A DNA stretch of 64,000 nt from Burkholderiales bacterium (GCA_043743335.1 JAYTWR010000074.1:3413-67412); one strand, 5' to 3'. Counted from the stretch's first letter, positions 1-64,000 are shown. Numbers and translations are program-made. Notes: a model not told the origin generated them from the sequence alone.

Positions 1-705
1 CACAAGCTCTCGGCGGGCATGGATTACCGCGCCTTTCACAACAACGTCACTATCGGCGGCGTGGGTTTGGTGCCTGATGTCACGATCCATCCAGCAAGCT
101 TGGGTTATACCGGCGTTTATCGCGGAGCTGCTTCTGAAGTCAACTTCAATTTGACTGTGTCGACGAACATTCCCGGTGGCAACGATGGCGGTGCCGCAGA
201 TTTTGCGCGTTCCCGAGCCAATGCTACGGATCGCTATGTCATTTACCGCACCGGCGTAGGCTTCCAAACTACGTTCGCGCAAGACTGGCAGGCACGTGCG
301 GCTGTCACGGGGCAATATACCCGTGATGCGCTGGTTTCCGGTGAGCAATTCGGTTTGGGCGGGCCCGATAGTCTGCGTGGTTTTCTGGTGCGTGAAATCA
401 GCAATGATCGTGGCGTGACCAGTCAATTGGAAATGTATACCCCCGAGTTGGCACCCAAAGTGGGATTGCCCGAAAAATTTCGTCTGCGCGTAGTAGGTTT
501 TTACGAATATGGGCAGGTGTGGCGCAACAAAGCGCTGCCGGGCGAAGTAGCCAACAAAGCTGCGTCGGATGCGGGCTTGGGTTTGCGGTTGAATTACGGC
601 AAGGCAGTGAGCGTGCGTTTTGATGTAGCCAATATTCTGAATCCCGCCGGAACGCGTCAGCGCGGTGAAAACCGCATCTCAGCGGGTATGGCTTTGGTGT
701 TTTAA
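1..705 (+). CDS. ShlB/FhaC/HecB-family (TpsB) outer-membrane transporter, C-terminal part (5' truncated by the window edge)
   Basis: Frame is open from base 1; contains the EQFGLGGPDSLRGF loop motif of Omp85/TpsB barrels, amphipathic beta-strands and a terminal Phe. Confidence 0.85.
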   Translation, partial: HKLSAGMDYRAFHNNVTIGGVGLVPDVTIHPASLGYTGVYRGAASEVNFNLTVSTNIPGGNDGGAADFARSRANATDRYVIYRTGVGFQTTFAQDWQARAAVTGQYTRDALVSGEQFGLGGPDSLRGFLVREISNDRGVTSQLEMYTPELAPKVGLPEKFRLRVVGFYEYGQVWRNKALPGEVANKAASDAGLGLRLNYGKAVSVRFDVANILNPAGTRQRGENRISAGMALVF

Positions 706-729
706 GGCGTCATCCCGTAGCGGACGTGG

Positions 730-738
730 TGATATAAT
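730..738 (+). promoter_or_regulatory. Extended -10 sigma70 promoter for tRNA-Pro
   Basis: TGaTATAAT (TATAAT at 733-738), ending 8 bp before the tRNA 5' end. Confidence 0.65.
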
Positions 739-746
739 TACCGCTT

Positions 747-824
<78 letters not shown>

Positions 825-835
825 TAAATAAAATC

Positions 836-867
836 AAAGGGTTAGAGCAATCTAACCCTTTTTGTTT
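836..867 (+). terminator. Intrinsic terminator after tRNA-Pro
   Basis: Perfect hairpin AAAGGGTTAGA-GCAA-TCTAACCCTTT followed by T-rich tail. Confidence 0.85.
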
Positions 868-892
868 GCAGTTCTCTTACCGCGGAGGTCAT

Positions 893-1993
893 GTGAGCAA
901 TAACAGACGACAATTCCTGCAGGGCATTGTGGCAGTAGCTGGCAATGCGTTGATGGTGGGTGCACAGTCGGCACTCGCACAATCCGCCAAGACACGCCGC
1001 GGCGATGGTGGGCCTGTCATCGACATACACGCGCACTGGCATGCGCCGGATTTTGTGAATTTGTTGGAGAAGGAGGCTGCCAATCACGGTGCCAAGGTTG
1101 GCCGTAACGACCGCGGCTTTCTCATGATGAATGTGCCGGGAATCGGCACAGTGTTTCAGCCCCAGTACAGCGACCTTACCACACGGCTCAAGGCCATGGA
1201 TGGCGCTGGCGTGGATGTGCATGCCTTGTCCCTCACCAGCCCGATGGTCAATTGGGCGCCAGCGGCTTTTGGCGTCAAGTTGGCGCAGGTTTACAACGAT
1301 TCGTTGGGCAAGGCCTGCCAGCAGTTCCCGAAGCGCTTCGTGGGCCTTGCTACGCTGCCGATGCAAGCGCCTGAACTGGCGGTGAAGGAGGTGGAGCGCG
1401 CCGCAAAAATCCAGGGTGTCAAGGGCGTGTATTTGGCGACACACATCAACGGCAAAAATCTCGATGAAAAAGAGTTTTGGCCCATCTACGCCAAGTGTGA
1501 GGAATACGGATTACACGTCTACCTGCACCCGGTGAATCCGCTGGGTGCAGAGCGCATGCGTAGCTACTATTTACGCAATTTTCTGGGTAATCCTTACGAT
1601 ACCGGCGTGGCGGCAGCGTCGTTGATGTTTGGTGGCGTGATGGATGCTTTTCCCCAGTTGGAAGTGATTCTCCCGCATGCTGGCGGCACCTACCCCGCGT
1701 TGATTGGCCGTATGGATCACGGCACTACAGTACGTCCCGAAACCAAACATATGAAAAAACCGCCGTCTGAATATTTGCGGCGCTTTCATTACGATACCAT
1801 CAGCCATCATGTGCCACTGATGAAGTATTTGGTGAATCTGGTTGGGGCAGACCGGGTAGTGTTAGGGAGCGATCATCCGGCCGATATGAGCTACGAAAAA
1901 CCGGTAGATTTTGTCGACAAGCTTACGGATTTCTCAATGAAGGATCGTGACTTGATTCTGGGCGGCAACGCGCAACGACTGCTGAAAATGTAG
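893..1993 (+). CDS. Amidohydrolase-2 family (ACMSD/LigW-like) metal-dependent decarboxylase/hydrolase with Tat signal
   Basis: GTG start after GGAGG; NRRQFL twin-arginine leader; IDIHAH, YLHP, HAGG and LGSDHP motifs. Confidence 0.85.
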   Translation: MSNNRRQFLQGIVAVAGNALMVGAQSALAQSAKTRRGDGGPVIDIHAHWHAPDFVNLLEKEAANHGAKVGRNDRGFLMMNVPGIGTVFQPQYSDLTTRLKAMDGAGVDVHALSLTSPMVNWAPAAFGVKLAQVYNDSLGKACQQFPKRFVGLATLPMQAPELAVKEVERAAKIQGVKGVYLATHINGKNLDEKEFWPIYAKCEEYGLHVYLHPVNPLGAERMRSYYLRNFLGNPYDTGVAAASLMFGGVMDAFPQLEVILPHAGGTYPALIGRMDHGTTVRPETKHMKKPPSEYLRRFHYDTISHHVPLMKYLVNLVGADRVVLGSDHPADMSYEKPVDFVDKLTDFSMKDRDLILGGNAQRLLKM

Positions 1994-2006
1994 TAGCCTT
2001 GATTCA

Positions 2007-3092
2007 ATGACCGCCACCGATCAACACCGCCGCAGTAGCAAACGTTTTCAGGTTCGCTGGAGGTCCGGCGTGGTATTCGACCGTGCGAGCGGGCGCCCGG
2101 TTTTTCATACGCAAACTCAGGATTTGTCTTCTGGCGGCGCAGCCATTACGACCGAATATGCTGACTTGACGGGCACGGAAATCACGCTACTGCTTGCGCA
2201 GCCGCAACGCAACAGCGATACGGCGCCGAAGATGGTGAAGGTGCGGGCACGCGTCGTTTCGAGCGTGCAAGTCGACGGCAAGAATGCCTATCGCCACGGT
2301 TTGAGTTTTATACCATCGTCCGACGATGGGCTCGCGGTACTGGCCAAATTGCTCGAAGAAATGTCGGCAGAACCGGTGCGCGCTGCGTCTGCTGCGAACG
2401 CCCCGCCAACGCCGCCACCGGATCCGGAGACCTTTACTACGCGCCTGTCACGGCTCAAGGTGATGGCCTACGAAAAGCGTGCAACGGAAGCCGCACCACA
2501 GGCGCAAGACATGCTCCAACAGCGCGTGAATGACGCCCTGCAGCGCAGCCTCGCCTATTTTAAGGACTTGGCAGATCAACTGAACGTCGCCAAGCCCGCT
2601 CACGGTAGCCGGGGATATGTCATTGCCGGTGTTCCCGAATTCGCCGGTCTCGGGTGGGCGGATGGCTACGTGCATGCCAACACGCGGGAAATCTCCAAAG
2701 GGGTAAAGCGCTACGAGCAAGTTGGGTTGTATTACAAATTGATGGGCAACAAACCGGTAAAGGTTGTGCGCGAGTTTCCCACGAGCGAAAAACTCAAGCA
2801 GACGCTGGTAGAGTTCAAGATCGAATTTGACAAAGACGAAAAACGCAACGACCGCGGCTCGGTTGTGCAGACTACGTTTTTGTTCCCCTGCGAAGTGAAA
2901 GCAAGCCTCGTGCTCAGTGGCAATTTTGATACTGGCAAGCTTTTGCTCAGCATGCGTAATGTCGAGCACTTCGGCAGCATGGATTATGTGATTGCGCCGG
3001 AGGCTATCGACGACGCGTCGCTCGATGAACTGGCCGGGTTTATTCTTGGCGAATCCAATCGCATCGGGCCGTTGCTGTTGAAGGGCGCTTGA
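2007..3092 (+). CDS. PilZ-domain protein with uncharacterised C-terminal domain
   Basis: RRSSKR (RxxxR) and DLSSGG (DxSxxG) PilZ motifs at the N-terminus; Pro-rich linker. Confidence 0.75.
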   Translation: MTATDQHRRSSKRFQVRWRSGVVFDRASGRPVFHTQTQDLSSGGAAITTEYADLTGTEITLLLAQPQRNSDTAPKMVKVRARVVSSVQVDGKNAYRHGLSFIPSSDDGLAVLAKLLEEMSAEPVRAASAANAPPTPPPDPETFTTRLSRLKVMAYEKRATEAAPQAQDMLQQRVNDALQRSLAYFKDLADQLNVAKPAHGSRGYVIAGVPEFAGLGWADGYVHANTREISKGVKRYEQVGLYYKLMGNKPVKVVREFPTSEKLKQTLVEFKIEFDKDEKRNDRGSVVQTTFLFPCEVKASLVLSGNFDTGKLLLSMRNVEHFGSMDYVIAPEAIDDASLDELAGFILGESNRIGPLLLKGA

Positions 3093-3203
3093 CCAGGACG
3101 CATACAGTGATGGCGACGCCCGCTTATTGACCGGTTTGCCCCGTGCAAGCGGCATTGCTTGGGGTAGGTGGCGTATTCATATTGACACGCAAGGAGCAAA
3201 ATC

Positions 3204-3986
3204 ATGGATTTGGGCATCACAAACAAAAAAGCTATCGTCTGCGCTGCGAGTAAAGGGCTGGGTAAAGCTTGCGCGATGGCGTTGGCGAAGAATGGCGTGG
3301 ACTTGGTGATTAATTCTCGTACTGCCAGCGAACTTGAAGCCACTGCAGCGGACATTCGTGCGGTGACCGGGCGTACAGTCACAGCGGTTGCTGCGGATAT
3401 CACCACGGCGGAAGGCCGCGCGAAGGTGCTGGCGGCATGCCCGTCGCCGGACATCCTAGTGAACAACGCGGGCGGGCCGCCACGCGGAGATTTCCGCGAA
3501 TGGAATGAAGCGGATTGGCAAAAGGCCGTTAACGGCAACATGATCACGCCGATTATGTTAATCAAAGCGGTGGTTGACGGCATGATCTCGCGTAAATTCG
3601 GCCGTATCGTCAATATCACCTCCGGTTCGGTGAAGTCTCCGATTCCAGAATTGGGCATGTCCAATGGTGCACGTGCAGGGCTGACAGGGTTTGTCGGCGG
3701 TCTGGCGCGGCAGGTGGCGCGGCATAACGTCACTATCAATGGGTTACTGCCTGGGCCTTTTCTCACGGATCGGCTGCGTTCAGGCCGCATGGAGGCAGCG
3801 CGCAAAGCCGGCATGCCAGTGGATGAGTTTCTCGCGCAGCAGTTTAAAAATTCACCGGCGGGCCGCCCCGGCGACCCTTTCGAGTTTGGCGAGGCCTGTG
3901 CATTTTTGTGTGCGTCGTCGTCGGGCTTCATTGTTGGGCAAAATCTGCTCCTAGATGGCGGCGCGTTTAACTCGACGATGGGTTAG
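3204..3986 (+). CDS. Short-chain dehydrogenase/reductase (FabG-like)
   Basis: AASKGLG, LVNNAGGP and DGG motifs; AGGAG RBS. Confidence 0.9.
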   Translation: MDLGITNKKAIVCAASKGLGKACAMALAKNGVDLVINSRTASELEATAADIRAVTGRTVTAVAADITTAEGRAKVLAACPSPDILVNNAGGPPRGDFREWNEADWQKAVNGNMITPIMLIKAVVDGMISRKFGRIVNITSGSVKSPIPELGMSNGARAGLTGFVGGLARQVARHNVTINGLLPGPFLTDRLRSGRMEAARKAGMPVDEFLAQQFKNSPAGRPGDPFEFGEACAFLCASSSGFIVGQNLLLDGGAFNSTMG

Positions 3987-4013
3987 CGCGCCAACCGCGA
4001 TCCGTATGCGTTT

Positions 4014-4118
4014 TCAATCGGTGCGGATGCCGCCTTTGCGTATGACCTTGGCCCAATTCGTTGTTTCGCTGGCAAGGTAGGCGGAGAATTCTTCCGGCGT
4101 GTTGGCAATGATCTCAGA
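4014..4118 (-). pseudogene. Relic 3' end of a Bug/TctC solute-binding protein gene
   Basis: Minus strand translates SEIIANTPEEFSAYLASETTNWAKVIRKGGIRTD*, matching the C-termini of intact Bug proteins in this window; no upstream part. Confidence 0.75.
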
Positions 4119-4244
4119 TCGGCGTGCTACTGCCCATGAAGAGGGCGGCATGACCAGTTGCTACAGTCAGCGTCAGCGGATTAGCGTAACTATTTGATTT
4201 TATTGATTTTTATTCGAATGCCTACAATCGGCAGTGCTGACGAC

Positions 4245-5171
4245 CTAGGCGCGCGGCAAATTGTACATCGCCGCGACTTCTGCGCGATTGGTGACCTTGA
4301 GCTTTTTGAAGATGCGCTGCGCGTGGTTCTTCACCGTGAAGGCGCTGATGTTGAGATGCTCTGCTATTTCGGAATTGCTCTTGCCTTGCGTCAACCACGC
4401 CAGCACCTCGAGCTCCCGCGTGCTCAGGTTATTGGGGATTTTCAGATCGGGGTCGTTGGCAGCAATTTTGGCGATTTTGAGTGCAGCGACCTTGCGAAAT
4501 GCCATGTCGACTTGAGCGACTACGGAATTAATCAGAAATGAGTGATATTCGCTTTCATGCTCGGACAGGGCCATAGATGAATTGAACGCGACATAGAGCG
4601 TTTCCTGATCATCACGTTCATTGCGCATACCAAATATCTGCACGCAGCGCATGTCCTGCATCGCAGTGTGAATCGCATAGTCGCACGGTGTTAGTTTCGC
4701 GAGATCGTCAGAGAGACCGTTCAACCGCAGGGGTTGTCTGCCATTGGCGGTGTATCGGTTGAAATACTCCTTCAGTAGCGGCTCTAGCCCGCATTTTGCG
4801 AGGAGCTCCGTACGCACGCCTGGCAAGGCAGAAACTACATCAAGCGTCAGATTTTTTTCGCGGAAATCGCCCCAAGCCGATATCAGAATTTGGTGAGGAA
4901 TAAAGTATTGGACTTTGTCCTGCAGCAGCCGATACAAGTCGTAGTGAGAATCGACATTGGATGCACTTTGGACAATTTGCATGAACCGTTCGCTTTCGCT
5001 TTCGGTTTGCTTGCTGGTTAGCTTTGGTGCGGTCGCCATGTCGCGGTGGGCAACCAGTGGCAGGACGTTGTGGGACGGCCGATTGGTGGCCCGGGCGTCG
5101 TTGCTATCGAGCATGCGCACATGAGCGCGGGCCTTGGCTGAGGAGCTTGTCGTCATTGTTATATGTGCCAT
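4245..5171 (-). CDS. epsA: LuxR-family transcriptional regulator EpsA (XrtB/PEP-CTERM-associated)
   Basis: C-terminal LuxR HTH (LSTRELEVLAWLTQGKSNSEIA..TVKNH); IPHQILISAWGDF N-domain; divergent from the eps operon. Confidence 0.85.
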   Translation of the reverse strand: MAHITMTTSSSAKARAHVRMLDSNDARATNRPSHNVLPLVAHRDMATAPKLTSKQTESESERFMQIVQSASNVDSHYDLYRLLQDKVQYFIPHQILISAWGDFREKNLTLDVVSALPGVRTELLAKCGLEPLLKEYFNRYTANGRQPLRLNGLSDDLAKLTPCDYAIHTAMQDMRCVQIFGMRNERDDQETLYVAFNSSMALSEHESEYHSFLINSVVAQVDMAFRKVAALKIAKIAANDPDLKIPNNLSTRELEVLAWLTQGKSNSEIAEHLNISAFTVKNHAQRIFKKLKVTNRAEVAAMYNLPRA

Positions 5172-5309
5172 TTTTTTTCCTAGTGCGAACCGGTAAACAG
5201 TTTGACTGGGGACTTATTCGCCAACGGCCTGCTATTTCCTCATGCGTTTCATTCTGCAACTGAATAATGCCAAACCTGTATTGCGCGTGTTGATCTTTCG
5301 GAGGCCGAA

Positions 5310-5349
5310 TGTGACATTTATCACGCTAATACTTGTGACTTTGTTCACA
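5310..5349. promoter_or_regulatory. Two tandem CRP/FNR-family (CRP-type) boxes
   Basis: TGTGA-catTta-TCACG (5310-5325) and a perfect TGTGA-ctttgt-TCACA (5334-5349). Confidence 0.6.
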
Positions 5350-5987
5350 ATTTCCGCAAACGGTCAGCAGAAGCAGCTTAGTCCCAAATTGTTGCGGTAT
5401 CGGGACGGCCATTTGGGCTGCCGCGGGCTGGATATGAATTCGTCGGTTTCGCGAGACGATTCTCGTGCAATCAACGCGTGCGTACGATGGTGTCGTGTGG
5501 TAAGCACGCAACGAATTGTGTAGCGGGGCGCGCACGGCGCGATATTTATGACAAAATTCGCCCATCGGGGAACGCCTTCGGTCGCAGACGACAGCTTTTT
5601 GCGTGCAGGCGGATTAAGTGGATTAATTGGCGTAATTATTGACTTTATTTTCGGATTTCTCCAATCGCATGTGCGACAGTTTTTCCGCTGCGCCGGAAAT
5701 CCAATTTGTCATTGAAAACCATGATAATTTGCGCAGCCAGCGGTGCTCTTTGACGTAGGTGAAACATATTTTTTCCTGTAGAATAAAGGACATAGGCTGT
5801 TTAATTAAACAAAATTCTTTGTGTGAGACACCTTTACGGTTCGCAGTCGGAGCTTCGAAGATGAAAGGGAAAGCGTTGGCTTAAAGGCCACCTAACTAGG
5901 GTAATTAATTTGGTCGAGTTTCGTATGAAAACTAGCGCAGTTGGTCGCCATGCCTGATTTTTCTGAATGGGTATTGTCGGTAACAAA

Positions 5988-6686
5988 ATGAGCATCGCGC
6001 CGAATCCTGCAGCTTTGATCACGCCGGCTGTGGCTCGAATTATTCCTTTTGCATTATTTATCGGGTTCATCGCCTTGCAATCGTTGGGGGATGCGCGCTT
6101 GCTGGCGTTTGGCGTGAACCCGCACTGGCTTTATCCCGCGAGAACGGTAGTGGTCGGCATTGCTTTGTTGGCACTTTGGCACCATTACAGCGAGTTACAT
6201 GATTTTTCAGGGATTTCTGTCAAATGGCTCGTTACGGCTATTGCGGCCGGACTGCTGGTATTTGCTTTATGGATCAACCTAGAGTTTGACTGGGCGACGG
6301 TCGGTAAAGCTTCTGCGGGATTCGACCCGACACAGCCAAATGGCGCTATCAACTGGGTGCTGGTGGCGTTTCGCTTGGCGGGATTGGCGCTGGTGGTGCC
6401 TGTAATGGAGGAGCTGTTTTGGCGTTCTTTCCTGTTGCGGTGGATCGATCAGCAGGATTTTCTGAATCATGCGCCCGGCAAGGTTACCGTTCGTGCCATA
6501 CTTATCTCGTCGCTGTTGTTCGCATCGGAGCATAGTTTGTGGTTTGCGGGTTTGCTGGCGGGATTGGTTTACGCTTGGGTGTACCTGCGTGGCGCAAACC
6601 TGTGGCTACCGACCATCAGTCACGCTGTTACCAATGGCGTGTTGGGCTGCTGGATACTCATGACTGGCCATTGGCGGTTCTGGTGA
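5988..6686 (+). CDS. CAAX prenyl protease-related (CPBP/Abi) intramembrane protease, PEP-CTERM system associated
   Basis: VPVMEELFWR, FASEH and HAVTN CPBP motifs; multiple TM segments; alternative start at 5967. Confidence 0.88.
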   Translation: MSIAPNPAALITPAVARIIPFALFIGFIALQSLGDARLLAFGVNPHWLYPARTVVVGIALLALWHHYSELHDFSGISVKWLVTAIAAGLLVFALWINLEFDWATVGKASAGFDPTQPNGAINWVLVAFRLAGLALVVPVMEELFWRSFLLRWIDQQDFLNHAPGKVTVRAILISSLLFASEHSLWFAGLLAGLVYAWVYLRGANLWLPTISHAVTNGVLGCWILMTGHWRFW

Positions 6687-7924
6687 ACCCGTCTTTTCGA
6701 TGGCTATTGCGTAGCGGCTTACGGTGCTGCCTGCTGCTTGCCGTGCTCGCGCTGCACATGGGGCAAAGCGCTCTGGCGGATGAATTCGATACCGTGAACT
6801 TTAAGCTAGGAACCAACGTCCTATACAACTCAAATGTATTTCGGACACCGGATACATCCGCCCCGCTCCTAGGATTTTCTACGAAGGCAGACAGGATTAC
6901 CAGCAGCAACGCTGACGTGACGATTGCCAAAATGTACTCGCAGCAACGCTTTCAGCTCGACAGCACCTATACGATGCGGCAGTACGATACGCATTCACGG
7001 TTCGACGCCAACACGTTGAATTATCACGGTGCCTGGCTATGGGCGCTGACGCCTCACCTGACGGGCACTTTTAACGTTACGCAAAATCAGGCTGAAGTCC
7101 CTTTCACGGATACTACCGGCGAGAGTCAGCGTAACACGCGTACGACGACCAGCCGAAATGTGAGCATTGATGGCTGGATATCGGGAAAGTGGCACTTGGT
7201 TGCCGGCTTTGGGCAAACGGAACTAAAAACCGAGCAGGCGGTATTGTCGACGCCGGGCACCAAAAGCCAGTATTCCGAGGCCGGGATCCGTTATGTTGCT
7301 ACCTCCCAGAACTCTATTACATTCAAGCATCGCGTGTTGCCGGTCGACTTGACCAATTTCACGCTTAACCCAATTTCATTGACTGAGACTAATTACAAGG
7401 ACATTGAAACGGAGATCAAAGTCACTTGGAAGTTGAGCGGTCAATCTTCAATTGACGGCACGTTGGCGCGCAAGAATCGCCGCAACGAACATTTTTCGCA
7501 ACGTGACTTCTCAGGCACAGCCGGTGATTTGAATTACACGTGGAAGCCCACAGGGAAATGGCAGTTTTCTCTGAGCGCAAGTCGGAATGTTTCTGCGTTT
7601 AGTGCCGTAGGCAATATCGCGCAAAATGCGGCTTACCGGCTGGATCAAAGGCTGACGGTGGGCGCAGGTTGGTCGCCCAGTGCCCGAACGTCCGTGAATT
7701 TGAACTTGTCGCGCCTGCAAAGCGATTTTCTGGGGCCGGTTTTTGCGGTTACGGGCCCTGCCCGAAGCGACGAGTTGAATAGCGCGCAATTGGGCATGAG
7801 CTGGAGCGTGAGACGCTATATATCTCTTTCAGCCAGTTTGGGACGGGATTTCAGAACGAGTAATACCCCTGGATTTCAATTTAGCAATAATTCTGCAAGC
7901 GTTGGCGCAGAATTGAAATTTTAG
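6683..7924 (+). CDS. epsL: Outer-membrane beta-barrel exopolysaccharide protein EpsL
   Basis: GTG overlapping the upstream stop (GTGA); signal peptide; YNSNVFR motif; beta-strand periodicity; terminal F; position in the eps operon. Confidence 0.75.
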   Translation: MNPSFRWLLRSGLRCCLLLAVLALHMGQSALADEFDTVNFKLGTNVLYNSNVFRTPDTSAPLLGFSTKADRITSSNADVTIAKMYSQQRFQLDSTYTMRQYDTHSRFDANTLNYHGAWLWALTPHLTGTFNVTQNQAEVPFTDTTGESQRNTRTTTSRNVSIDGWISGKWHLVAGFGQTELKTEQAVLSTPGTKSQYSEAGIRYVATSQNSITFKHRVLPVDLTNFTLNPISLTETNYKDIETEIKVTWKLSGQSSIDGTLARKNRRNEHFSQRDFSGTAGDLNYTWKPTGKWQFSLSASRNVSAFSAVGNIAQNAAYRLDQRLTVGAGWSPSARTSVNLNLSRLQSDFLGPVFAVTGPARSDELNSAQLGMSWSVRRYISLSASLGRDFRTSNTPGFQFSNNSASVGAELKF

Positions 7925-8135
7925 TCCTTGCGTCGATAGCTACTGCACTAGATCGCAGTTTTGTAACGCAAAGTGTGTATTTGTGCCGTTGACGCTGAGT
8001 AAGCAGGTGATTATTTTATCGAGGGTTGCAGCCCAAGCGCTGTGATGATGGTTTTGTGAAGCAGTTGAAATGAGTTAAACTAGGGGTCAATTTTGCATTC
8101 CGTATCTGCTTGATACTATTAAACTTTTAGGTGTA

Positions 8136-9314
8136 ATGACGATCATGACTCAGCTACTCGGCTTTCGCGCGTTTACCCTTGCGATGGTATTGACTTCAAT
8201 CGTCGTTGCGGGGTGCAACAAAAGCGACAATAAGGGTGAAGCTAAGACGGATGCTAAAAAGGCGGCCACGCAAGTGGCTGCTAAGGTGAATTCCGCCGAA
8301 ATAACGGTTTCCCAAATCAATGCCGTGCTCGCACGCAATCCGAATATGTCGCCAGAGGCCGTGGAGCGCGCCAAACGGGATATATTGGAAAAGTTGATTG
8401 ATGCAGAGGTTGCTAAGGCGGCGGCCATTGACAAAAAACTCGATCGCACGCCCAAAGTGGTTCAAGCGTTGGAGTCGTCTAAAACGGATATCTTGGCACG
8501 GGCCTATGTAGAGCAGATCGCCACGTCACTACCGCCGGTCACTGCGGAAGAGGCGAAAAAATACTATCTTGAGCATCCTGAGCTGTTTAGCGAGCGCCGA
8601 GTTTACAGTATAGAGGAAGTATCGATGCCGTTAAAAGAAGGGCTTGCAGCCACGCTGCGCGAGCAAGTGGCTAAATCGCGTAGCTTGCAGGACGTGGCCA
8701 ATTGGCTCAAGGCACAAAGCATGCCCTTTACGCCGAATAGTGGCGTCCGCGCGGCTGAGCAGTTGCCGCTGGATCTCTTGCCGCAAATGCAAACGATGAA
8801 AGATGGTGAAATGCGAGTGTTTGAAGTAGCCAATGCCGTACAGATTGTGCGTGTGGCGGCGAGTAAATCTGCGCCGGTGGACGTTGAGCGTGCGACCCCG
8901 CGTATTCAGCAGTTCTTGTTTAATCAGCGCTCCACTGAAGCCATAACTAAAGATGTTAAGTTATTGAAAGAGAAGGCTAAAGTTGAATATGTGGGTGAGT
9001 TTGCAGTCGGTGCTGCTGAGGCGGCTGCCAAGGCTAAAGCCGCGGCTGAGGCAAAGGCTAAGGCTTTTGCTGACGTGAAAGCCAAATCCGACGAAGAAAC
9101 CAAGACCAAAGAAGATGAATTGGCTAAAGCACGGCGGTCAGCGGAGACCCGTGATAAAGCCGACGCTGAAGCTCGCTCCAAGGACGAAGACGCCATTCGC
9201 GTGCGTCGTGCGGCAGAAGCCAAAGAACGCGAAGCCGCTGAATCGAAACCTGGCCAAGGGACAAAGGCCTTGTCGCCTGAAATTGAAAAGGGCCTGCGCG
9301 GGGTGATTAAGTAG
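8136..9314 (+). CDS. epsD: EpsD-family peptidyl-prolyl isomerase lipoprotein with charged Ala-rich C-terminal extension
   Basis: Lipobox VAGC; ATQVAAKVN..EITV, HPELFSERR and AAEQLP motifs; terminal IEKGLRG. Confidence 0.85.
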   Translation: MTIMTQLLGFRAFTLAMVLTSIVVAGCNKSDNKGEAKTDAKKAATQVAAKVNSAEITVSQINAVLARNPNMSPEAVERAKRDILEKLIDAEVAKAAAIDKKLDRTPKVVQALESSKTDILARAYVEQIATSLPPVTAEEAKKYYLEHPELFSERRVYSIEEVSMPLKEGLAATLREQVAKSRSLQDVANWLKAQSMPFTPNSGVRAAEQLPLDLLPQMQTMKDGEMRVFEVANAVQIVRVAASKSAPVDVERATPRIQQFLFNQRSTEAITKDVKLLKEKAKVEYVGEFAVGAAEAAAKAKAAAEAKAKAFADVKAKSDEETKTKEDELAKARRSAETRDKADAEARSKDEDAIRVRRAAEAKEREAAESKPGQGTKALSPEIEKGLRGVIK

Positions 9315-9427
9315 TCAACGTGGCGATTGCAATTGATCTGAATATGGCTTGGGTAATTTGTAAATCTGAATTCACCGGTACGTGCTGCTGCGTAACGGTG
9401 GGTTTTCATCAAAAATAGGAAATTGCA

Positions 9428-10237
9428 ATGTTGCTAAGACGATGGTTTCAAATTCTGACGGTAGTCTTGACTTGCGCATTTTCCTTCTATGCGCATGCGC
9501 AAAACACGCAGCCTGAATATCGCTTGGGAAACGGCGACAGCATTCGGATATTAGTATTTCAGAATCCCGATCTGACCACGGAGACCCGAGTTACAGAGAA
9601 TGGCACTATCAGTTATCCGCTGGTAGGTACCGTACGAGTCGGTGGACTAACTATTCCCGATGCAGGGCAAGCCATTGCGAAAGCCTTGAGTGACGGCGGT
9701 TTTATTCAGAAGCCTCAGGTGAATATCGTGTTGCTGCAAAATCGCGGTAACCAAGTGTCTGTTCTGGGAGCAGTGAACCGGGCAGGGCGTTTCCCACTGG
9801 AAACGTTTGATATTCGCGTTTCCGAGATGCTTGCGATTGCTGGCGGGATTTCGTCAGGCGGTGGCGATGTCATTATCCTGACCGGGCAACGCGCGGGCAA
9901 GCCGATTCGCAAAGAGATTGATATTGCTGGCATGTTCTTGAATAACAATCTGCAGGACGACATTATTGTTGTTGGTGGCGACATCATCTACGTTCACAGA
10001 TTCCAGCAGTACTACATTTACGGTGAAGTGCAACGCCCCGGTGCATCGCGTATTGAGCGCGCGATGACTGTACGTCAAGCGCTTGCGCAAAGCGGCGGGC
10101 CGACAGCAAGAGGAACTGAGCGTCGCATTCGTATCCATCGCCGAAGTGCCGATGGGGCTGTGGTAACGATTAGCCCGAATTTGAACGATTTGGTTCAAAG
10201 TGATGACGTTATTTATATCAATGAAAGTTTGTTCTAG
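9428..10237 (+). CDS. epsE: Polysaccharide export protein EpsE (Wza/OPX family)
   Basis: YRLGNGDSIRILVFQNPDL Poly_export motif, SLBB repeats, terminal ESLF. Confidence 0.92.
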   Translation: MLLRRWFQILTVVLTCAFSFYAHAQNTQPEYRLGNGDSIRILVFQNPDLTTETRVTENGTISYPLVGTVRVGGLTIPDAGQAIAKALSDGGFIQKPQVNIVLLQNRGNQVSVLGAVNRAGRFPLETFDIRVSEMLAIAGGISSGGGDVIILTGQRAGKPIRKEIDIAGMFLNNNLQDDIIVVGGDIIYVHRFQQYYIYGEVQRPGASRIERAMTVRQALAQSGGPTARGTERRIRIHRRSADGAVVTISPNLNDLVQSDDVIYINESLF

Positions 10238-10246
10238 GGATACCCA

Positions 10247-11629
10247 GTGAATCCGACGCAGCTTTTATCGATACTGAAGGCGCATTACAAAGCCTCGCTT
10301 GCAGTGGCGTTGCTAACTATAGTTAGCATGATTACGGTTAATTATTTTTTGCCGAAGGTCTACACCGCGACAACATCCGTATACGTTGACTCAAAATCGG
10401 CTGAAGCAACGGCTACTATGATGATGCCGATTAATTTGGGCACGCAATTGGATATCATCAACAGTGATCGGGTTGCTCGCAAGGTGGTTCGTACGCTGGG
10501 TTTGGATGAAAGTGCAGCCGTCAGGGACCAGTGGATGGCTGCCACCGGCGGGAAAGGCTCACAAGGTAATTGGCTTGCGGAACTGATGCTCAGAGGGTTG
10601 CGCGTGACCCCATCACGAGAAAGCAGCGTTATCAGTATCTCCTACTCAGGTGCAGAACCGGCATTTGTTGCATCGGTGGCGAACGCTTTTGCGCAGGCGT
10701 ATATAGACGTTACGCTGGAACTGAAAATTGACCCGGCGCGAAAATATTCTCGATGGTTCGGTGAGCAGGGTCAGACTCTCAGGGATAACGTAGAGAAGGC
10801 TCAAGCCAAGCTGTCGGCCTTTCAGCAGGAAAAGGGCCTAGTGGCGGGTGACGAGCGTATGGATACGGAAAGTGCGAGGCTTAGCGAGCTGTCTTCGCAA
10901 TTGATTCGCGCTCAATCCGAGGCAAGCGATGTGCGTATCAAGCAGAGGACCAGCACAGCGGGCGAGGTGCTACCCGATGTCGTTGGCAATACAGGCGTGG
11001 CGGCGTTGCGCTCAGAGATTGGTCGTCAGGAGGCCAAATTGCAGGAAACCGGTGTGAATTTGGGCTTAAATCACCCGCAGTATCAGCGCATGCAGTCAGA
11101 AATTTCTGCATTAAAACAACGGCTTGACGCTGAAACTAAATTGGTGACCGGCGGACTGACTGTCACCACTACCATGGGTAATGACAGAGTGGCTAACCTA
11201 GAAGCCGCATTGGCAGCACAGAAAAGAAAGCTGCTGTTACTCAAGAATGATCGAGATCAACTGGCGGTACTGCAACGTGATGTGGAGGCGGCCAAAAACG
11301 CGTACGACATGGTCAACAGGCGGTTCACCGAAACAACGCTGACGAGCCAAGCAACCGATGCAAACGTTTCGGTTCTTTCGCCTGCGACGGTGCCGCTTGA
11401 GCCGTCGTTCCCCAAAAAAATCGAAAAGGTGGCAATGATGGCGGTGGCGATTGGCCTTTTGCTGGGCATAGCGACGGCATTTGCCATAGAAAAACTTGAT
11501 CGCCGCATACGCTCGACCGAAGATTTAACTGAAACCATGCAGCTACCTGTGCTCGGGACAATAAGCCGCGACAATGAGCCAAGAAGGCTGACCTTTTGGC
11601 GCAGGAATGTGCCATTGCTGAGTCGGTGA
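10247..11629 (+). CDS. epsF: Chain-length determinant EpsF (polysaccharide co-polymerase)
   Basis: Two TM segments flanking a coiled coil; NHPQY, PLEPSFP and DRRIRS..LPVLG motifs. Confidence 0.9.
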   Translation: MNPTQLLSILKAHYKASLAVALLTIVSMITVNYFLPKVYTATTSVYVDSKSAEATATMMMPINLGTQLDIINSDRVARKVVRTLGLDESAAVRDQWMAATGGKGSQGNWLAELMLRGLRVTPSRESSVISISYSGAEPAFVASVANAFAQAYIDVTLELKIDPARKYSRWFGEQGQTLRDNVEKAQAKLSAFQQEKGLVAGDERMDTESARLSELSSQLIRAQSEASDVRIKQRTSTAGEVLPDVVGNTGVAALRSEIGRQEAKLQETGVNLGLNHPQYQRMQSEISALKQRLDAETKLVTGGLTVTTTMGNDRVANLEAALAAQKRKLLLLKNDRDQLAVLQRDVEAAKNAYDMVNRRFTETTLTSQATDANVSVLSPATVPLEPSFPKKIEKVAMMAVAIGLLLGIATAFAIEKLDRRIRSTEDLTETMQLPVLGTISRDNEPRRLTFWRRNVPLLSR

Positions 11630-11635
11630 GGCACC

Positions 11636-12514
11636 ATGGCAGCCCATGAAGTAGTATCTACGGCGCACGCCGCGAAGAGTGGCAATCGCTCGATAGGTGC
11701 TATTCTGATCGATGCGGGGCGACTCAAAATTGAAGACGCAGTCAGAATTCTGCGGCTGCAAAAAGAGCGTGGCCTGCGTTTTGGTGATGCGGGTATGCAA
11801 TTGGGGTTGGTTACGCAAGCGGACATTGATTTTGCGCTATCGTCCCAATTTGATTACCCTTACTTGATCCGCGGTGAAAGCACCGTCAGTCAAGAGCTCA
11901 TCGCTGCCTATGCACCATTTAGCACCCAAGTTGAAGCCCTAAGGGCCTTGCGCGCGCAACTGATGCTGCGATGGTTCGACGATGATCCAGCCCATAAAGC
12001 CTTAGCGATCATTAGTGCCAAGCGAAAAGAAGGTCGCAGCTATATCGCAGCTAATTTAGCCGTAGCATTTTCACAATTGGGTGAGCGCACGTTGCTCATC
12101 GATGCTGACATGCGCAATCCCTCACAGCATCAGTTGTTTTCACTGGATAATCGGGCAGGGTTGTCCGCTGTCCTCACCGGGCGCGGTGGCCCGGAAACCG
12201 TGCAACGCATATCGGCGCTGCGGGATTTGTCGGTGTTGCCCGCAGGGGTACAACCGCCAAACTCACCAGATTTGCTTGCAAGACCCATGTTTACCCACTT
12301 GCTTCAGGAATCTGCCAAGGAGTTCGATGTCATTCTTATCGACACGCCAGCGGCGGCGGATTCTGCTGATGCACAAACTGTCACCATGCGTGCAGGGTGC
12401 GCGCTAGTTGTTGCACGAAAAAATGTATCCAAATTTTGGCAGGTGCAAGGCATAGGAGCAGAGGCCGTACACAACAGCGCCACTATTGTGGGTACTGTGT
12501 TGAATGATTTCTAG
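11636..12514 (+). CDS. epsG: BY-kinase-like chain-length determinant EpsG with N-terminal MshEN-like domain
   Basis: EALRALR, variant Walker A (EGRS), LLIDADMRNP and LIDTP motifs. Confidence 0.9.
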   Translation: MAAHEVVSTAHAAKSGNRSIGAILIDAGRLKIEDAVRILRLQKERGLRFGDAGMQLGLVTQADIDFALSSQFDYPYLIRGESTVSQELIAAYAPFSTQVEALRALRAQLMLRWFDDDPAHKALAIISAKRKEGRSYIAANLAVAFSQLGERTLLIDADMRNPSQHQLFSLDNRAGLSAVLTGRGGPETVQRISALRDLSVLPAGVQPPNSPDLLARPMFTHLLQESAKEFDVILIDTPAAADSADAQTVTMRAGCALVVARKNVSKFWQVQGIGAEAVHNSATIVGTVLNDF

Positions 12515-12663
12515 GTCGAATCAGCGCAGCCCGTATGCCATCCCGGCGGAATCCGTCTTTAATATATTGGCCGAAAATTCGACGATTTTTCATGAGAACG
12601 AAAGATTGACCTAGCTGTGGTTCGGTCCCGCCCTAAAAATCAAACTAATTTAGATGCCTTTCC

Positions 12664-13524
12664 GTGAGTGACAATATTAAAGCTACTGTTGGCGAGGGGA
12701 CTACTGCTTGGCAGTGGACTCCTGTTGTTGTTGGCTTGCTTGCCTTGTACGTTCCTACGTTTCACAATGCCGCGACCACGTTTTGGCAAAATGATGAACA
12801 TGCACATGCCCCAATTATTTTGGCTGTCATTGTTTGGCTCGTATGGAGCAAGCGTTCTCAACTCGAAGCTTCGATAGCGGCGGCCAAGCCACTCCCGGGA
12901 TTCATCCTGTTAGGCATCGGTCTGTTGCTCTATGTTTTAGGCAGGGCGTTCGAAATAGCACTGATCGAGATTGGCGCACTGATCCCGATACTCAGTGGCG
13001 TTTTGTTGATGATGCGCGGTGGATTAGTCGCACGTGCCTTCTGGTTCCCGATACTTTTCATTATCTTTATGATACCGCTACCGGGCACATTCACAGATGC
13101 ACTGACTGGCCCACTAAAACAGCAAGTATCCGTCATCGCCGAACAAATCCTGTACGCGGCAGGCTACCCGATTGCTCGCAGCGGCGTGATGCTCACCATC
13201 GGGCAATACCAACTCTTGGTTGCCGACGCCTGCTCCGGGCTGAATACCATGTTCAGTTTATCGGCGTTGGGATTGCTCTTCATGTACCTGACTGAACGCG
13301 CTAGTGTGACCCATAACGTTATTATGCTGATCAGTATCTTGCCGATTGCTTTTATTGCCAACGTGATACGTGTGCTTGTGCTCATTCTTGTCACCTACCA
13401 CTTTGGCGATGAGGCGGGGCAAGGCTATCTCCACGGCTCGGCAGGAATAGTATTACTCATGGCCGCACTGGTTTCTTTGCTGGCTCTGGATAGTTTGTTG
13501 GCGCGATTTATCAGACCACGCTAG
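12664..13524 (+). CDS. xrtB: Exosortase B (EpsH)
   Basis: VADACSGL (catalytic Cys), ANVIR (Arg) and GYLHG (His); multi-TM; follows epsG. Confidence 0.92.
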   Translation: MSDNIKATVGEGTTAWQWTPVVVGLLALYVPTFHNAATTFWQNDEHAHAPIILAVIVWLVWSKRSQLEASIAAAKPLPGFILLGIGLLLYVLGRAFEIALIEIGALIPILSGVLLMMRGGLVARAFWFPILFIIFMIPLPGTFTDALTGPLKQQVSVIAEQILYAAGYPIARSGVMLTIGQYQLLVADACSGLNTMFSLSALGLLFMYLTERASVTHNVIMLISILPIAFIANVIRVLVLILVTYHFGDEAGQGYLHGSAGIVLLMAALVSLLALDSLLARFIRPR

Positions 13525-13540
13525 ACAGAATCGTCTTGCC

Positions 13541-15100
13541 ATGCCGGAGCATTTAAGGACTTTCATCGTACTACTGCTGTTGGCGACGCCAACTTTCCTG
13601 ATAGCCAAAGGTCCGGCCTGTGCGCTGGCCACCACGGTCAAAGATTTTGAACGGCGGCGTAACGCTTGGTTTTTGGTTACCTGCATTGCCTTCCTTGCCC
13701 ACAATTTCTGGATATTTATCGCAGTTACTGCAGTCTTGCTCTTCTTTCTGGCACCTGCTGAGTCAAACAAAATAGCGCTGTATTTTGCGCTTCTGTTTGC
13801 GGCACCTATGGTGGCCGCCGATATCGGTGGATTGGGTATAGTCAATAGCCTGTTCGGCATCAACTACGCTCGCCTGCTCTCTTTAATAGTGTTGTTTCCG
13901 GCGTACATTGTTCTGCGCCGACAATCCGGTGTAACGCCATTTGGCAAGCTGTTACCCGACAAGCTAATTGCGGGGTACATTCTTCTCAATATCATATTGA
14001 TGTGGCCGCTCATGAGCATGACCGCTACTTTCAGGCAAGGTGTCTTTTATGCCTTTGTAGATATTTTCCTGCCTTATTATGTCGCCAGCAGATCGTTGAA
14101 AAATATGGTGGAATTCAGGGACGCGTTAATGGCATTTGTAGTCGCTGCCCTTATCATAGCGGTAGTCGGCATGTTTGAGTTCGCGCGGCACTGGCTACTG
14201 TATTCGCCGCTACAGGGCGCTTGGGGAGTGAATTGGGGATATGGCAATTACTTGGGGCGAGGCGAGGTATTACGCGCGCAAGCGAGTACGGGGCAACCGA
14301 TAGTTTTGGGCTATGTGATGGCGGTAAGCATCGGCTTCTTTATTTTTTTGAAAAAATCAGTGGTCAACGTGCAGGCTTGGCAATTGGGATTGGCAGTACT
14401 GATAGTAGGGCTTCTTGCACCGGTGTCCCGTGGTCCATGGACCGGCGCAGCGGCAATGATGTTGGTCTTCATCGTATCGGGCCCATCGCCGTCCAAGGGC
14501 ATTATGCGCGTCGTGATGTCGGGTTTGCTGGCGATTCCCCTTTTGCTGGTTATTCCGGGCGGGAGTTCCGTCATATCAGCATTGCCGATTTTCGGCGATG
14601 GCGAGACGAAAAATATAACGTATCGTCAACGTTTGCTCGAGGTGTCCATCCAAGTCATTATGCAGAACCCTTTTTTCGGGTCGCATGATTTTTGGAGATT
14701 GCCCGTGATGCAGCAATTGATCCAAGGTGAAGGCATTATTGACCTTGTCAATACTTATGTAGGCATTGGGTTGGCTAACGGCCTTGTCGGCGTTAGCCTG
14801 TTCGCAGGCAGCTTTCTCGCGGTGAGCGCCGGGGTACTTAAAACGATGCGCAGTGTCGGCGACAAAAGGAGTGAATATTACATTTTGGGCCAAGCGCTGC
14901 TTGCTGTCATCGTGGGAATAATGGTGACCATTTTCACTACCAGCAGCATTACGATTATCCCCTTGGTGTATTGGTCCGTGCTCGGCCTCGGCGTTGCTTA
15001 CATGAGCCTGCGCGAATATGCGAACGTGCAAGAGAGTGTCAGCGATGGACATGCACGATATCCATTACGTATGAAGGGCAAAAGCTATGCGGGAACCTAA
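13541..15100 (+). CDS. O-antigen ligase/Wzy polymerase family membrane protein
   Basis: About 12 TM segments; RA..G.PI, SRGPW, YRQRL and NPFFG motifs. Confidence 0.8.
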   Translation: MPEHLRTFIVLLLLATPTFLIAKGPACALATTVKDFERRRNAWFLVTCIAFLAHNFWIFIAVTAVLLFFLAPAESNKIALYFALLFAAPMVAADIGGLGIVNSLFGINYARLLSLIVLFPAYIVLRRQSGVTPFGKLLPDKLIAGYILLNIILMWPLMSMTATFRQGVFYAFVDIFLPYYVASRSLKNMVEFRDALMAFVVAALIIAVVGMFEFARHWLLYSPLQGAWGVNWGYGNYLGRGEVLRAQASTGQPIVLGYVMAVSIGFFIFLKKSVVNVQAWQLGLAVLIVGLLAPVSRGPWTGAAAMMLVFIVSGPSPSKGIMRVVMSGLLAIPLLLVIPGGSSVISALPIFGDGETKNITYRQRLLEVSIQVIMQNPFFGSHDFWRLPVMQQLIQGEGIIDLVNTYVGIGLANGLVGVSLFAGSFLAVSAGVLKTMRSVGDKRSEYYILGQALLAVIVGIMVTIFTTSSITIIPLVYWSVLGLGVAYMSLREYANVQESVSDGHARYPLRMKGKSYAGT

Positions 15101-15225
15101 AGCCAAGTATCCCATTCACTGGAACGCTTCCGGCGCGGACGTGAAGTGATGGTGAGCAACTGTTGCCTCATAGAGCAAGCCTCAGACGCAGAAGCAGTTT
15201 TCCCATCGGGTCTGGATGGCATCTC

Positions 15226-16164
15226 ATGACACTGAATGAGGGAATGTGGCTATGGCGTTTATCCAAACCAATATTCGCCAACGAAGGTATGCAAAAGCAG
15301 AGTGTAGGAACACTGCGTATCCTCAAGCGACGCCTTGACTATGTTGTAAAAGGCTTGTCGTTGCGCAAGCACCTTAACGCATTTAAACACCCCCGAAAAA
15401 ATGGGGTCTTGCAGCGTACACTACAGCAGCGGCCGGAAATTTTAGGGGCTGTGGTGTGGCCCTATATCTGCGCAAGTTGGCCAGCAGGGACTCGCTTGCA
15501 GCATATGCATGAGCACTTTGAGGCACTCGAGTCGATGGGTGGGGTCTTGGATTTTCCGCCTCGTGGAGAGTTACTACTGCTAGACCTTGGTGACGTTGCC
15601 CCCAATCTTCGAGTCGTCTTGGATCAAGCCGAGTGGTTTGTGCGGGAAGGCATGTTGGTACTGAATCTTTTCTTGCAGGACGTTCGAATTTATTCGCTAG
15701 CATTCTCTTTTGCCTACGAAGAATCGAAATTGATCGCCTACGTAGGTGCCATTCAGGGTGTTGACGTCGCGGGAATCATGAATGATTACAAGGACTTAAC
15801 GAAAGCGCTTCACGGCATGCGCCCACGAGATTTTCAAGTCGAGGTGTTTCGTATTTTTTGTCGCGCCTGCAACACTCGCAAAATCTATGCGATATGCGAT
15901 GACAAGCGTCAGCATCGGAGCAGTTATTTTGATAGCGCAAAATCAGAAGCACTGTTTCTGAATTACAACGCCATTTGGGAGGAGCGGGGCGGTGTGAAAG
16001 AATGCGAAGATTTCTACACGTTGGCGTTAGAAACGCCCATGAAAAATCTAGAAGAAGTGCCATCGAAAAAACGCGGCATGTACCGGCGGCGATATGAAAT
16101 GTTGCAAGCGATAGAAGCGCGGGTACATACATTTCTACAAGACCAAAGGCCCGGTTCGACTTAA
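15226..16164 (+). CDS. VirK/YbjX (DUF535) family protein
   Basis: REG.L.L, YVGAIQG, TKALHGMRP, YNAIWEERGG and SKKRGMYRRRY motifs. Confidence 0.85.
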   Translation: MTLNEGMWLWRLSKPIFANEGMQKQSVGTLRILKRRLDYVVKGLSLRKHLNAFKHPRKNGVLQRTLQQRPEILGAVVWPYICASWPAGTRLQHMHEHFEALESMGGVLDFPPRGELLLLDLGDVAPNLRVVLDQAEWFVREGMLVLNLFLQDVRIYSLAFSFAYEESKLIAYVGAIQGVDVAGIMNDYKDLTKALHGMRPRDFQVEVFRIFCRACNTRKIYAICDDKRQHRSSYFDSAKSEALFLNYNAIWEERGGVKECEDFYTLALETPMKNLEEVPSKKRGMYRRRYEMLQAIEARVHTFLQDQRPGST

Positions 16165-16227
16165 GTTGCCATTTTTTCTTGAGATTACAGGTAAGTTCAC
16201 CATTGATTAAACAAAAGAATTTACACA

Positions 16228-16953
16228 ATGAAATCTAGCCACATCGTCTATGATGGGATTTCCCTGCCAGCAGACTTGGCACCACAAGCGGCACCGGGAA
16301 CATGGGAATGTGCTCTGAGTCAGGCACCCGCTGTAGGGCGTGCATTTGTCGCGGGTGCGGGCCGCGGTGGTCTTTCCCTAGTGTTGAATAAAAAGGGTTT
16401 CGAGGTCACTAGCCTCGATTTGCATCCGGAGCATTTTGCGGCACCCGGCCTGAGCTGCAAAGGCGCTGATTTCAATTTGCCACTGCCACTGGGTACCGAA
16501 CACTTTGATTTTGTTCTGGCGGTAGAAGTCGCAGAGCACCTTGAGAATCCGTGGCTTTTTCTGCGCGAGGCTATCAGGGTTCTACGCCCAGGCGGACGTC
16601 TGGTTTTTACTTCTCCAAATGTCGTCAGCCTGCCAGCCCGTATGTTGTTCCTGAGAAATGGCCTACTGCCGTATTTTCGAGAAGAATCGTTTGTGGGTTG
16701 CTATCACGTGACGCCAATCTTCCCTTGGGCAGTCTCGCGGTGGGCTCGAACAACCAACGCCGTGTTGAACTCAATTACCTATTCCAGAACTAACTGGCCG
16801 ACCAAACATGATGTGCCGCGGCATTGGGAGCCTATTTGGACCAGAACACTGAAGAAACTGATTCCACCAAGTTCGCTCACCGGAGAAACCTCCTGTTATA
16901 CGATCACCAAGTCCGGCGAAGCGACAGTCACTGTCGGCGTGCACTACGCTTAA
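16228..16953 (+). CDS. Class I SAM-dependent methyltransferase
   Basis: GAGRG motif I variant; EVAEHLENP..RVLRPGG..SPN. Confidence 0.85.
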   Translation: MKSSHIVYDGISLPADLAPQAAPGTWECALSQAPAVGRAFVAGAGRGGLSLVLNKKGFEVTSLDLHPEHFAAPGLSCKGADFNLPLPLGTEHFDFVLAVEVAEHLENPWLFLREAIRVLRPGGRLVFTSPNVVSLPARMLFLRNGLLPYFREESFVGCYHVTPIFPWAVSRWARTTNAVLNSITYSRTNWPTKHDVPRHWEPIWTRTLKKLIPPSSLTGETSCYTITKSGEATVTVGVHYA

Positions 16954-17107
16954 TTGTCAACGGTTCGGATGCAAGATTGAAATATTCCCGGTATTACGCC
17001 ACGCTCAATTGCAAGCATGAATTGCCGGCCCATGTTTGCTGTTCTGATAGTCGGAAATCCTGTTGCAGTATGGTTAGCACGAGTGTGCCGCAGCGAAATC
17101 GCAACTG

Positions 17108-18457
17108 ATGCCGTTATTGCTTAAAGAACGTGTTTTCCGGGCCGGCGGTTGGACCATGGCTGGCTTGGGCCTGAGTCAGACCCTGCGATTTGGCAGCAAT
17201 CTCGTTATGACGCACCTCTTGGTGCCGGAAATGTTCAGTATTGTGGCGATTGCCAATATTGTCATCATGGGGTTGGCGATGTTTTCAGACCTTGGCTTGC
17301 GGCAAAGTATTGTCCAGAGCAAAAGCAGCGATACCCTTGCCTTCCTTAACACTGCTTGGTCTGTACAAATATTGCGAGGCGGTGCCATTGGGGCCGTCGC
17401 AGTTTTGGCGGGGCTGCTGATTTGGGGCATCAATCTGGCTGGCTGGGTGCCCAAAGAAAGTGTATACGCCCATCCACAATTACCTTTTGTGATCGCAGTC
17501 TTGTCGATCAGCGCGTTGCTCGCAGGTTTCGAATCGACAAAACTCGCTGAAGCCCGCAGAAATCTGTCGATGCATAGAGTGGTGCAAATTGAATTGGCCA
17601 GTCAAATCTTTGGCTTGATTGTCATGTTTGTCTGGGCGTCCATCAGTAAGTCCATATGGGCGATAGTGGCAGGTGGCGTATTTTCGCAACTGCTGAAGGT
17701 TATGCTCAGTCACTCATGGATGCCCGGTAATCCCAATAAATGGTATTGGGATAAGGCGGCATTGCGCGAGATACTCCGTTTCGGCAAATGGATTTTCGCC
17801 TCGTCCATCCTTGGGTTTCTTGTGAACAACGGCGATAGACTGGTACTCGGATTTTTTGTCGATACGACCGTTCTGGGCGTATACGTGATCGCATTTTTAA
17901 TTTACAGCGCAGTCGATCAAGTACTTGGCAAGCTACTCGCCGAAGTCTCATTTCCTGCATTTAGTGAGTTGGCTCGCGAGAGGCCCGGTGAACTTAAACC
18001 TGCTTACTATCGTTTTCATGCGCTTGTTGCTTCGTTTACTTATTTCTGCGCCGGTGTATTGATGGCGTCTGGTCAAACGCTAGTCGGACTGCTATATGAT
18101 CAACGGTATGCTGAAGCAGGATGGATGCTTCAGTTGTTGGCCAGCGCCCTGCTTACCTTACCGTTTCGCCTTGCGGGGCACTGTTTTCTAGCACTTGGTA
18201 AATCAAAATTACTGACGCATACCATATTCATCCAACTTATTACTTTATATCTATTCACCCCATTGGGATTTAAATTTTTGGGTTTGCCCGGCGCTTTGAT
18301 TGGAATAGTGTTGAGTTATTACTCGGCCTTGCCGACAACTATTTATTACATGATTAAGCACAATATATTTGATTTGCGTCGAGAGTTGCTCGTAGTGCCG
18401 GCAATCATTGTCGGGTTACTGTTTGCACAAATGATTAACTTAATGGCACGCCATTGA
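17108..18457 (+). CDS. wzx: Wzx-type oligosaccharide flippase (PST family)
   Basis: LLVPEMF, FSDLGL, NTAWSVQILRG and GDRLVLG motifs; many TM segments. Confidence 0.9.
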   Translation: MPLLLKERVFRAGGWTMAGLGLSQTLRFGSNLVMTHLLVPEMFSIVAIANIVIMGLAMFSDLGLRQSIVQSKSSDTLAFLNTAWSVQILRGGAIGAVAVLAGLLIWGINLAGWVPKESVYAHPQLPFVIAVLSISALLAGFESTKLAEARRNLSMHRVVQIELASQIFGLIVMFVWASISKSIWAIVAGGVFSQLLKVMLSHSWMPGNPNKWYWDKAALREILRFGKWIFASSILGFLVNNGDRLVLGFFVDTTVLGVYVIAFLIYSAVDQVLGKLLAEVSFPAFSELARERPGELKPAYYRFHALVASFTYFCAGVLMASGQTLVGLLYDQRYAEAGWMLQLLASALLTLPFRLAGHCFLALGKSKLLTHTIFIQLITLYLFTPLGFKFLGLPGALIGIVLSYYSALPTTIYYMIKHNIFDLRRELLVVPAIIVGLLFAQMINLMARH

Positions 18458-18569
18458 CGATCGTATCTGGGTTAAGTAGCTGGGTTAAGTATCTGGAACT
18501 GATCGGTCGGCTCCTGCGAAGTTAGTTGTTGATATGATCCTCCAAGTTTGGATGTGTTAGGAAAATTTG

Positions 18570-19694
18570 ATGCGGATAACTTTTGTCCTTCCCATAGCGG
18601 CCATGGGTGGTGGTGTGCGCGTCGTCTCCATTTATGCAAAATTTCTTGCGGCGCGAGGACATGATGTATTGCTGGTGTCCCCACCACCACGGGATCCACC
18701 GCTGGGCAAAAAGGTAAAGTCTTTGCTTAAGGGACGCGGGTGGCCAAGTGCTGTCCCAGCGCCCAAGTCACACTTGGATAGCACGGGCTTGCGTCATCAC
18801 GTTCTCGACCGATATCGCCCCGTAACTAGTAGGGACGTTCCTGATGCTGACGTTGTTATCGCAACGTGGTGGGAAACCGCAGAATGGGTTAATGCGCTGG
18901 GTAAGACCAAGGGCGCAAAAGTCTATTTTGTGCAACACCACGAAGTATTTCCCTACCTGCCAGTGGAACGTTGCCACGCGACCTACAAGTTTCCCATGCA
19001 CAAAATTGTGATCGCACGGTGGCTTAAAGATGTGATGCGAAATCTTTACGAGGATGATGTGGTTGATCTCGTTCCCAATAGCGTAGATCGGACTCAATTT
19101 TATGCGGAAGTGCGTGGCAAACAATCGATCCCGACCGTAGGCTTCCTCTACGCTTCCGTTCCTTCGAAGGGCGTGAATGTTGCGCTTGCGGCGATACGCC
19201 AGGTTCAGCAGAAAATTCCTAACCTTCGTTTGGTGTGCTTTGGAAGTGAGCCGGAGATGCCAACGGTGCCTTTGCCCGCGGGCGTAAATTTTTACCACTC
19301 ACCGCCACAAAATGAAATCAGAAACCTGTATGCGCAATGCGATGCATGGATTGCAGCCAGTACCAGCGAAGGCTTTAATCTTCCAGCGATTGAAGCCATG
19401 GCTTGCCGTACGCCTTTGGTGTCTACCAAGGCCGGGTGGCCTGAAGAGGTTATCCAAACGGGCAAAAATGGCGCTCTGGCTGACGTAAACGATGTTGATG
19501 GACTTGCGCGTGGCCTAGATTGGATACTGACGTGCCCCGAACAAGAATGGCGGGAAGTGTCGCAGAGAGCGTACGATACAGCTTGCACTGGTTCATGGAA
19601 CGAATCTGCGAGCCAATTTGAAGCAGCCCTATTACACGCTTGTCGGCGCTCTACAGTTGGCGAAATTGCCGGAAAGCACTCGGTAGTGTTATGA
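18570..19694 (+). CDS. Glycosyltransferase family 4
   Basis: GGGVR; ATWWETA; EGFNLPAIEAMAC (Ex7E). Confidence 0.92.
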   Translation: MRITFVLPIAAMGGGVRVVSIYAKFLAARGHDVLLVSPPPRDPPLGKKVKSLLKGRGWPSAVPAPKSHLDSTGLRHHVLDRYRPVTSRDVPDADVVIATWWETAEWVNALGKTKGAKVYFVQHHEVFPYLPVERCHATYKFPMHKIVIARWLKDVMRNLYEDDVVDLVPNSVDRTQFYAEVRGKQSIPTVGFLYASVPSKGVNVALAAIRQVQQKIPNLRLVCFGSEPEMPTVPLPAGVNFYHSPPQNEIRNLYAQCDAWIAASTSEGFNLPAIEAMACRTPLVSTKAGWPEEVIQTGKNGALADVNDVDGLARGLDWILTCPEQEWREVSQRAYDTACTGSWNESASQFEAALLHACRRSTVGEIAGKHSVVL

Positions 19695-19796
19695 GTGAAC
19701 AGTGTTTCGAATCACGCAATGTATAAAGAGCGGATCGAGAATGAATTTCGCTCACCCGGAAGCATATTTTAAGAAATCATATCTTCGGAAGCTGTT

Positions 19797-20738
19797 GTGG
19801 ATAGACCTACACTAGAAGACTTCAGGCATGAGCTGGATGACCGCATGGCTGCCACTTTGGGCGCGCACTTTGGCAAACCCAATCTTTCATTTCAGTCACA
19901 AGCCAATGACGTAGCCGATGGCACAGCAGTATTGCTGCTTCGTGACAAATTGGAAAAGCCGTGTGCCGTGGTTCTTTGCGCTGCACCTGCTGCGCCGGAC
20001 ATGGTTCGCCGTTCAGTGCATGCTGCGCGTGAGGCCAAAAAAATTCTGGGGCCTTCTATCGGAACCCACATCCTCGAGCCTCTATTGGAAGGAACCTTAA
20101 AGGGATTGAGTTACGCTGTCATGCCGTATTGCAATCCCCTAAGTAATAGCCGACCGGTTTGGTGGATACAGCGCAGACTGCTGTGCCCGTCTATCCTGCA
20201 TTGGCTGGCAAGTGCGACCGAACACACAATGCACGACCCGGAACCGGCCGGCAGATTACGTAGTTTCGCTGAACCCTTGCAGGCGGTTGCATCATTCAGC
20301 CGCCTTAACAAGCGTATGCGATCAGCCGCAGAATTGGCCGCGTTGCGGCTGGAGTCAAAGGACTGGCATCCCAAGCACGTGCTGATGCACGGAGATTTTT
20401 GGAAGGGTAATATTCTTATTAAGCCAGAATCGCCGACCAACAAAAGGCAATCATCGGCAGATCGCTTTGTAGTCATCGATTGGCCAGGATCCGAAATTCA
20501 TGGTTATGCGATATTCGACCTCATACGCATGGCACAATCCTTGCAATTGAGCAAAGTGAAATTACGTGCTGAGATTGCGGCGCACTGTAAGTTACTTGAG
20601 TGCACGTTAGAAGACGCCATGTCTTATCTTTTGGCTGCACTGGGTCACATCGCCATGCATATTGAGCATTTTCCCGTTGACGCCTATGTTCGTATGGCGG
20701 AGTCCGGCTTTGCGACTCTCGAAGAAAACCTGAACTGA
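19797..20738 (+). CDS. APH/choline kinase-like phosphotransferase
   Basis: HGDFWKGNIL catalytic loop and VIDW metal-binding motif; start uncertain. Confidence 0.8.
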   Translation: MDRPTLEDFRHELDDRMAATLGAHFGKPNLSFQSQANDVADGTAVLLLRDKLEKPCAVVLCAAPAAPDMVRRSVHAAREAKKILGPSIGTHILEPLLEGTLKGLSYAVMPYCNPLSNSRPVWWIQRRLLCPSILHWLASATEHTMHDPEPAGRLRSFAEPLQAVASFSRLNKRMRSAAELAALRLESKDWHPKHVLMHGDFWKGNILIKPESPTNKRQSSADRFVVIDWPGSEIHGYAIFDLIRMAQSLQLSKVKLRAEIAAHCKLLECTLEDAMSYLLAALGHIAMHIEHFPVDAYVRMAESGFATLEENLN

Positions 20739-20758
20739 CATTATGAAAGGCAATTTCC

Positions 20759-21820
20759 ATGCAGGCTGATAGCACGTTGGGTTCAAATTACGTTTGTCCC
20801 GCCACAAAATCACCGTTGCGCCGTGAAAATGACCAATTGATTGCGGAAATGGGCAATGCCGCATATCCGATTCAAGCGGGCATTCCACAGTTTCTTCGCT
20901 TCGGGTCGGCCGAAGACGACGCCACGCGCGCTGAATTGGATCGACTCAACCAATTGGCCAGAACCGAGGGCTGGCGCAATGCTATCAGCACAGTTTATGG
21001 TCATGATGCGACGATAGTTCGCTACGTGTCCGATGCGACGCGGGGTTCATTTATAGATTTGCTCCCGATTACCGAACAGAGTGCAGTGCTGGAGATTGGT
21101 CCCGGCCTTGGGCAGTTCACGGCGAGAATTGCTCAGCGCGCGAAATCGGTTTATGGGCTAGAGGTCGTTGCCGGTCAAACCGAATTTACGGACGAGCGTT
21201 GCCGGCAAGAAGGGATGACCAACGTACACCTTGCGACCGGTGGAGATGACTGCCGGTTTCCGTATGGCGATCAGACCTTTGACTTGGTGGTCGTTAATCT
21301 TGTTCTGGAGTGGTGTGGAATGCGCTGCCTAGACGAAGCGTTAATCGATGTTCAGCGGCGATTTCTCAGCGAAAGCTTTCGTGTGCTGAAACCTGGCGGA
21401 TCCTTTTATGTTGCCACGAAAAATCGATACGCATTACGTCTGTTAATTGCCAAAACTGATCCGCACTGTTACGGATTGCGATTTGGCAGCGCGCTGCCGC
21501 GGTGGTTGTCAGGTTTCTTACTGCGATTAAAGGGCCATTCAAGGCCTTTTGGCATGCTTCATTCCTATGTAGGGCTGAAAGCCATGCTACGGAAAGCCGG
21601 TTTTGGCGAAATAGCGTCATTTTGGGCCACACCCGAAATGCGCTATCCGGTTCAATATGTTTCAACAGAATCAGCCGCAATCCGCGAAGCGCGCCGCAAT
21701 CCCGATTTTATCCAAGGTGAGGCGCGCAGCACTCGATTGCTCATGCGGTTTATTCCGGCGAGATTGGTTCGCTACTTCACCCCCGGCCTCGCACTTTTAG
21801 CGACTAAACCCGTTGCCTAG
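20759..21820 (+). CDS. Class I SAM methyltransferase with Trm112-like N-terminus
   Basis: YVCPATKSPL..YPIQAGIP N-domain; LEIGPGLG; RVLKPGG. Confidence 0.88.
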   Translation: MQADSTLGSNYVCPATKSPLRRENDQLIAEMGNAAYPIQAGIPQFLRFGSAEDDATRAELDRLNQLARTEGWRNAISTVYGHDATIVRYVSDATRGSFIDLLPITEQSAVLEIGPGLGQFTARIAQRAKSVYGLEVVAGQTEFTDERCRQEGMTNVHLATGGDDCRFPYGDQTFDLVVVNLVLEWCGMRCLDEALIDVQRRFLSESFRVLKPGGSFYVATKNRYALRLLIAKTDPHCYGLRFGSALPRWLSGFLLRLKGHSRPFGMLHSYVGLKAMLRKAGFGEIASFWATPEMRYPVQYVSTESAAIREARRNPDFIQGEARSTRLLMRFIPARLVRYFTPGLALLATKPVA

Positions 21821-21877
21821 GTTCTGTAAACGATCGAATTCGCAGGATGAAAGGGCATACGGGGCTTGATTAACGTT

Positions 21878-22906
21878 ATGGCTTGCGCCGACATCGCTAG
21901 TGCGGGAATCGTGGTCATCGGTCGTAACGAAGGGGATCGCCTTCGGCGGTGTCTAGAATCCGTGATTCGACCGGCAGTGAAAGTGGTATACGTGGACTCA
22001 GGGTCAACCGACGCTTCCGTTGCAATGGCGCGCCAGATGGGCGCGGAAGTTGTCGAACTCGATATGTCAATCCCGTTTTGCGCCGCGCGCGCGCGAAACG
22101 CTGGCTATCAACATTTGGTAGCCGTGGACCCCGCAATTCGGTTCGTGCAGTTTGTGGATGGCGATTGCGAGCTGGCCTGCGATTGGCTTCAGTATGCGGT
22201 TAATTTTCTCGAAAAAAATACCCGTGCCGCAATCGTCGTGGGCTGGCTGCGTGAAAAGTCGCCCGAAATGTCAGTCTACAATCGAATAGGGGATCTCGAA
22301 TGGAACTTGGCTGGGGTTGGCGAGTTAGAGTCAGTAGGGGGTATTTTTCTCATTCGTCGCGAATCATTCGACAGCGTGAACGGTTTTGACCCAACGATTT
22401 CAGCAGGTGAAGAACCTGAGCTCTGTCAGCGCCTTAACCGTCTGGGGTGGAAATTTTTCAGATTAGACAGGGGCATGGCTCTGCACGATCTTGCTATGAT
22501 GCACTTTGGCCAATGGTACCGGCGGCATGTGCGAACGGGCTATGCTGGCTTGGACGTGGCCAATCGCTTTGGCTTGGAAAGGTTTAAAAAAATTACACGC
22601 CGAGCAAGATTGTGGAGTATTGTTTTCATGTTGACTTGGGCCGTGTGCCTGATTGCCGGGTTAATCGGCGGTACACATTCCGGCGTAGCAGCGGTGGTGC
22701 TCGCGACGGGCGTGTGGGTAGTTCGTTGGTGCCGGATTGCTTGGGCTTCGTGGCGCAACGGAGTCTCTGCTTCCCTCGCAGCGATCTACGCTGGCTTTAC
22801 CGTCATTTCGTTCTGGCCGCAAATGAGCGGGCAACTCATGTACTGGCGTGATCGAGCTAATGGTCGAGCAGCTCGGCTTCTTGAGCACAAAGGGGTAGTC
22901 AGATGA
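21878..22906 (+). CDS. Glycosyltransferase family 2
   Basis: VVIGRNEG, VDSGSTD, FVDGD and AGEEPEL motifs; C-terminal TM segments. Confidence 0.92.
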   Translation: MACADIASAGIVVIGRNEGDRLRRCLESVIRPAVKVVYVDSGSTDASVAMARQMGAEVVELDMSIPFCAARARNAGYQHLVAVDPAIRFVQFVDGDCELACDWLQYAVNFLEKNTRAAIVVGWLREKSPEMSVYNRIGDLEWNLAGVGELESVGGIFLIRRESFDSVNGFDPTISAGEEPELCQRLNRLGWKFFRLDRGMALHDLAMMHFGQWYRRHVRTGYAGLDVANRFGLERFKKITRRARLWSIVFMLTWAVCLIAGLIGGTHSGVAAVVLATGVWVVRWCRIAWASWRNGVSASLAAIYAGFTVISFWPQMSGQLMYWRDRANGRAARLLEHKGVVR

Positions 22907-22958
22907 GCATCAGCGCAGATATACTTTTGACGTTGTTAGGAGCGGGAGTATCGCTTTG

Positions 22959-23462
22959 ATGGGAGATCCGGATTGGCAGGCCGATTTGGCGCGGTATCCC
23001 GCTCGACCGTTCCTCAAAGAGCAATCGATTTGGGCCATTGGCGTTTACCGATTCGGTCGCAGGTTAGATCGACGTCCCGCTGGAACAACCAAACGAATAC
23101 TGACCCAAGTGTATTGGCTGACCTATCGAATCGTCGAGACGCTAACAGGCATCAGCCTGCCCAAATCAGTTCAGATTGGGCCCGGATTGCGCATATGGCA
23201 TTTTGGTTGCATTTTTATTCACCCCCAAGTGAGAATGGGGGCCAACTGCACACTGCGTCAGGGCGTCACGATCGGCAATCGTTTTGAAGGTAGCTCGGTT
23301 CCGCTAATCGGCGACAACGTAGATTTCGGCGCATACGCCCAAGTGTTAGGCGACGTGACCGTTGGCAATAACTGTAAAATAGGCGCAATGTCCGTGGTGC
23401 TGGTTAATGTTCCCGAGGGGGCCACTGCGATAGGCATCCCTGCAAGAGTGATACTGAATTAG
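22959..23462 (+). CDS. CysE/WcaB-like hexapeptide-repeat O-acetyltransferase
   Basis: Left-handed beta-helix repeats, H.G.I.IH and terminal GIPAR. Confidence 0.88.
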   Translation: MGDPDWQADLARYPARPFLKEQSIWAIGVYRFGRRLDRRPAGTTKRILTQVYWLTYRIVETLTGISLPKSVQIGPGLRIWHFGCIFIHPQVRMGANCTLRQGVTIGNRFEGSSVPLIGDNVDFGAYAQVLGDVTVGNNCKIGAMSVVLVNVPEGATAIGIPARVILN

Positions 23463-23526
23463 TTTGTAACTACTTGATTTATTTGACTTATTTTATATTT
23501 TCCCCATGCCCTTTCCGGAGATAACA

Positions 23527-25809
23527 ATGTCGACTCGAATAGATGTGTTGCGGCGCGCGCTGGTTTGTATCGTGCTGTGCGGCACCGCTTTTGCTGCTTG
23601 CTCATTGGCCGGGTGTGGCTCAAAGTCAGAAACGGTCACGGCCTTGGTTGCGGCAAATGCACCTGCAGGTGCCACGACTGGGGGAGGGGGAGGCACTACT
23701 GGAGGCGTCGTGCCCACGCCGGGCGTAGTTGTAGTACCTGCGTCAGGAAACATCGGTTCATTTTCGGCTTCGGGTTCTAACGTGTTGGTGACATCCGCGA
23801 ATACCTTTTCTGCCGGCGACGTCATTGTCATTTCGGGCAGCACATTCGCGGCTTACAATAAAACGTTCACCGTAGTAAGCGCAACGCCATCAGGATTTAC
23901 AATTTTGGTTGCGGGCGGATTTGCGGGAACAGATACCGCTAGTTCTTGGACTAGCAAACCCGCCGGAATACTGGCAGGCTGCTCCACAACAGGTTCTACG
24001 GCAGCGATAACCCTTCCCCTTCCGGCCGCTCTTAATAATATCCCCAGTCGTTTCACCGGCGTCGCACCACTGGCGATATTTTTTGACACAGTCGGCACCA
24101 CGGCCACTTCGACGGTGCGCCCGTTTCACGAGCTGGAGTATCAATGGAATTTTGGCGATCCTGCGGGGGGTGCTACGTGGGCCAACGGCAATCGCCCGGG
24201 CGTCAATAGCAAAAATGCGGCTACAGGGCCTGTGGCCGCTCACGTATTTGAGACTCCGGGCGCTTACACCGTGACGCTAACCGTTACTGATGGCGCAAAT
24301 ACCGTCACAAATGCGTGCATACAAGTGACGGTGCAGGATCCGGATGTGATATTTGCGGGCGCAAACACCATCTGTTTCTCCACATCAGGAACCTTCACAG
24401 GCGCGCCGACAGGTACTTGTGCCATACCCGGCACCACGGCAATCACCACATCGAATTTAACGACAGCCGTGCAAAATTTTGCTGCGCCTGGTAAGCGATT
24501 GCTGTTTCGCAGAGGAGAGGCGTTTACGGCACAGACCGGTGGCGCCAGCTTAAAGGTTAATGGTCCTGGAATTATTGGGGCATTTGGCACCGGCGCGCGC
24601 CCCAAGTTTCTTTCGGTTGCACTGCCTACACCAAACACCATTTTGATCATATCTTCCAACTCGACGCCGAACATCAAAGATTGGCGAATCATGGATGCAG
24701 AATTGGATGGCCAATCAAATGCAATGGTCACTGGCGTCAATAGCGACGGTGGGTTCGACCAACTAACTTTGCTTCGGCTTAATACCCACGATATTGGCAC
24801 GGGGATTTCATTTTCTCCCAGCACACTGCAGTTTTACAATGCCACACCCAGTACGTCCGGCCATCGCCTGTCGGATCAACTGGCCATCGTGGATTCAGTC
24901 GTCCAGCGAGTGGTAGGTGGTGGAGGCAATGTCGGCATGTTTATCGGTGCCACCCGGCTTTCGATTCTAGGCAATCTGGGCGATGACAGTACCTTGGCAG
25001 AGCACGTGGTGCGCTTGCAATACGTGGGACGGGGCGTATTCAGTAACAATACATTGAGTCAGACGGAACCGACCAAACACGTGCTGACAATACGCGGGGC
25101 GTGTTTTGTTGCGAGTTGTCCAGGGGGCAATTTTCAATCGTTGCTTCCCAATGGCTCATTTACTGAAAAAGTTATTGTTTCGGATAACAAATTTGTGGGA
25201 CTTGGCAATCCAATATCGGTTCAGTACGCTCCGTCAAATCCTGCTCAGGATGAGCGATTACGCGATTTCATCTCCGAGAGGAATCTGTATCTTGCTGGGG
25301 TGGGATCACAATTTGCACTCATCGTTCAAGCGGCCGATGTCACCATACGCAATGAAATTTGTGACATGACAGGGGGAGCATTTCACGTATGCATGGCTAT
25401 CCAAGGTGTTGCTACAGCGCCAGCCTCGTCAAATGTGCACCTTTATCACAATACATTTTTCAGCAATTCTCCGCAGGGCTTTGCCGGGGCAGACTTTGCT
25501 GTGGGTGTAACCGGATCTAGGGTGATCAATAATCTTGCATTTGCGCCCAATGCAACGGTTGGTCCGCCAGCCACAGTTCGGGATAACACCGTCGGTGGAC
25601 TAACTCAATCGAATAACACTTCCAATGCACAGTTGTTGGTTACACCTGGCTTCGCGGCTACGCCGCCGGTCTTGATTACCGATTGGAAACCAAGCTGCGC
25701 AGGTCCGCTTATCTACCCATGTGCACAGGGAATAACGGTGCCGGTATGGTCTGATTTCTTTAGAGTGAAGCAGCCCGCCGCCAGAGATTTAGGGGCTGTT
25801 ATCCACTGA
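23527..25809 (+). CDS. Large surface lipoprotein with PKD domain and parallel beta-helix region
   Basis: Lipobox LAGC; G/T-rich linker; WNFGD..HVFETPGAYTVTLTV (PKD); repeated NN/HNTF beta-helix turns; C-terminal DLGA. Confidence 0.75.
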   Translation: MSTRIDVLRRALVCIVLCGTAFAACSLAGCGSKSETVTALVAANAPAGATTGGGGGTTGGVVPTPGVVVVPASGNIGSFSASGSNVLVTSANTFSAGDVIVISGSTFAAYNKTFTVVSATPSGFTILVAGGFAGTDTASSWTSKPAGILAGCSTTGSTAAITLPLPAALNNIPSRFTGVAPLAIFFDTVGTTATSTVRPFHELEYQWNFGDPAGGATWANGNRPGVNSKNAATGPVAAHVFETPGAYTVTLTVTDGANTVTNACIQVTVQDPDVIFAGANTICFSTSGTFTGAPTGTCAIPGTTAITTSNLTTAVQNFAAPGKRLLFRRGEAFTAQTGGASLKVNGPGIIGAFGTGARPKFLSVALPTPNTILIISSNSTPNIKDWRIMDAELDGQSNAMVTGVNSDGGFDQLTLLRLNTHDIGTGISFSPSTLQFYNATPSTSGHRLSDQLAIVDSVVQRVVGGGGNVGMFIGATRLSILGNLGDDSTLAEHVVRLQYVGRGVFSNNTLSQTEPTKHVLTIRGACFVASCPGGNFQSLLPNGSFTEKVIVSDNKFVGLGNPISVQYAPSNPAQDERLRDFISERNLYLAGVGSQFALIVQAADVTIRNEICDMTGGAFHVCMAIQGVATAPASSNVHLYHNTFFSNSPQGFAGADFAVGVTGSRVINNLAFAPNATVGPPATVRDNTVGGLTQSNNTSNAQLLVTPGFAATPPVLITDWKPSCAGPLIYPCAQGITVPVWSDFFRVKQPAARDLGAVIH

Positions 25810-25834
25810 ACCGTGGTGTCGGCATTTGCCGACG

Positions 25835-26980
25835 CTACGCTTTTGCCCAAGGCATTGGAGCCATCGGCTCAAACGTCGTAGTCATCCGATACACCGAGCC
25901 GGATTCGCTGGCATGGTGCATGGCCAGCACGATTTCGTCGTGGTGCAGACAATAGCGCGGCGACAAGCGGCAGGGGCGCTTGTCCCGAATGGCCTGAATC
26001 ATTTCGACAATACCAAGGCAGAAATCCACCTTCTTGTTTTTAAGGCGGCTCACCTGTGCACGGGCTAAGGATGCTTCAGGCCCCACCATGGGAAATTTCT
26101 TTCCCCATGGAAGCGTCACAGAGCGCTGCCTTATTTTGATTGAACGCTTGATATACACGTTTGCCCGCGGTTCCCAGATATCGTGCGTATACAAGGTGCC
26201 TTGGCTGCCAAAAATTCTAATCGAATGATCCGGCGGGGCAATGATGCTGCAGGTCACCCGCGCCATATGCCCCGACGTAAATCGCAGGCACGCGACTGAG
26301 AAGTCCGGCGCATTGGGCTCAATGGGAATATGGGGTATTTTGTCGGGGATACGCACCGACGCCATCGCGGCCACGGACTCAACCGGCCCAAAAAACGCCG
26401 TGAGCAGCGTTAGCACATAGCCACCGTGTTCTAGGGTACAACCGGTCTCAAATTCGTCTTTGTACGGCCATGCGGTACCGAGTTCGTTGACCCACTTTTG
26501 ATAGGGCATCTGATGAACCAGCCCGTCATCCATTTCTGCATACGTCAGATAGGGTGTGCCGATGGCGTTTTCGCGTAGCGCTTTCCACAGGGTTTGGGCG
26601 GTTTCTGCCAGTACGCGCGACGGGGCTGACGAGATCAGCAACCCATTGCGTTCCGCCAACTCAACCAAGTCTTTGGCGTCATCAAACGACATGGCGAGCG
26701 GCTTTTCCGAGTAGACGTGCTTGCCGGCTTCGAGGCACGCCTTGGACACGGCATAGTGGCTACGCGGGTTCGTCAGATTGACAACCAACTCAACGCGCGA
26801 ATCGCTCAACACATCTTCCAGTGCTCGATATTGGTGAGCGACACCAAAGTGTTGGGCAAACTTGGCGGCCAAGTCACTGTCGCGATCCATGACGCCCAAT
26901 AACTCTATCTCGGGATAAAGCGTCAATGTTCTCAGGTAGAAGTTCGCAACGTACCCGCAGCCGACGATAGCAATACGCAT
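25835..26980 (-). CDS. Gfo/Idh/MocA oxidoreductase
   Basis: IVGCG Rossmann fold; GKHVYSEKPLA. Confidence 0.9.
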   Translation of the reverse strand: MRIAIVGCGYVANFYLRTLTLYPEIELLGVMDRDSDLAAKFAQHFGVAHQYRALEDVLSDSRVELVVNLTNPRSHYAVSKACLEAGKHVYSEKPLAMSFDDAKDLVELAERNGLLISSAPSRVLAETAQTLWKALRENAIGTPYLTYAEMDDGLVHQMPYQKWVNELGTAWPYKDEFETGCTLEHGGYVLTLLTAFFGPVESVAAMASVRIPDKIPHIPIEPNAPDFSVACLRFTSGHMARVTCSIIAPPDHSIRIFGSQGTLYTHDIWEPRANVYIKRSIKIRQRSVTLPWGKKFPMVGPEASLARAQVSRLKNKKVDFCLGIVEMIQAIRDKRPCRLSPRYCLHHDEIVLAMHHASESGSVYRMTTTFEPMAPMPWAKA

Positions 26981-27190
26981 TCAAATATTCCGTAATGAGC
27001 CAGCAGTTACGACGGTTGCAGCGCGAAGGCTGCACTACTCCGTGGAGCAGTTGAGGATTGTCTAATGTGCCTTGGAAGCTAAGGCCGACAGATGCCGGGT
27101 AGCCGGTGGTTTCCCATACAGCGCCATGCGAATTATATAAAGCGTCGCAGTCACGCACAAGGGCGGCGCGCGTGCTGCTGCGGGGCGCAA

Positions 27191-28333
27191 CTACCGCTCG
27201 TGGTGCTGCAATTTCATCTGCGGTGTCGGCCAAGCGCCTGTGAGCAATGCGCCTAATGCACTGACTAATGCAGTTGACAGGGTATCTTCGTGATGGACGA
27301 CCACGTTGCATCGACCGCTAAAACTCATTTCGCGATATCGATGGAGTACCGCCGTATCGTCACTGCCTTTGGGGATGCCGATATGCAACTCAAGATTCTT
27401 GCCGCCCCGCTGTGCCGAAAACAGCGGTGTGCTCCACAGAAATGCGCAGGCTTGAATTTTCGGAAGCCGAACATAGAACCATTCATGGCACTGCGTCGCA
27501 TCAAGCAGGCCGCCGCGGCGTCGTTTCCAGTGCAGCAATCCGTCGTCGGGGTGGGCAAGGCAGTTGCCCAGGCCGTAGAAATCAAAGCCATTTTCTTTCG
27601 CGTATTTTGTCGCGAGAAACACATTGACCGAATTAATTTCATGTAGCCGCTTCGGGGCGTTGAATACAACCTCGCGATAGCCAAAGCGCACCGCAATCCA
27701 GTAACGTTGGTCCTTGCGTATCTGCGTGACGCCCAGATGACAGGCCACCGGCTCATCGTTTGAATAGAGTATGTCCAATCCGCCTTTGGCACCACCGGTG
27801 ATTTCTGCAATAAGTGCCGTGGATAATTGATGTGCGGACGGCCCATAGCGCGAGCTGGCGTAGGGCTTCAGCATGTTGTCGTCGGCAAACGTGATTTGTT
27901 GCTGGTCTTCAGCACGCACCACTTTTGCTTTAATCAGTTGTTGCCTGACGACTCGCCGCAGCTTGTCGCCGTATCCTTCAAGCAGGGCATCCAGCGATTG
28001 GTGTAAGGGGATGTTAAGCTGCATGTAACGTGGTATTCGCAGCGCTCCGGGCAACGGTAGCTCGCTGACCATAACCGAATCGCAATCGCTCAACAATTCG
28101 GCAGCATTTCCGCTGAGCGGCAATTCAACTATGCCGCGCCCGCTGCGCGTACCAAAGTAGGACACCCGGTGTGTGCAATTCAGGGGCCGGACCTCGGCGG
28201 CTGTCCATTGCCAGAATTGCGCCTTGCGCGCCCACTGGCCGACGGTACCGAGCAGCCACTTTATATTGGCTCGCTGCGATGGCGTTACCGGCGCAAGTGC
28301 ATCAAGGATTTTAAATCCCTGTTTTAAACGCAT
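27191..28333 (-). CDS. GNAT/FemAB-like acyltransferase
   Basis: KLRR helix, DEPVA strand and GLLHWKRRRG motif typical of FemAB/GNAT-fold proteins; ATG at 28333. Confidence 0.55.
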   Translation of the reverse strand: MRLKQGFKILDALAPVTPSQRANIKWLLGTVGQWARKAQFWQWTAAEVRPLNCTHRVSYFGTRSGRGIVELPLSGNAAELLSDCDSVMVSELPLPGALRIPRYMQLNIPLHQSLDALLEGYGDKLRRVVRQQLIKAKVVRAEDQQQITFADDNMLKPYASSRYGPSAHQLSTALIAEITGGAKGGLDILYSNDEPVACHLGVTQIRKDQRYWIAVRFGYREVVFNAPKRLHEINSVNVFLATKYAKENGFDFYGLGNCLAHPDDGLLHWKRRRGGLLDATQCHEWFYVRLPKIQACAFLWSTPLFSAQRGGKNLELHIGIPKGSDDTAVLHRYREMSFSGRCNVVVHHEDTLSTALVSALGALLTGAWPTPQMKLQHHER

Positions 28334-28502
28334 AAAATACAGTTTCGGACGATGGGATGCATCATGATACAGGTAGAATTTTGATAGGCTTTTCACGCAG
28401 CAGAGTCTGTGCAAAAAAATTTGACAATGGCCGTCTATCATATACGTAATTTAGCTTACACGTTACTGACTACAGGGCCGTTTAGTCCAAGGACAAAGAC
28501 AA

Positions 28503-29468
28503 ATGAGGGTATTGGTAACAGGTGCAGGCGGCTTCTTGGGCGGATGGGTCGTTCGTGATCTGCTCAAACGTGGTTTTGCCGTACGCGCGTTGGTTCGCTC
28601 GGGGCGCTTGCCGCCCTCCGCCGAGTGGCAAGATCAGGTGCAGATTATTCAGGGCGACTTGCGCGTCGCTGAGGGGCTTGAAGCGCTGTTCTCGGACGTG
28701 GATGTCTTAATTCATCTCGCGGCAACCGTTCGCGGCACTTCCGAAGAGCAAATGACCGGCACGGTTGATAGCACTCGGCGCTTGCTGCAAGCCATGCAGC
28801 GATCGGGCGTCAGGCCGCACGTGGTTCTGGCCGGCAGCTTTGCGGTGTATGACTTTAGTACGGCGGAACGCTGCCTGAGCGAAGACAGCAGCCTAGAACC
28901 CGATCCCGCCGCCCGGGATGGTTATACGGCCGCCAAAGTGGCCCAAGAGCGCTTGGTTCGCCACATGGCCAATGAACACGGTTGGACGCTGTCGGTGCTG
29001 CGTCCCGGATTGATCTATGGCCCCGGCGCAAGTCCGGCGGCGAGCGCCGGCATGAAGGTGGGCAGGTTATTTTTTGTGGTCGCACCATCTGCCCGATTGC
29101 GGCTCACCCACGTTGAAAATTGCGCTGCGGCATTTGCGCAGGCGGCAGAACTAAGAGCCGCAGGCACATTCAACATTGTCGATGACGAGCGCATCTCGGC
29201 GTGGCGTTACGCAGGCCGACTGTTGCGCACAACGCCGCATACCGTGCGAGTGGTTTTCCCCTATAATGCGGGCCTCATGATTGTGCTTTTATTTCAAGTA
29301 GTTACCGCCATATTACCGAAGGCTGTGAGACGCAGATTGCCCGGATTGCTTAAACCGCGCGTGTATCGCGCCCGCTTTCGCCCTTTTGAGTACAACCATG
29401 CGCGCGCCAAAGCCGCGCTAAGCTGGACCAGCCGACCGCTATTTGAATCCGGCAGCGATGTGACATGA
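28503..29468 (+). CDS. NAD-dependent epimerase/dehydratase (extended SDR)
   Basis: VTGAGGFLG; HLAA; YTAAK; LRPGLIYGP. Confidence 0.9.
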   Translation: MRVLVTGAGGFLGGWVVRDLLKRGFAVRALVRSGRLPPSAEWQDQVQIIQGDLRVAEGLEALFSDVDVLIHLAATVRGTSEEQMTGTVDSTRRLLQAMQRSGVRPHVVLAGSFAVYDFSTAERCLSEDSSLEPDPAARDGYTAAKVAQERLVRHMANEHGWTLSVLRPGLIYGPGASPAASAGMKVGRLFFVVAPSARLRLTHVENCAAAFAQAAELRAAGTFNIVDDERISAWRYAGRLLRTTPHTVRVVFPYNAGLMIVLLFQVVTAILPKAVRRRLPGLLKPRVYRARFRPFEYNHARAKAALSWTSRPLFESGSDVT

Positions 29469-30670
29469 CGACCATTGCCTATGTAAACAGCTTGTACGCG
29501 CGGGCCAGTGACTCCTTCATACGCGCCGAGGTTTTACAGCTACGCAGCTTCGGCCACACAGTGCATACGTTTTCCATACGCAAGCCCACAGAGTCCGAGT
29601 TAGTCAGTCAGGAAATCATCGATGAGTACCGGCAGACGGATTACATTCTGAACCACGGCGTGCCAGTGCTGGTGCAGCATGTTGTTCTAGAGTTTCTGCG
29701 TTCGCCGGGCAGTGTGTTGGCGGCCTTGGCCATGACTTTCCGCTATGGAATGCCCGGCATCAAAGGGCGGTTGTGGCCGATCGCCTATTTTCTGGAGGCT
29801 TGCTATCTCTCGCGCCAGTTAATCAAAAAACGCGTCGAACATCTGCATGACCATAACGGGCAGGGCTGCGCGTTCGTGGCCATGCTGGCTTCCCGTATGA
29901 GTGGCGTACCGTACAGCCTGACAATACATGGCCCCGGTGAGTTTGATCGGCCCACGCAGTTGTCGCTCGACAGCAAAATTAACCACAGCCGGTTTGCCGT
30001 GGCCGTGAGCGAATACGGGCGCAGCCAACTCTACCGCTGGACCGCTGTGGCGGATTGGCCGAAGATTCATGTGGTGCATTGCGGTGTGCGCCTAGATGCT
30101 TGGGTGGCAAAAGAGGCCCCCGCAGGCCGCCGATTAGTGTGTGTGGGCCGGCTGGCGCGCGAAAAAGGCCATTTGATCTTGATTGAGGCGGTCTCGCGCC
30201 TACAGGACATCCCCGATTTTGAGGTGGTTATCGTCGGTGATGGGCCGCTGCGCGGTGAGGTGGAAGCACGCGCCAAGTCTCTCGGTATTCACACCAGGGT
30301 AAACGTCACCGGTTGGATGTCCGCCGACAAAGTGCGTGAAGCAATTCTGAAAAGCTGCGCCATGGTGCTACCGAGCTTCGCCGAGGGCTTGCCGGTGGTG
30401 TTGATGGAAGCCTTGGCCTTGGAGCGACCGGTCATTTCAACCACCATCGCGGGCATTCCCGAGTTGGTCGAGCACGGCGTTTCGGGTTGGCTGATTCCGG
30501 CAGGCTCAGTCGATGCACTGGCGCAGGCGATGCGCGAGCTTTTTGCCACGCCGCCAGACAAGTTGGCTGCCATGGGCCGTGCCGGGCGTGCCAGCGTGAG
30601 CGAGCGCCATGACCAAACCACGGAAGCTAAAAAGCTTGAAGCGCTGATTTTGAATTCGCTGAAAGCGTAA
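29465..30670 (+). CDS. Glycosyltransferase family 4 (WcaL-like)
   Basis: SFIRAEV; VGRLAREKG; EGLPVVLMEA. Confidence 0.92.
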   Translation: MTTIAYVNSLYARASDSFIRAEVLQLRSFGHTVHTFSIRKPTESELVSQEIIDEYRQTDYILNHGVPVLVQHVVLEFLRSPGSVLAALAMTFRYGMPGIKGRLWPIAYFLEACYLSRQLIKKRVEHLHDHNGQGCAFVAMLASRMSGVPYSLTIHGPGEFDRPTQLSLDSKINHSRFAVAVSEYGRSQLYRWTAVADWPKIHVVHCGVRLDAWVAKEAPAGRRLVCVGRLAREKGHLILIEAVSRLQDIPDFEVVIVGDGPLRGEVEARAKSLGIHTRVNVTGWMSADKVREAILKSCAMVLPSFAEGLPVVLMEALALERPVISTTIAGIPELVEHGVSGWLIPAGSVDALAQAMRELFATPPDKLAAMGRAGRASVSERHDQTTEAKKLEALILNSLKA

Positions 30671-30715
30671 GCGAGAATTATTGTAACTAATTGATTTTAT
30701 TGATAAATTTATAAA

Positions 30716-31627
30716 ATGGGTAATCGTTACCTCCTAATCTCACCGTGCCGCGATGAAGCCGACTACATGCGCCAAACGCTGGACACGGTGGTCGCGCAGT
30801 CGGTCCAGCCGGCCAAGTGGGTCATCGTTGACGATGGTTCGACTGACGCCACACCAGCGATTCTTGCCGAGTATGCCGCGAAGCACGACTGGATCACCGT
30901 GGTCACGCGCAAGGATCGTGGTCGCCGCGCCGTTGGCCCTGGGGTGATCGAGGCCTTTTATGCGGGATATGAATCCGTCAATTCCGACGCCTTTGACTAT
31001 TTGTGCAAGCTCGATCTCGACTTGCGTTTGCCGCCGCGTTACTTTGAACTGTTGATGCAGCGCATGGCGGCTGATCCGCTGATTGCCACCTGCAGCGGCA
31101 AAGCCTATATCGAACGCGATGGCGAGCTGCTGTATGAACGCCATGGCGACGAAACGTCGCTGGGCATGACCAAGTTTTACAAAGTATCCAGCTTCAAAAA
31201 AATCGGTGGCTTCGTGCGTGAAGTCATGTGGGACGGCATTGATTGTCATTGCTGCCGCATGCACGGCTGGATTGCCTGTAGCTGGGACGATGCGGATTTG
31301 CGCTTCATTCACTTGCGCCCCATGGGCAGCAGCCAGCAGAGCATTTATACGGGCCGCCAACGCCACGGCTACGGCCAGTATTTCATGGGCACCGGATTCA
31401 TTTACATGCTGGCCAGCGCGGTTAGTCGCATCAACGAAAAGCCGTATTTACTGGGCAGTACGGCAATGATGTGGGGGTGGATTTCCAGCGCGCTGCAGGG
31501 CAAACCGCGCTACGAAAATCTCGAATTTCGCAAGCACTTGCGCAGTTATCAGATGCGCGCGCTGTTGTTTGGCAAGCAAAAGGCTATTGCCTCAATGCAA
31601 AAGGAACACGGCGCTGGAATCGGTTAA
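30716..31627 (+). CDS. Glycosyltransferase family 2
   Basis: SPCRDE; VDDGSTD; KLDLD; WDGID. Confidence 0.92.
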   Translation: MGNRYLLISPCRDEADYMRQTLDTVVAQSVQPAKWVIVDDGSTDATPAILAEYAAKHDWITVVTRKDRGRRAVGPGVIEAFYAGYESVNSDAFDYLCKLDLDLRLPPRYFELLMQRMAADPLIATCSGKAYIERDGELLYERHGDETSLGMTKFYKVSSFKKIGGFVREVMWDGIDCHCCRMHGWIACSWDDADLRFIHLRPMGSSQQSIYTGRQRHGYGQYFMGTGFIYMLASAVSRINEKPYLLGSTAMMWGWISSALQGKPRYENLEFRKHLRSYQMRALLFGKQKAIASMQKEHGAGIG

Positions 31628-31681
31628 TATGAGTTTGCGTATCCTGCGAACAGGCAAGATGCGCTGGTGGAGGCTAACGTA

Positions 31682-32146
31682 ATGCTTTTTGCATCCGAAT
31701 ACGGTACATCGCTGGTTAAGAGCATAGTGGCTTATCAAAAAGCAGCGCACGGTGGCGGACTATTCAATGGGTTTTGCAAGCAATTCTCCTCCCTTCGCTA
31801 CCGGTTTTGGAGTACGGTCACTGCTTCGGATATCCATCGAGACGCCAAAATCAGTGCCGACCTGAAATTGCCACATCCCACTGGGGTCATCATTCACCGG
31901 GATACGCAAGTGGGATCGAGTTGCATGATTATGCAGCAAGTGACATTGGGGCAACTGGCTATGAATGGGGCACCGATTGTCGGCAATGGGGTCTACATCG
32001 GCGCAGGGGCCAAGGTGCTGGGCGCAATACGCATCGGCGACAACGCGAGGATCGGCGCTAATGCGGTGGTTTTGGAAGACGTCCCAGCAAACTGTACGGC
32101 GGTGGGCGTTCCGGCACGCATCATTTCGAGATCGGTGCAAACTTAA
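31682..32146 (+). CDS. CysE-like hexapeptide-repeat O-acetyltransferase
   Basis: PHPTGVIIH; IGAGAKVLG; VGVPAR; alternative GTG start at 31667. Confidence 0.88.
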   Translation: MLFASEYGTSLVKSIVAYQKAAHGGGLFNGFCKQFSSLRYRFWSTVTASDIHRDAKISADLKLPHPTGVIIHRDTQVGSSCMIMQQVTLGQLAMNGAPIVGNGVYIGAGAKVLGAIRIGDNARIGANAVVLEDVPANCTAVGVPARIISRSVQT

Positions 32147-32167
32147 GGCTGCTGCCACGCTAGCCGG

Positions 32168-33259
32168 TCAGCGAAATTTCGTGGTTCGTTCAATGCGCCT
32201 GATTGCCCTAAGCGGCAAACTAAGCGGCAAACTAAAAAACCGCGGCACGCTACCTTGCGCTACATAACGTTCCGCCGTGCGTTGAAGCCGGCGCGCGCTG
32301 GTAAGCAGGGAAGGCAGTTCGACAGCCCCACGCAGCAAAGGCGCTTCCCGTGTCATCAGTCGTTCTTTGTACGCCGATTTACCCTCACCAAGATCAATGG
32401 TGTGTACGCCTGACTCAGCCAGTGCTTCCGCCATACGCAGCAGCAAAATAATACCGGTAGAGAATTTGGCAAATTCCGGATCGTAGGCCGGAAACCAGTA
32501 GTGCATCACGTTGGCTGAACGCATGCCCATGTGGATGGCTACGACACGCTCACCCGCGCGCAGTACGGAACATACGCCCGCGAAATCCGCCGTCTGCGTT
32601 GCCGCTATTCGTTCCAGTAATTTGCCCGTCCAAGGCGTCTCGAACAGGTTCATCAGCTTCGATTCGCGATATTGTTCACCTTTCCAGCGTATGAGCTGCG
32701 CTAACGCTTCAGGTCCCGGCTCATGCAGCGTAAATTGCAGCGCGCCAAACTCCCGTCCCAATTTACGTGCGAGGCCTTCGGTTTTCGGGATGTAATCCGA
32801 TCCTGCTGCACGCCGCCCGGCAACGTAATTTTTGTAGCCGTCTTCCAAACCGATTTGCGGCGAGGTGGTTCGTGTTTCAATGCAGGTATCAAACTTCTGC
32901 GAATCATCAACCAGATGATTGAAGCTCCACACCGAGAGATTCGCGGCGCGCAGCAGCGATGCCGTGTCCCATGGCGTATCCGGCAAGGCGACAACGCCAT
33001 GGTAGTCGGAGAACGGGCCACCGATGGGCTTGCCCATACCCAGCAAGGATCGTTGAAACGGGAAAAACCCGGCAATCCGGTTGTTGTGTTCGATCACAAC
33101 CAGGCGAGCGTCGTTGCGCACCTCGCCAACCCGTTGCGTAAATGCCGGGCAAAAATAGGGGCTGGCATAGCGGGGGTTTGTGGCCTGAATTTGACGCCAA
33201 GCCTCGACCAAAGTGGTATCGATTTCGTGAATCGAAACAACACGATAGCGCAAACTCAT
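32168..33259 (-). CDS. GNAT acetyltransferase of the CelD/BcsL (cellulose-associated) type
   Basis: SPYFCP, SDYHG, PAYDP..S.G and DLGEG..YK motifs. Confidence 0.85.
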   Translation of the reverse strand: MSLRYRVVSIHEIDTTLVEAWRQIQATNPRYASPYFCPAFTQRVGEVRNDARLVVIEHNNRIAGFFPFQRSLLGMGKPIGGPFSDYHGVVALPDTPWDTASLLRAANLSVWSFNHLVDDSQKFDTCIETRTTSPQIGLEDGYKNYVAGRRAAGSDYIPKTEGLARKLGREFGALQFTLHEPGPEALAQLIRWKGEQYRESKLMNLFETPWTGKLLERIAATQTADFAGVCSVLRAGERVVAIHMGMRSANVMHYWFPAYDPEFAKFSTGIILLLRMAEALAESGVHTIDLGEGKSAYKERLMTREAPLLRGAVELPSLLTSARRLQRTAERYVAQGSVPRFFSLPLSLPLRAIRRIERTTKFR

Positions 33260-34191
33260 TCGGCTGACTCTGGCTTACTAAACAGCGGCGTCTGCAGTCG
33301 GGGAATGAGCCGGGAAAAACCACGCCCGCGTATGAAATCGGCTAAGCCTCGCAGGCAAAGCAACACAAACTCGCCCATCTCCGACACCACGGCCACGCCT
33401 GTGCCGTAGTGCTTCACCATATAGTAATAGCGACTCTGGTAATAGTGCTTTGCGATACAACCGCCAATACGGGTGTTGTCGGTCGAGGAGCTTTCCCCCC
33501 CCACGTGATGCGCGAGCGCCGCACCGACAGCCCATGTTCCAAAGTTGATATCGTCAGCGCGCTTGCAAACATCGGTCTCTTCCCAATAGAGGAAGTAGCG
33601 GGGGTCAAATCCGTGCAACCGCTTCAGCAGCTCGGTGCGTATCATGAATACCGCACCGCAGACCCAGCCGGTACGCACGGGTGCAGAGCCGGGCTCGATA
33701 GGCCATGACGCTGCTGAACGACCGACTAACGGCATTGCCCCCCACAATATTGATCCCGGTGTCGGGCGTTGCCCGGTAAACTGAAAACTTGCATTTTCGC
33801 CCTGGCCGCTACTCTCTTCAATAATGGCGGGGCCGACAATTCCAACGGTTGGGTGTTGCTCGATAAAGCGGAGCATGGTTCGGATTGCATCGGGTTCCAC
33901 GACGGCATCCGGGTTGATGAATATCGTGTACGCGCTGGTTACTTGCGCAAACCCGATGTTGTTGCCTCGACCAAAACCATTGTTTTTCCCGGTCTGGATT
34001 AGGCTGGCCCAATCCGCTTGCGCCTCAACGAGTTTACACGTGGCGTCGGTGCTACCGTTGTCAACCACAATCACATCGAGCAGGTCGGCATCGTAGCAGC
34101 GTCGCGCGCCGGCCAGCATGCGACCGATGGTTCGCGCGGATTGATACGTTACAACAATGGCTGTAACAGGTTTTTGTGAGGCCGGTGCCAT
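33256..34191 (-). CDS. Glycosyltransferase family 2 (WbbL-like)
   Basis: VDNGSTD; GFGRGNN; NPD; GFDPRYFLYWEETD. Confidence 0.92.
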   Translation of the reverse strand: MAPASQKPVTAIVVTYQSARTIGRMLAGARRCYDADLLDVIVVDNGSTDATCKLVEAQADWASLIQTGKNNGFGRGNNIGFAQVTSAYTIFINPDAVVEPDAIRTMLRFIEQHPTVGIVGPAIIEESSGQGENASFQFTGQRPTPGSILWGAMPLVGRSAASWPIEPGSAPVRTGWVCGAVFMIRTELLKRLHGFDPRYFLYWEETDVCKRADDINFGTWAVGAALAHHVGGESSSTDNTRIGGCIAKHYYQSRYYYMVKHYGTGVAVVSEMGEFVLLCLRGLADFIRGRGFSRLIPRLQTPLFSKPESAE

Positions 34192-34227
34192 GCGTTAACT
34201 GGTTTACTGGTTCACTGGTTCGCAGGT

Positions 34228-35250
34228 TCACTGCAATCCGAGTGCGGTAAATACACCCGGATACGCGCCGCTGGTCTTGAACTGTAAATCACTCATGGAC
34301 TGCGGCGCTTCTATCCGCGGTATGGCATACCGATCGGATTCGCCGCCCACGCGCAGTGGCGTATTGACGCCCACAGCAGATTGCCAGCCTGATGCGATGA
34401 CATCCTGGCGTGTGTCAGTACACCAACGTCCATAAGGAAACGAGAAATGCTGAGGTTGCTGACTCAGCTCACGCCGGATGTCTTCTGCGCACCCGCCGAT
34501 TTCTGCATGCGCTGTCGCACCCGTATATTTTTGCAGGTCAACGTGTTCCCGGGTATGCCCGCCAATCTCGAATTGAGGGTATCGGCGGCACAGATCACGC
34601 ACCTCATCCCAGTTCAGCGTGAGTCTTGGCGGCTTGCCCTCAGGCTTTAGTTGAATCTCCATCTCGTCGAGCAAAGCCTTACGTTCTTCGGCAGAGGCCT
34701 CAAGCAATCGGTGGTGTAGTTGCTCCATAGCGGTAGCGAACGCATGGCTTGCAGCAAGCACGGTCTTGCCGTTGTTCAACCCTTCAATTTGCAATGCGTC
34801 GCGGGTGCGCTGCGTTATTAGCCAGTGAAGGCGATCTACCCACTGGGATTCGCTGCGTTCTACATAGCCTGTTGCAAGATACAGGGTGGCCGGCAGCCCG
34901 TACTCAGCGAGTATCGGCGCGGCGATGGTCAGATTGTCGAGATAGCCGTCGTCGAATGTGATGCACACTGTGCCCGCAGTCGGTGATGCGCCCGATTTGA
35001 TCTGATCCACTAATTGACTCAACGATATCACCTTACGGTGTTTGCTGAGGTATTCCATTTGTGAAGCAAACAGCGCGGGCGAGATCCGAGTGCGCAGGTT
35101 CAAGGCAGGCGCAACTTCATCGGACGCCACACTGTGATACATCAAAATAATGGCACCATCAGGCCGAGCCACTGCTTCGTACAGCTTGCCGATTCCGCAC
35201 CACTGTATTGCTTTGCCCGTGACGGTTCGAGCTAATGACTTCAGCGGCAT
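34228..35250 (-). CDS. Polysaccharide deacetylase (CE4)
   Basis: ILMYHSV; TFDDGY; GGHTREH; FSFPYG. Confidence 0.92.
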   Translation of the reverse strand: MPLKSLARTVTGKAIQWCGIGKLYEAVARPDGAIILMYHSVASDEVAPALNLRTRISPALFASQMEYLSKHRKVISLSQLVDQIKSGASPTAGTVCITFDDGYLDNLTIAAPILAEYGLPATLYLATGYVERSESQWVDRLHWLITQRTRDALQIEGLNNGKTVLAASHAFATAMEQLHHRLLEASAEERKALLDEMEIQLKPEGKPPRLTLNWDEVRDLCRRYPQFEIGGHTREHVDLQKYTGATAHAEIGGCAEDIRRELSQQPQHFSFPYGRWCTDTRQDVIASGWQSAVGVNTPLRVGGESDRYAIPRIEAPQSMSDLQFKTSGAYPGVFTALGLQ

Positions 35251-35504
35251 CGTTAGTTAATTTTTAGCGGATAGTGGGGGCAAAGCGTCGAAGCATTGCT
35301 TGCGTGCTACGATGGACAATCACAGTTTTAAGCGTAGTCCGTACTGATATAAGGTAGTGCATGGCTGGGGGATGAGATGCGCGCTTAGCGGTATTATCCT
35401 ATAAATCATGACTTAACCCGTGTTTTCAGTGCGGTTTTCAGTGCGCGGCCAATCCGCATTGCCAAGCGTGCGTTGCCATCTCGCTAATTCAGGGTGCCGG
35501 GCAC

Positions 35505-36683
35505 GTGGTCAGCACATTAGAATTGCGCCTTACCCAAACACCAAGCAAGTCGCACACCGATTCGAGGCAGGCTATAGTGGATCAGAAGTTTGTTGATTTT
35601 TCACGAAACATTCATTGTCTCTTAGGGTTACCGTTTGACGTGATCGATATGGCGGGCGCGGTGCGACAGGTGCGCGCCGCCACTGCGGCACGCCAATCGT
35701 GCTTTCTGACGACGCCGAATCTGAATTTCGCCATCGGGTGCCTCACGGATGAGGGTTTTCGAAACTCCGTGATCAACAGTGACCTAAGCGTTGCCGACGG
35801 TATGCCGCTGGTTTGGATAGCCCGCATACTGCACGTTCCCATTCGTGAGCGGGTTGCCGGCTCCACGTTGTTCGAGCGCCTGCGCACGGCGTCGGTGCCG
35901 CCGATATCGGTGTATTTTTTTGGCGGACCGGATGGCGTGGCCGAGTTGGCCTGTCGGCAACTGAATCAGGAAAAGCGCGGTATGACTTGCGCCGGATTTG
36001 AGTCGCCGGGTTTTGGTTCGTTAGACGATATCAGCAGTGAGGCTGTCATCGAACGCATCAACGCCAGCAAGGCCGATTTTTTGGTGGTCGCACTCGGTGC
36101 GAAGAAGGGGCAGGCGTGGATTGAACGGAACCGCGCGCGCATCAACGTGCCGGTGATCAGTCATCTTGGTGCCGTGGTGAACTTCGTCGCCGGTAGCGTG
36201 AATCGCGCGCCGCTGTGGATGCAACGCATCGGGCTGGAATGGCTGTGGCGCATCAAAGAAGAGCCGGCCCTATGGCGCCGTTACGGCGCGGACGGCATGG
36301 CGCTGTGCGCACTGCTGTTCGCCAAGGTGCTACCTTATGCTTGGTATGTTCATAAAAATATCAATAAAATCAATTACTTAGATAATTTTTCGATTAAGGC
36401 GACTATAAGCGACACACAAGTCAGCCTATGCTTGCGTGGGGCGTGGACTGGGGCGAATATCGCCCCGCTGCGTGCGGCTTTTACCGACGCCGCACAAGCC
36501 GGTAAGGATGTTTGCCTTGAACTCGCCGATGTCACGTACGTGGATAGTGCCTTTGTCGGACAACTGATGTTGCTCTACGGCCACCAAAAACAGCAGCGAC
36601 GAAAGTTGATCCTGCACGCCGTGTCAACGCCGGTACGGCGTGTGCTGTCGTATAGCTGCGCGGATTATCTCTGCGCGCCGTAG
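35505..36683 (+). CDS. WecG/TagA/CpsF (GT26) glycosyltransferase fused to a C-terminal STAS domain
   Basis: TPN, ADGMPLVW, RVAG and RAP.WMQ..GLEW motifs; C-terminal LELADVTYVDSAFVGQL STAS motif; start may be GTG 35577. Confidence 0.88.
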   Translation: MVSTLELRLTQTPSKSHTDSRQAIVDQKFVDFSRNIHCLLGLPFDVIDMAGAVRQVRAATAARQSCFLTTPNLNFAIGCLTDEGFRNSVINSDLSVADGMPLVWIARILHVPIRERVAGSTLFERLRTASVPPISVYFFGGPDGVAELACRQLNQEKRGMTCAGFESPGFGSLDDISSEAVIERINASKADFLVVALGAKKGQAWIERNRARINVPVISHLGAVVNFVAGSVNRAPLWMQRIGLEWLWRIKEEPALWRRYGADGMALCALLFAKVLPYAWYVHKNINKINYLDNFSIKATISDTQVSLCLRGAWTGANIAPLRAAFTDAAQAGKDVCLELADVTYVDSAFVGQLMLLYGHQKQQRRKLILHAVSTPVRRVLSYSCADYLCAP

Positions 36684-36688
36684 CTGAC

Positions 36689-37921
36689 GTGACGCCTGCT
36701 ATTCCGTCCGCGACCGCTACCGTAGTGTCGGTGGTCGCACTGACCACGCTGGCGCAAATCGCCACTGTGATGGGCATCGCCATTTTCCCGGTCATCGCCC
36801 CCAAGCTGGCGGTTGACATGGGTGTCGAGCCGTCGCTGATTGGCTTTCAGATGAGTTTAATCTACGGTGCGGCCGCGCTGTCCTCGCCGTTTCTGACTTG
36901 GATGGTGACGCGCCACGGCGCGTGCCGCGCGATTCAGGCCGGTTTATTGCTGAGCGTAGTGGCGTTGGCGCTGGCCTTGGTGTCGGGCTTGGCGGCGCTG
37001 ATGGCGGCCTCCGTCTTGCTCGGTGCGGCCATGAGCGTGATGACACCTGCGGGTGCCCACGTGTTGTTCCGCTTTAGCCCGCCACAGCATCGCAATTTGT
37101 TGTTTTCGATCAAGCAAACCTGCGTGCCAGCGGGCTGGATGATCGTCGCGCTGGTTGCACCGACAGTGACGCTAATCCACGGCTGGAAATGGGCCATTGT
37201 GCTGGTGATCGGATTTGCAGTGCTGATGATCGCCGCGTTGCAAGCGGTGCGCGCGACGTGGGACGACGATCGTGGCGCGCAAACCGGCGGCGTGCGGCAG
37301 CAGGCGCGCGAAGGCATGCGGTTACTGTGGCGAGTGGCCGAGCTGCGGTGGCTGTCGATGGCTTCGCTGTTCATGTCGGGCGTGCAGCTTTGCTTGAGTT
37401 CGTTTGCGGTGACGATGCTGGTGCAAGAGGCCGGCTATGGCTTGGTTGCGGCGGGCGTCATGCTGTCGGTGGCGCAGGGTGCGGGGGTTACCGGGCGCAT
37501 CCTGTGGGGCTGGATCGCCGATCGCACCGGCCACTGCTTGCGCATGTTGCTGACGTTAAGTGGCGTCATAGTGGTGTGCTGCGTGGTAATGGCTTTTGTT
37601 ACGCCACAGTGGCCGCGCGGATTGATGGCCGCGCTCTTTTTGGTGTTTGGCGCGTCGGCCATTGGCTGGAACGGACTCTTTCTGGCGGAAGTGGCGCGAC
37701 TCAGCCCACAAGGCAAAGTCAGTGTCGCCACCAGCGGCGCGATGGTGTGGAATTTCGCTGGCATTTTGACCGGCCCTGCGTTGTTTGCGCTGGCTTATCG
37801 GATCAACGGCAGCTACGCCATGACCTACGGCTTGCTCACAGTGTTCGCGCTCGCCGGATTCGGGTTTCTGTGCCTGAGTCTCGCCAGCGCACGGCGGCGT
37901 ACGGCAAGTGTTCATGGCTGA
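36689..37921 (+). CDS. MFS transporter
   Basis: 12-TM pattern; SIKQT and GRILWGWIADR motifs. Confidence 0.88.
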   Translation: MTPAIPSATATVVSVVALTTLAQIATVMGIAIFPVIAPKLAVDMGVEPSLIGFQMSLIYGAAALSSPFLTWMVTRHGACRAIQAGLLLSVVALALALVSGLAALMAASVLLGAAMSVMTPAGAHVLFRFSPPQHRNLLFSIKQTCVPAGWMIVALVAPTVTLIHGWKWAIVLVIGFAVLMIAALQAVRATWDDDRGAQTGGVRQQAREGMRLLWRVAELRWLSMASLFMSGVQLCLSSFAVTMLVQEAGYGLVAAGVMLSVAQGAGVTGRILWGWIADRTGHCLRMLLTLSGVIVVCCVVMAFVTPQWPRGLMAALFLVFGASAIGWNGLFLAEVARLSPQGKVSVATSGAMVWNFAGILTGPALFALAYRINGSYAMTYGLLTVFALAGFGFLCLSLASARRRTASVHG

Positions 37922-38660
37922 TTTCACCGGCCCACAGTGGGCGTTTTTTTGCGCGGCAGTGACCTTGGCGTTTTGTGTGCGGGGCGGTGCGGGTTTCGGC
38001 GGCGGCGTAGTGGCAGCGCCCATGCTGGCCCTGCTGGCACCGCTGCAAGTGGTGGTGCCGTTGATTGCTGGCATGAACACCGTGACGTCCATCGCCCAAG
38101 GCGTGGGAGATTGGCGCCGTGTGGCGTGGCGTGAAATTCTGCGCATTGTGCCATTTGCGATACTCGGCATTATCGTCGGAATATTTTTTCTGGCGAATAT
38201 CGATGCCCGGCCGTTGAGTCGCGCCTTCGGTGTGTTCGTCGTGGTGTATTCGATCTATATGATTGTTTTTAAAGGAAAATCTCCAGCGATACCGCGCCGC
38301 TGGCTGACCCCGGTGGCGGCGCTGGTGAGTTTGGCTGCGGGGGTTATCGGTTCGGTGTTTGGCGGTGGGGTAGGGCCGGTATTTGTGATGTATTTGAATT
38401 CCCTGAACATCGACAAAGACACGTTTCGCGCCACTATGAATATGTTGATGATGACCATGGGCACGACCCGGCTGATCGGGCTGCTGGTCGCTGGCCTGAT
38501 TACGCAAAAAGTGCTCATGCTACTGGCGGTGGCACTGCCGCTGGCGTTTATCGCCGCTCAACTGGGCGGGCGTCTCGCGCGGCGTTTTGATCAGCAAACA
38601 TTTTCCCGCGTGGTGGGTTGCGTCATGCTGGGCAGCGGCATGCTGCTCATGCTGAGATGA
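37914..38660 (+). CDS. TauE/SafE (TSUP) family exporter
   Basis: GGAGFGGG and GGGVGP..YL..FRAT motifs. Confidence 0.88.
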   Translation: MADFTGPQWAFFCAAVTLAFCVRGGAGFGGGVVAAPMLALLAPLQVVVPLIAGMNTVTSIAQGVGDWRRVAWREILRIVPFAILGIIVGIFFLANIDARPLSRAFGVFVVVYSIYMIVFKGKSPAIPRRWLTPVAALVSLAAGVIGSVFGGGVGPVFVMYLNSLNIDKDTFRATMNMLMMTMGTTRLIGLLVAGLITQKVLMLLAVALPLAFIAAQLGGRLARRFDQQTFSRVVGCVMLGSGMLLMLR

Positions 38661-39418
38661 ACCCCGCTGGCATGCTCGATACCTTTTCCATGGCGCAGTT
38701 GGCGTGGGTCGCCGGTGTGATATTCGGTGCTTATGTGGTGCGCGGGATGTCGGGCTTTGGCGCCGGGCTGGTGGCCACGCCGTTGTTGGCGTTTGTGTTG
38801 CCGATGACCGTTGTGGTGCCCACCACCGCGCTGATTGTGTGCATGTTGTTCATTGTGCTCACCATTCGCGACTGGCGCGAAGTGCGGTGGGACGAATTCA
38901 AGCGTTTGCTGCTGCCCACCCTCGCCGGTGTGGCGGGGGGGCTGTATCTGTTTACGGCGCTGGATAATCGTTTGCTGTTAAAGCTCTTGGGCGGATTTTT
39001 GCTGGCGTACGCCGCCTATATGCTGATCAGCCAATGGGTGGGTATGAAGCCGCCGAAGTTATCCGAAAAATGGGCCGCGCCGTTGGGATTTTTTGGCGCT
39101 TTTATCGATAGCATGTTCGGCGGCGGCGGCGGCACGCTGGTGGTGATTTACATGCACGGGCGCGGCGTTAGCAAGATCGAGTTTCGTTCGACGTTGGCCG
39201 TGCTGTGGTTTCTGGAAATGATTGCGCGTGTCGGGGGCTACACGCTGGCAGGCTACTACACGCAGGGCACGCTGGGGCTGGTGGCGGTGATGCTGCCCTT
39301 CATGCTGCTGGGAACCTGGACGGGTGAAAAAATCAACGCCCGCGTTAGTCCGGCGGCGTTTAATAATATTCTGGCGGCGATGCTGTTATTCAGCGGGGCA
39401 AGTTTGTTGATCAAGTAG
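38657..39418 (+). CDS. TauE/SafE (TSUP) family exporter, second copy
   Basis: ATGA overlap with the upstream gene; GMSGFGAGL; FGGGG..FRST. Confidence 0.88.
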   Translation: MNPAGMLDTFSMAQLAWVAGVIFGAYVVRGMSGFGAGLVATPLLAFVLPMTVVVPTTALIVCMLFIVLTIRDWREVRWDEFKRLLLPTLAGVAGGLYLFTALDNRLLLKLLGGFLLAYAAYMLISQWVGMKPPKLSEKWAAPLGFFGAFIDSMFGGGGGTLVVIYMHGRGVSKIEFRSTLAVLWFLEMIARVGGYTLAGYYTQGTLGLVAVMLPFMLLGTWTGEKINARVSPAAFNNILAAMLLFSGASLLIK

Positions 39419-39454
39419 CGTCCGTGACAAAGACAACAAAACGGCGGGACAGCG

Positions 39455-39595
39455 CTACTTGAGGAAAATCACCGCCGGGAATGTGGCCACGGCCAGCACC
39501 AGCACGATCCACTCCAGATTATTGCGCTTTAACCAACCGGTGAAATGGAGTATCAGGATAATGATCGCAACCGCATAAAATATGTAGAAGCCCAT
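39455..39595 (-). CDS. Small (46 aa) two-TM membrane protein, absent from the ORF track
   Basis: MGFYIFYAVAIIILILHFTGWLKRNNLEWIVLVLAVATFPAVIFLK*; strong AGAGGAG RBS upstream; TATGAT further upstream. Confidence 0.75.
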   Translation of the reverse strand: MGFYIFYAVAIIILILHFTGWLKRNNLEWIVLVLAVATFPAVIFLK

Positions 39596-39668
39596 GACTT
39601 ACTCCTCTTGTTATAGTGTTCGTATCATACCGCAGCATTCGTGGCATTGTGAACGCCTAACTGCAAAA

Positions 39669-40300
39669 ATGTTCATCAGGTTCGCTATCGTGGCCATGGG
39701 GCTGACTGCGTCGTGCGCCCTTGCGCAACAAGGCTATCCGTCGAAGCCCATTCGCATCATCGTCGGTTCCACGCCAGGCGGTGGGCCGGACATCATGGCG
39801 CGCGCCATCGGCCAGAAGTTGACCGAGGCGTTGGGCCAACCGGTGATTGTCGACAACCGGCCCGGCGCCAACGGCATCATCGGCGCTGAAATCGCCGCAA
39901 AGTCGCCGCCAGACGGCTATACGTTGACCATGGCGAATGCGGGCTCGCACGCCGTCAATGTCAGTCTGTAAAAAGCAAGGCTCGCGCCTTGGGTGTGACC
40001 ACCGTCGTGCGTTCGGCGGCAGCGCCGGATGTGCCGACAATAGCCGAATCAGGGTTGCCGGGTTACGAGGCTACAGCCTGGTACGGCATGCTCGCGCCTG
40101 CGGGCACGTCACGCGACATTGTGATGCGCCTCAATGCCGAAATGGTTAAAAGCCTGCGCAGCGACGAGCTAAAGCAACGTATTTTGCTCGATGGCGGGGA
40201 TGCTGTCGGCGGCACGCCCGAGGCCTTTGCTGCGGTGATGCGTAACGACATCGCGAAATGGGCGAAGGTGGTCAAACTGTCTGGTGCGAAAGTTGACTGA
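39669..40300 (+). pseudogene. Bug/TctC gene with large internal deletion and frameshift
   Basis: N-part (YPSKPIRIIV..PGGGPD..DGYTL..AVNVSL) joined at ~39970 to the C-part (KARALGV..DVPTIAE..KWAKVVK); about 110 codons missing relative to intact paralogues. Confidence 0.85.
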
Positions 40301-40320
40301 CTCTATCGATGCAGCGCCGA

Positions 40321-41058
40321 TCATTCGCGCCAGATGAACGCCGCCATGCGTCCGGTGATTTTGTCACGGCGGTAGGAAAAAAACCGCTGCGGGTTAGCGT
40401 AAGTACACATCCCGCCGCCGTAGACCTGCGTCACACCCACGCGCGTGAGTGCGCGCCGCGCCAAGGCGACGAGGTCCGCTAGCCATTTGCCCGGTGCGTG
40501 CGGGGTGAATGCCGATTGTGCAGCGGCATCCTGACTGACAAACGCCGCGTAGACATCCGCACCCACCTCAAAATGCGCCGGGCCGATGCCGGGGCCGATG
40601 TAAGCGATCAAATCCGCTGGTGTGTCGCCAGCCTCGCACAGGGCTTTTACCGTGTTTGCCAGCACGCCACCGGACAGCCCGCGCCAACCGGCATGCGCGG
40701 CGGCCACGCGCGTGCCCGCTCGATTGGAAAACAGCACCGGTAGGCAATCCGCAATCATGATGGCGCACACCGTACTTTTGGCGTGCGCTACGCTGGCATC
40801 CGCTGCGGGAACGTCAGTGATTTCATCGGCGTTCACCACGCGTGTGCCGTGCATTTGCGCCAGCCACTTCGGCGGTTGCGGCATTGCGGCTTCGACGATG
40901 GCGCGGTTTTGCGCAACCGCTTGCGGATCGTCGCCGGCTTTGTAGCCCAAATTCAGTGAGTCGCGCGGCGCGACACTGACACCGCCGCTGCGGGTGGTGA
41001 TGAAGGCTTTGACGTTGGCCGGGGCGGGCCATGCAGGGATGATCCAGTCGTGCTTCAT
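40321..41058 (-). CDS. pgeF: Peptidoglycan editing factor PgeF (YfiH)
   Basis: TTRSGG, Q.HG, ADCLPV, HAGWRG and FFSYRR motifs; downstream of rluD. Confidence 0.95.
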   Translation of the reverse strand: MKHDWIIPAWPAPANVKAFITTRSGGVSVAPRDSLNLGYKAGDDPQAVAQNRAIVEAAMPQPPKWLAQMHGTRVVNADEITDVPAADASVAHAKSTVCAIMIADCLPVLFSNRAGTRVAAAHAGWRGLSGGVLANTVKALCEAGDTPADLIAYIGPGIGPAHFEVGADVYAAFVSQDAAAQSAFTPHAPGKWLADLVALARRALTRVGVTQVYGGGMCTYANPQRFFSYRRDKITGRMAAFIWRE

Positions 41059-42035
41059 GCGGCGTTCTCCAGCGCGGCAATGAGGTGCTTCATATCGGCG
41101 GGTAGCGGCGCATTCCAACTGCGGCGGCGGCCCGTCGAGGGATGCGTGAGCGCAAGTTTCTGTGCGTGCAAAGCTTGGCGGCCAAACGCCGGGGTTTTGC
41201 GATGCGCGCCATACACCGAGTCGCCCACCAGCGGATGGCCGATAGACATGAGATGCACGCGTATTTGATGGGTGCGTCCGGTCTCAAGCTGGCAGCGCAC
41301 CAGCGTGGCTTGTGGATAATGTTCGAGCGGTTCGTAATGCGTGATGGCTGGCTTACCGTTGGGTGCCACCGCCATGCGCGTGCGCTGGGTTTTGTGACGG
41401 CCTATGGGCGCATCGACCATGCCGCCCATGGGCAAAAAGCCATGCACTACGGCGACGTACTCGCGGGTGACGCTGTGATCCTGCAACTGGCGCACCAGCG
41501 CCGTTTGCGCAATCAGGGTTTTGGCGACGACCAACAGGCCGCTGGTGTCTTTATCCAAGCGGTGCACAATGCCGGCGCGCGGTATCTGTGCCAGCGCAGG
41601 CGCATGCTGCAGCAGCGCGTTGAGCAGGGTGCCGTCCCAGTTGCCGCTGCCAGGATGTACCACCAGCCCGGCAGGCTTATTGATGACGATAATATGCCCG
41701 TCTTCAAACACCACGTTAATGGGAATATTTTCGGCGCGATACGCCGTGGTTTGCGGATCAGCCTCGGCGTGAAGCACGACCTTTTCGCCGCCCCATACCT
41801 TGTCTTTGGGGGCGGGGGAAGTGCCGTCCAGCGTAATGCGCCCGGCCTTGAGCCAAGCCGACAAGCGGCTGCGCGAATGCTCGGGAAACATTTGCGCCAG
41901 TGCGTAGTCAGAACGTTGACCGGCACAGTCGGGCGGCACCGTGGCCGAGACGGGTACGGGCAGAGGGGGCGTACCTGCGTCTATTGCGACCGCGTTTACG
42001 TTATAATTTTCGACGACTTTTTTGGCGGTGGCCAT
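41055..42035 (-). CDS. rluD: 23S rRNA pseudouridine synthase RluD
   Basis: NKPAGLVVHP, HRLDKDTSG and ETGRTHQIRVH motifs; divergent from bamD. Confidence 0.95.
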   Translation of the reverse strand: MATAKKVVENYNVNAVAIDAGTPPLPVPVSATVPPDCAGQRSDYALAQMFPEHSRSRLSAWLKAGRITLDGTSPAPKDKVWGGEKVVLHAEADPQTTAYRAENIPINVVFEDGHIIVINKPAGLVVHPGSGNWDGTLLNALLQHAPALAQIPRAGIVHRLDKDTSGLLVVAKTLIAQTALVRQLQDHSVTREYVAVVHGFLPMGGMVDAPIGRHKTQRTRMAVAPNGKPAITHYEPLEHYPQATLVRCQLETGRTHQIRVHLMSIGHPLVGDSVYGAHRKTPAFGRQALHAQKLALTHPSTGRRRSWNAPLPADMKHLIAALENAA

Positions 42036-42044
42036 GGGATTCCG

Positions 42045-42941
42045 ATGACACAAACAATGCAAACAATGCAAATGACGCAGACAGCACAGACAGCACAGAC
42101 AGCACAGACGGGACAAATTGCACAAATAGCCGCAAGCCCGCTGCGGCGTATTTTAACGGTATTCGCCCTGCTCTCCGCGGGCTGGTTGCTCGCTGCCTGT
42201 GGTGCGTTTGGCGATAAAACCGACGAAACCAAGGGCTGGAGCGCGCAAAAGCTCTACGCCGAGGCGCGCGCAGCGCTGGATTCCCGCTCGTATGAAAAGG
42301 CCGTGGGTTATTACCAAAAGCTCGAAGGCCGTTATCCCTATGGCCGTTTTGCGCAACAGGCGCAACTGGAAATGGCCTACGCCTACTACAAAGACAAAGA
42401 TCCCGCTGGCGCGATTACCGCCGCCGAACGCTTTATCAAGAATTACCCGAATCATCCGAATGTCGATTATCTGTACTACCTCAAGGGCGTGGCGAATTTC
42501 AACGACGACTTGGGCATCGTGGGATTCGTCAGCGGGCAAGACATGAGCGAGCGCGATTCCAAGGCCTCACGCGATGCCTTTGATGCGTTCAAGGAGTTGG
42601 CCGCCAAGTTTCCCGACAGCAAATACCGGCCCGACGCCATTGAGCGCATGAACTATCTGGTGAATACACTGGCCGCCAACGAGGTGCATGTCGCGCGCTA
42701 CTATATGGCACGTGGCGCTTATGTGGCCGCTGCCAACCGCGCGCAATTTGCGCTGAAAACCTATCCGCAGGCACCGGCCAACGAAGAAGGGCTGCTGTTG
42801 CTGGTCAAGGCGTATGACGCCCTGGGCATGAAAGACTTGCGCGCCGACGCCGAGCGCGTGATGCAAAAAAACTTCCCCGACAGCAAATACCTGCGCGGCG
42901 ACGGGCGCAAGAGCGGCTCGTGGTGGCAAATCTGGAATTAA
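42045..42941 (+). CDS. bamD: Outer-membrane protein assembly factor BamD
   Basis: Lipobox LAAC; TPR helices, YPYG, HPNVDY and AAANRA motifs; rluD-divergent synteny; exact start uncertain within the repeat. Confidence 0.93.
   Translation: MTQTMQTMQMTQTAQTAQTAQTGQIAQIAASPLRRILTVFALLSAGWLLAACGAFGDKTDETKGWSAQKLYAEARAALDSRSYEKAVGYYQKLEGRYPYGRFAQQAQLEMAYAYYKDKDPAGAITAAERFIKNYPNHPNVDYLYYLKGVANFNDDLGIVGFVSGQDMSERDSKASRDAFDAFKELAAKFPDSKYRPDAIERMNYLVNTLAANEVHVARYYMARGAYVAAANRAQFALKTYPQAPANEEGLLLLVKAYDALGMKDLRADAERVMQKNFPDSKYLRGDGRKSGSWWQIWN
42051..42131 (+). repeat. Degenerate 9-bp tandem array (9 units) at the 5' end of bamD
   Basis: CAAACAATG x2, CAAATGACG, CAGACAGCA x3, CAGACGGGA, CAAATTGCA, CAAATAGCC. 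Confidence 0.85.
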
Positions 42942-42949
42942 TAAAAACT

Positions 42950-42970
42950 CAATAAAATCAATTAGTTACG
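42950..42970 (+). repeat. Representative copy of a dispersed ~20-bp IHF-consensus-containing motif
   Basis: CAATAAAATCAATTAGTTACG; close copies at 36362, 47606, 49836, 54657 (+) and 4185, 23466, 30683, 51657, 61027 (-). Confidence 0.8.
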
Positions 42971-43172
42971 TCACATCGTAACCGGCATCTTCCACGGCTG
43001 TTGTGAGTTGCGCCACATCGGTCACCGCCGCGTCGTATTGCACGTGGGCCTGCCCCGGCGTTAACGTCACTTGTGCCTCGGCTACGCCCGGCGTCGCCTT
43101 TAACACTCGGGTGACGCTGCCGACGCAGCCCATGCAGGTCATGCCGCTGATGTTCATTAATACGGTTTCCAT
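42966..43172 (-). CDS. copZ: Copper chaperone (HMA domain)
   Basis: GMTCMGC; terminal AGY; downstream of the P1B ATPase. Confidence 0.88.
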   Translation of the reverse strand: METVLMNISGMTCMGCVGSVTRVLKATPGVAEAQVTLTPGQAHVQYDAAVTDVAQLTTAVEDAGYDVT

Positions 43173-43186
43173 GCTGATGCTCCTTG

Positions 43187-45376
43187 TTAAGTTGAGGGCA
43201 ATGGCCGCCAGCGCCGCAGCAACAGCGCGTTGCTGACCACCGACACCGACGACAGCGCCATGGCAGCACCGGCAATCACCGGGTTGAGCAGCCCAAAAGC
43301 GGCCAGCGGTATTCCCAGTGCGTTATAGAAAAACGCAAAAAAGAGATTCTGCCGGATTTTAGTGAGCGTGGCGCGTGACAGGCGTATGGCGTCGGCCACA
43401 CGCATCAGGTCGTTGTGCATCAGCGTGATGTCAGCGGCCTGAATGGCCACATCGGCGCCAGCGCCAATGGCAAAACTCACATCCGCAGCGGCCAAGGCGG
43501 GCGCATCATTGACGCCATCCCCGACCATGCCGACGGTCTGCCCGCTGGTCTGCAATGCCTGCACCTGCGCGGCCTTGTCTTGCGGCAACAAATTAGCCTG
43601 CCACTGCGCAATGCCAGCGTCGCGCGCGATGGCGGCAGCCGTAAGCGCGTTGTCGCCGGTTAGCATTATGGGCGTGACTTTCAGCGTCAGCAGCTCACTT
43701 AGGGCGCGCGCCGTGGTGGGGCGCAGCTTGTCGGCAATGGCGATAACGCCAAGCACACGCCCCGCCAGTGCCACGAAAATCACCGTTTTGCCGGATTGCT
43801 GCAGTGGCGCGATGCTTTGTTCTCGCAGCGCCAAGCCCAGTTCGGCGGCGTAGGCAGGCGAACCGAGAACGGCGGGCACGCCATCGAGCATGCCGTGCAA
43901 GCCTTTGCCAGAAATGGAGCGAAATTCAAATATCTCTTTAAAATCAACTAGTTGTGACTTGGCATGCACGATGACCGCCTGCGCCAGCGGATGTTTCGAG
44001 CCATGCGCCAGCGCGGCGGCGATAGCGAGCAGTGCGCTAGCCGTGGTGCCTGCGGCGGGCACAACATCGGTCACTACCGGCTTGCCTTCGGTGAGCGTGC
44101 CGGTTTTATCGACCACCAGCGTGGTGAGCTTACCGGCGGTTTCCAGCGCCGCTGCGTTGCGGATCAAAATGCCGGAGCGCGCACCGATGCCGCTGCCCAC
44201 CATGATGGCCGTGGGCGTAGCCAAGCCCAACGCGCACGGGCACGCGATCACCAACACCGCCACCGCGTTAATCAGGCCGGCCGTGTAGTCGCCGCCGATC
44301 AAGCCCCAGCCCAGCAACGTCGCCACCGCGATCACCATAACGATCGGGACGAATACGCCGGCGATGACATCTGCCAAGCGCTGTATGGGTGCTTTGGAGC
44401 CTTGCGCGTCTTCAACCAGCCGCACGATGGCGGCCAGCGCCGTTTGCTCGCCGACACCGGTAGCGTGACAGCGCAACAGGCCTTGCTGATTTATCGTGCC
44501 GGCGTACACGCGTGCGCCAGCGCGCTTAGCCGAGGGCAGACTTTCGCCGGTAAGCAGCGCTTCATCCACGCTGGATTCGCCGTCGAGCACATCACCATCG
44601 ACAGGAACGCTGTCGCCGGGCCGCACCACAAAAATATCGCCTGCACGCAGCGCCGCCAGCGCAATCTCCACGCGCTGCCCGTCGCGTTCCACCGTTGCGG
44701 TTTTGGGTTGCAGTTGCAGCAGCGACTCAATCGCCGACGAGGCCTTGGCGCGCGCGCGCATTTCCAGCAGCTTGCCCAGCAGCACCAAAGTGATGACCGT
44801 GGCGCTGGCCTCAAAATACCCGTGCAGCGGCAGACCCAGCGCCATTACAGCCACGCTGTAGCCATAGGCCATAGACGTGCCCAACGCCACCAGCACATCC
44901 ATATTCGCCGCACCGCCGCGCAATGCGTGCCAGGCGCTCACATAAAACCGCCCGCCGATCCAAAACTGCACCGGTGTCGCCAACGCAAACTGCAGCCACA
45001 GCGGCAGCCAGTCGTGCTTGCCAGCGAGCATCGCCGGCATTTGCAGTAGAAACGGCAGCGTGAGCATCGCGGCCATCACAAAGCGGCGAAATTCGGCCTG
45101 ATACGCCTCGGCATGCAGGCGCTTTTCATCGTCACGCGACTGCGCGGTTTTTACCTGCGCGCCGTAACCGGCTTTTTCGACGGCCTTGATCAGCGCATCG
45201 GGCGGGGTGGCGGGCGAGTAGGCCACGCGCGCGGTTTCGCTGGCGAAATTTACCGTCGCGGTAACCCCCGGCAAGCGGTTCAATACCTTTTCAATGCGCG
45301 CGGCGCAGGCGGCGCAGGTCATGCCGGTGACGGCAAGGTCTACGCGGGGCAGGGTGGCGGTGGGGCCGGTTTGCAT
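43187..45376 (-). CDS. copA: Cu(I)-translocating P1B-type ATPase
   Basis: GMTCAAC, TGES, CPC, DKTGT, HP, GDGVND, YN and MALSS motifs. Confidence 0.93.
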   Translation of the reverse strand: MQTGPTATLPRVDLAVTGMTCAACAARIEKVLNRLPGVTATVNFASETARVAYSPATPPDALIKAVEKAGYGAQVKTAQSRDDEKRLHAEAYQAEFRRFVMAAMLTLPFLLQMPAMLAGKHDWLPLWLQFALATPVQFWIGGRFYVSAWHALRGGAANMDVLVALGTSMAYGYSVAVMALGLPLHGYFEASATVITLVLLGKLLEMRARAKASSAIESLLQLQPKTATVERDGQRVEIALAALRAGDIFVVRPGDSVPVDGDVLDGESSVDEALLTGESLPSAKRAGARVYAGTINQQGLLRCHATGVGEQTALAAIVRLVEDAQGSKAPIQRLADVIAGVFVPIVMVIAVATLLGWGLIGGDYTAGLINAVAVLVIACPCALGLATPTAIMVGSGIGARSGILIRNAAALETAGKLTTLVVDKTGTLTEGKPVVTDVVPAAGTTASALLAIAAALAHGSKHPLAQAVIVHAKSQLVDFKEIFEFRSISGKGLHGMLDGVPAVLGSPAYAAELGLALREQSIAPLQQSGKTVIFVALAGRVLGVIAIADKLRPTTARALSELLTLKVTPIMLTGDNALTAAAIARDAGIAQWQANLLPQDKAAQVQALQTSGQTVGMVGDGVNDAPALAAADVSFAIGAGADVAIQAADITLMHNDLMRVADAIRLSRATLTKIRQNLFFAFFYNALGIPLAAFGLLNPVIAGAAMALSSVSVVSNALLLRRWRPLPST

Positions 45377-45523
45377 GGTTGCATTCTCGGCTTATAGGTG
45401 GGGACTGAAATAGGGAAGTAAAGGGTGCGCTTGGTGTGCTTTGCTGCCAGTAGGTCAAAAACATCAATAGAATCAGATGCTAACGTTATTTGATACGCGA
45501 TGGTAACGATTCATCAGCGTCCC

Positions 45524-45566
45524 CGTAGCATGCCGGTGAGCGTAGCGAACCGCATCGTTCGCGTGA
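45524..45566 (+). repeat. GTAG-type REP-like element
   Basis: CGTAGCATGCCGGTGAGCGTAGCGAACCGCATCGTTCGCGTGA; near-identical inverted copy at 62987-63029. Confidence 0.7.
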
Positions 45567-45651
45567 TAGGCGCACGCAAGGCAATTTCACGCTGTCAGCA
45601 CAGTTACTCGCGATGATTGATTCGCATCAAAACATATCCGCGCTGTAGCGG

Positions 45652-46833
45652 CTACTTCTTCTCTTCCTTGCCTTCCTCAGCTTTGGCCGGCTCGTCTTGC
45701 TGCATGCTCAATCCCATGGTGTTCGTGGACAGCGGCTCACCACGTTTGCTCTTGAGTTTGATGTTCAACCGCAGCTCGTTGGCAGAATCAGAATTGCGGA
45801 TCGCTTCTTCGTAAGCGATAAAATTTTCGTCGTACAAATCAAACAAAGCCGAGTCAAAGGTGCGCATGCCCAGCTCACGCGATTTGGCCATAATGCCTTT
45901 GATGTCGCCGAATTCGCCTTTGAAAATCTTCTCAGCGATGGTGGGCGTGTTGAGCATGATTTCAATCGCGGCTTTGCGGCCTTTGCCATCCTCCGTGCGC
46001 ACCAGGCGCTGCGCGACGATGGAGCGCAGGTTGGCTGACAAATCCATGAGCAACTGATTGCGTCGCTCTTCGGGAAAAAAATTAATCACCCGCTCAATGG
46101 TTTGATTGGCGCTGTTGGCGTGTAGCGTGCCGAGGCACAAGTGCCCGGTTTCGGCGAAGGCGATGGCGTGCTCCATGGTCTCTGCGTCGCGGATTTCACC
46201 AATGAGAATCACGTCCGGCGCTTGGCGTAGCGTGTTTTTCAGCGCGTGATGCCAGGTGTGCGTGTCGATGCCCACCTCGCGGTGTGTGATTAACGACATT
46301 TTTGAGGTATGCACAAATTCCACCGGGTCTTCTACGGTAATAATGTGGCCAGCCGAGGTGCTATTGCGATGATCGATCATCGCCGCCAGCGACGTCGATT
46401 TGCCCGAGCCCGTGCCGCCCACCACCAGCACCAGTCCGCGCTTGTTCATGATGACTTCTTTGAGCACCGGTGGCAGACCCATTTTTTCAAAATTGGGAAT
46501 CTCGGCCGGAATCGTGCGGATCACCATGCCCACAAAGCGCTGCTGCACGAACACGTTTACGCGAAAGCGTGCGAGACCGGGAATGGACATCGCGAAGTTG
46601 CATTCCATTTCCTTGGCGAACTCTGCCCGCTGCAAATCATTCATCAGCGAATGCGCCAGCGTTCGAGTGATTTCACCGGTAAGCTTCTGGCTCGCCATTG
46701 GCGTCATCGAGCCGTGCGCCTTCATGCTCGGCGGAAAATCCGCCGAAATAAACAAATCCGACCCTTTTTGCTGAACCATCGAGCCCAGCAGCTTGTGCAT
46801 ATAGGCGCGCGCTTGTTCTTCGTTTAGTGCCAT
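45652..46833 (-). CDS. pilU: Type IV pilus retraction ATPase PilU
   Basis: GGTGSGKS; LRQAPDVILIGEIRD; AETGH; FFPEERR..LLMDLS (PilU-specific); ADSANELRL-like C-terminus. Confidence 0.9.
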   Translation of the reverse strand: MALNEEQARAYMHKLLGSMVQQKGSDLFISADFPPSMKAHGSMTPMASQKLTGEITRTLAHSLMNDLQRAEFAKEMECNFAMSIPGLARFRVNVFVQQRFVGMVIRTIPAEIPNFEKMGLPPVLKEVIMNKRGLVLVVGGTGSGKSTSLAAMIDHRNSTSAGHIITVEDPVEFVHTSKMSLITHREVGIDTHTWHHALKNTLRQAPDVILIGEIRDAETMEHAIAFAETGHLCLGTLHANSANQTIERVINFFPEERRNQLLMDLSANLRSIVAQRLVRTEDGKGRKAAIEIMLNTPTIAEKIFKGEFGDIKGIMAKSRELGMRTFDSALFDLYDENFIAYEEAIRNSDSANELRLNIKLKSKRGEPLSTNTMGLSMQQDEPAKAEEGKEEKK

Positions 46834-47049
46834 GAGGCGGTCCTTGTTTGCTTGCAGTGAATTCCCGCGCTGGTCGCATGCCACGCGTGGTGCAGCGGCA
46901 GTTGAGTGGGCGAGACTTGATGAGCGGAATTATCGCTCAAAAGTTATGCAGACGCTTTGCAGGGCAGCGAGGCTATCTTGGCTGTGCCCACGCGGGCGAG
47001 GTGATGTGTGGCGTATTTTTGTGCCTGTCACAGCAACGGTTCTCGCACG

Positions 47050-47505
47050 CTATTTCTCATCCAGCCCGCCCCCAAACCGGATGGAAACATCAATCTCATA
47101 GCCGTCTGGGTCACTCAGGTAAATGGAGCTGGATTTAGCGTAATGGATGAGATACGGCTTGCCGTGTTTGTCGGTGCGGGTTTTGATGCCGGCTTGCATG
47201 ACGCGCGCGAGCACGTCGTCGATTTGCTGTCCGGGTTGCAGGGCAAAACCGAAGTGGATGATGCGCATGTCGCGTGTGGTTTTCGCCTTCGACGTTTCAT
47301 ACAGCACGAGGTAGGCCACGTGGGGCAAGCCCAGCGTGACCCACGGAAATTCTTCGAGGTCGCGGTGGTCTTCCTTGATCGCAAAGCCGAATACGTCACG
47401 GTAAAACGTGATGGACTGTTCGAGGTTGGTGACACACATATTGATGTGGTCGATGCCGGATATGGGCAGGAGGGGCACGATAGGCACGATAGGCACGATA
47501 GGCAT
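47050..47505 (-). CDS. VOC (glyoxalase/bleomycin resistance) family protein
   Basis: IDHINM..SITFY..FG; HFGF; DPDGYEI. Confidence 0.88.
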   Translation of the reverse strand: MPIVPIVPIVPLLPISGIDHINMCVTNLEQSITFYRDVFGFAIKEDHRDLEEFPWVTLGLPHVAYLVLYETSKAKTTRDMRIIHFGFALQPGQQIDDVLARVMQAGIKTRTDKHGKPYLIHYAKSSSIYLSDPDGYEIDVSIRFGGGLDEK

Positions 47506-47768
47506 GGCGTTGCGGTGGCTTGCGGGCAGCCTAGGCGGTGATGGCGGGCGAGCCTCACGCACGGCCCGGGACTCGCCGGTTTAGGCGGTAATTTAAAAAA
47601 TCTTTTAAAATCAATTAGTTACAAAATTTTGCTGGGCAGCGGCATGCCATGGGTTTCCTTCAACATCATTCGGACGCGGCCATCAACAATACACGACTTC
47701 GCGCTAGAATCCCTCGTCTATCCCGATGTTCATTTGGTCTCTATTCAGCCTCTATGAAAAATCAAAAG

Positions 47769-47872
47769 CTTCCCTCATCCCAACCCTTCTGCTGCGCTTC
47801 AAGTGTGCCCTTGTCCCGGGGGGAGAAGGGCTTTGAACCCTCTCCCTCCGGGAGAGGGCAGGGTGAGGGAAG
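47769..47872. repeat. BoxC-like composite palindromic intergenic repeat
   Basis: CTTCCCTCA..TGAGGGAAG outer inverted repeat enclosing CCCTTCT..GGGAGAAGGG and CCCTCTCCC-TCC-GGGAGAGGG hairpins. Confidence 0.65.
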
Positions 47873-47958
47873 GGGTTGTTATTTCACAGAGGCTGAATAG
47901 AGACTTTATTTGTTTATTAGTTCATACCCACGTTAACTTGAGATCACTGGAGGCTTGC

Positions 47959-48849
47959 ATGGATAACAACACTCGACCGGTTTTCAATCGCGCTGCCGAA
48001 GACATCGGCAATTCCGTCTGGCTGGAGCATACCAATACCACGGTGCCGGATCAGATTCCTGCTGTGCTGTTTTACCTCACGGGCATGGGCCTCACGCGCG
48101 ACCCGTACATCATGACTGGGCTGGAGAATATGTGGGTCAACATTGGTCGGAGCCAAATTCACATGCCAGCGCGCGCGGCGCAGGTATTGCGCGGACACAC
48201 TGGCATTGTGCAGCCTGATCGTGCGGCGTTGCTCAAGCGCTTGGAGTATGTAACGCCCAAGCTAGCCGGCACTAAATTTGCCTATAAAGATTGCGGCGAA
48301 TATGTCGAAACCACTTGCCCGTGGGGTAACAAATTTAAGGTGTATGAGCCAGACCCGTCGCGCTTTGGCGGCGTGCAACTGGGCATCCCGTATGTCGAAT
48401 TCGATGTGCCGGTGGGCGTGGCGGACGGTATTGCGCGTTTTTACAACGCGGCGATTAAGGCGCCAGCGAAAGTGGTGGATGACAAAGCCGGTCGTGCGGC
48501 GCATGTGTTGGTGGGCCACAATCAGTATTTGATTTTCCGTGAGACCAGCAACCCGATCCCGGAATACGACGGCCATCATCTGCAAATCTACATTGCTGAC
48601 TTCTCCGGCCCGCACGATTGGCTGCAAGCCAAAGGCCTGATCACGGAAGAAAGCGATCAATACCAATATCGCTTCAAGGATATTGTCGATCCCGATTCCG
48701 GTAAATTCCTCTACACCATTGAACACGAGGTGCGCAGCATTACCCATCCGCTGTATGCGCGCCCGCTGGTGAACCGCAATCCGGTGCAAACCAATCGCAA
48801 CTACCGGCCCGGCTACGATGCGGGTCAGTGGGCCACGCCGCACGGGTAG
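47959..48849 (+). CDS. Conserved glyoxalase-like (VOC fold) protein
   Basis: GGAGG RBS; LEHTN..FY..G and GHHLQIY metal-ligand-like motifs. Confidence 0.65.
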   Translation: MDNNTRPVFNRAAEDIGNSVWLEHTNTTVPDQIPAVLFYLTGMGLTRDPYIMTGLENMWVNIGRSQIHMPARAAQVLRGHTGIVQPDRAALLKRLEYVTPKLAGTKFAYKDCGEYVETTCPWGNKFKVYEPDPSRFGGVQLGIPYVEFDVPVGVADGIARFYNAAIKAPAKVVDDKAGRAAHVLVGHNQYLIFRETSNPIPEYDGHHLQIYIADFSGPHDWLQAKGLITEESDQYQYRFKDIVDPDSGKFLYTIEHEVRSITHPLYARPLVNRNPVQTNRNYRPGYDAGQWATPHG

Positions 48850-49825
48850 CGCAATCCATCCCGCAACAGCAGCAACGATATTCTGCGGCGCTTTGTGGTG
48901 GTTGATGGCAGGTGCCAGCGCTCAGGCGCAAGCGTGGCCTACGAAGCCCGTACGCCTGATTGTGCCGATGGCCGCTGGCGGTGGCAGTGATAGCGTAGCG
49001 CGTCTCTTGGCGGGCAAGTTGAGCGAAGCGCTCGGCCAGCAATTCGTGGTGGACAATCGCGGCGGGGGCGGGGGCTTAATCGGCATTGGCATGGCGGTGA
49101 AATCGCCGCCGGATGGCTACACCCTGATGCTGATTTCCGGCAGCGTGCCCGCCACCATCGCCGCGCACAAACCGCCGTATGATGCCATCGGCGGCTTGAG
49201 CGGCGTGATCCGTGTCGGCTACTCGCCGCTATTGCTGGTAGTGCATCCGTCGATACCGGTCAACACCGTAAAGGCGTTCATCGCGTTCGTGCGCGCGAAG
49301 CCGGGGCAACTGTCGTTTGTGGTGCCGGGCGTGGGCAGTCTCACGCACTTGGCGATGGCGCATTTGATGGCGATCACCCAGTTGCGCATGCTGCATGTGC
49401 CGTACAAAAGCACCGGGCTCGGTATGACCGATTTGATCGCCGGCCAAACGCAGGTAATGATGACTGGCATGCTGCCGGTGTTGCCCTATGTGCAGGCAGG
49501 GCGCTTGCGCGCGATCGCGGTGAGCACTGGGCAGCGCTGGCCGGCGCAGCCGGAGATTCCCGCTGTGGCGGAAACGCTGCCGGGCTTTGATGTGGAATCG
49601 TGGTTCGCCGTGGTTGCGCCCAAGGGCACGCCTGCGGCGGTGATCGCGCGAGTGAATAGCGAATCCAACAAGCTGCTGCAGGATGCCGCCTTGCGCAAAT
49701 CGCTGGACGCGCAAGGCATGGCGGCAGCGGGCGGCACAGCCGATGATGTCGACAAGCGTATGCGCACTGAGGTTGAGCGTTGGTCGAAAATCATTCGCGA
49801 CGCCAATATACGCATTGACGAATAA
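48818..49825 (+). CDS. Bug/TctC solute-binding protein
   Basis: WPTKPVRLIVP..GG.SD, DGYTL and HVPYK motifs; start uncertain. Confidence 0.92.
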   Translation: MRVSGPRRTGSAIHPATAATIFCGALWWLMAGASAQAQAWPTKPVRLIVPMAAGGGSDSVARLLAGKLSEALGQQFVVDNRGGGGGLIGIGMAVKSPPDGYTLMLISGSVPATIAAHKPPYDAIGGLSGVIRVGYSPLLLVVHPSIPVNTVKAFIAFVRAKPGQLSFVVPGVGSLTHLAMAHLMAITQLRMLHVPYKSTGLGMTDLIAGQTQVMMTGMLPVLPYVQAGRLRAIAVSTGQRWPAQPEIPAVAETLPGFDVESWFAVVAPKGTPAAVIARVNSESNKLLQDAALRKSLDAQGMAAAGGTADDVDKRMRTEVERWSKIIRDANIRIDE

Positions 49826-49972
49826 ACAAAAAAATCAATAAAATCAATTAGTTACGTTTTATCTGTCGATTAGAAATCAGACCGGGAGGCGGGCATGTGG
49901 GCGGCAAAGCAGTTGGTAATAGGCGCGTCGTTTGCGGCAATGGCCGCGACGGCAGGCGCGCAAACAGGTAAC

Positions 49973-50302
49973 TCAATCCACAATAAACAGCGTCGCGCCG
50001 ATGGCCGTGAACGAGCGGTGTGCGTCGGCGTCATCGGCTACCTGATAGCTCATACCGGGCTTCAAGGTGTGGGTGCGGCCATCTTTGAGTTCGGTGGTGA
50101 GCTCGCCGGCCATGCAAAGCAGGAAATGCCCTTTGTCACACCAATGATCGGCAAGGTAGCCGGGCGTGTAGTCGACCATGCGCACACGCACGTCGCCGAA
50201 TTGCTGCGTGCGCCAGAAGGCTTTGCCGGTTGCGCCCGGATATTCTGTGCGCTCGATTTTTGACCAGTCGGTGGTGCCAAACGGTATGTTATTGATTTTC
50301 AT
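49973..50302 (-). CDS. DHCW-motif cupin-fold protein
   Basis: YLADHWCDKGH; terminal LFIVD. Confidence 0.88.
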   Translation of the reverse strand: MKINNIPFGTTDWSKIERTEYPGATGKAFWRTQQFGDVRVRMVDYTPGYLADHWCDKGHFLLCMAGELTTELKDGRTHTLKPGMSYQVADDADAHRSFTAIGATLFIVD

Positions 50303-50347
50303 GGGAATTTTTACTGTTATTGCCGGGAAAGTCCCATTCTACCCGCT

Positions 50348-50382
50348 AAAAAAACCGGCCTGTGATGACACAGGCCGGTTTT
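50348..50382 (-). terminator. Intrinsic terminator (possibly bidirectional)
   Basis: AAAACCGGCCTGTG-ATGA-CACAGGCCGGTTTT hairpin with an A7 tract, just after the stop at 50402. Confidence 0.88.
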
Positions 50383-50401
50383 GATTTGATGCGCTACCAC
50401 C

Positions 50402-51028
50402 TTAGCGCATGATGGCGGAAGGCGGCGGCGGGGCGGAACCCGGTGGTGGTGGCGGCGCGTAGTAGGGCGCTTGTGCCTGCGGTGGCGGGGGCGGCGGTTG
50501 ATTGGCAGTGGGCGGCGGCGGGGCGTAGCCGGCTTGGGGCTGTGGCGCGGCGGCGGCGGGCGCGGTGGCGCGTCCGGGTGTCATGTTGCCGCGCAGGGCA
50601 ACGCGGTGCCCCTTGGCGTACATGCACTGGGCGTAGCCATCGTCGTAACGGCGTTGCACGGCATAGCCCGACTGATTGCCCGTGGCCGCGCCGGTCAGCA
50701 CCCCCATCAGCAGGCCGATCCCTGCGCCAGCGCCTGCAGCTTGGCTGGAGTTGCCGATGGCCGCACCGGCAGCGGCACCGATCACCGTACCGATAGCGGC
50801 GTTTTTGACGGCGTTGTTTTCTTGCGTGGCCGTGGGCGACGCGCCGGAATACTCGGTCGCGTATTGACGGCAACTCGTGTCGTCGGCGCGGAACTGGTCG
50901 AAATTCATGCCGGTGCCGGGCATGGCCGCAGTGCTCGGGCCGGTAGGCATGCTCACGCAGCCGCCCAGCCCAAGGCTTATCAAGGCCAGCAGCGCTACGG
51001 CTTTACGGTTCACGCGATCCAGTGTCAT
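50402..51028 (-). CDS. Glycine-zipper lipoprotein with Pro-rich tail
   Basis: Lipobox LGGC; GAAAGAAIG zipper; Q.RYD..Y.QCMYAKG; PPPP tail. Confidence 0.85.
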   Translation of the reverse strand: MTLDRVNRKAVALLALISLGLGGCVSMPTGPSTAAMPGTGMNFDQFRADDTSCRQYATEYSGASPTATQENNAVKNAAIGTVIGAAAGAAIGNSSQAAGAGAGIGLLMGVLTGAATGNQSGYAVQRRYDDGYAQCMYAKGHRVALRGNMTPGRATAPAAAAPQPQAGYAPPPPTANQPPPPPPQAQAPYYAPPPPPGSAPPPPSAIMR

Positions 51029-51038
51029 GGCTTTAGCC

Positions 51039-51524
51039 TTATTGAGGTGCGTGGGGCACGACGCGCTGCCACGGTGATGCGCAGGTTTGTGCGTGCGGAT
51101 AATAGGTTTGGGAGTCTTGGCAGAAATACCAGTATTGCTGCTGTGCTTGGGCCTGCACTTGCGGCGCGGAACCCACGGGCGGGGCTGACGCTGCGGCATT
51201 GGCAGCGGGCTGCTCGATATACACAATCGGTTGTTGTTGCACGATCACCGGCGCTACCGGCGGATAGTACGCCGGGGCATAGCCGTAATACGGATAGCCA
51301 TAAGGCTCGTAGTAGTAGGGCCGCGAGTAGTAGTGGGGCCGCGAGTAGGCGTAGGGCGAAGCCAGAATGCTCGCACCCACAATGCCCGCACCGACGACCA
51401 CGCCGACGCGCGCGCCGCCACGATGATGATGATGGCCCGGACGAGCGGTGGCATCCGTGGCGACTATCGTCAGCGCGCCTGTCGCGGCGAGGCTAATGAC
51501 GGTGGCGGCAGCGAGTTTTTTCAT
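51039..51524 (-). CDS. Secreted Tyr/Pro-rich protein
   Basis: GGAG RBS; MKKL signal peptide; YYSRP repeats; C-terminal YWYFC..YYP...C..PW. Confidence 0.8.
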   Translation of the reverse strand: MKKLAAATVISLAATGALTIVATDATARPGHHHHRGGARVGVVVGAGIVGASILASPYAYSRPHYYSRPYYYEPYGYPYYGYAPAYYPPVAPVIVQQQPIVYIEQPAANAAASAPPVGSAPQVQAQAQQQYWYFCQDSQTYYPHAQTCASPWQRVVPHAPQ

Positions 51525-51883
51525 GGTGTTCTCCGGTTTGCGGCTACGGCGGTTCATTGCGTCAAATAGGCCAAGATTGCGGTTTACGGCTGAATCCAAT
51601 AACGCATGATGATAGGGGTTCGGATGACACGCGGCGCAGGAAACTTGTTACAAAATGTAACTAATTGATTTTAAAGGATAATTCAATCAACAATCTGCCG
51701 TGTTTTAAGGCCTGAAACAGGTGTTTTCGCGCCGCACTGCCGACTTTCAAAAGCGCTAACTAGCCTGCCTGAAAACGTTCAATAAAACAATAGCTTGTCA
51801 GAGAGCGCCAAATCATTGCGGCAGCACGCTTGATTTGGACGCCGCGCACGTGACACAGTTCAACCCGAAACTTTGGAGAAGCC

Positions 51884-53650
51884 ATGAATTTGCCGCAAAC
51901 CGGACCGCCCGAAACCAATCTCATTGTGCACGACGCGCCGGTCGCCAGCCGCCCCAGCGAAACTTTCTGGGGCAGCGACCCCGTGGCGCTGATGCTGCGC
52001 GAACTCGGCGTGCCGTATATCGCTCTGGTGCCTGGCTCTAGCTATCGGGGCCTGCACGATAGCATCGTCAATCTGCTGGGCAACCGCGCGCCGCAAATGG
52101 TGTTGTGCGTACACGAAGAAACGGCGGTGGCGATTTCGCACGGCTATGCCAAAGTCACCGACAAAATGATGGCGAGCGGCCTGCACGCCAACATTGGCCT
52201 GATGCGCGCAACCATGGCGATATACAACGCCTGGTGTGATCGTGCGCCGGTGCTGATTTTCGGTGCCACCGGCCCGTGGGATGCCACACAGCGCCGCCCG
52301 TGGATCGATTGGATCCACACCAGCAGCGATCAAGGCGGCCTCATTCGCAACTTCACCAAGTGGGACAACCAGCCGGGCTCGCCTGCCGCTGCGGTCGAGG
52401 CCATCATGCGCGCCTCGCAAATCGCGCAGACCACGCCCAAAGGGCCGGTGTATATCAATCTCGAAGTGGCGATGCAGGAAACCCAACTCGGCCCGCTGCC
52501 AGCGTTGCGCGACCCGGCGCGTCACGCGCCGCCGCAAGCGCCGCAGCCTTCAGCCGCGTTGCTACAGGCGGCGGCGCAACTGTTGTCGAACGCCAAACGC
52601 CCGGTGATTCTCGCCGGACGTTGTTCGCGCAGTGAAGCTGGCTGGAAAGCGCGCATCGCACTCGCCGAAAAACTCAATGCGCCGGTGTGTACCAACATCA
52701 AGTTGGCAGCCGCGTTTCCGACCGATCACCCGCTGCACGCCGCAGCGCCGGGCGCGTATCTCACCGATGAAGCGCGTGCCATGGTGCGCGAGGCCGATGT
52801 GGTGTTGTCGCTGGATTACCTCGATCTTGCGGGTACGTTGAAGCAAGCCTTTGGCGACAAGCCCGTGAGCGCCAAGGTGATACAGGTATCGTGCGACGCG
52901 CACAGTCATCGCGGCGGCGGTGCAGATCACTTTGGTTTGCCGCCGATGGATATTTATTTGATGTGCGAAACCGATGCCGCAGTACCGCTGCTGCTGGATG
53001 CCGTCAGCGCGCGCACCGCACCTGCCCACGTGCCTGCCGCGCCAGCCTTGCCCGCTGCGCCGAACGCGGTGTCGCTGCGCGGCGTGGGTTTGGCGCTGGA
53101 ACAGGCCACGCGCGGCGTGGCGGTGTGCTACACCCGCTTTCCGCTGGGCTGGAACGGCGCGTATACGCATTTCAGGCACCCGCTGGATTACATTGGCCAC
53201 GATGGCGGTGCGGGCGTCGGCTCCGGGCCGGGCATGACGGTCGGTGCCGGGCTGGCGTTGAAAGGCAGCGGGCGTGTGCCCATCGCGCTGCTCGGCGATG
53301 GTGATTTTCTGATGGGCAACACCGCCGTGTGGACCGCCGCGCATTATCAGATTCCGTGCCTGATGATCGTGTGCAATAACCGCTCGTTCTACAACGACGA
53401 GCGCCACCAAGGCCGTATGGCCGCCAATCGCGGCCGTCCCGAAGAAAACCGCTGGATCGGCCAGCGCATTGATAATCCGCCTGTAGACATCGCCGCCATG
53501 GCGCGCTCACAAGGGGCGCTGGGCATAGGCCCGGTGGAAAAACCGGAAGACGTGCTGCCTGCCATTCAACAGGGCATTACGGCTGTGCGCGCCGGTACAC
53601 CGTGCGTGATCGATATGCGCGTGCTGCCGGGGTATGATACGCGAGCTTAA
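51884..53650 (+). CDS. Thiamine diphosphate-dependent enzyme (acetolactate synthase/decarboxylase family)
   Basis: PGSS, HEE..A...HGY and GDGD..NN TPP motifs. Confidence 0.92.
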   Translation: MNLPQTGPPETNLIVHDAPVASRPSETFWGSDPVALMLRELGVPYIALVPGSSYRGLHDSIVNLLGNRAPQMVLCVHEETAVAISHGYAKVTDKMMASGLHANIGLMRATMAIYNAWCDRAPVLIFGATGPWDATQRRPWIDWIHTSSDQGGLIRNFTKWDNQPGSPAAAVEAIMRASQIAQTTPKGPVYINLEVAMQETQLGPLPALRDPARHAPPQAPQPSAALLQAAAQLLSNAKRPVILAGRCSRSEAGWKARIALAEKLNAPVCTNIKLAAAFPTDHPLHAAAPGAYLTDEARAMVREADVVLSLDYLDLAGTLKQAFGDKPVSAKVIQVSCDAHSHRGGGADHFGLPPMDIYLMCETDAAVPLLLDAVSARTAPAHVPAAPALPAAPNAVSLRGVGLALEQATRGVAVCYTRFPLGWNGAYTHFRHPLDYIGHDGGAGVGSGPGMTVGAGLALKGSGRVPIALLGDGDFLMGNTAVWTAAHYQIPCLMIVCNNRSFYNDERHQGRMAANRGRPEENRWIGQRIDNPPVDIAAMARSQGALGIGPVEKPEDVLPAIQQGITAVRAGTPCVIDMRVLPGYDTRA

Positions 53651-53668
53651 AATCTGAGACTTAAAAAA

Positions 53669-54640
53669 ATGCAAATAAAACAAATACTTACGATTGCCAT
53701 CTCCACCCTGTCCAGTGCGTTCATCCCCATGGCGGCAGCGCAAAACTATCCCGTGAAGCCGATTCGGCTGGTGGTGGGTTTTCCTGCGGGCGGCCCGGCG
53801 GACATTATCGCGCGCACCACGGGGCAAAAGCTGTCTGAGCTGATTGGCCAGCCGGTCGTGATCGACAATCGCGGCGGCGCGAGCGGCATGATCGCAGCGG
53901 AAAACGTGGCGAAATCGTCGCCCGATGGCTACACCACGCACCTTGCCGGCGTGAGCGTGATGACCACCAACCCGGTGCTGTACAAAAAAGTGCCGTATGC
54001 GCTGAGTGATTTCGCGCTGGTGACGCTGGCGGTGAAAGTGCCCGAAGCGCTGGTGGTGCATCCCGCACTGCCGGTGAAAACGACCAAGGAATTCATCGCG
54101 CTGGCCAAGGCGCGTCCGGGCGAATTGAATTACGGCTCGGCGGGCGCGGGCGGCGTACCGCATCTGGCGGCGGAGTTGTTCAACACCGCGGCAGGCGTCA
54201 AGGCCAATCACATTCCGTACAAGGGTGCCGCACCCGCTGTGGCCGACATGCTGGGCGGCCATACGCAATACGGCTTTTGGGATACGCCCATCCTCGTGCC
54301 GCATGTGGGCAGCGGCAAGCTGCGCGCGTTGTTTATCGCCACCGCCAACCGCTGGCAGGGTTTCGCTAACGTGCCGACCAGCGCAGAGGTGGGCCTGCCG
54401 TCAGTCATCATCGACAATTGGTATTGCGTTGTGGTGCCGGCGGCGACACCCAAAAACATCGTGGCGCAATTGCAGGGCGCGTTTGCCAAGGCGCTGCAAT
54501 CGCCGGAGGTGCGTGATCGTTTGGGCGCGCAAGGTGTGGTGACAGTCGGTTCAAGCACGGAGGAGATGGTGACGCATCTGAAAGCGGAAACCGAAAAATG
54601 GGTGCGCGTGGCGAAATCGACGGGGCTGACGCTGGATTAG
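53669..54640 (+). CDS. Bug/TctC solute-binding protein
   Basis: YPVKPIRLVVGFPAGGPAD; DGYT; HIPYKG. Confidence 0.95.
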   Translation: MQIKQILTIAISTLSSAFIPMAAAQNYPVKPIRLVVGFPAGGPADIIARTTGQKLSELIGQPVVIDNRGGASGMIAAENVAKSSPDGYTTHLAGVSVMTTNPVLYKKVPYALSDFALVTLAVKVPEALVVHPALPVKTTKEFIALAKARPGELNYGSAGAGGVPHLAAELFNTAAGVKANHIPYKGAAPAVADMLGGHTQYGFWDTPILVPHVGSGKLRALFIATANRWQGFANVPTSAEVGLPSVIIDNWYCVVVPAATPKNIVAQLQGAFAKALQSPEVRDRLGAQGVVTVGSSTEEMVTHLKAETEKWVRVAKSTGLTLD

Positions 54641-54689
54641 CGCTGTATTAAATATTCAATTAAATCAATTAGTTACCGGAGTAATTCAG

Positions 54690-55970
54690 ATGAGGAACGT
54701 GTCGAAGTGGGTGATGTTGCTGGTGACGCTAGTCTTGGGCGCCTGCGCGAATCTACCTTCCGGTGGAGACCGCGCGAGCAGTCCTGAAAGTGTGGGTTTC
54801 TCTTCAGAGCGGCTGGCGAAGCTGACTGCGCGCATGCAGGAGGGCGTGGCAAAAGGCGAATACCCCGGTGCCGTGCTGATGATTGGGCGTCAGGGTAAGG
54901 TCGCCTACACGCAAACCTTCGGTGTGCTGAATCCGGAGACCGGCGTGGCCATGCGCGAGGACGCGATATTTCGTATTGCCTCGATGACCAAGCCGTTTGC
55001 CTCGCTGGCGATCATGATGCTGTCGGAAGAAGGCAAGCTCTCCATCGCGGATCGTGCCGATAAGTATTTGCCGGAACTCAAAGATATGAAAGTCGCGGTG
55101 TTCAAGCCGCCGGTGATGAACTTGGAGCCGCAACGAAACCCGATGACGGTGCAGGATCTGCTGCGGCATACCTCGGGATTACCCTCAGGCGAAGCCGATT
55201 CTTCCAATCCGGTGAAACGCCTGTACGCCGAAGCCAAAATCGGCAATCGTGGCTTTACCAACGAGCAATACATAGCCGCGCTGGCGAAAATGCCGCTGCT
55301 ATTTCAGCCGGGCACAACCTGGGAGTACGGCGCTTCGGTGGATGTGCTGGGCGTGATCGTCGAACGCGTGAGCGGTTTGCGCCTGGACAAATTTATCGCT
55401 GAGCGCATTACCGGTCCGTTGAAGCTGCACGATACCGGGTTTGAAGCGCCCGCAGCGCATGCTAATCGTGGCGCGCGTCCGCAGCGCGAAGGCCCAAAAA
55501 ATGTGCTGCCGAATATCGCGCTGGTAACCGACAACCAGACCTTCAAAGCTGGCGGTGGCGGCATGGTTTCCACGGCGGCGGATTACGCGCGTTTTTCCCA
55601 GTTTTTGCTCAATGGCGGCGAGCTGGACGGTGTGCGGCTGGTATCGCCCAAAACCATCGAGCTAATGACCAGTAATCAACTGCCGCCGGGGACGCGAATG
55701 GGGCCGGACATGCGGCGGTTTGAAGCGCTGGAACCATCGGCCAAGATGGGGCAGGGCTTCGGATTGGGCTTTGCGGTGCGCACCGACGCGGGCCGCAATC
55801 CGCTGCCAGGGTCGGTGGGGGATTATTACTGGGGCGGCGCGCAGGGCACTTATTTCTGGATCGATCCGAAGGAACAGCTCTACGTGGTGTTCATGATGCA
55901 GTCGCCGCAAGCACGATTGTCGTACCGCTTCTTGTTGCGGCAGATGGTGTATCAGGCGCTGGTGAAATGA
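54690..55970 (+). CDS. Serine hydrolase, class C beta-lactamase/esterase family lipoprotein
   Basis: Lipobox LGAC; SMTK; LLRHTSG; WEY; WGG. Confidence 0.92.
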   Translation: MRNVSKWVMLLVTLVLGACANLPSGGDRASSPESVGFSSERLAKLTARMQEGVAKGEYPGAVLMIGRQGKVAYTQTFGVLNPETGVAMREDAIFRIASMTKPFASLAIMMLSEEGKLSIADRADKYLPELKDMKVAVFKPPVMNLEPQRNPMTVQDLLRHTSGLPSGEADSSNPVKRLYAEAKIGNRGFTNEQYIAALAKMPLLFQPGTTWEYGASVDVLGVIVERVSGLRLDKFIAERITGPLKLHDTGFEAPAAHANRGARPQREGPKNVLPNIALVTDNQTFKAGGGGMVSTAADYARFSQFLLNGGELDGVRLVSPKTIELMTSNQLPPGTRMGPDMRRFEALEPSAKMGQGFGLGFAVRTDAGRNPLPGSVGDYYWGGAQGTYFWIDPKEQLYVVFMMQSPQARLSYRFLLRQMVYQALVK

Positions 55971-56064
55971 TAGTGCCGGGTGGGCGCGGATGGCGTGCTT
56001 ACCCGGCTGATCGTGCTGCGCCGCATTGTGCCGTGCCGTGCCGTGCCGTGCTGCGCGTACCGCG

Positions 56065-57492
56065 TTACTGCTTCAACGTCAGCTTCACCAGCTTGTCCGC
56101 GCGCGGTTCGTTCTCCAAATTGCGGCATGTGGCCACGATTTGCTCGTACTGCGCTGCCGGGATCGGCAGGCTGTTGGCGATGCCGCTGATGCGCTTGGCG
56201 AGGGTGTCGAATTCCCAAATGAATTCACGGCCTGTGGATTGGCGGCTGTAGCTCTTGCCGTCTTTCGTAAAGATCGTGAAGCGCGGGCCGAATAGCGTCA
56301 TCTTGTGTGAGGGGATGATGGTGACGCGCTTCATCAATTCCACCACTTCCGGCGGCGCGTCTTTGGCTTCGATTTTTTGCCCGGCGGTCACTGGGTAGCT
56401 GCGCTTTACCACGCCATAGGCGGTGAAATACGCCGTGCCGCCGATGCGCGCTTCGCCGTCTTCGCGGCGACTGGTGAAGGCGGGGCTGGGGTATTGCGTT
56501 TCCAGCCAGTTGACCACGGCTTCGATGCGATCCACGTCTTCGTGGCGGATGTTGTTGTCGTTGCAAATCGCGGCGGGCACATCGATGTGCGCAATGTTGT
56601 AGCCCGCGGTGTAATAAATGCGATACAGCGTTTCGAGGAACATCCAGTCGCGGCCGAGATTGGCCGTGATGTTGGCGAGATTCGCTTTGACATCGCCGGC
56701 AAAGCTGTACGTGATGCTGCCTTTGTTGTTGCCGGTGTAGGCGTGGTAGAAGCCCGCTTCGCCTTCCAGCACGGTGTCGGCGCTGGCATGGCCCGCTTGC
56801 GCCAGCGTGACCGCGAGCAGCGCGCTGCGGGTGGCGGCACCTTCACGCAGGGCTTTGCCGCCGCCGCGTGCGCTTTCGAGATTGCCGCTCGCAAGGCTTG
56901 CGCACAGCGCGATGGTACTGTTCATTTGATCTTCATTCAGTTTCATGATTTTCGCTGCCGCCACCGCTGCGCCGAAAATGCCGAACACCGGCCCCGGGTG
57001 AAAGCCGCGCGCCATCACCGACGGAATAAACTCGGCAGCCATGCGTTCCATCACTTCATAGCCCGCGACCACGCCGGTGAGATAGTCTTTGCCGGATGCG
57101 CCCACGCTTTCTGCTGCCACCAGCGCGCTGGGAATAATGGCCGTATTCGGGTGCGTGAGCATGCGGAAGGTGTCGTACTTGCCGCCGCTCAACGCGGTTT
57201 CGGAATTGGCGTAACCCGCACCGCCTTTGGTGACAAGCGTGCCGTCTACCATCAACGTTGCGCCTTTTGTGACGCCAGCTTCTTCGTCGGCAATCATCTT
57301 CAAAGCCTGCTTGCCCGACGCCGTTTGCGAGCCGATCAGTACCGAGGCGATAGCCTGCAGCGACACGCCCTTGGCGCGATCCACCACTGCGGCGGGCAAG
57401 TCTTCGTAGCGCAGGCCAGCGGCCCATTTGGCTAGGTCGCGGCTGATTGAGAGGCTAACTGAGGGGCTAACTGAGGGGCTAACTGAGGCCAT
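56065..57492 (-). CDS. MmgE/PrpD family protein
   Basis: GGAG RBS; LRYEDLP, HP, GYE, RGFH and LEGEAGF motifs. Confidence 0.9.
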   Translation of the reverse strand: MASVSPSVSPSVSLSISRDLAKWAAGLRYEDLPAAVVDRAKGVSLQAIASVLIGSQTASGKQALKMIADEEAGVTKGATLMVDGTLVTKGGAGYANSETALSGGKYDTFRMLTHPNTAIIPSALVAAESVGASGKDYLTGVVAGYEVMERMAAEFIPSVMARGFHPGPVFGIFGAAVAAAKIMKLNEDQMNSTIALCASLASGNLESARGGGKALREGAATRSALLAVTLAQAGHASADTVLEGEAGFYHAYTGNNKGSITYSFAGDVKANLANITANLGRDWMFLETLYRIYYTAGYNIAHIDVPAAICNDNNIRHEDVDRIEAVVNWLETQYPSPAFTSRREDGEARIGGTAYFTAYGVVKRSYPVTAGQKIEAKDAPPEVVELMKRVTIIPSHKMTLFGPRFTIFTKDGKSYSRQSTGREFIWEFDTLAKRISGIANSLPIPAAQYEQIVATCRNLENEPRADKLVKLTLKQ

Positions 57493-57648
57493 GTGTGTTT
57501 CTCCAAGTTGAAAAATTCGGGATAACGCGATAACGACTGATGGCCACACTATGGGCGTGTGACCAGGGTCAATGCGTGCGGCCGAGCATTATGGCAAATT
57601 CCACGCTTAACGGTTACTCGCGCGCGCGAAATCTTTCGGCGCAGATGC

Positions 57649-58815
57649 GTGAGTCCACTACCGGAGCTTGCCGCCTACGTGACGCTGTACCTGCTGGTGT
57701 TAATGGCCATTCTGACGCACCTCGGATTCGCCGGTAGCCGTTTGGCGGTGCCGCTGTTCGCCGTCGATCAAGGTGCCAATCCGTTTGTGGTGGGCACCAT
57801 CGTCGCGCTGTATGCCGCGCTGCCCGCGGTGCTGGCGGTGCCGATGGGGCGCTTGGCGGATCGCGTGGGTTACAAAATCCCGCTGCTGTGCGGTGTCAGC
57901 GGCATTTTTATCGCACTGCTGCTGCCGTGGCTGTGGCCGGCGATGACCACGCTGTATGTGGTGGCGACGGTGATTGGCATGTCGTTCATGACTTTTCAGT
58001 TGTCGATTCAAACGCTCGCGGGTGCCATTGCCGGGCCCGAAGCGCGTGCGCGTAATTTCAGCGTGCTGAGTTTGGGTTACGCGTCAGCCAATTTCACCGG
58101 CCCGTTGATCACCGGCTTGTTGATCGACAACGTGGGCTACGCGCGCACTTTCGGGTTGTTGGCGCTGCCGGTGATACCCGCCATTGTGATGGCGGCGATG
58201 GGCGGGCGCTGGATTCCCAACGTCCACCGCAAATCAGCGGCCACCAACAGCGGCGTGATGGATCTGTTAAAAATCAAAGGCTTGCGTAACACCCTCATCG
58301 CCAGCGGCATCGTCTCATCCGCGTGGGACGTCTACCAATTTTTCATGCCGATTTATGGTCGCTCGCTCGGCATGTCGGCCACCGCCATCGGCTTGGTACT
58401 GAGTGCATTCGCTATCGCCATCATCCTCGTGCGCGCTATCTTGCCGTTTTTCGTGCGACGCATCGGCGAAACGCAAACGCTGACCTACGCCATGTTCGTC
58501 GCGTGCGCGGCGTTTTGCTTGTTTCCGCTATTCAGCAGCGCGTGGCCGCTGGCGGCGGTGTCGTTCTTGCTGGGCGTAGGCGCAGGCGTGGGCCAGCCGC
58601 TGTCGATGACACTCGTCTTCAACGCCTCACCCAAAGGCCGTGAAGGCGAAGCGGCGGGCATGCGCATTACCGTCAATCAAGTCGCGCACTTTGTGATTCC
58701 GTTGTTCTTCGGCGCAGTGGGTTCAGCGGCCGGGTACGCGTCAGTGTTTTTGCTCAATGCGAGTTTCTTGGCAGCGGGCGGGGTGATTAGCAAACGGTTT
58801 TTGGGAAAGGTGTAG
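57649..58815 (+). CDS. MFS transporter
   Basis: GRLADRVG motif A; 12-TM pattern; GTG start inferred. Confidence 0.9.
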   Translation: MSPLPELAAYVTLYLLVLMAILTHLGFAGSRLAVPLFAVDQGANPFVVGTIVALYAALPAVLAVPMGRLADRVGYKIPLLCGVSGIFIALLLPWLWPAMTTLYVVATVIGMSFMTFQLSIQTLAGAIAGPEARARNFSVLSLGYASANFTGPLITGLLIDNVGYARTFGLLALPVIPAIVMAAMGGRWIPNVHRKSAATNSGVMDLLKIKGLRNTLIASGIVSSAWDVYQFFMPIYGRSLGMSATAIGLVLSAFAIAIILVRAILPFFVRRIGETQTLTYAMFVACAAFCLFPLFSSAWPLAAVSFLLGVGAGVGQPLSMTLVFNASPKGREGEAAGMRITVNQVAHFVIPLFFGAVGSAAGYASVFLLNASFLAAGGVISKRFLGKV

Positions 58816-58846
58816 AGAATCATCGCTAATCGGCGTAAGCGTAGGC

Positions 58847-59200
58847 TTGATTCTGGCCATTGATTCGCCATCGCTCGCGCATGACTGCGCCACGGCCGTG
58901 CATGAAGTCTGCCGCTTGCACAACGCCAGAAAGTCCAGCGCGTCGGCCAAGCGCTGGTTTCGTATTGGCATGGCTACCGGCGTAGTGGTGTCTGATCCTT
59001 CCGGCGGCGCAAAAAATATGGCGGGCTTTGCGATTACCCGTGCTGTGCGTTTAGAAAGCCAGAGCGGCATCGGGGAAATCTTAATTGATACGTCGACTTA
59101 CGACGCCTTGTCCAGTGCGCAAAAAGCGCGCTATGGTGCGCAGGAGCAAATTACCGGCAAGCGTAATGAAATGTTCCCAGCGCGGCGTTGCATTGTAGTG
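58847..59200 (+). pseudogene. C-terminal half of a class III nucleotidyl cyclase domain
   Basis: FRIGMATG..G.AITRAVRLES..GEILI..TY..GK; the N-terminal metal-binding part is absent. Confidence 0.6.
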
Positions 59201-59299
59201 GCCGACTTGAGCATAGCGACCGTGCTCTTGCGCGGCTATCCTGGCTGCGCTACTATGGCTTACTTTTGTCTTACCAAATATTTCATCGAGGGCTCGGAC

Positions 59300-59560
59300 A
59301 TGGAAACCACCAAGCTATCCAGCAAAGGGCAGGTGATTTTGCCGGCCGCCTTACGCGCAGCGAAGGAGTGGCACGCCGGGGTGGAGTTCGCGGTGGAAGC
59401 CACCGCGGATGGGGTGCTGCTGCGGCCCTTTAAACCCGGCGCGGCTACCACGCTCGACGAGGTCGTTGGGTGCGCCGGTTACACCGGCAAGGCGCACAGT
59501 GTCGCGGACATGGATGCGGCGATTAGCGCTGAAATAAAGTCACGCCATGCACGCGGTTGA
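59300..59560 (+). CDS. AbrB/MazE-type antitoxin (VapB)
   Basis: METTKLSSKGQVILP; overlaps the downstream PIN toxin gene. Confidence 0.9.
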   Translation: METTKLSSKGQVILPAALRAAKEWHAGVEFAVEATADGVLLRPFKPGAATTLDEVVGCAGYTGKAHSVADMDAAISAEIKSRHARG

Positions 59561-59936
59561 CACCAATGTGCTGGTGCGTTTGCTCACCGGCGACGATGCG
59601 GAGCAAACGCGCCGCGCTGCGGCGCTGTTCAAAAAAGACGCCATTTTTATCGCTAAAACGGTGCTGCTGGAAACGGAGTGGGTATTGCGGCGGCTTTATG
59701 GACTGGAGCGTGACGCGGTGGTAGGGGCATTGCGCAAAGTGTCGGGCTTGCCCAATGTGGAAATTGAACATCCGTTGGCGGTAACGCGTGCGTTGCAGTG
59801 GTGCGAGGCGGGGATGGATTTTGCCGACGCGCTGCATTTGGCGTCGAGCAGGACAGGGGCAAGATTTGCCACGTTTGACGCGGGCCTTAAAAAGACCGCG
59901 CCGAGGGAGATCAAGGCGGTGGTGGTGTTGCTTTAG
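59547..59936 (+). CDS. vapC: PIN-domain toxin VapC
   Basis: VDTNVLVR; E..WVL; DFADALH; TFD. Confidence 0.9.
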   Translation: MHAVDTNVLVRLLTGDDAEQTRRAAALFKKDAIFIAKTVLLETEWVLRRLYGLERDAVVGALRKVSGLPNVEIEHPLAVTRALQWCEAGMDFADALHLASSRTGARFATFDAGLKKTAPREIKAVVVLL

Positions 59937-60007
59937 GGCGCGCCCCGCTGACCATAGCTTGTGGCGTCCCGTAGCGTCCGCGCTTTGGCTTGGTTGACGG
60001 ATTAAGG

Positions 60008-61018
60008 CTATCGAATCCGCACTGTTGTCGCGGAAGCTGCCGATTCGAGTATTGCCTCCAGCGCCGTCACGTTGTGTTCTTCATCACCGCCCGCCACGGC
60101 TAGCGGGCGTTTTTCGCGCACGGCATCAGCAAAGTTTTCGAGTTCGGCGCGCTCGGTGCTGGTGTCGGGGAAGCTGACGGTTTGCGGCTGCGGGTGCAGG
60201 TAGGGGTTGGCGGGGTCGAAGAAGCAGGTGCGCAGGTGCCAGGTGGTTAGGTGTTGCACGTCGCCCACTTCGGCCCAGCCGTGCGTGCCACACACCTGCA
60301 AGCGCCAGCTTTCGGCGGTGGCGATGACGGTGCCGAGATAGGCGGTGGCACCGCTCCTGAATTTAAATAACATGGAGGTGGTGTCGTCGGTGCCGTAGTC
60401 GAGTGCGCGGCGGCTGCTTTGCGCATGCACGGTGTCAATTTTGCCGGCGAGGTAGAGCATGGCGTCTACCACGTGCACGCCGCGCCCGGTCATGCCACCG
60501 CCGGGGCCTTCTTGAGGGTTTTGCCGCCAGTGGTCTTGGGTGACGCGATAGACGCTGGGGCCGTTGAAGTGGCCTTCCATGTGCAGCAGTTTGCCGAGAC
60601 GGCCGCTGTCGATGAGGCGTTTGATTTCTTGTAGTGCGGGTTGAAAGCGCCAGTTGTAGCCGACGCTGAGCGTGACGTTGGCTTCGGCGCAGGCGCGTAA
60701 CGCGGCCTTGGCGGATTCGGTGGTGAGGGTGAACGGTTTTTCGGTGAACACCGGTTTGCCGGCCTTGGCGCAGGCGATGATTTGCTCGGCGTGTGCCGTG
60801 TGCGGCGTGGCGAGGATGATGGCTTCGACGGTGGGATCGGCGAGCGCTTTTGCGAGGCTATCGACCAGCGGAAATCCCTTCGCCGCGGCGTACTCGCGTG
60901 CGTTTTCGGGGTGGCGTAACACGCCCATCACCACGCGTATTTTGTCGCTTTTACCTTGGATGTGATTAACAAGGTTTTGTCCCCAGCGGCCGAGGCCGAC
61001 GATGGCTGCATTTAGCAT
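60008..61018 (-). CDS. Gfo/Idh/MocA oxidoreductase
   Basis: VGLGRWG; ATPH; EKP; GYNWRF. Confidence 0.92.
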   Translation of the reverse strand: MLNAAIVGLGRWGQNLVNHIQGKSDKIRVVMGVLRHPENAREYAAAKGFPLVDSLAKALADPTVEAIILATPHTAHAEQIIACAKAGKPVFTEKPFTLTTESAKAALRACAEANVTLSVGYNWRFQPALQEIKRLIDSGRLGKLLHMEGHFNGPSVYRVTQDHWRQNPQEGPGGGMTGRGVHVVDAMLYLAGKIDTVHAQSSRRALDYGTDDTTSMLFKFRSGATAYLGTVIATAESWRLQVCGTHGWAEVGDVQHLTTWHLRTCFFDPANPYLHPQPQTVSFPDTSTERAELENFADAVREKRPLAVAGGDEEHNVTALEAILESAASATTVRIR

Positions 61019-61061
61019 TGTTTTCCTAACTAATTGATTTTATTGAATATTTTAATAGGCG

Positions 61062-62078
61062 CTAATCTACTTTAGCACCAGAGTCGAGCACGATTTTGCG
61101 CCAGCGCGGCACTTCGCTTTGTATCAATGCAGCGAATTCCTGCGGTGTGCTGGATAACAAATCAACACCTTGCGTGACAAAGCGCTCGCGCAGGTCGGGC
61201 AGTTTGACGATGGCGGTGATTTCACTGTGCAGCAATGTTTTTAATGCAGGCGGTAAATTCGCCGGACCTAACGCGCCGTACCACGGCGTGACATCAAACC
61301 CGGCAAGGCCCGACTCCGCCACTGTGGGCAACTCAGGCGCTTGCGGTGAGCGTTTCGACGTGGAAATCGCCAGCGCACGTAACCGGCCGCTGCGCACGTG
61401 CGGCATTGAGGTCAGCAAATTGCTGAACATTATTTGCACGCGCCCGCCGATGAGCTCTGTCAGTGATTGCGCATTGCCCTTGTACGGCACATGCACAATG
61501 CTGGCCTTGGCCATGTTCTTGAACACCTCTGCGGTGAGATGCGTAGGGCCGCCATTGCCCGCCGAGCCAAAATTTAACTCACCAGGCCGCTTGTGCGCCA
61601 GTGTAATTAGTTCCTTAACGTTGTTGGCTGGCACAGCGGGGTACACCAGCAAGGCCAACGGTAACGTGGCGAGTAGCGTGAGTGGCGTGAAATCACGCAC
61701 CGGGTCGTAGGGCACATTTTTGTACAGCGCAAGGTTGATAGCATGCGTGCCGACATGGCCGATCATCAACGTGTAGCCATCAGCAGGCGCGCGCGCGACA
61801 ATTTCTGCACCGATGTTGCCGCCCGCGCCACCGCGGTTATCGACCACGAATTGCTGGCCCAAACGCTGGCCGAGCTTGTCACCGATAGCGCGCGACATAA
61901 TGTCAGTCGGGCCGCCAGGTGCAAACGGTACTACCCAGCGCACGGGGCGGTTGGGGTAGGGTTGTTGCGCGTGGACTGCGGTGATTGCTGAGGAAACCGC
62001 CGCGAGCATCAACACGCTTGGCAACCGGGCATGAACAAATCCTGCGCCACAATGCTGCTGTGTTGTCACATTGACCAC
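61062..62078 (-). CDS. Bug/TctC solute-binding protein
   Basis: YPNRPVRWVVPFAPGGPTD; DGYTL; HVPYKG; start uncertain. Confidence 0.93.
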   Translation of the reverse strand: MVNVTTQQHCGAGFVHARLPSVLMLAAVSSAITAVHAQQPYPNRPVRWVVPFAPGGPTDIMSRAIGDKLGQRLGQQFVVDNRGGAGGNIGAEIVARAPADGYTLMIGHVGTHAINLALYKNVPYDPVRDFTPLTLLATLPLALLVYPAVPANNVKELITLAHKRPGELNFGSAGNGGPTHLTAEVFKNMAKASIVHVPYKGNAQSLTELIGGRVQIMFSNLLTSMPHVRSGRLRALAISTSKRSPQAPELPTVAESGLAGFDVTPWYGALGPANLPPALKTLLHSEITAIVKLPDLRERFVTQGVDLLSSTPQEFAALIQSEVPRWRKIVLDSGAKVD

Positions 62079-62090
62079 GCGTCGTGGAGG

Positions 62091-62480
62091 TTAAACTTCG
62101 ATCAGGCGCTTGGGCAAATGCTTTGCTGCCCGTTCCAGAATCGCGGCGTCGCGCGTCAGCAAGGCCAAGCCCTCTGATTTTGCCGTACCCACCAACATGC
62201 GGTCGAAAGGATCGTCGTGCATATCGTTGAGGGCGAATCCCGCTTCAATGTGTGCGCCAGACAAAGGCAGCAGGGTAAATCCTTCACTGGCGATGGCCTC
62301 TGTAATGGAGCCGTCGGGCAATTTGAGTTGATTGGCGTCGTGCTTGTTGAGCATTTCCCAAACCGACAACACGCTGACAACACAATCTTCGCGCTCGATA
62401 ATTTTCCGCGTCGCGCGGCTTAACTTCTTGCTGTTTTGCAGCCACCAAAGAACCACATGCGTATCGAGCAGGTACTTCAT
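62091..62480 (-). CDS. vapC: PIN-domain toxin VapC
   Basis: LLDTHVVLW; SVWE; HDDPFDRML; TRD. Confidence 0.92.
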   Translation of the reverse strand: MKYLLDTHVVLWWLQNSKKLSRATRKIIEREDCVVSVLSVWEMLNKHDANQLKLPDGSITEAIASEGFTLLPLSGAHIEAGFALNDMHDDPFDRMLVGTAKSEGLALLTRDAAILERAAKHLPKRLIEV

Positions 62481-62794
62481 TTCTTGCGACTAGCGCTATT
62501 TTTGATGCTGCTACTGGCTTTGCGAGAGCGTGCCTGCTTTGCAACGTGAGCAAAAATATTGCTCGCATCTAACGCGCGCCTCAGGCTTAAGTTAGCTGTG
62601 TTGAAATCATCGTAGCCATCCGGTTGAACGATGTGCGCCCACGCCCCTGGCTTACGCAGTACCTTCGGCGCGGCATATTTTACGATGCGTGCCACCGGGG
62701 TACCGCGATTGGCAATGACCACGTCTTCGCCGAGGCTAACGGCCTCAAGCAGCTTGGAAAATCTGGTTTTTGCCTCAAGCACATTGACTTGCAT
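62477..62794 (-). CDS. Phd/YefM-family antitoxin
   Basis: MQVNVLEAKTRFSKLL..GEDVVI..G.PVA; 4-bp overlap with vapC. Confidence 0.9.
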   Translation of the reverse strand: MQVNVLEAKTRFSKLLEAVSLGEDVVIANRGTPVARIVKYAAPKVLRKPGAWAHIVQPDGYDDFNTANLSLRRALDASNIFAHVAKQARSRKASSSIKNSASRKK

Positions 62795-62818
62795 GATGTA
62801 ATTTTCGGCCACTTGATA

Positions 62819-62863
62819 TGACTAACTTGGTCAGATCATAGCGTGAAATGTATGGTGAGACAA
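62819..62863 (-). promoter_or_regulatory. Sigma70 promoter and probable autoregulatory operator of the phd-vapC module
   Basis: TTGTCT-17 bp-TATGAT on the minus strand (62863-62835), followed by imperfect palindrome TGACtaacttgGTCA (62819-62833). Confidence 0.6.
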
Positions 62864-62914
62864 TAGAGAATGCACGCTTGAATCGGACTCACAGCGTCAC
62901 TGTTCACGTTAACC

Positions 62915-63029
62915 ATAGAACGCCGGTGACGCAGGAACCGCATCGGCCATGGCGCTTAAAACGTGATAGAGCCTTGCGTAAGCGCGTCACAGGAACGATG
63001 CGGTTCGCTACACTCACCGGCACACTACG
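62915..63029. repeat. Inverted pair of GTAG-type REP-like elements (REPIN-like)
   Basis: Degenerate + copy (GCCGGTGA..GAACCGCATCG) facing a - copy nearly identical to 45524-45566. Confidence 0.6.
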
Positions 63030-63066
63030 ACGAAACCGAATCGCTACCCCGCAGCAGGGTTTTGAA

Positions 63067-64000
63067 TCACTCGGCCACCGCTCCTGACCATGGCGACATG
63101 ACATCGGTCATACCCTGATGTTCGCCATCTGCCGTTTGATACACGCTGCTGGGGCAGGCGAAGTTGGTGGGATAGACCGCCAATTCGGTTTCTTGCAGCG
63201 GATAGGCTTTGCCCATGGCGTCTTTAATGGCTTGCGGCATGCGCGGGTCTATGCCCACAAAGTCGCCGCCACTGGCATCGATGCGTGGGTGATGAAAGGC
63301 GTCTTCCAGACTCAGGCCGTGGTCGATCATGAATGAGGTGAGTTGCAACACGGCGGGGAATATTTTGCGTCCGCCCGATGCGCCGACGGCGAACCATGCC
63401 TTGCCGTTTTTGTGCGCAATCACCGGGCACATATTGGTGAGCGGGCGCTTGTTGGGTGCCAGCGAATTGGGCGTGCCGGGGCGTGGGTCGAACCAGAAGA
63501 TGCCGTTGTTCATCAGGATGCCGGTCTCCGGCAACACCACACGCGACCCGTATACCGACAGCAGGGTTTGCGTATGCGCCACCATATTGCCTTCGGCATC
63601 CACCACGTTAAAGTGAGAGGTGCAGGAGGGTGAGCGCTGATCGCCTTGATGCGTGTTGTCGCCCATGGAGGTTAGCCTGTCGGCAAACGCGTCGCGCAGC
63701 ACCTTGGCGTAGTTGAAGAAGGCATCCGCATCGGGCTTGCCCGGCTTGAAGTTGGTGCCGCGCAGGTTGTCGATGGTGCGCAGCATCGACGGCCCGGCAG
63801 TGAGATTGGGGGCGAGGGCCAGGTGCGCGCCGTGATACTCGGTGTTGATCGGATCAACAATGCGCGCGTGATAACGCTTGAGGTCGTCGGCGGAGAGTAT
63901 GCCGCCCAACGCCTTGATATCGCGCGCGATGCTTTGTGCGATTTCACCTTCGTAGTAATCGCGCGGGCCTGCGTCGGCGAGACGCTTCATGGTGTTGGCC
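63067..64000 (-). CDS. ggt: Gamma-glutamyltransferase family protein (5' truncated by the window edge)
   Basis: TSHFNVVD autocleavage Thr; TGILMNN; PNKRPL; GASGG; PR. Confidence 0.9.
   Translation of the reverse strand, partial: ANTMKRLADAGPRDYYEGEIAQSIARDIKALGGILSADDLKRYHARIVDPINTEYHGAHLALAPNLTAGPSMLRTIDNLRGTNFKPGKPDADAFFNYAKVLRDAFADRLTSMGDNTHQGDQRSPSCTSHFNVVDAEGNMVAHTQTLLSVYGSRVVLPETGILMNNGIFWFDPRPGTPNSLAPNKRPLTNMCPVIAHKNGKAWFAVGASGGRKIFPAVLQLTSFMIDHGLSLEDAFHHPRIDASGGDFVGIDPRMPQAIKDAMGKAYPLQETELAVYPTNFACPSSVYQTADGEHQGMTDVMSPWSGAVAE

Follow-up and report, generated by a model that had tools for sequence, protein, structure and literature searches.

Sites bound by IHF are normally few, individually degenerate and hard to predict, and the protein is known to act between the enhancer and the sigma-54 promoter. 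Dispersed intergenic repeats which contain an IHF site include the BIME-type RIP/RIB elements of E. coli and the Correia elements of Neisseria, for which roles in nucleoid structure have been proposed. The DNA uptake signals DUS (Neisseriaceae) and USS (Pasteurellaceae) commonly lie in coding sequence or form inverted pairs that act as terminators, at about one copy per kb. In Dickeya zeae, 272 matches to the IHF consensus have been predicted genome-wide (PMC9452768), and according to a review an IHF site may be part of small mobile repeats (PMC2229807).

Here, we analyze a dispersed AT-rich motif of a Burkholderiales bacterium, starting from a stretch of 64,000 nt (the window) and extending to the genome (G000) and to further genomes of the order. 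Like canonical IHF sites such as that of lambda attP, the motif is built from A6, 9 bp, ATCAA, 4 bp and TTR in an asymmetric arrangement of about 30-35 bp, and it is found between the enhancer and a sigma-54-type promoter. Unlike canonical sites, 1,207 consensus or about 1,500 matrix matches share some 30 conserved positions here, including the spacer and the central 4 bp (N4), and most species use AAAACAA. With RIP/RIB and Correia elements it has in common a dispersed, intergenic, multicopy distribution and the presence of an IHF site. However, in these the IHF site is a passenger of a palindromic or inverted-repeat unit, whereas the motif consists of nothing but the IHF-type site, and its copy number is about ten times that of RIP elements as generally known. 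DUS and USS resemble the motif in being lineage-limited, in having hundreds to thousands of copies and dialects, and in their even spacing without strand bias. In contrast to these 10-12-mers of ordinary composition, the motif is AT-rich and 30 bp long, almost never coding, never in inverted pairs and less dense, and it has IHF geometry and a fixed promoter position. We propose, with a probability of roughly 0.7, that the motif represents a selected genome-wide family of IHF sites.

The logo of 793 copies defines an element of about 30 bp with an A6 tract, a 9-bp spacer, ATCAA, 4 bp and TTA, in which the core varies as (A/T)CAA and N4 has a central TA. It is asymmetric and non-palindromic and shows 67-88% A at positions -13 to -8, in keeping with the A/T-rich tract that the strongest IHF sites have about one helical turn 5' of the core. 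Conservation reaches from approximately -18 to +22 relative to the 14-mer core, which exceeds the 20 bp described initially. Outside this span the logo contains no information, and there are no terminal repeats or flanking palindromes. The earlier statement that conservation extends past the IHF core holds for the upstream A6 tract, the 9-bp spacer and N4. In lambda attP, the stretch beside the recombination core (aaaaaa-gcattgctt-atcaa-tttg-ttg), which we take to be H', the site in the crystal structure of IHF bound to DNA, has a spacing identical to that of the motif. The textbook consensus leaves both N4 and the 9-bp spacer free, and their conservation speaks against an IHF site. The motif core fits WATCAANNNNTTR, the IHF consensus as quoted in PMC8942017 and PMC9452768. 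An A instead of the T (AAAACAA, A-type) occurs in 330 of 1,192 tabulated sites in G000; this form, preferred by most species of the genus and the majority form in most sister species, breaks the T of WATCAA. Core and N4 are weakly linked in G000, since TTAG is found in 43% of T-type vs 22% of A-type sites, and variants are mixed position by position without forming clean subfamilies.

In the window, a search with the 20-mer allowing up to 3 mismatches yielded 10 matches (4186-, 23466-, 30683-, 36362+, 42950+, 47603+, 49836+, 51657-, 54657+, 61026-) vs 0 in 100 dinucleotide-preserving shuffles, and all ten fit the IHF consensus. The approximately ten close copies of the preliminary description were thereby recovered, with its coordinates 4185, 47606 and 61027 being off by 1-3 nt. 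A 36-nt matrix derived from the genome's own sites, used with a threshold of 18 bits, detected 13 sites, namely the ten copies (41-52.5 bits) and three further ones which had been missed (43925-43960 +, 50279-50314 -, 53661-53696 +), vs no match of at least 18 bits in 20 block shuffles (100 bp) of the window. The four additional copies formerly listed as weaker all fall below this threshold, with 12.3 bits at ~826, 9.6 at ~45465, 6.3 at ~51780 and -14.7 at ~35399, so that no site is seen by the matrix at the last position. The sites are as follows.

4181-4216, minus strand: IHF-type site, T-type (AAATCAA), N4 = ATAG; 1 mismatch to the 20-mer, 45.0 bits; convergent gap between an SDR gene (3204-3986, +) and an epsA-like regulator gene (4245-5171, -).
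23461-23496, minus strand: IHF-type site, N4 = GTAG; 3 mismatches, 41.0 bits; gap between ORFs 22956-23462 (+) and 23506-25809 (+); by GC profile the only site in the low-GC stretch from ~5 to 25 kb.
30678-30713, minus strand: IHF-type site, exact 20-mer, N4 = TTAG; 0 mismatches, 51.6 bits; 45-nt gap between an EpsE-like glycosyltransferase gene (29465-30670, +) and ORF 30716-31627 (+).
36351-36386, plus strand: IHF-type site, N4 = TTAC; 2 mismatches, 49.5 bits; in the 3' tail of the mechanically called ORF 35505-36683, beyond the part that matches a glycosyltransferase family, which ends at residue 272 of 392.
42939-42974, plus strand: IHF-type site, exact 20-mer; 49.9 bits; convergent gap between a BamD-domain ORF (ending at 42941) and copZ (42966-43172, -).
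43925-43960, plus strand: weaker site with TTG replacing TTA; 33.5 bits; a rare in-gene copy, located within the reading frame of copA (43187-45376, -), whose product matches the CopA family over residues 12-725.
47592-47627, plus strand: IHF-type site, N4 = TTAG; 3 mismatches, all in the 5' part, 52.4 bits; divergent gap between ORFs 47050-47562 (-) and 47803-48849 (+).
49825-49860, plus strand: IHF-type site, exact 20-mer; 52.5 bits; convergent gap between ORF 48818-49825 (+) and a cupin gene (49973-50302, -).
50279-50314, minus strand: weak site at the start of the cupin gene as called; 26.0 bits.
51652-51687, minus strand: IHF-type site, N4 = TTAG; 2 mismatches, 47.8 bits; divergent gap 5' of a thiamine-pyrophosphate (TPP) enzyme gene (51884-53650, +); a GTTAC-N5-GTAAC palindrome overlaps its 3' end.
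53661-53696, plus strand: IHF-type site, A-type (AAAACAA), N4 = ATAC; 39.6 bits; separates the TPP enzyme gene from the gene that follows (called start 53669).
54646-54681, plus strand: IHF-type site; 1 mismatch, 43.4 bits; fills the 49-nt gap between 53669-54640 (+) and 54690-55970 (+).
61021-61056, minus strand: IHF-type site; 1 mismatch, 51.9 bits; fills the 43-nt gap between 61062-62078 (-) and 60008-61018 (-).

Sequence, reading frame and the CopZ family match agree that the copZ stop codon is supplied by the TTA of the motif on the minus strand (42966-42968), as had been noticed. The same applies to the two copies placed directly before RBSs: the copy at 54657 ends 2 nt before GGAG and 13 nt before the ATG, and the copy at 61026 directly adjoins AGGA (0 nt) and stops 8 nt short of the ATG.

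Throughout the genome, the 1,207 matches to the consensus compare with 109 for the reversed pattern and the approximately 1,500 matches to the matrix with 0 in a shuffled genome, which corresponds to a density of about one site per 3.4 kb. The suggestion that the motif is a genome-wide element and not a single regulon agrees with these counts; because they lie far above background and conservation extends beyond the IHF core, the motif differs from generic IHF sites in AT-rich spacers. Sites occupy 928 of 4,578 gaps between genes, with an occupancy of 19-23% in each gap class. With the motif set to the plus strand, the flanking genes are both plus in 217, both minus in 202, convergent in 133 and divergent in 102 cases. 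The sites are nearly all intergenic; crude gene calls cover 109 of 793 copies, most of which are located no more than 60 nt from an over-extended start. Two sites occur together in only 10 of the 665 occupied gaps, 9.5% of neighboring pairs are separated by less than 1.5 kb vs 21.4 +/- 1.5% for random distinct gaps, and the coefficient of variation (CV) of the spacing is 0.78 vs 0.91 +/- 0.03 at random, so that sites are spaced more evenly than by chance. When oriented by local GC skew, the two strands carry similar numbers of sites (406 vs 356). Folding of six copies revealed no hairpin (z-scores of -1.8 to +1.6 vs shuffles), and a search against Rfam returned no matching family. Since the motif occurs in either orientation, occupies all gap classes evenly, forms no hairpin and matches no Rfam family, it is not a transcription signal.

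Among sister species, 15 of 16 orthologous gaps contained an equally oriented site scoring 18 bits or more, although the flanking genes are only 67-86% identical, which argues that the sites are selected and not drifting; as a test for presence/absence polymorphism, this comparison involves species too diverged for clean indel boundaries. For individual gaps of the window, counting the sister species having both flanks, occupancy was 6 of 7 for the site at 42939-42974, 5 of 5 for 51652-51687 and 2 of 2 for 61021-61056; the gap of 53661-53696 is occupied in 2 of 2 sister species, and G001 and G013 have a site at the corresponding place. Some sites, for example that at 54657, coincide with breakpoints in gene content between species. 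At orthologous positions, the central 4 bp vary from one species to another, with N4 being TTAG in G000 and ATAC in G011, G125 and most others, and the exact TTAG form is peculiar to the species of G000 among those compared. A search for residue changes in IHF which track the N4 dialect found none.

Sigma-54-type promoters were predicted as a strict set of 12 non-coding TGGCAY-N5-TTGC sites and a relaxed set of 17. In the strict set, the motif lies within 200 bp upstream in 8 of 12 and within 100 bp in 7 of 12 cases, and downstream in none. Eight members of the relaxed set have an upstream motif, at 23, 24, 24, 25, 37, 45, 86 and 123 bp from TGGCA, six of these distances being 23-45 bp. The enrichment over the gap baseline is modest and the sample small (58% vs 20-37%). 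By eye, TGCACC...GGTGCA-like repeats were seen further upstream at four of these eight promoter-like sites.

Enrichment of the motif is restricted to 12 of 401 genomes of the order Burkholderiales, which come from three genera (g1, g22 and g12) in two families. The extended consensus is common to all three genera although g1 and g12 belong to different families, as would be expected if a conserved protein sets the optimum. G000 encodes both IhfA (NF001401, 160 bits, cut-off 111) and IhfB (NF001222, 157 bits, cut-off 115), and its IhfA aligns without gaps to residues 1-93 of chain 1ihf_A. IHF alone does not explain the expansion, since every member of the order has it and 389 of the 401 genomes nevertheless lack an expansion. 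A search for HU orthologs found none in 11 of 12 enriched genomes vs none in 11 of 389 others, and in all 21 g1 genomes the HU/IHF family consists only of IhfA and IhfB. Only two or three independent lineages stand behind this link, and there are exceptions in that G090 is enriched yet has an HU match, and G014, G024, G071 and G044 lack both an HU match and enrichment. The predicted loss of the acidic IhfA residue 56 in enriched genomes failed, as g22 keeps D in 6 of 6.

Among the options raised by the preliminary description, the evidence supports the IHF site family, as judged from the lambda-like geometry, the siting 5' of sigma-54-type promoters and the consensus recurring in two families, and makes the scar and the uptake signal weaker rivals. 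An alternative in which the motif is read by another, lineage-restricted DNA-binding protein such as an HU-replacing nucleoid protein, with a coincidental or partial likeness to IHF sites, appears unlikely. It would account for an expansion in only three genera while IHF is everywhere, for the conservation and species-wise shift of N4 and spacer, which are not known as IHF base contacts, and for the departure of the A-type core from WATCAA, and HU-less lineages may need a substitute. However, no candidate was identified, the bipartite geometry, asymmetry and extent of about 35 bp all suit IHF, the siting at sigma-54-type promoters is as expected of IHF sites, and the consensus shared by g1 and g12 across families fits a conserved reader better.

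It is more improbable still that the bias of a competence receptor and recombination have spread and homogenized the motif as a DUS/USS-like uptake signal with species dialects, the notion of dialects being taken from PMC3630211. The genome-wide over-representation in few lineages only, the dialects at orthologous positions, the nearly equal use of strands together with the more than randomly even spacing, and the presence of ComEC (two copies), ComEA and a PilT/PilU-family ATPase gene would be in line with it, but competence genes are widespread in the order and do not discriminate. Moreover, the motif has the anatomy of an IHF site, including the spacing of the A tract, and an uptake signal would not be expected to have a fixed placement 23-45 bp 5' of sigma-54-type promoters. 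The density is several times below that known for DUS and USS, copies occur singly and hardly ever in coding sequence, and a consensus common to two families argues against a lineage-private receptor code. The least probable of the three rivals is a small selfish or mobile repeat or a recombination scar, copied from master copies or homogenized by gene conversion and functionless for the cell. Hundreds to more than 1,000 copies with species-specific majority variants, the weak core/N4 linkage and sites at breakpoints such as 54657 could be read in its favor. Against it stand the lack of terminal inverted repeats, hairpins and information beyond the conserved span, and the orthologous gaps still occupied in the same orientation at 67-86% gene identity, a divergence at which an unselected 30-mer would have decayed. 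In addition, the nearly constant limit of one copy per gap and the depletion of close neighbors are the opposite of clustering, and variants mix by position without clean subfamilies.

According to the favored reading as an IHF site family, the IhfA/IhfB heterodimer would bind the motif with high affinity and would wrap and sharply bend the DNA there. The ~1,200-1,500 sites would be kept by selection as architectural points, some of which may act as bends between enhancer and sigma-54 promoter, while most may be general nucleoid-organizing or domain-boundary points. In a lineage without a detectable HU gene, IHF would be the only protein of the HU/IHF family, and the loss of HU may have made an expansion of sites useful. 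A further-reaching idea, which we regard as tentative and rather doubtful, is that IHF serves as the main chromosome architect in HU-less Burkholderiales genera. About 1,500 near-optimal sites, with at most one per gap, neighbors closer than ~1.5 kb avoided, positions kept across species and non-contacted spacer bases retuned per species (TTAG here, ATAC elsewhere), might then form a nucleoid scaffold hard-wired into the sequence, with a dialect that evolves in step with the protein or with the mechanics of the DNA.

In genome annotation, the motif marks true intergenic DNA and helps to correct over-extended start codons, as for the gene called from 53669, whose true start must be further downstream. 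More than 1,000 near-identical, position-conserved sites would constitute a natural experiment on the organization of a chromosome by sequence-specific bending proteins, and the same lineage would show the consequences of the loss of HU. Finally, species dialects in bases not thought to be contacted by IHF would provide a direct handle on indirect readout.

The dispersed copies reported for the window in the preliminary description are real, as the 20-mer occurs there 10 times with at most 3 mismatches, compared with 0 occurrences in 100 dinucleotide-preserving shuffles. While the repeat itself stood up, its proposed extent of 20 bp did not, and copies aligned with their flanks give a longer element. 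A 36-nt matrix, derived from sites of the genome itself and used with a threshold of 18 bits, detects 13 sites in the window and 0 in 20 block shuffles. Three of the matrix sites are additional:

Additional matrix sites in the window
43925-43960: matrix site of 33.5 bits within the copA coding sequence, a rare in-gene copy
50279-50314: site found with the 36-nt matrix
53661-53696: site found with the 36-nt matrix

Four copies previously described as weaker score 12.3, 9.6, 6.3 and -14.7 bits and were left uncounted. Window sequence, reading frames and family matches bore out that one copy supplies the copZ stop codon and that two lie directly before ribosome-binding sites. The weak copy near 826 (12.3 bits) directly follows a tRNA gene at 747-820 (Rfam, 59.4 bits), which is overlapped by a mechanical ORF at 779-1993. 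This tRNA is the sole Rfam match in the window, and no known RNA family was found at the motif. An exopolysaccharide cluster with partly low GC (about 50% at 4-25 kb) extends from about 4200 to 36700 and encodes an XrtB/PEP-CTERM-associated EpsA regulator, EpsE-, EpsC- and EpsA-like enzymes and a PgaB-like deacetylase. The section from 5 to 25 kb contains a single motif site, as expected if the DNA there is a recent arrival.

The assembly to which the window belongs (G000) comprises 5.16 Mb in 210 contigs with 58.8% GC. It harbors 369 exact copies of the 14-mer core AAATCAATTAGTTA and 793 with at most 1 mismatch; for the 20-mer, exact copies number 63 and those with at most 3 mismatches 655. 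The logo of the 793 copies shows an A-rich tract from -13 to -8 (67-88% A), a 9-bp spacer t-T-C-A-A-T-A-A-A, and then ATCAA, TTAG, TTA and C or T. The A/T-rich composition tapers off by -18 and +22, beyond which no conserved positions were found. In lambda attP, the stretch adjoining the recombination core, aaaaaa-gcattgctt-atcaa-tttg-ttg, consists of A6, 9 bp, ATCAA, 4 bp and TTR, so that its spacing is identical to that of the motif throughout. This stretch corresponds to the H' site in the crystal structure of IHF bound to DNA. The IHF consensus WATCAANNNNTTR is quoted in PMC8942017 and PMC9452768. Both IHF subunits, IhfA and IhfB, are encoded in G000 and score above curated cut-offs. With a probability of roughly 0.7, we regard the motif as a genome-wide family of selected IHF sites; this and all other functional statements on the motif are deduced from sequence. 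The four bases between CAA and TTA (N4) vary within G000: the 862 sites with an AAATCAA core (T-type) include TTAG in 369 cases, TTAC in 126, ATAG in 64 and ATAC in 38, and the 330 sites with AAAACAA (A-type) include TTAG in 71, TTAC in 43, ATAC in 39 and ATAG in 27. A division into clean subfamilies was rejected, as core and N4 variants mix and are weakly linked.

Counted genome-wide against background, WATCAANNNNTTR occurs 1,207 times in G000 compared with 109 for the reversed pattern, and the matrix matches 1,500 sites at 18 bits or more and 987 at 35 bits or more, compared with 0 in the genome shuffled in 100-bp blocks. In one Dickeya genome, 272 IHF consensus sites are predicted according to PMC9452768. 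The supposed intergenic preference was also found: based on a crude gene caller (longest reading frames and a codon-usage score, coding fraction 88%), 654 of the 793 copies are located in gaps and 109 within called genes, roughly half of these at most 60 nt from an over-extended start, and 30 lie at contig edges. With the motif set to the plus strand, the 654 gap copies are flanked by genes in the arrangements ++ (217), -- (202), convergent (133) and divergent (102). The looser pattern AAAWCAANNNNTTA occupies 928 of 4,578 gaps, namely 332/1,600 ++, 289/1,509 --, 146/761 convergent and 161/708 divergent gaps, and 30-34% of the co-directional gaps of 30-59 bp. Of 665 occupied gaps, just 10 contain two sites. 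Compared with distinct gaps drawn at random, the occupied ones are more evenly spaced (CV 0.78 versus 0.908 +/- 0.033), and neighbours less than 1.5 kb apart make up 9.5% of pairs versus 21.4 +/- 1.5%; all occupancy and spacing figures hinge on the crude gene calls. Since the motif has no preference for orientation or gap class, a role as promoter or terminator or at the RNA level is excluded; six copies taken as single strands also fold into hairpins no better than shuffles. Use of the two strands relative to local GC skew is near even (406 versus 356), which rules out a Chi- or KOPS-type replication-strand signal. A search for oriC found at most 3 DnaA boxes per 500-bp window, the best candidate being located between xseA-like and exbB-like genes.

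Enhancer, bend and promoter in this order are the classic setting for IHF. Among 12 non-coding matches to TGGCAY-N5-TTGC, which are predicted sigma-54-type promoters, the motif is located upstream within 200 bp in eight and within 100 bp in seven, and it was found downstream of none. The reversed controls for the promoter pattern gave 3 sites and 1 site, and the only motif near them, at the one site of the relaxed control, lay downstream, with none upstream. A relaxed search gives 17 sites, eight of which have a motif upstream, its centre lying 23, 24, 24, 25, 37, 45, 86 and 123 bp from TGGCA. Repeats resembling TGCACC...GGTGCA were read by eye further upstream of four of these promoters. The weight of this predicted arrangement comes from the fixed distance; the enrichment over the gap baseline is modest.

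The host lineage consists of uncultured, betaproteobacterial Burkholderiales known through metagenome bins, and its relatives were sampled with one representative per species, many of them such bins. This broad placement comes from the PilT-based loci L001-L080, of which the first 30 contained nothing like the full element. In 20 other species of the same genus (g1), the exact G000 core is present in 0-28 copies compared with 369 in G000. The T-type pattern AAATCAANNNNTTA occurs 862 times in G000, 749 times in G011, 476 times in G006 and 17-279 times in the remaining species. The A-type pattern AAAACAANNNNTTA reaches 301-787 copies in 18 of the 20, the exceptions being G011, which is almost purely T-type (40), and G014 (46 versus a control of 32); reversed-pattern controls give 0-18 in the other 19 species and 32 in G014. 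These degenerate-pattern counts indicate hundreds of sites, in an own mix of variants, in each g1 species but G014. The G011 form is AAATCAA-ATAC-TTA with the upstream part as in G000.

Some motif-bearing gaps show further local features. A GTTAC-N5-GTAAC palindrome at window position 51672-51690 shares bases with the 3' end of the site that precedes the TPP enzyme gene (51884-53650) and is kept in seven sister species (loci L114, L115, L116, L119, L120, L122 and L124); it probably serves a local regulator as operator and is stacked on the IHF-type site. Around the motif-bearing gaps at 53669-55970, gene content varies between species (compared with loci L112, L114 and L121): G001 lacks the beta-lactamase-fold gene at 54690-55970, and G002 and G012 lack 53669-54640. 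The sites there may lie at indel breakpoints.

A survey of the order covered 401 genomes with a completeness of at least 90%, the unpublished G049 included, from 60 families and 176 genera. With enrichment defined as a count of at least 140 and at least five times the control, only 12 genomes are enriched, all from g1, from g22 of the same family or from g12 of another family:

Enriched genomes of the survey (genus: genome, count/control)
g1: G000, 1193/17
g1: G003, 941/19
g1: G011, 789/7
g22: G125, 387/2
g22: G168, 261/6
g22: G205, 251/9
g22: G275, 236/3
g22: G369, 168/1
g22: G399, 370/4
g12: G031, 143/24
g12: G090, 158/20
g12: G137, 223/13

In G011, G125 and G031 (about 30 sites sampled each), the extended consensus aAAAAtAT-cAATAAAA-[T/A]CAA-aTAc-TTA-y is the same as in G000. 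In the unrelated genome G244, AAAACAAAGC[CT]TTA recurs about every 250 bp at C1:1038613-1039620, a tandem repeat array that inflates the pattern count.

All 21 g1 genomes encode exactly IhfA and IhfB as their IHF/HU set, one subunit being missed in two bins. A third, diverged IhfB-like paralog was observed at G014:C113:578-844 (locus L155), in the sole g1 species without site expansion. No ortholog of the related nucleoid protein HU was found in the 21 genomes, where the best match to the HU of a sister genus is 34-41% identical, which marks it as an IHF subunit. Outside g1, HU with at least 63% identity is present in 18 of 20 genomes of the first sample, and throughout the order HU (E at most 1e-18) was detected in 379 genomes out of 401. 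Of the 22 that lack a match, 11 belong to the 12 enriched genomes and 11 to the remaining 389, an association that represents two or three independent events and in which some absences may be assembly gaps; G090 is enriched and has HU. G024, G044, G071, G183, G197, G201, G209, G220 and G234 are nine of the 11 non-enriched genomes among those listed. The enriched lineages are therefore largely HU-less, yet some HU-less genomes are not enriched. In the open-access literature searched, neither a comparable site family nor a link to HU loss was found described.

IhfA was aligned gap-free to residues 1-93 of chain 1ihf_A. Residue 56 sits at the base of the arm of IhfA. Here, 20 of 20 g1 genomes carry I, L, M, V or Q, and all three g12 genomes I or V (V in G031; loci L165, L274 and L275). 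The remaining 19 genomes of the first sample, namely 18 that have HU and the HU-less G024 (E), carry D or E. The prediction that g22 would likewise have lost the acidic residue failed, with D in six of six enriched genomes, and the non-enriched, HU-less G071 (L273) and G044 (L276) carry K and Q; g22 and these two genomes rule out residue 56 as the cause of the expansion. It goes loosely with HU loss (non-acidic in four of six HU-less genera), not with the motif. In the part of g1 that is rich in the motif, IhfA K42 and IhfB D-R for E-K represent derived states common to one clade and carry no weight as evidence. No IHF residue tracking the TTAG dialect of G000 was found.

A consensus common to two families fits the optimum of a conserved protein and does not fit a private mobile element, a reading that is very improbable. 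It is unlikely that the motif is the site of another, lineage-restricted DNA-binding protein, and less likely still that it is a DNA uptake signal. Both readings draw some weight from several observations, namely the conservation of N4 and spacer, the move of hundreds of G000 sites from ATAC to TTAG, the absence of expansion from G014 and G024 and the preference for AAAACAA in most species. Competence genes are present. As a separate observation, G000 contains two full-length ComEC/Rec2 genes (C39:529-2382, 366 bits; C11:14112-15974, 365 bits), which may stem from a duplication or point to mixed bins.

The history of the putative IHF sites was followed in orthologous gaps, defined by both flanking genes lying within a compared locus; four other window sites are without such a locus. 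In sister species, 15 of 16 such gaps contain a site that scores 18 bits or more and has kept its orientation: six of seven after the BamD-domain gene, five of five upstream of the TPP enzyme gene, and two of two each at 53679 and 61039. At one and the same site, N4 varies between species (ATAC, ATGG, GTAC, TAAG, TTAG), and the genes of the compared loci are 67-86% identical in DNA. Because almost all orthologous gaps are occupied at this divergence and N4 differs, the motif sites are old, kept in place and retuned species by species.
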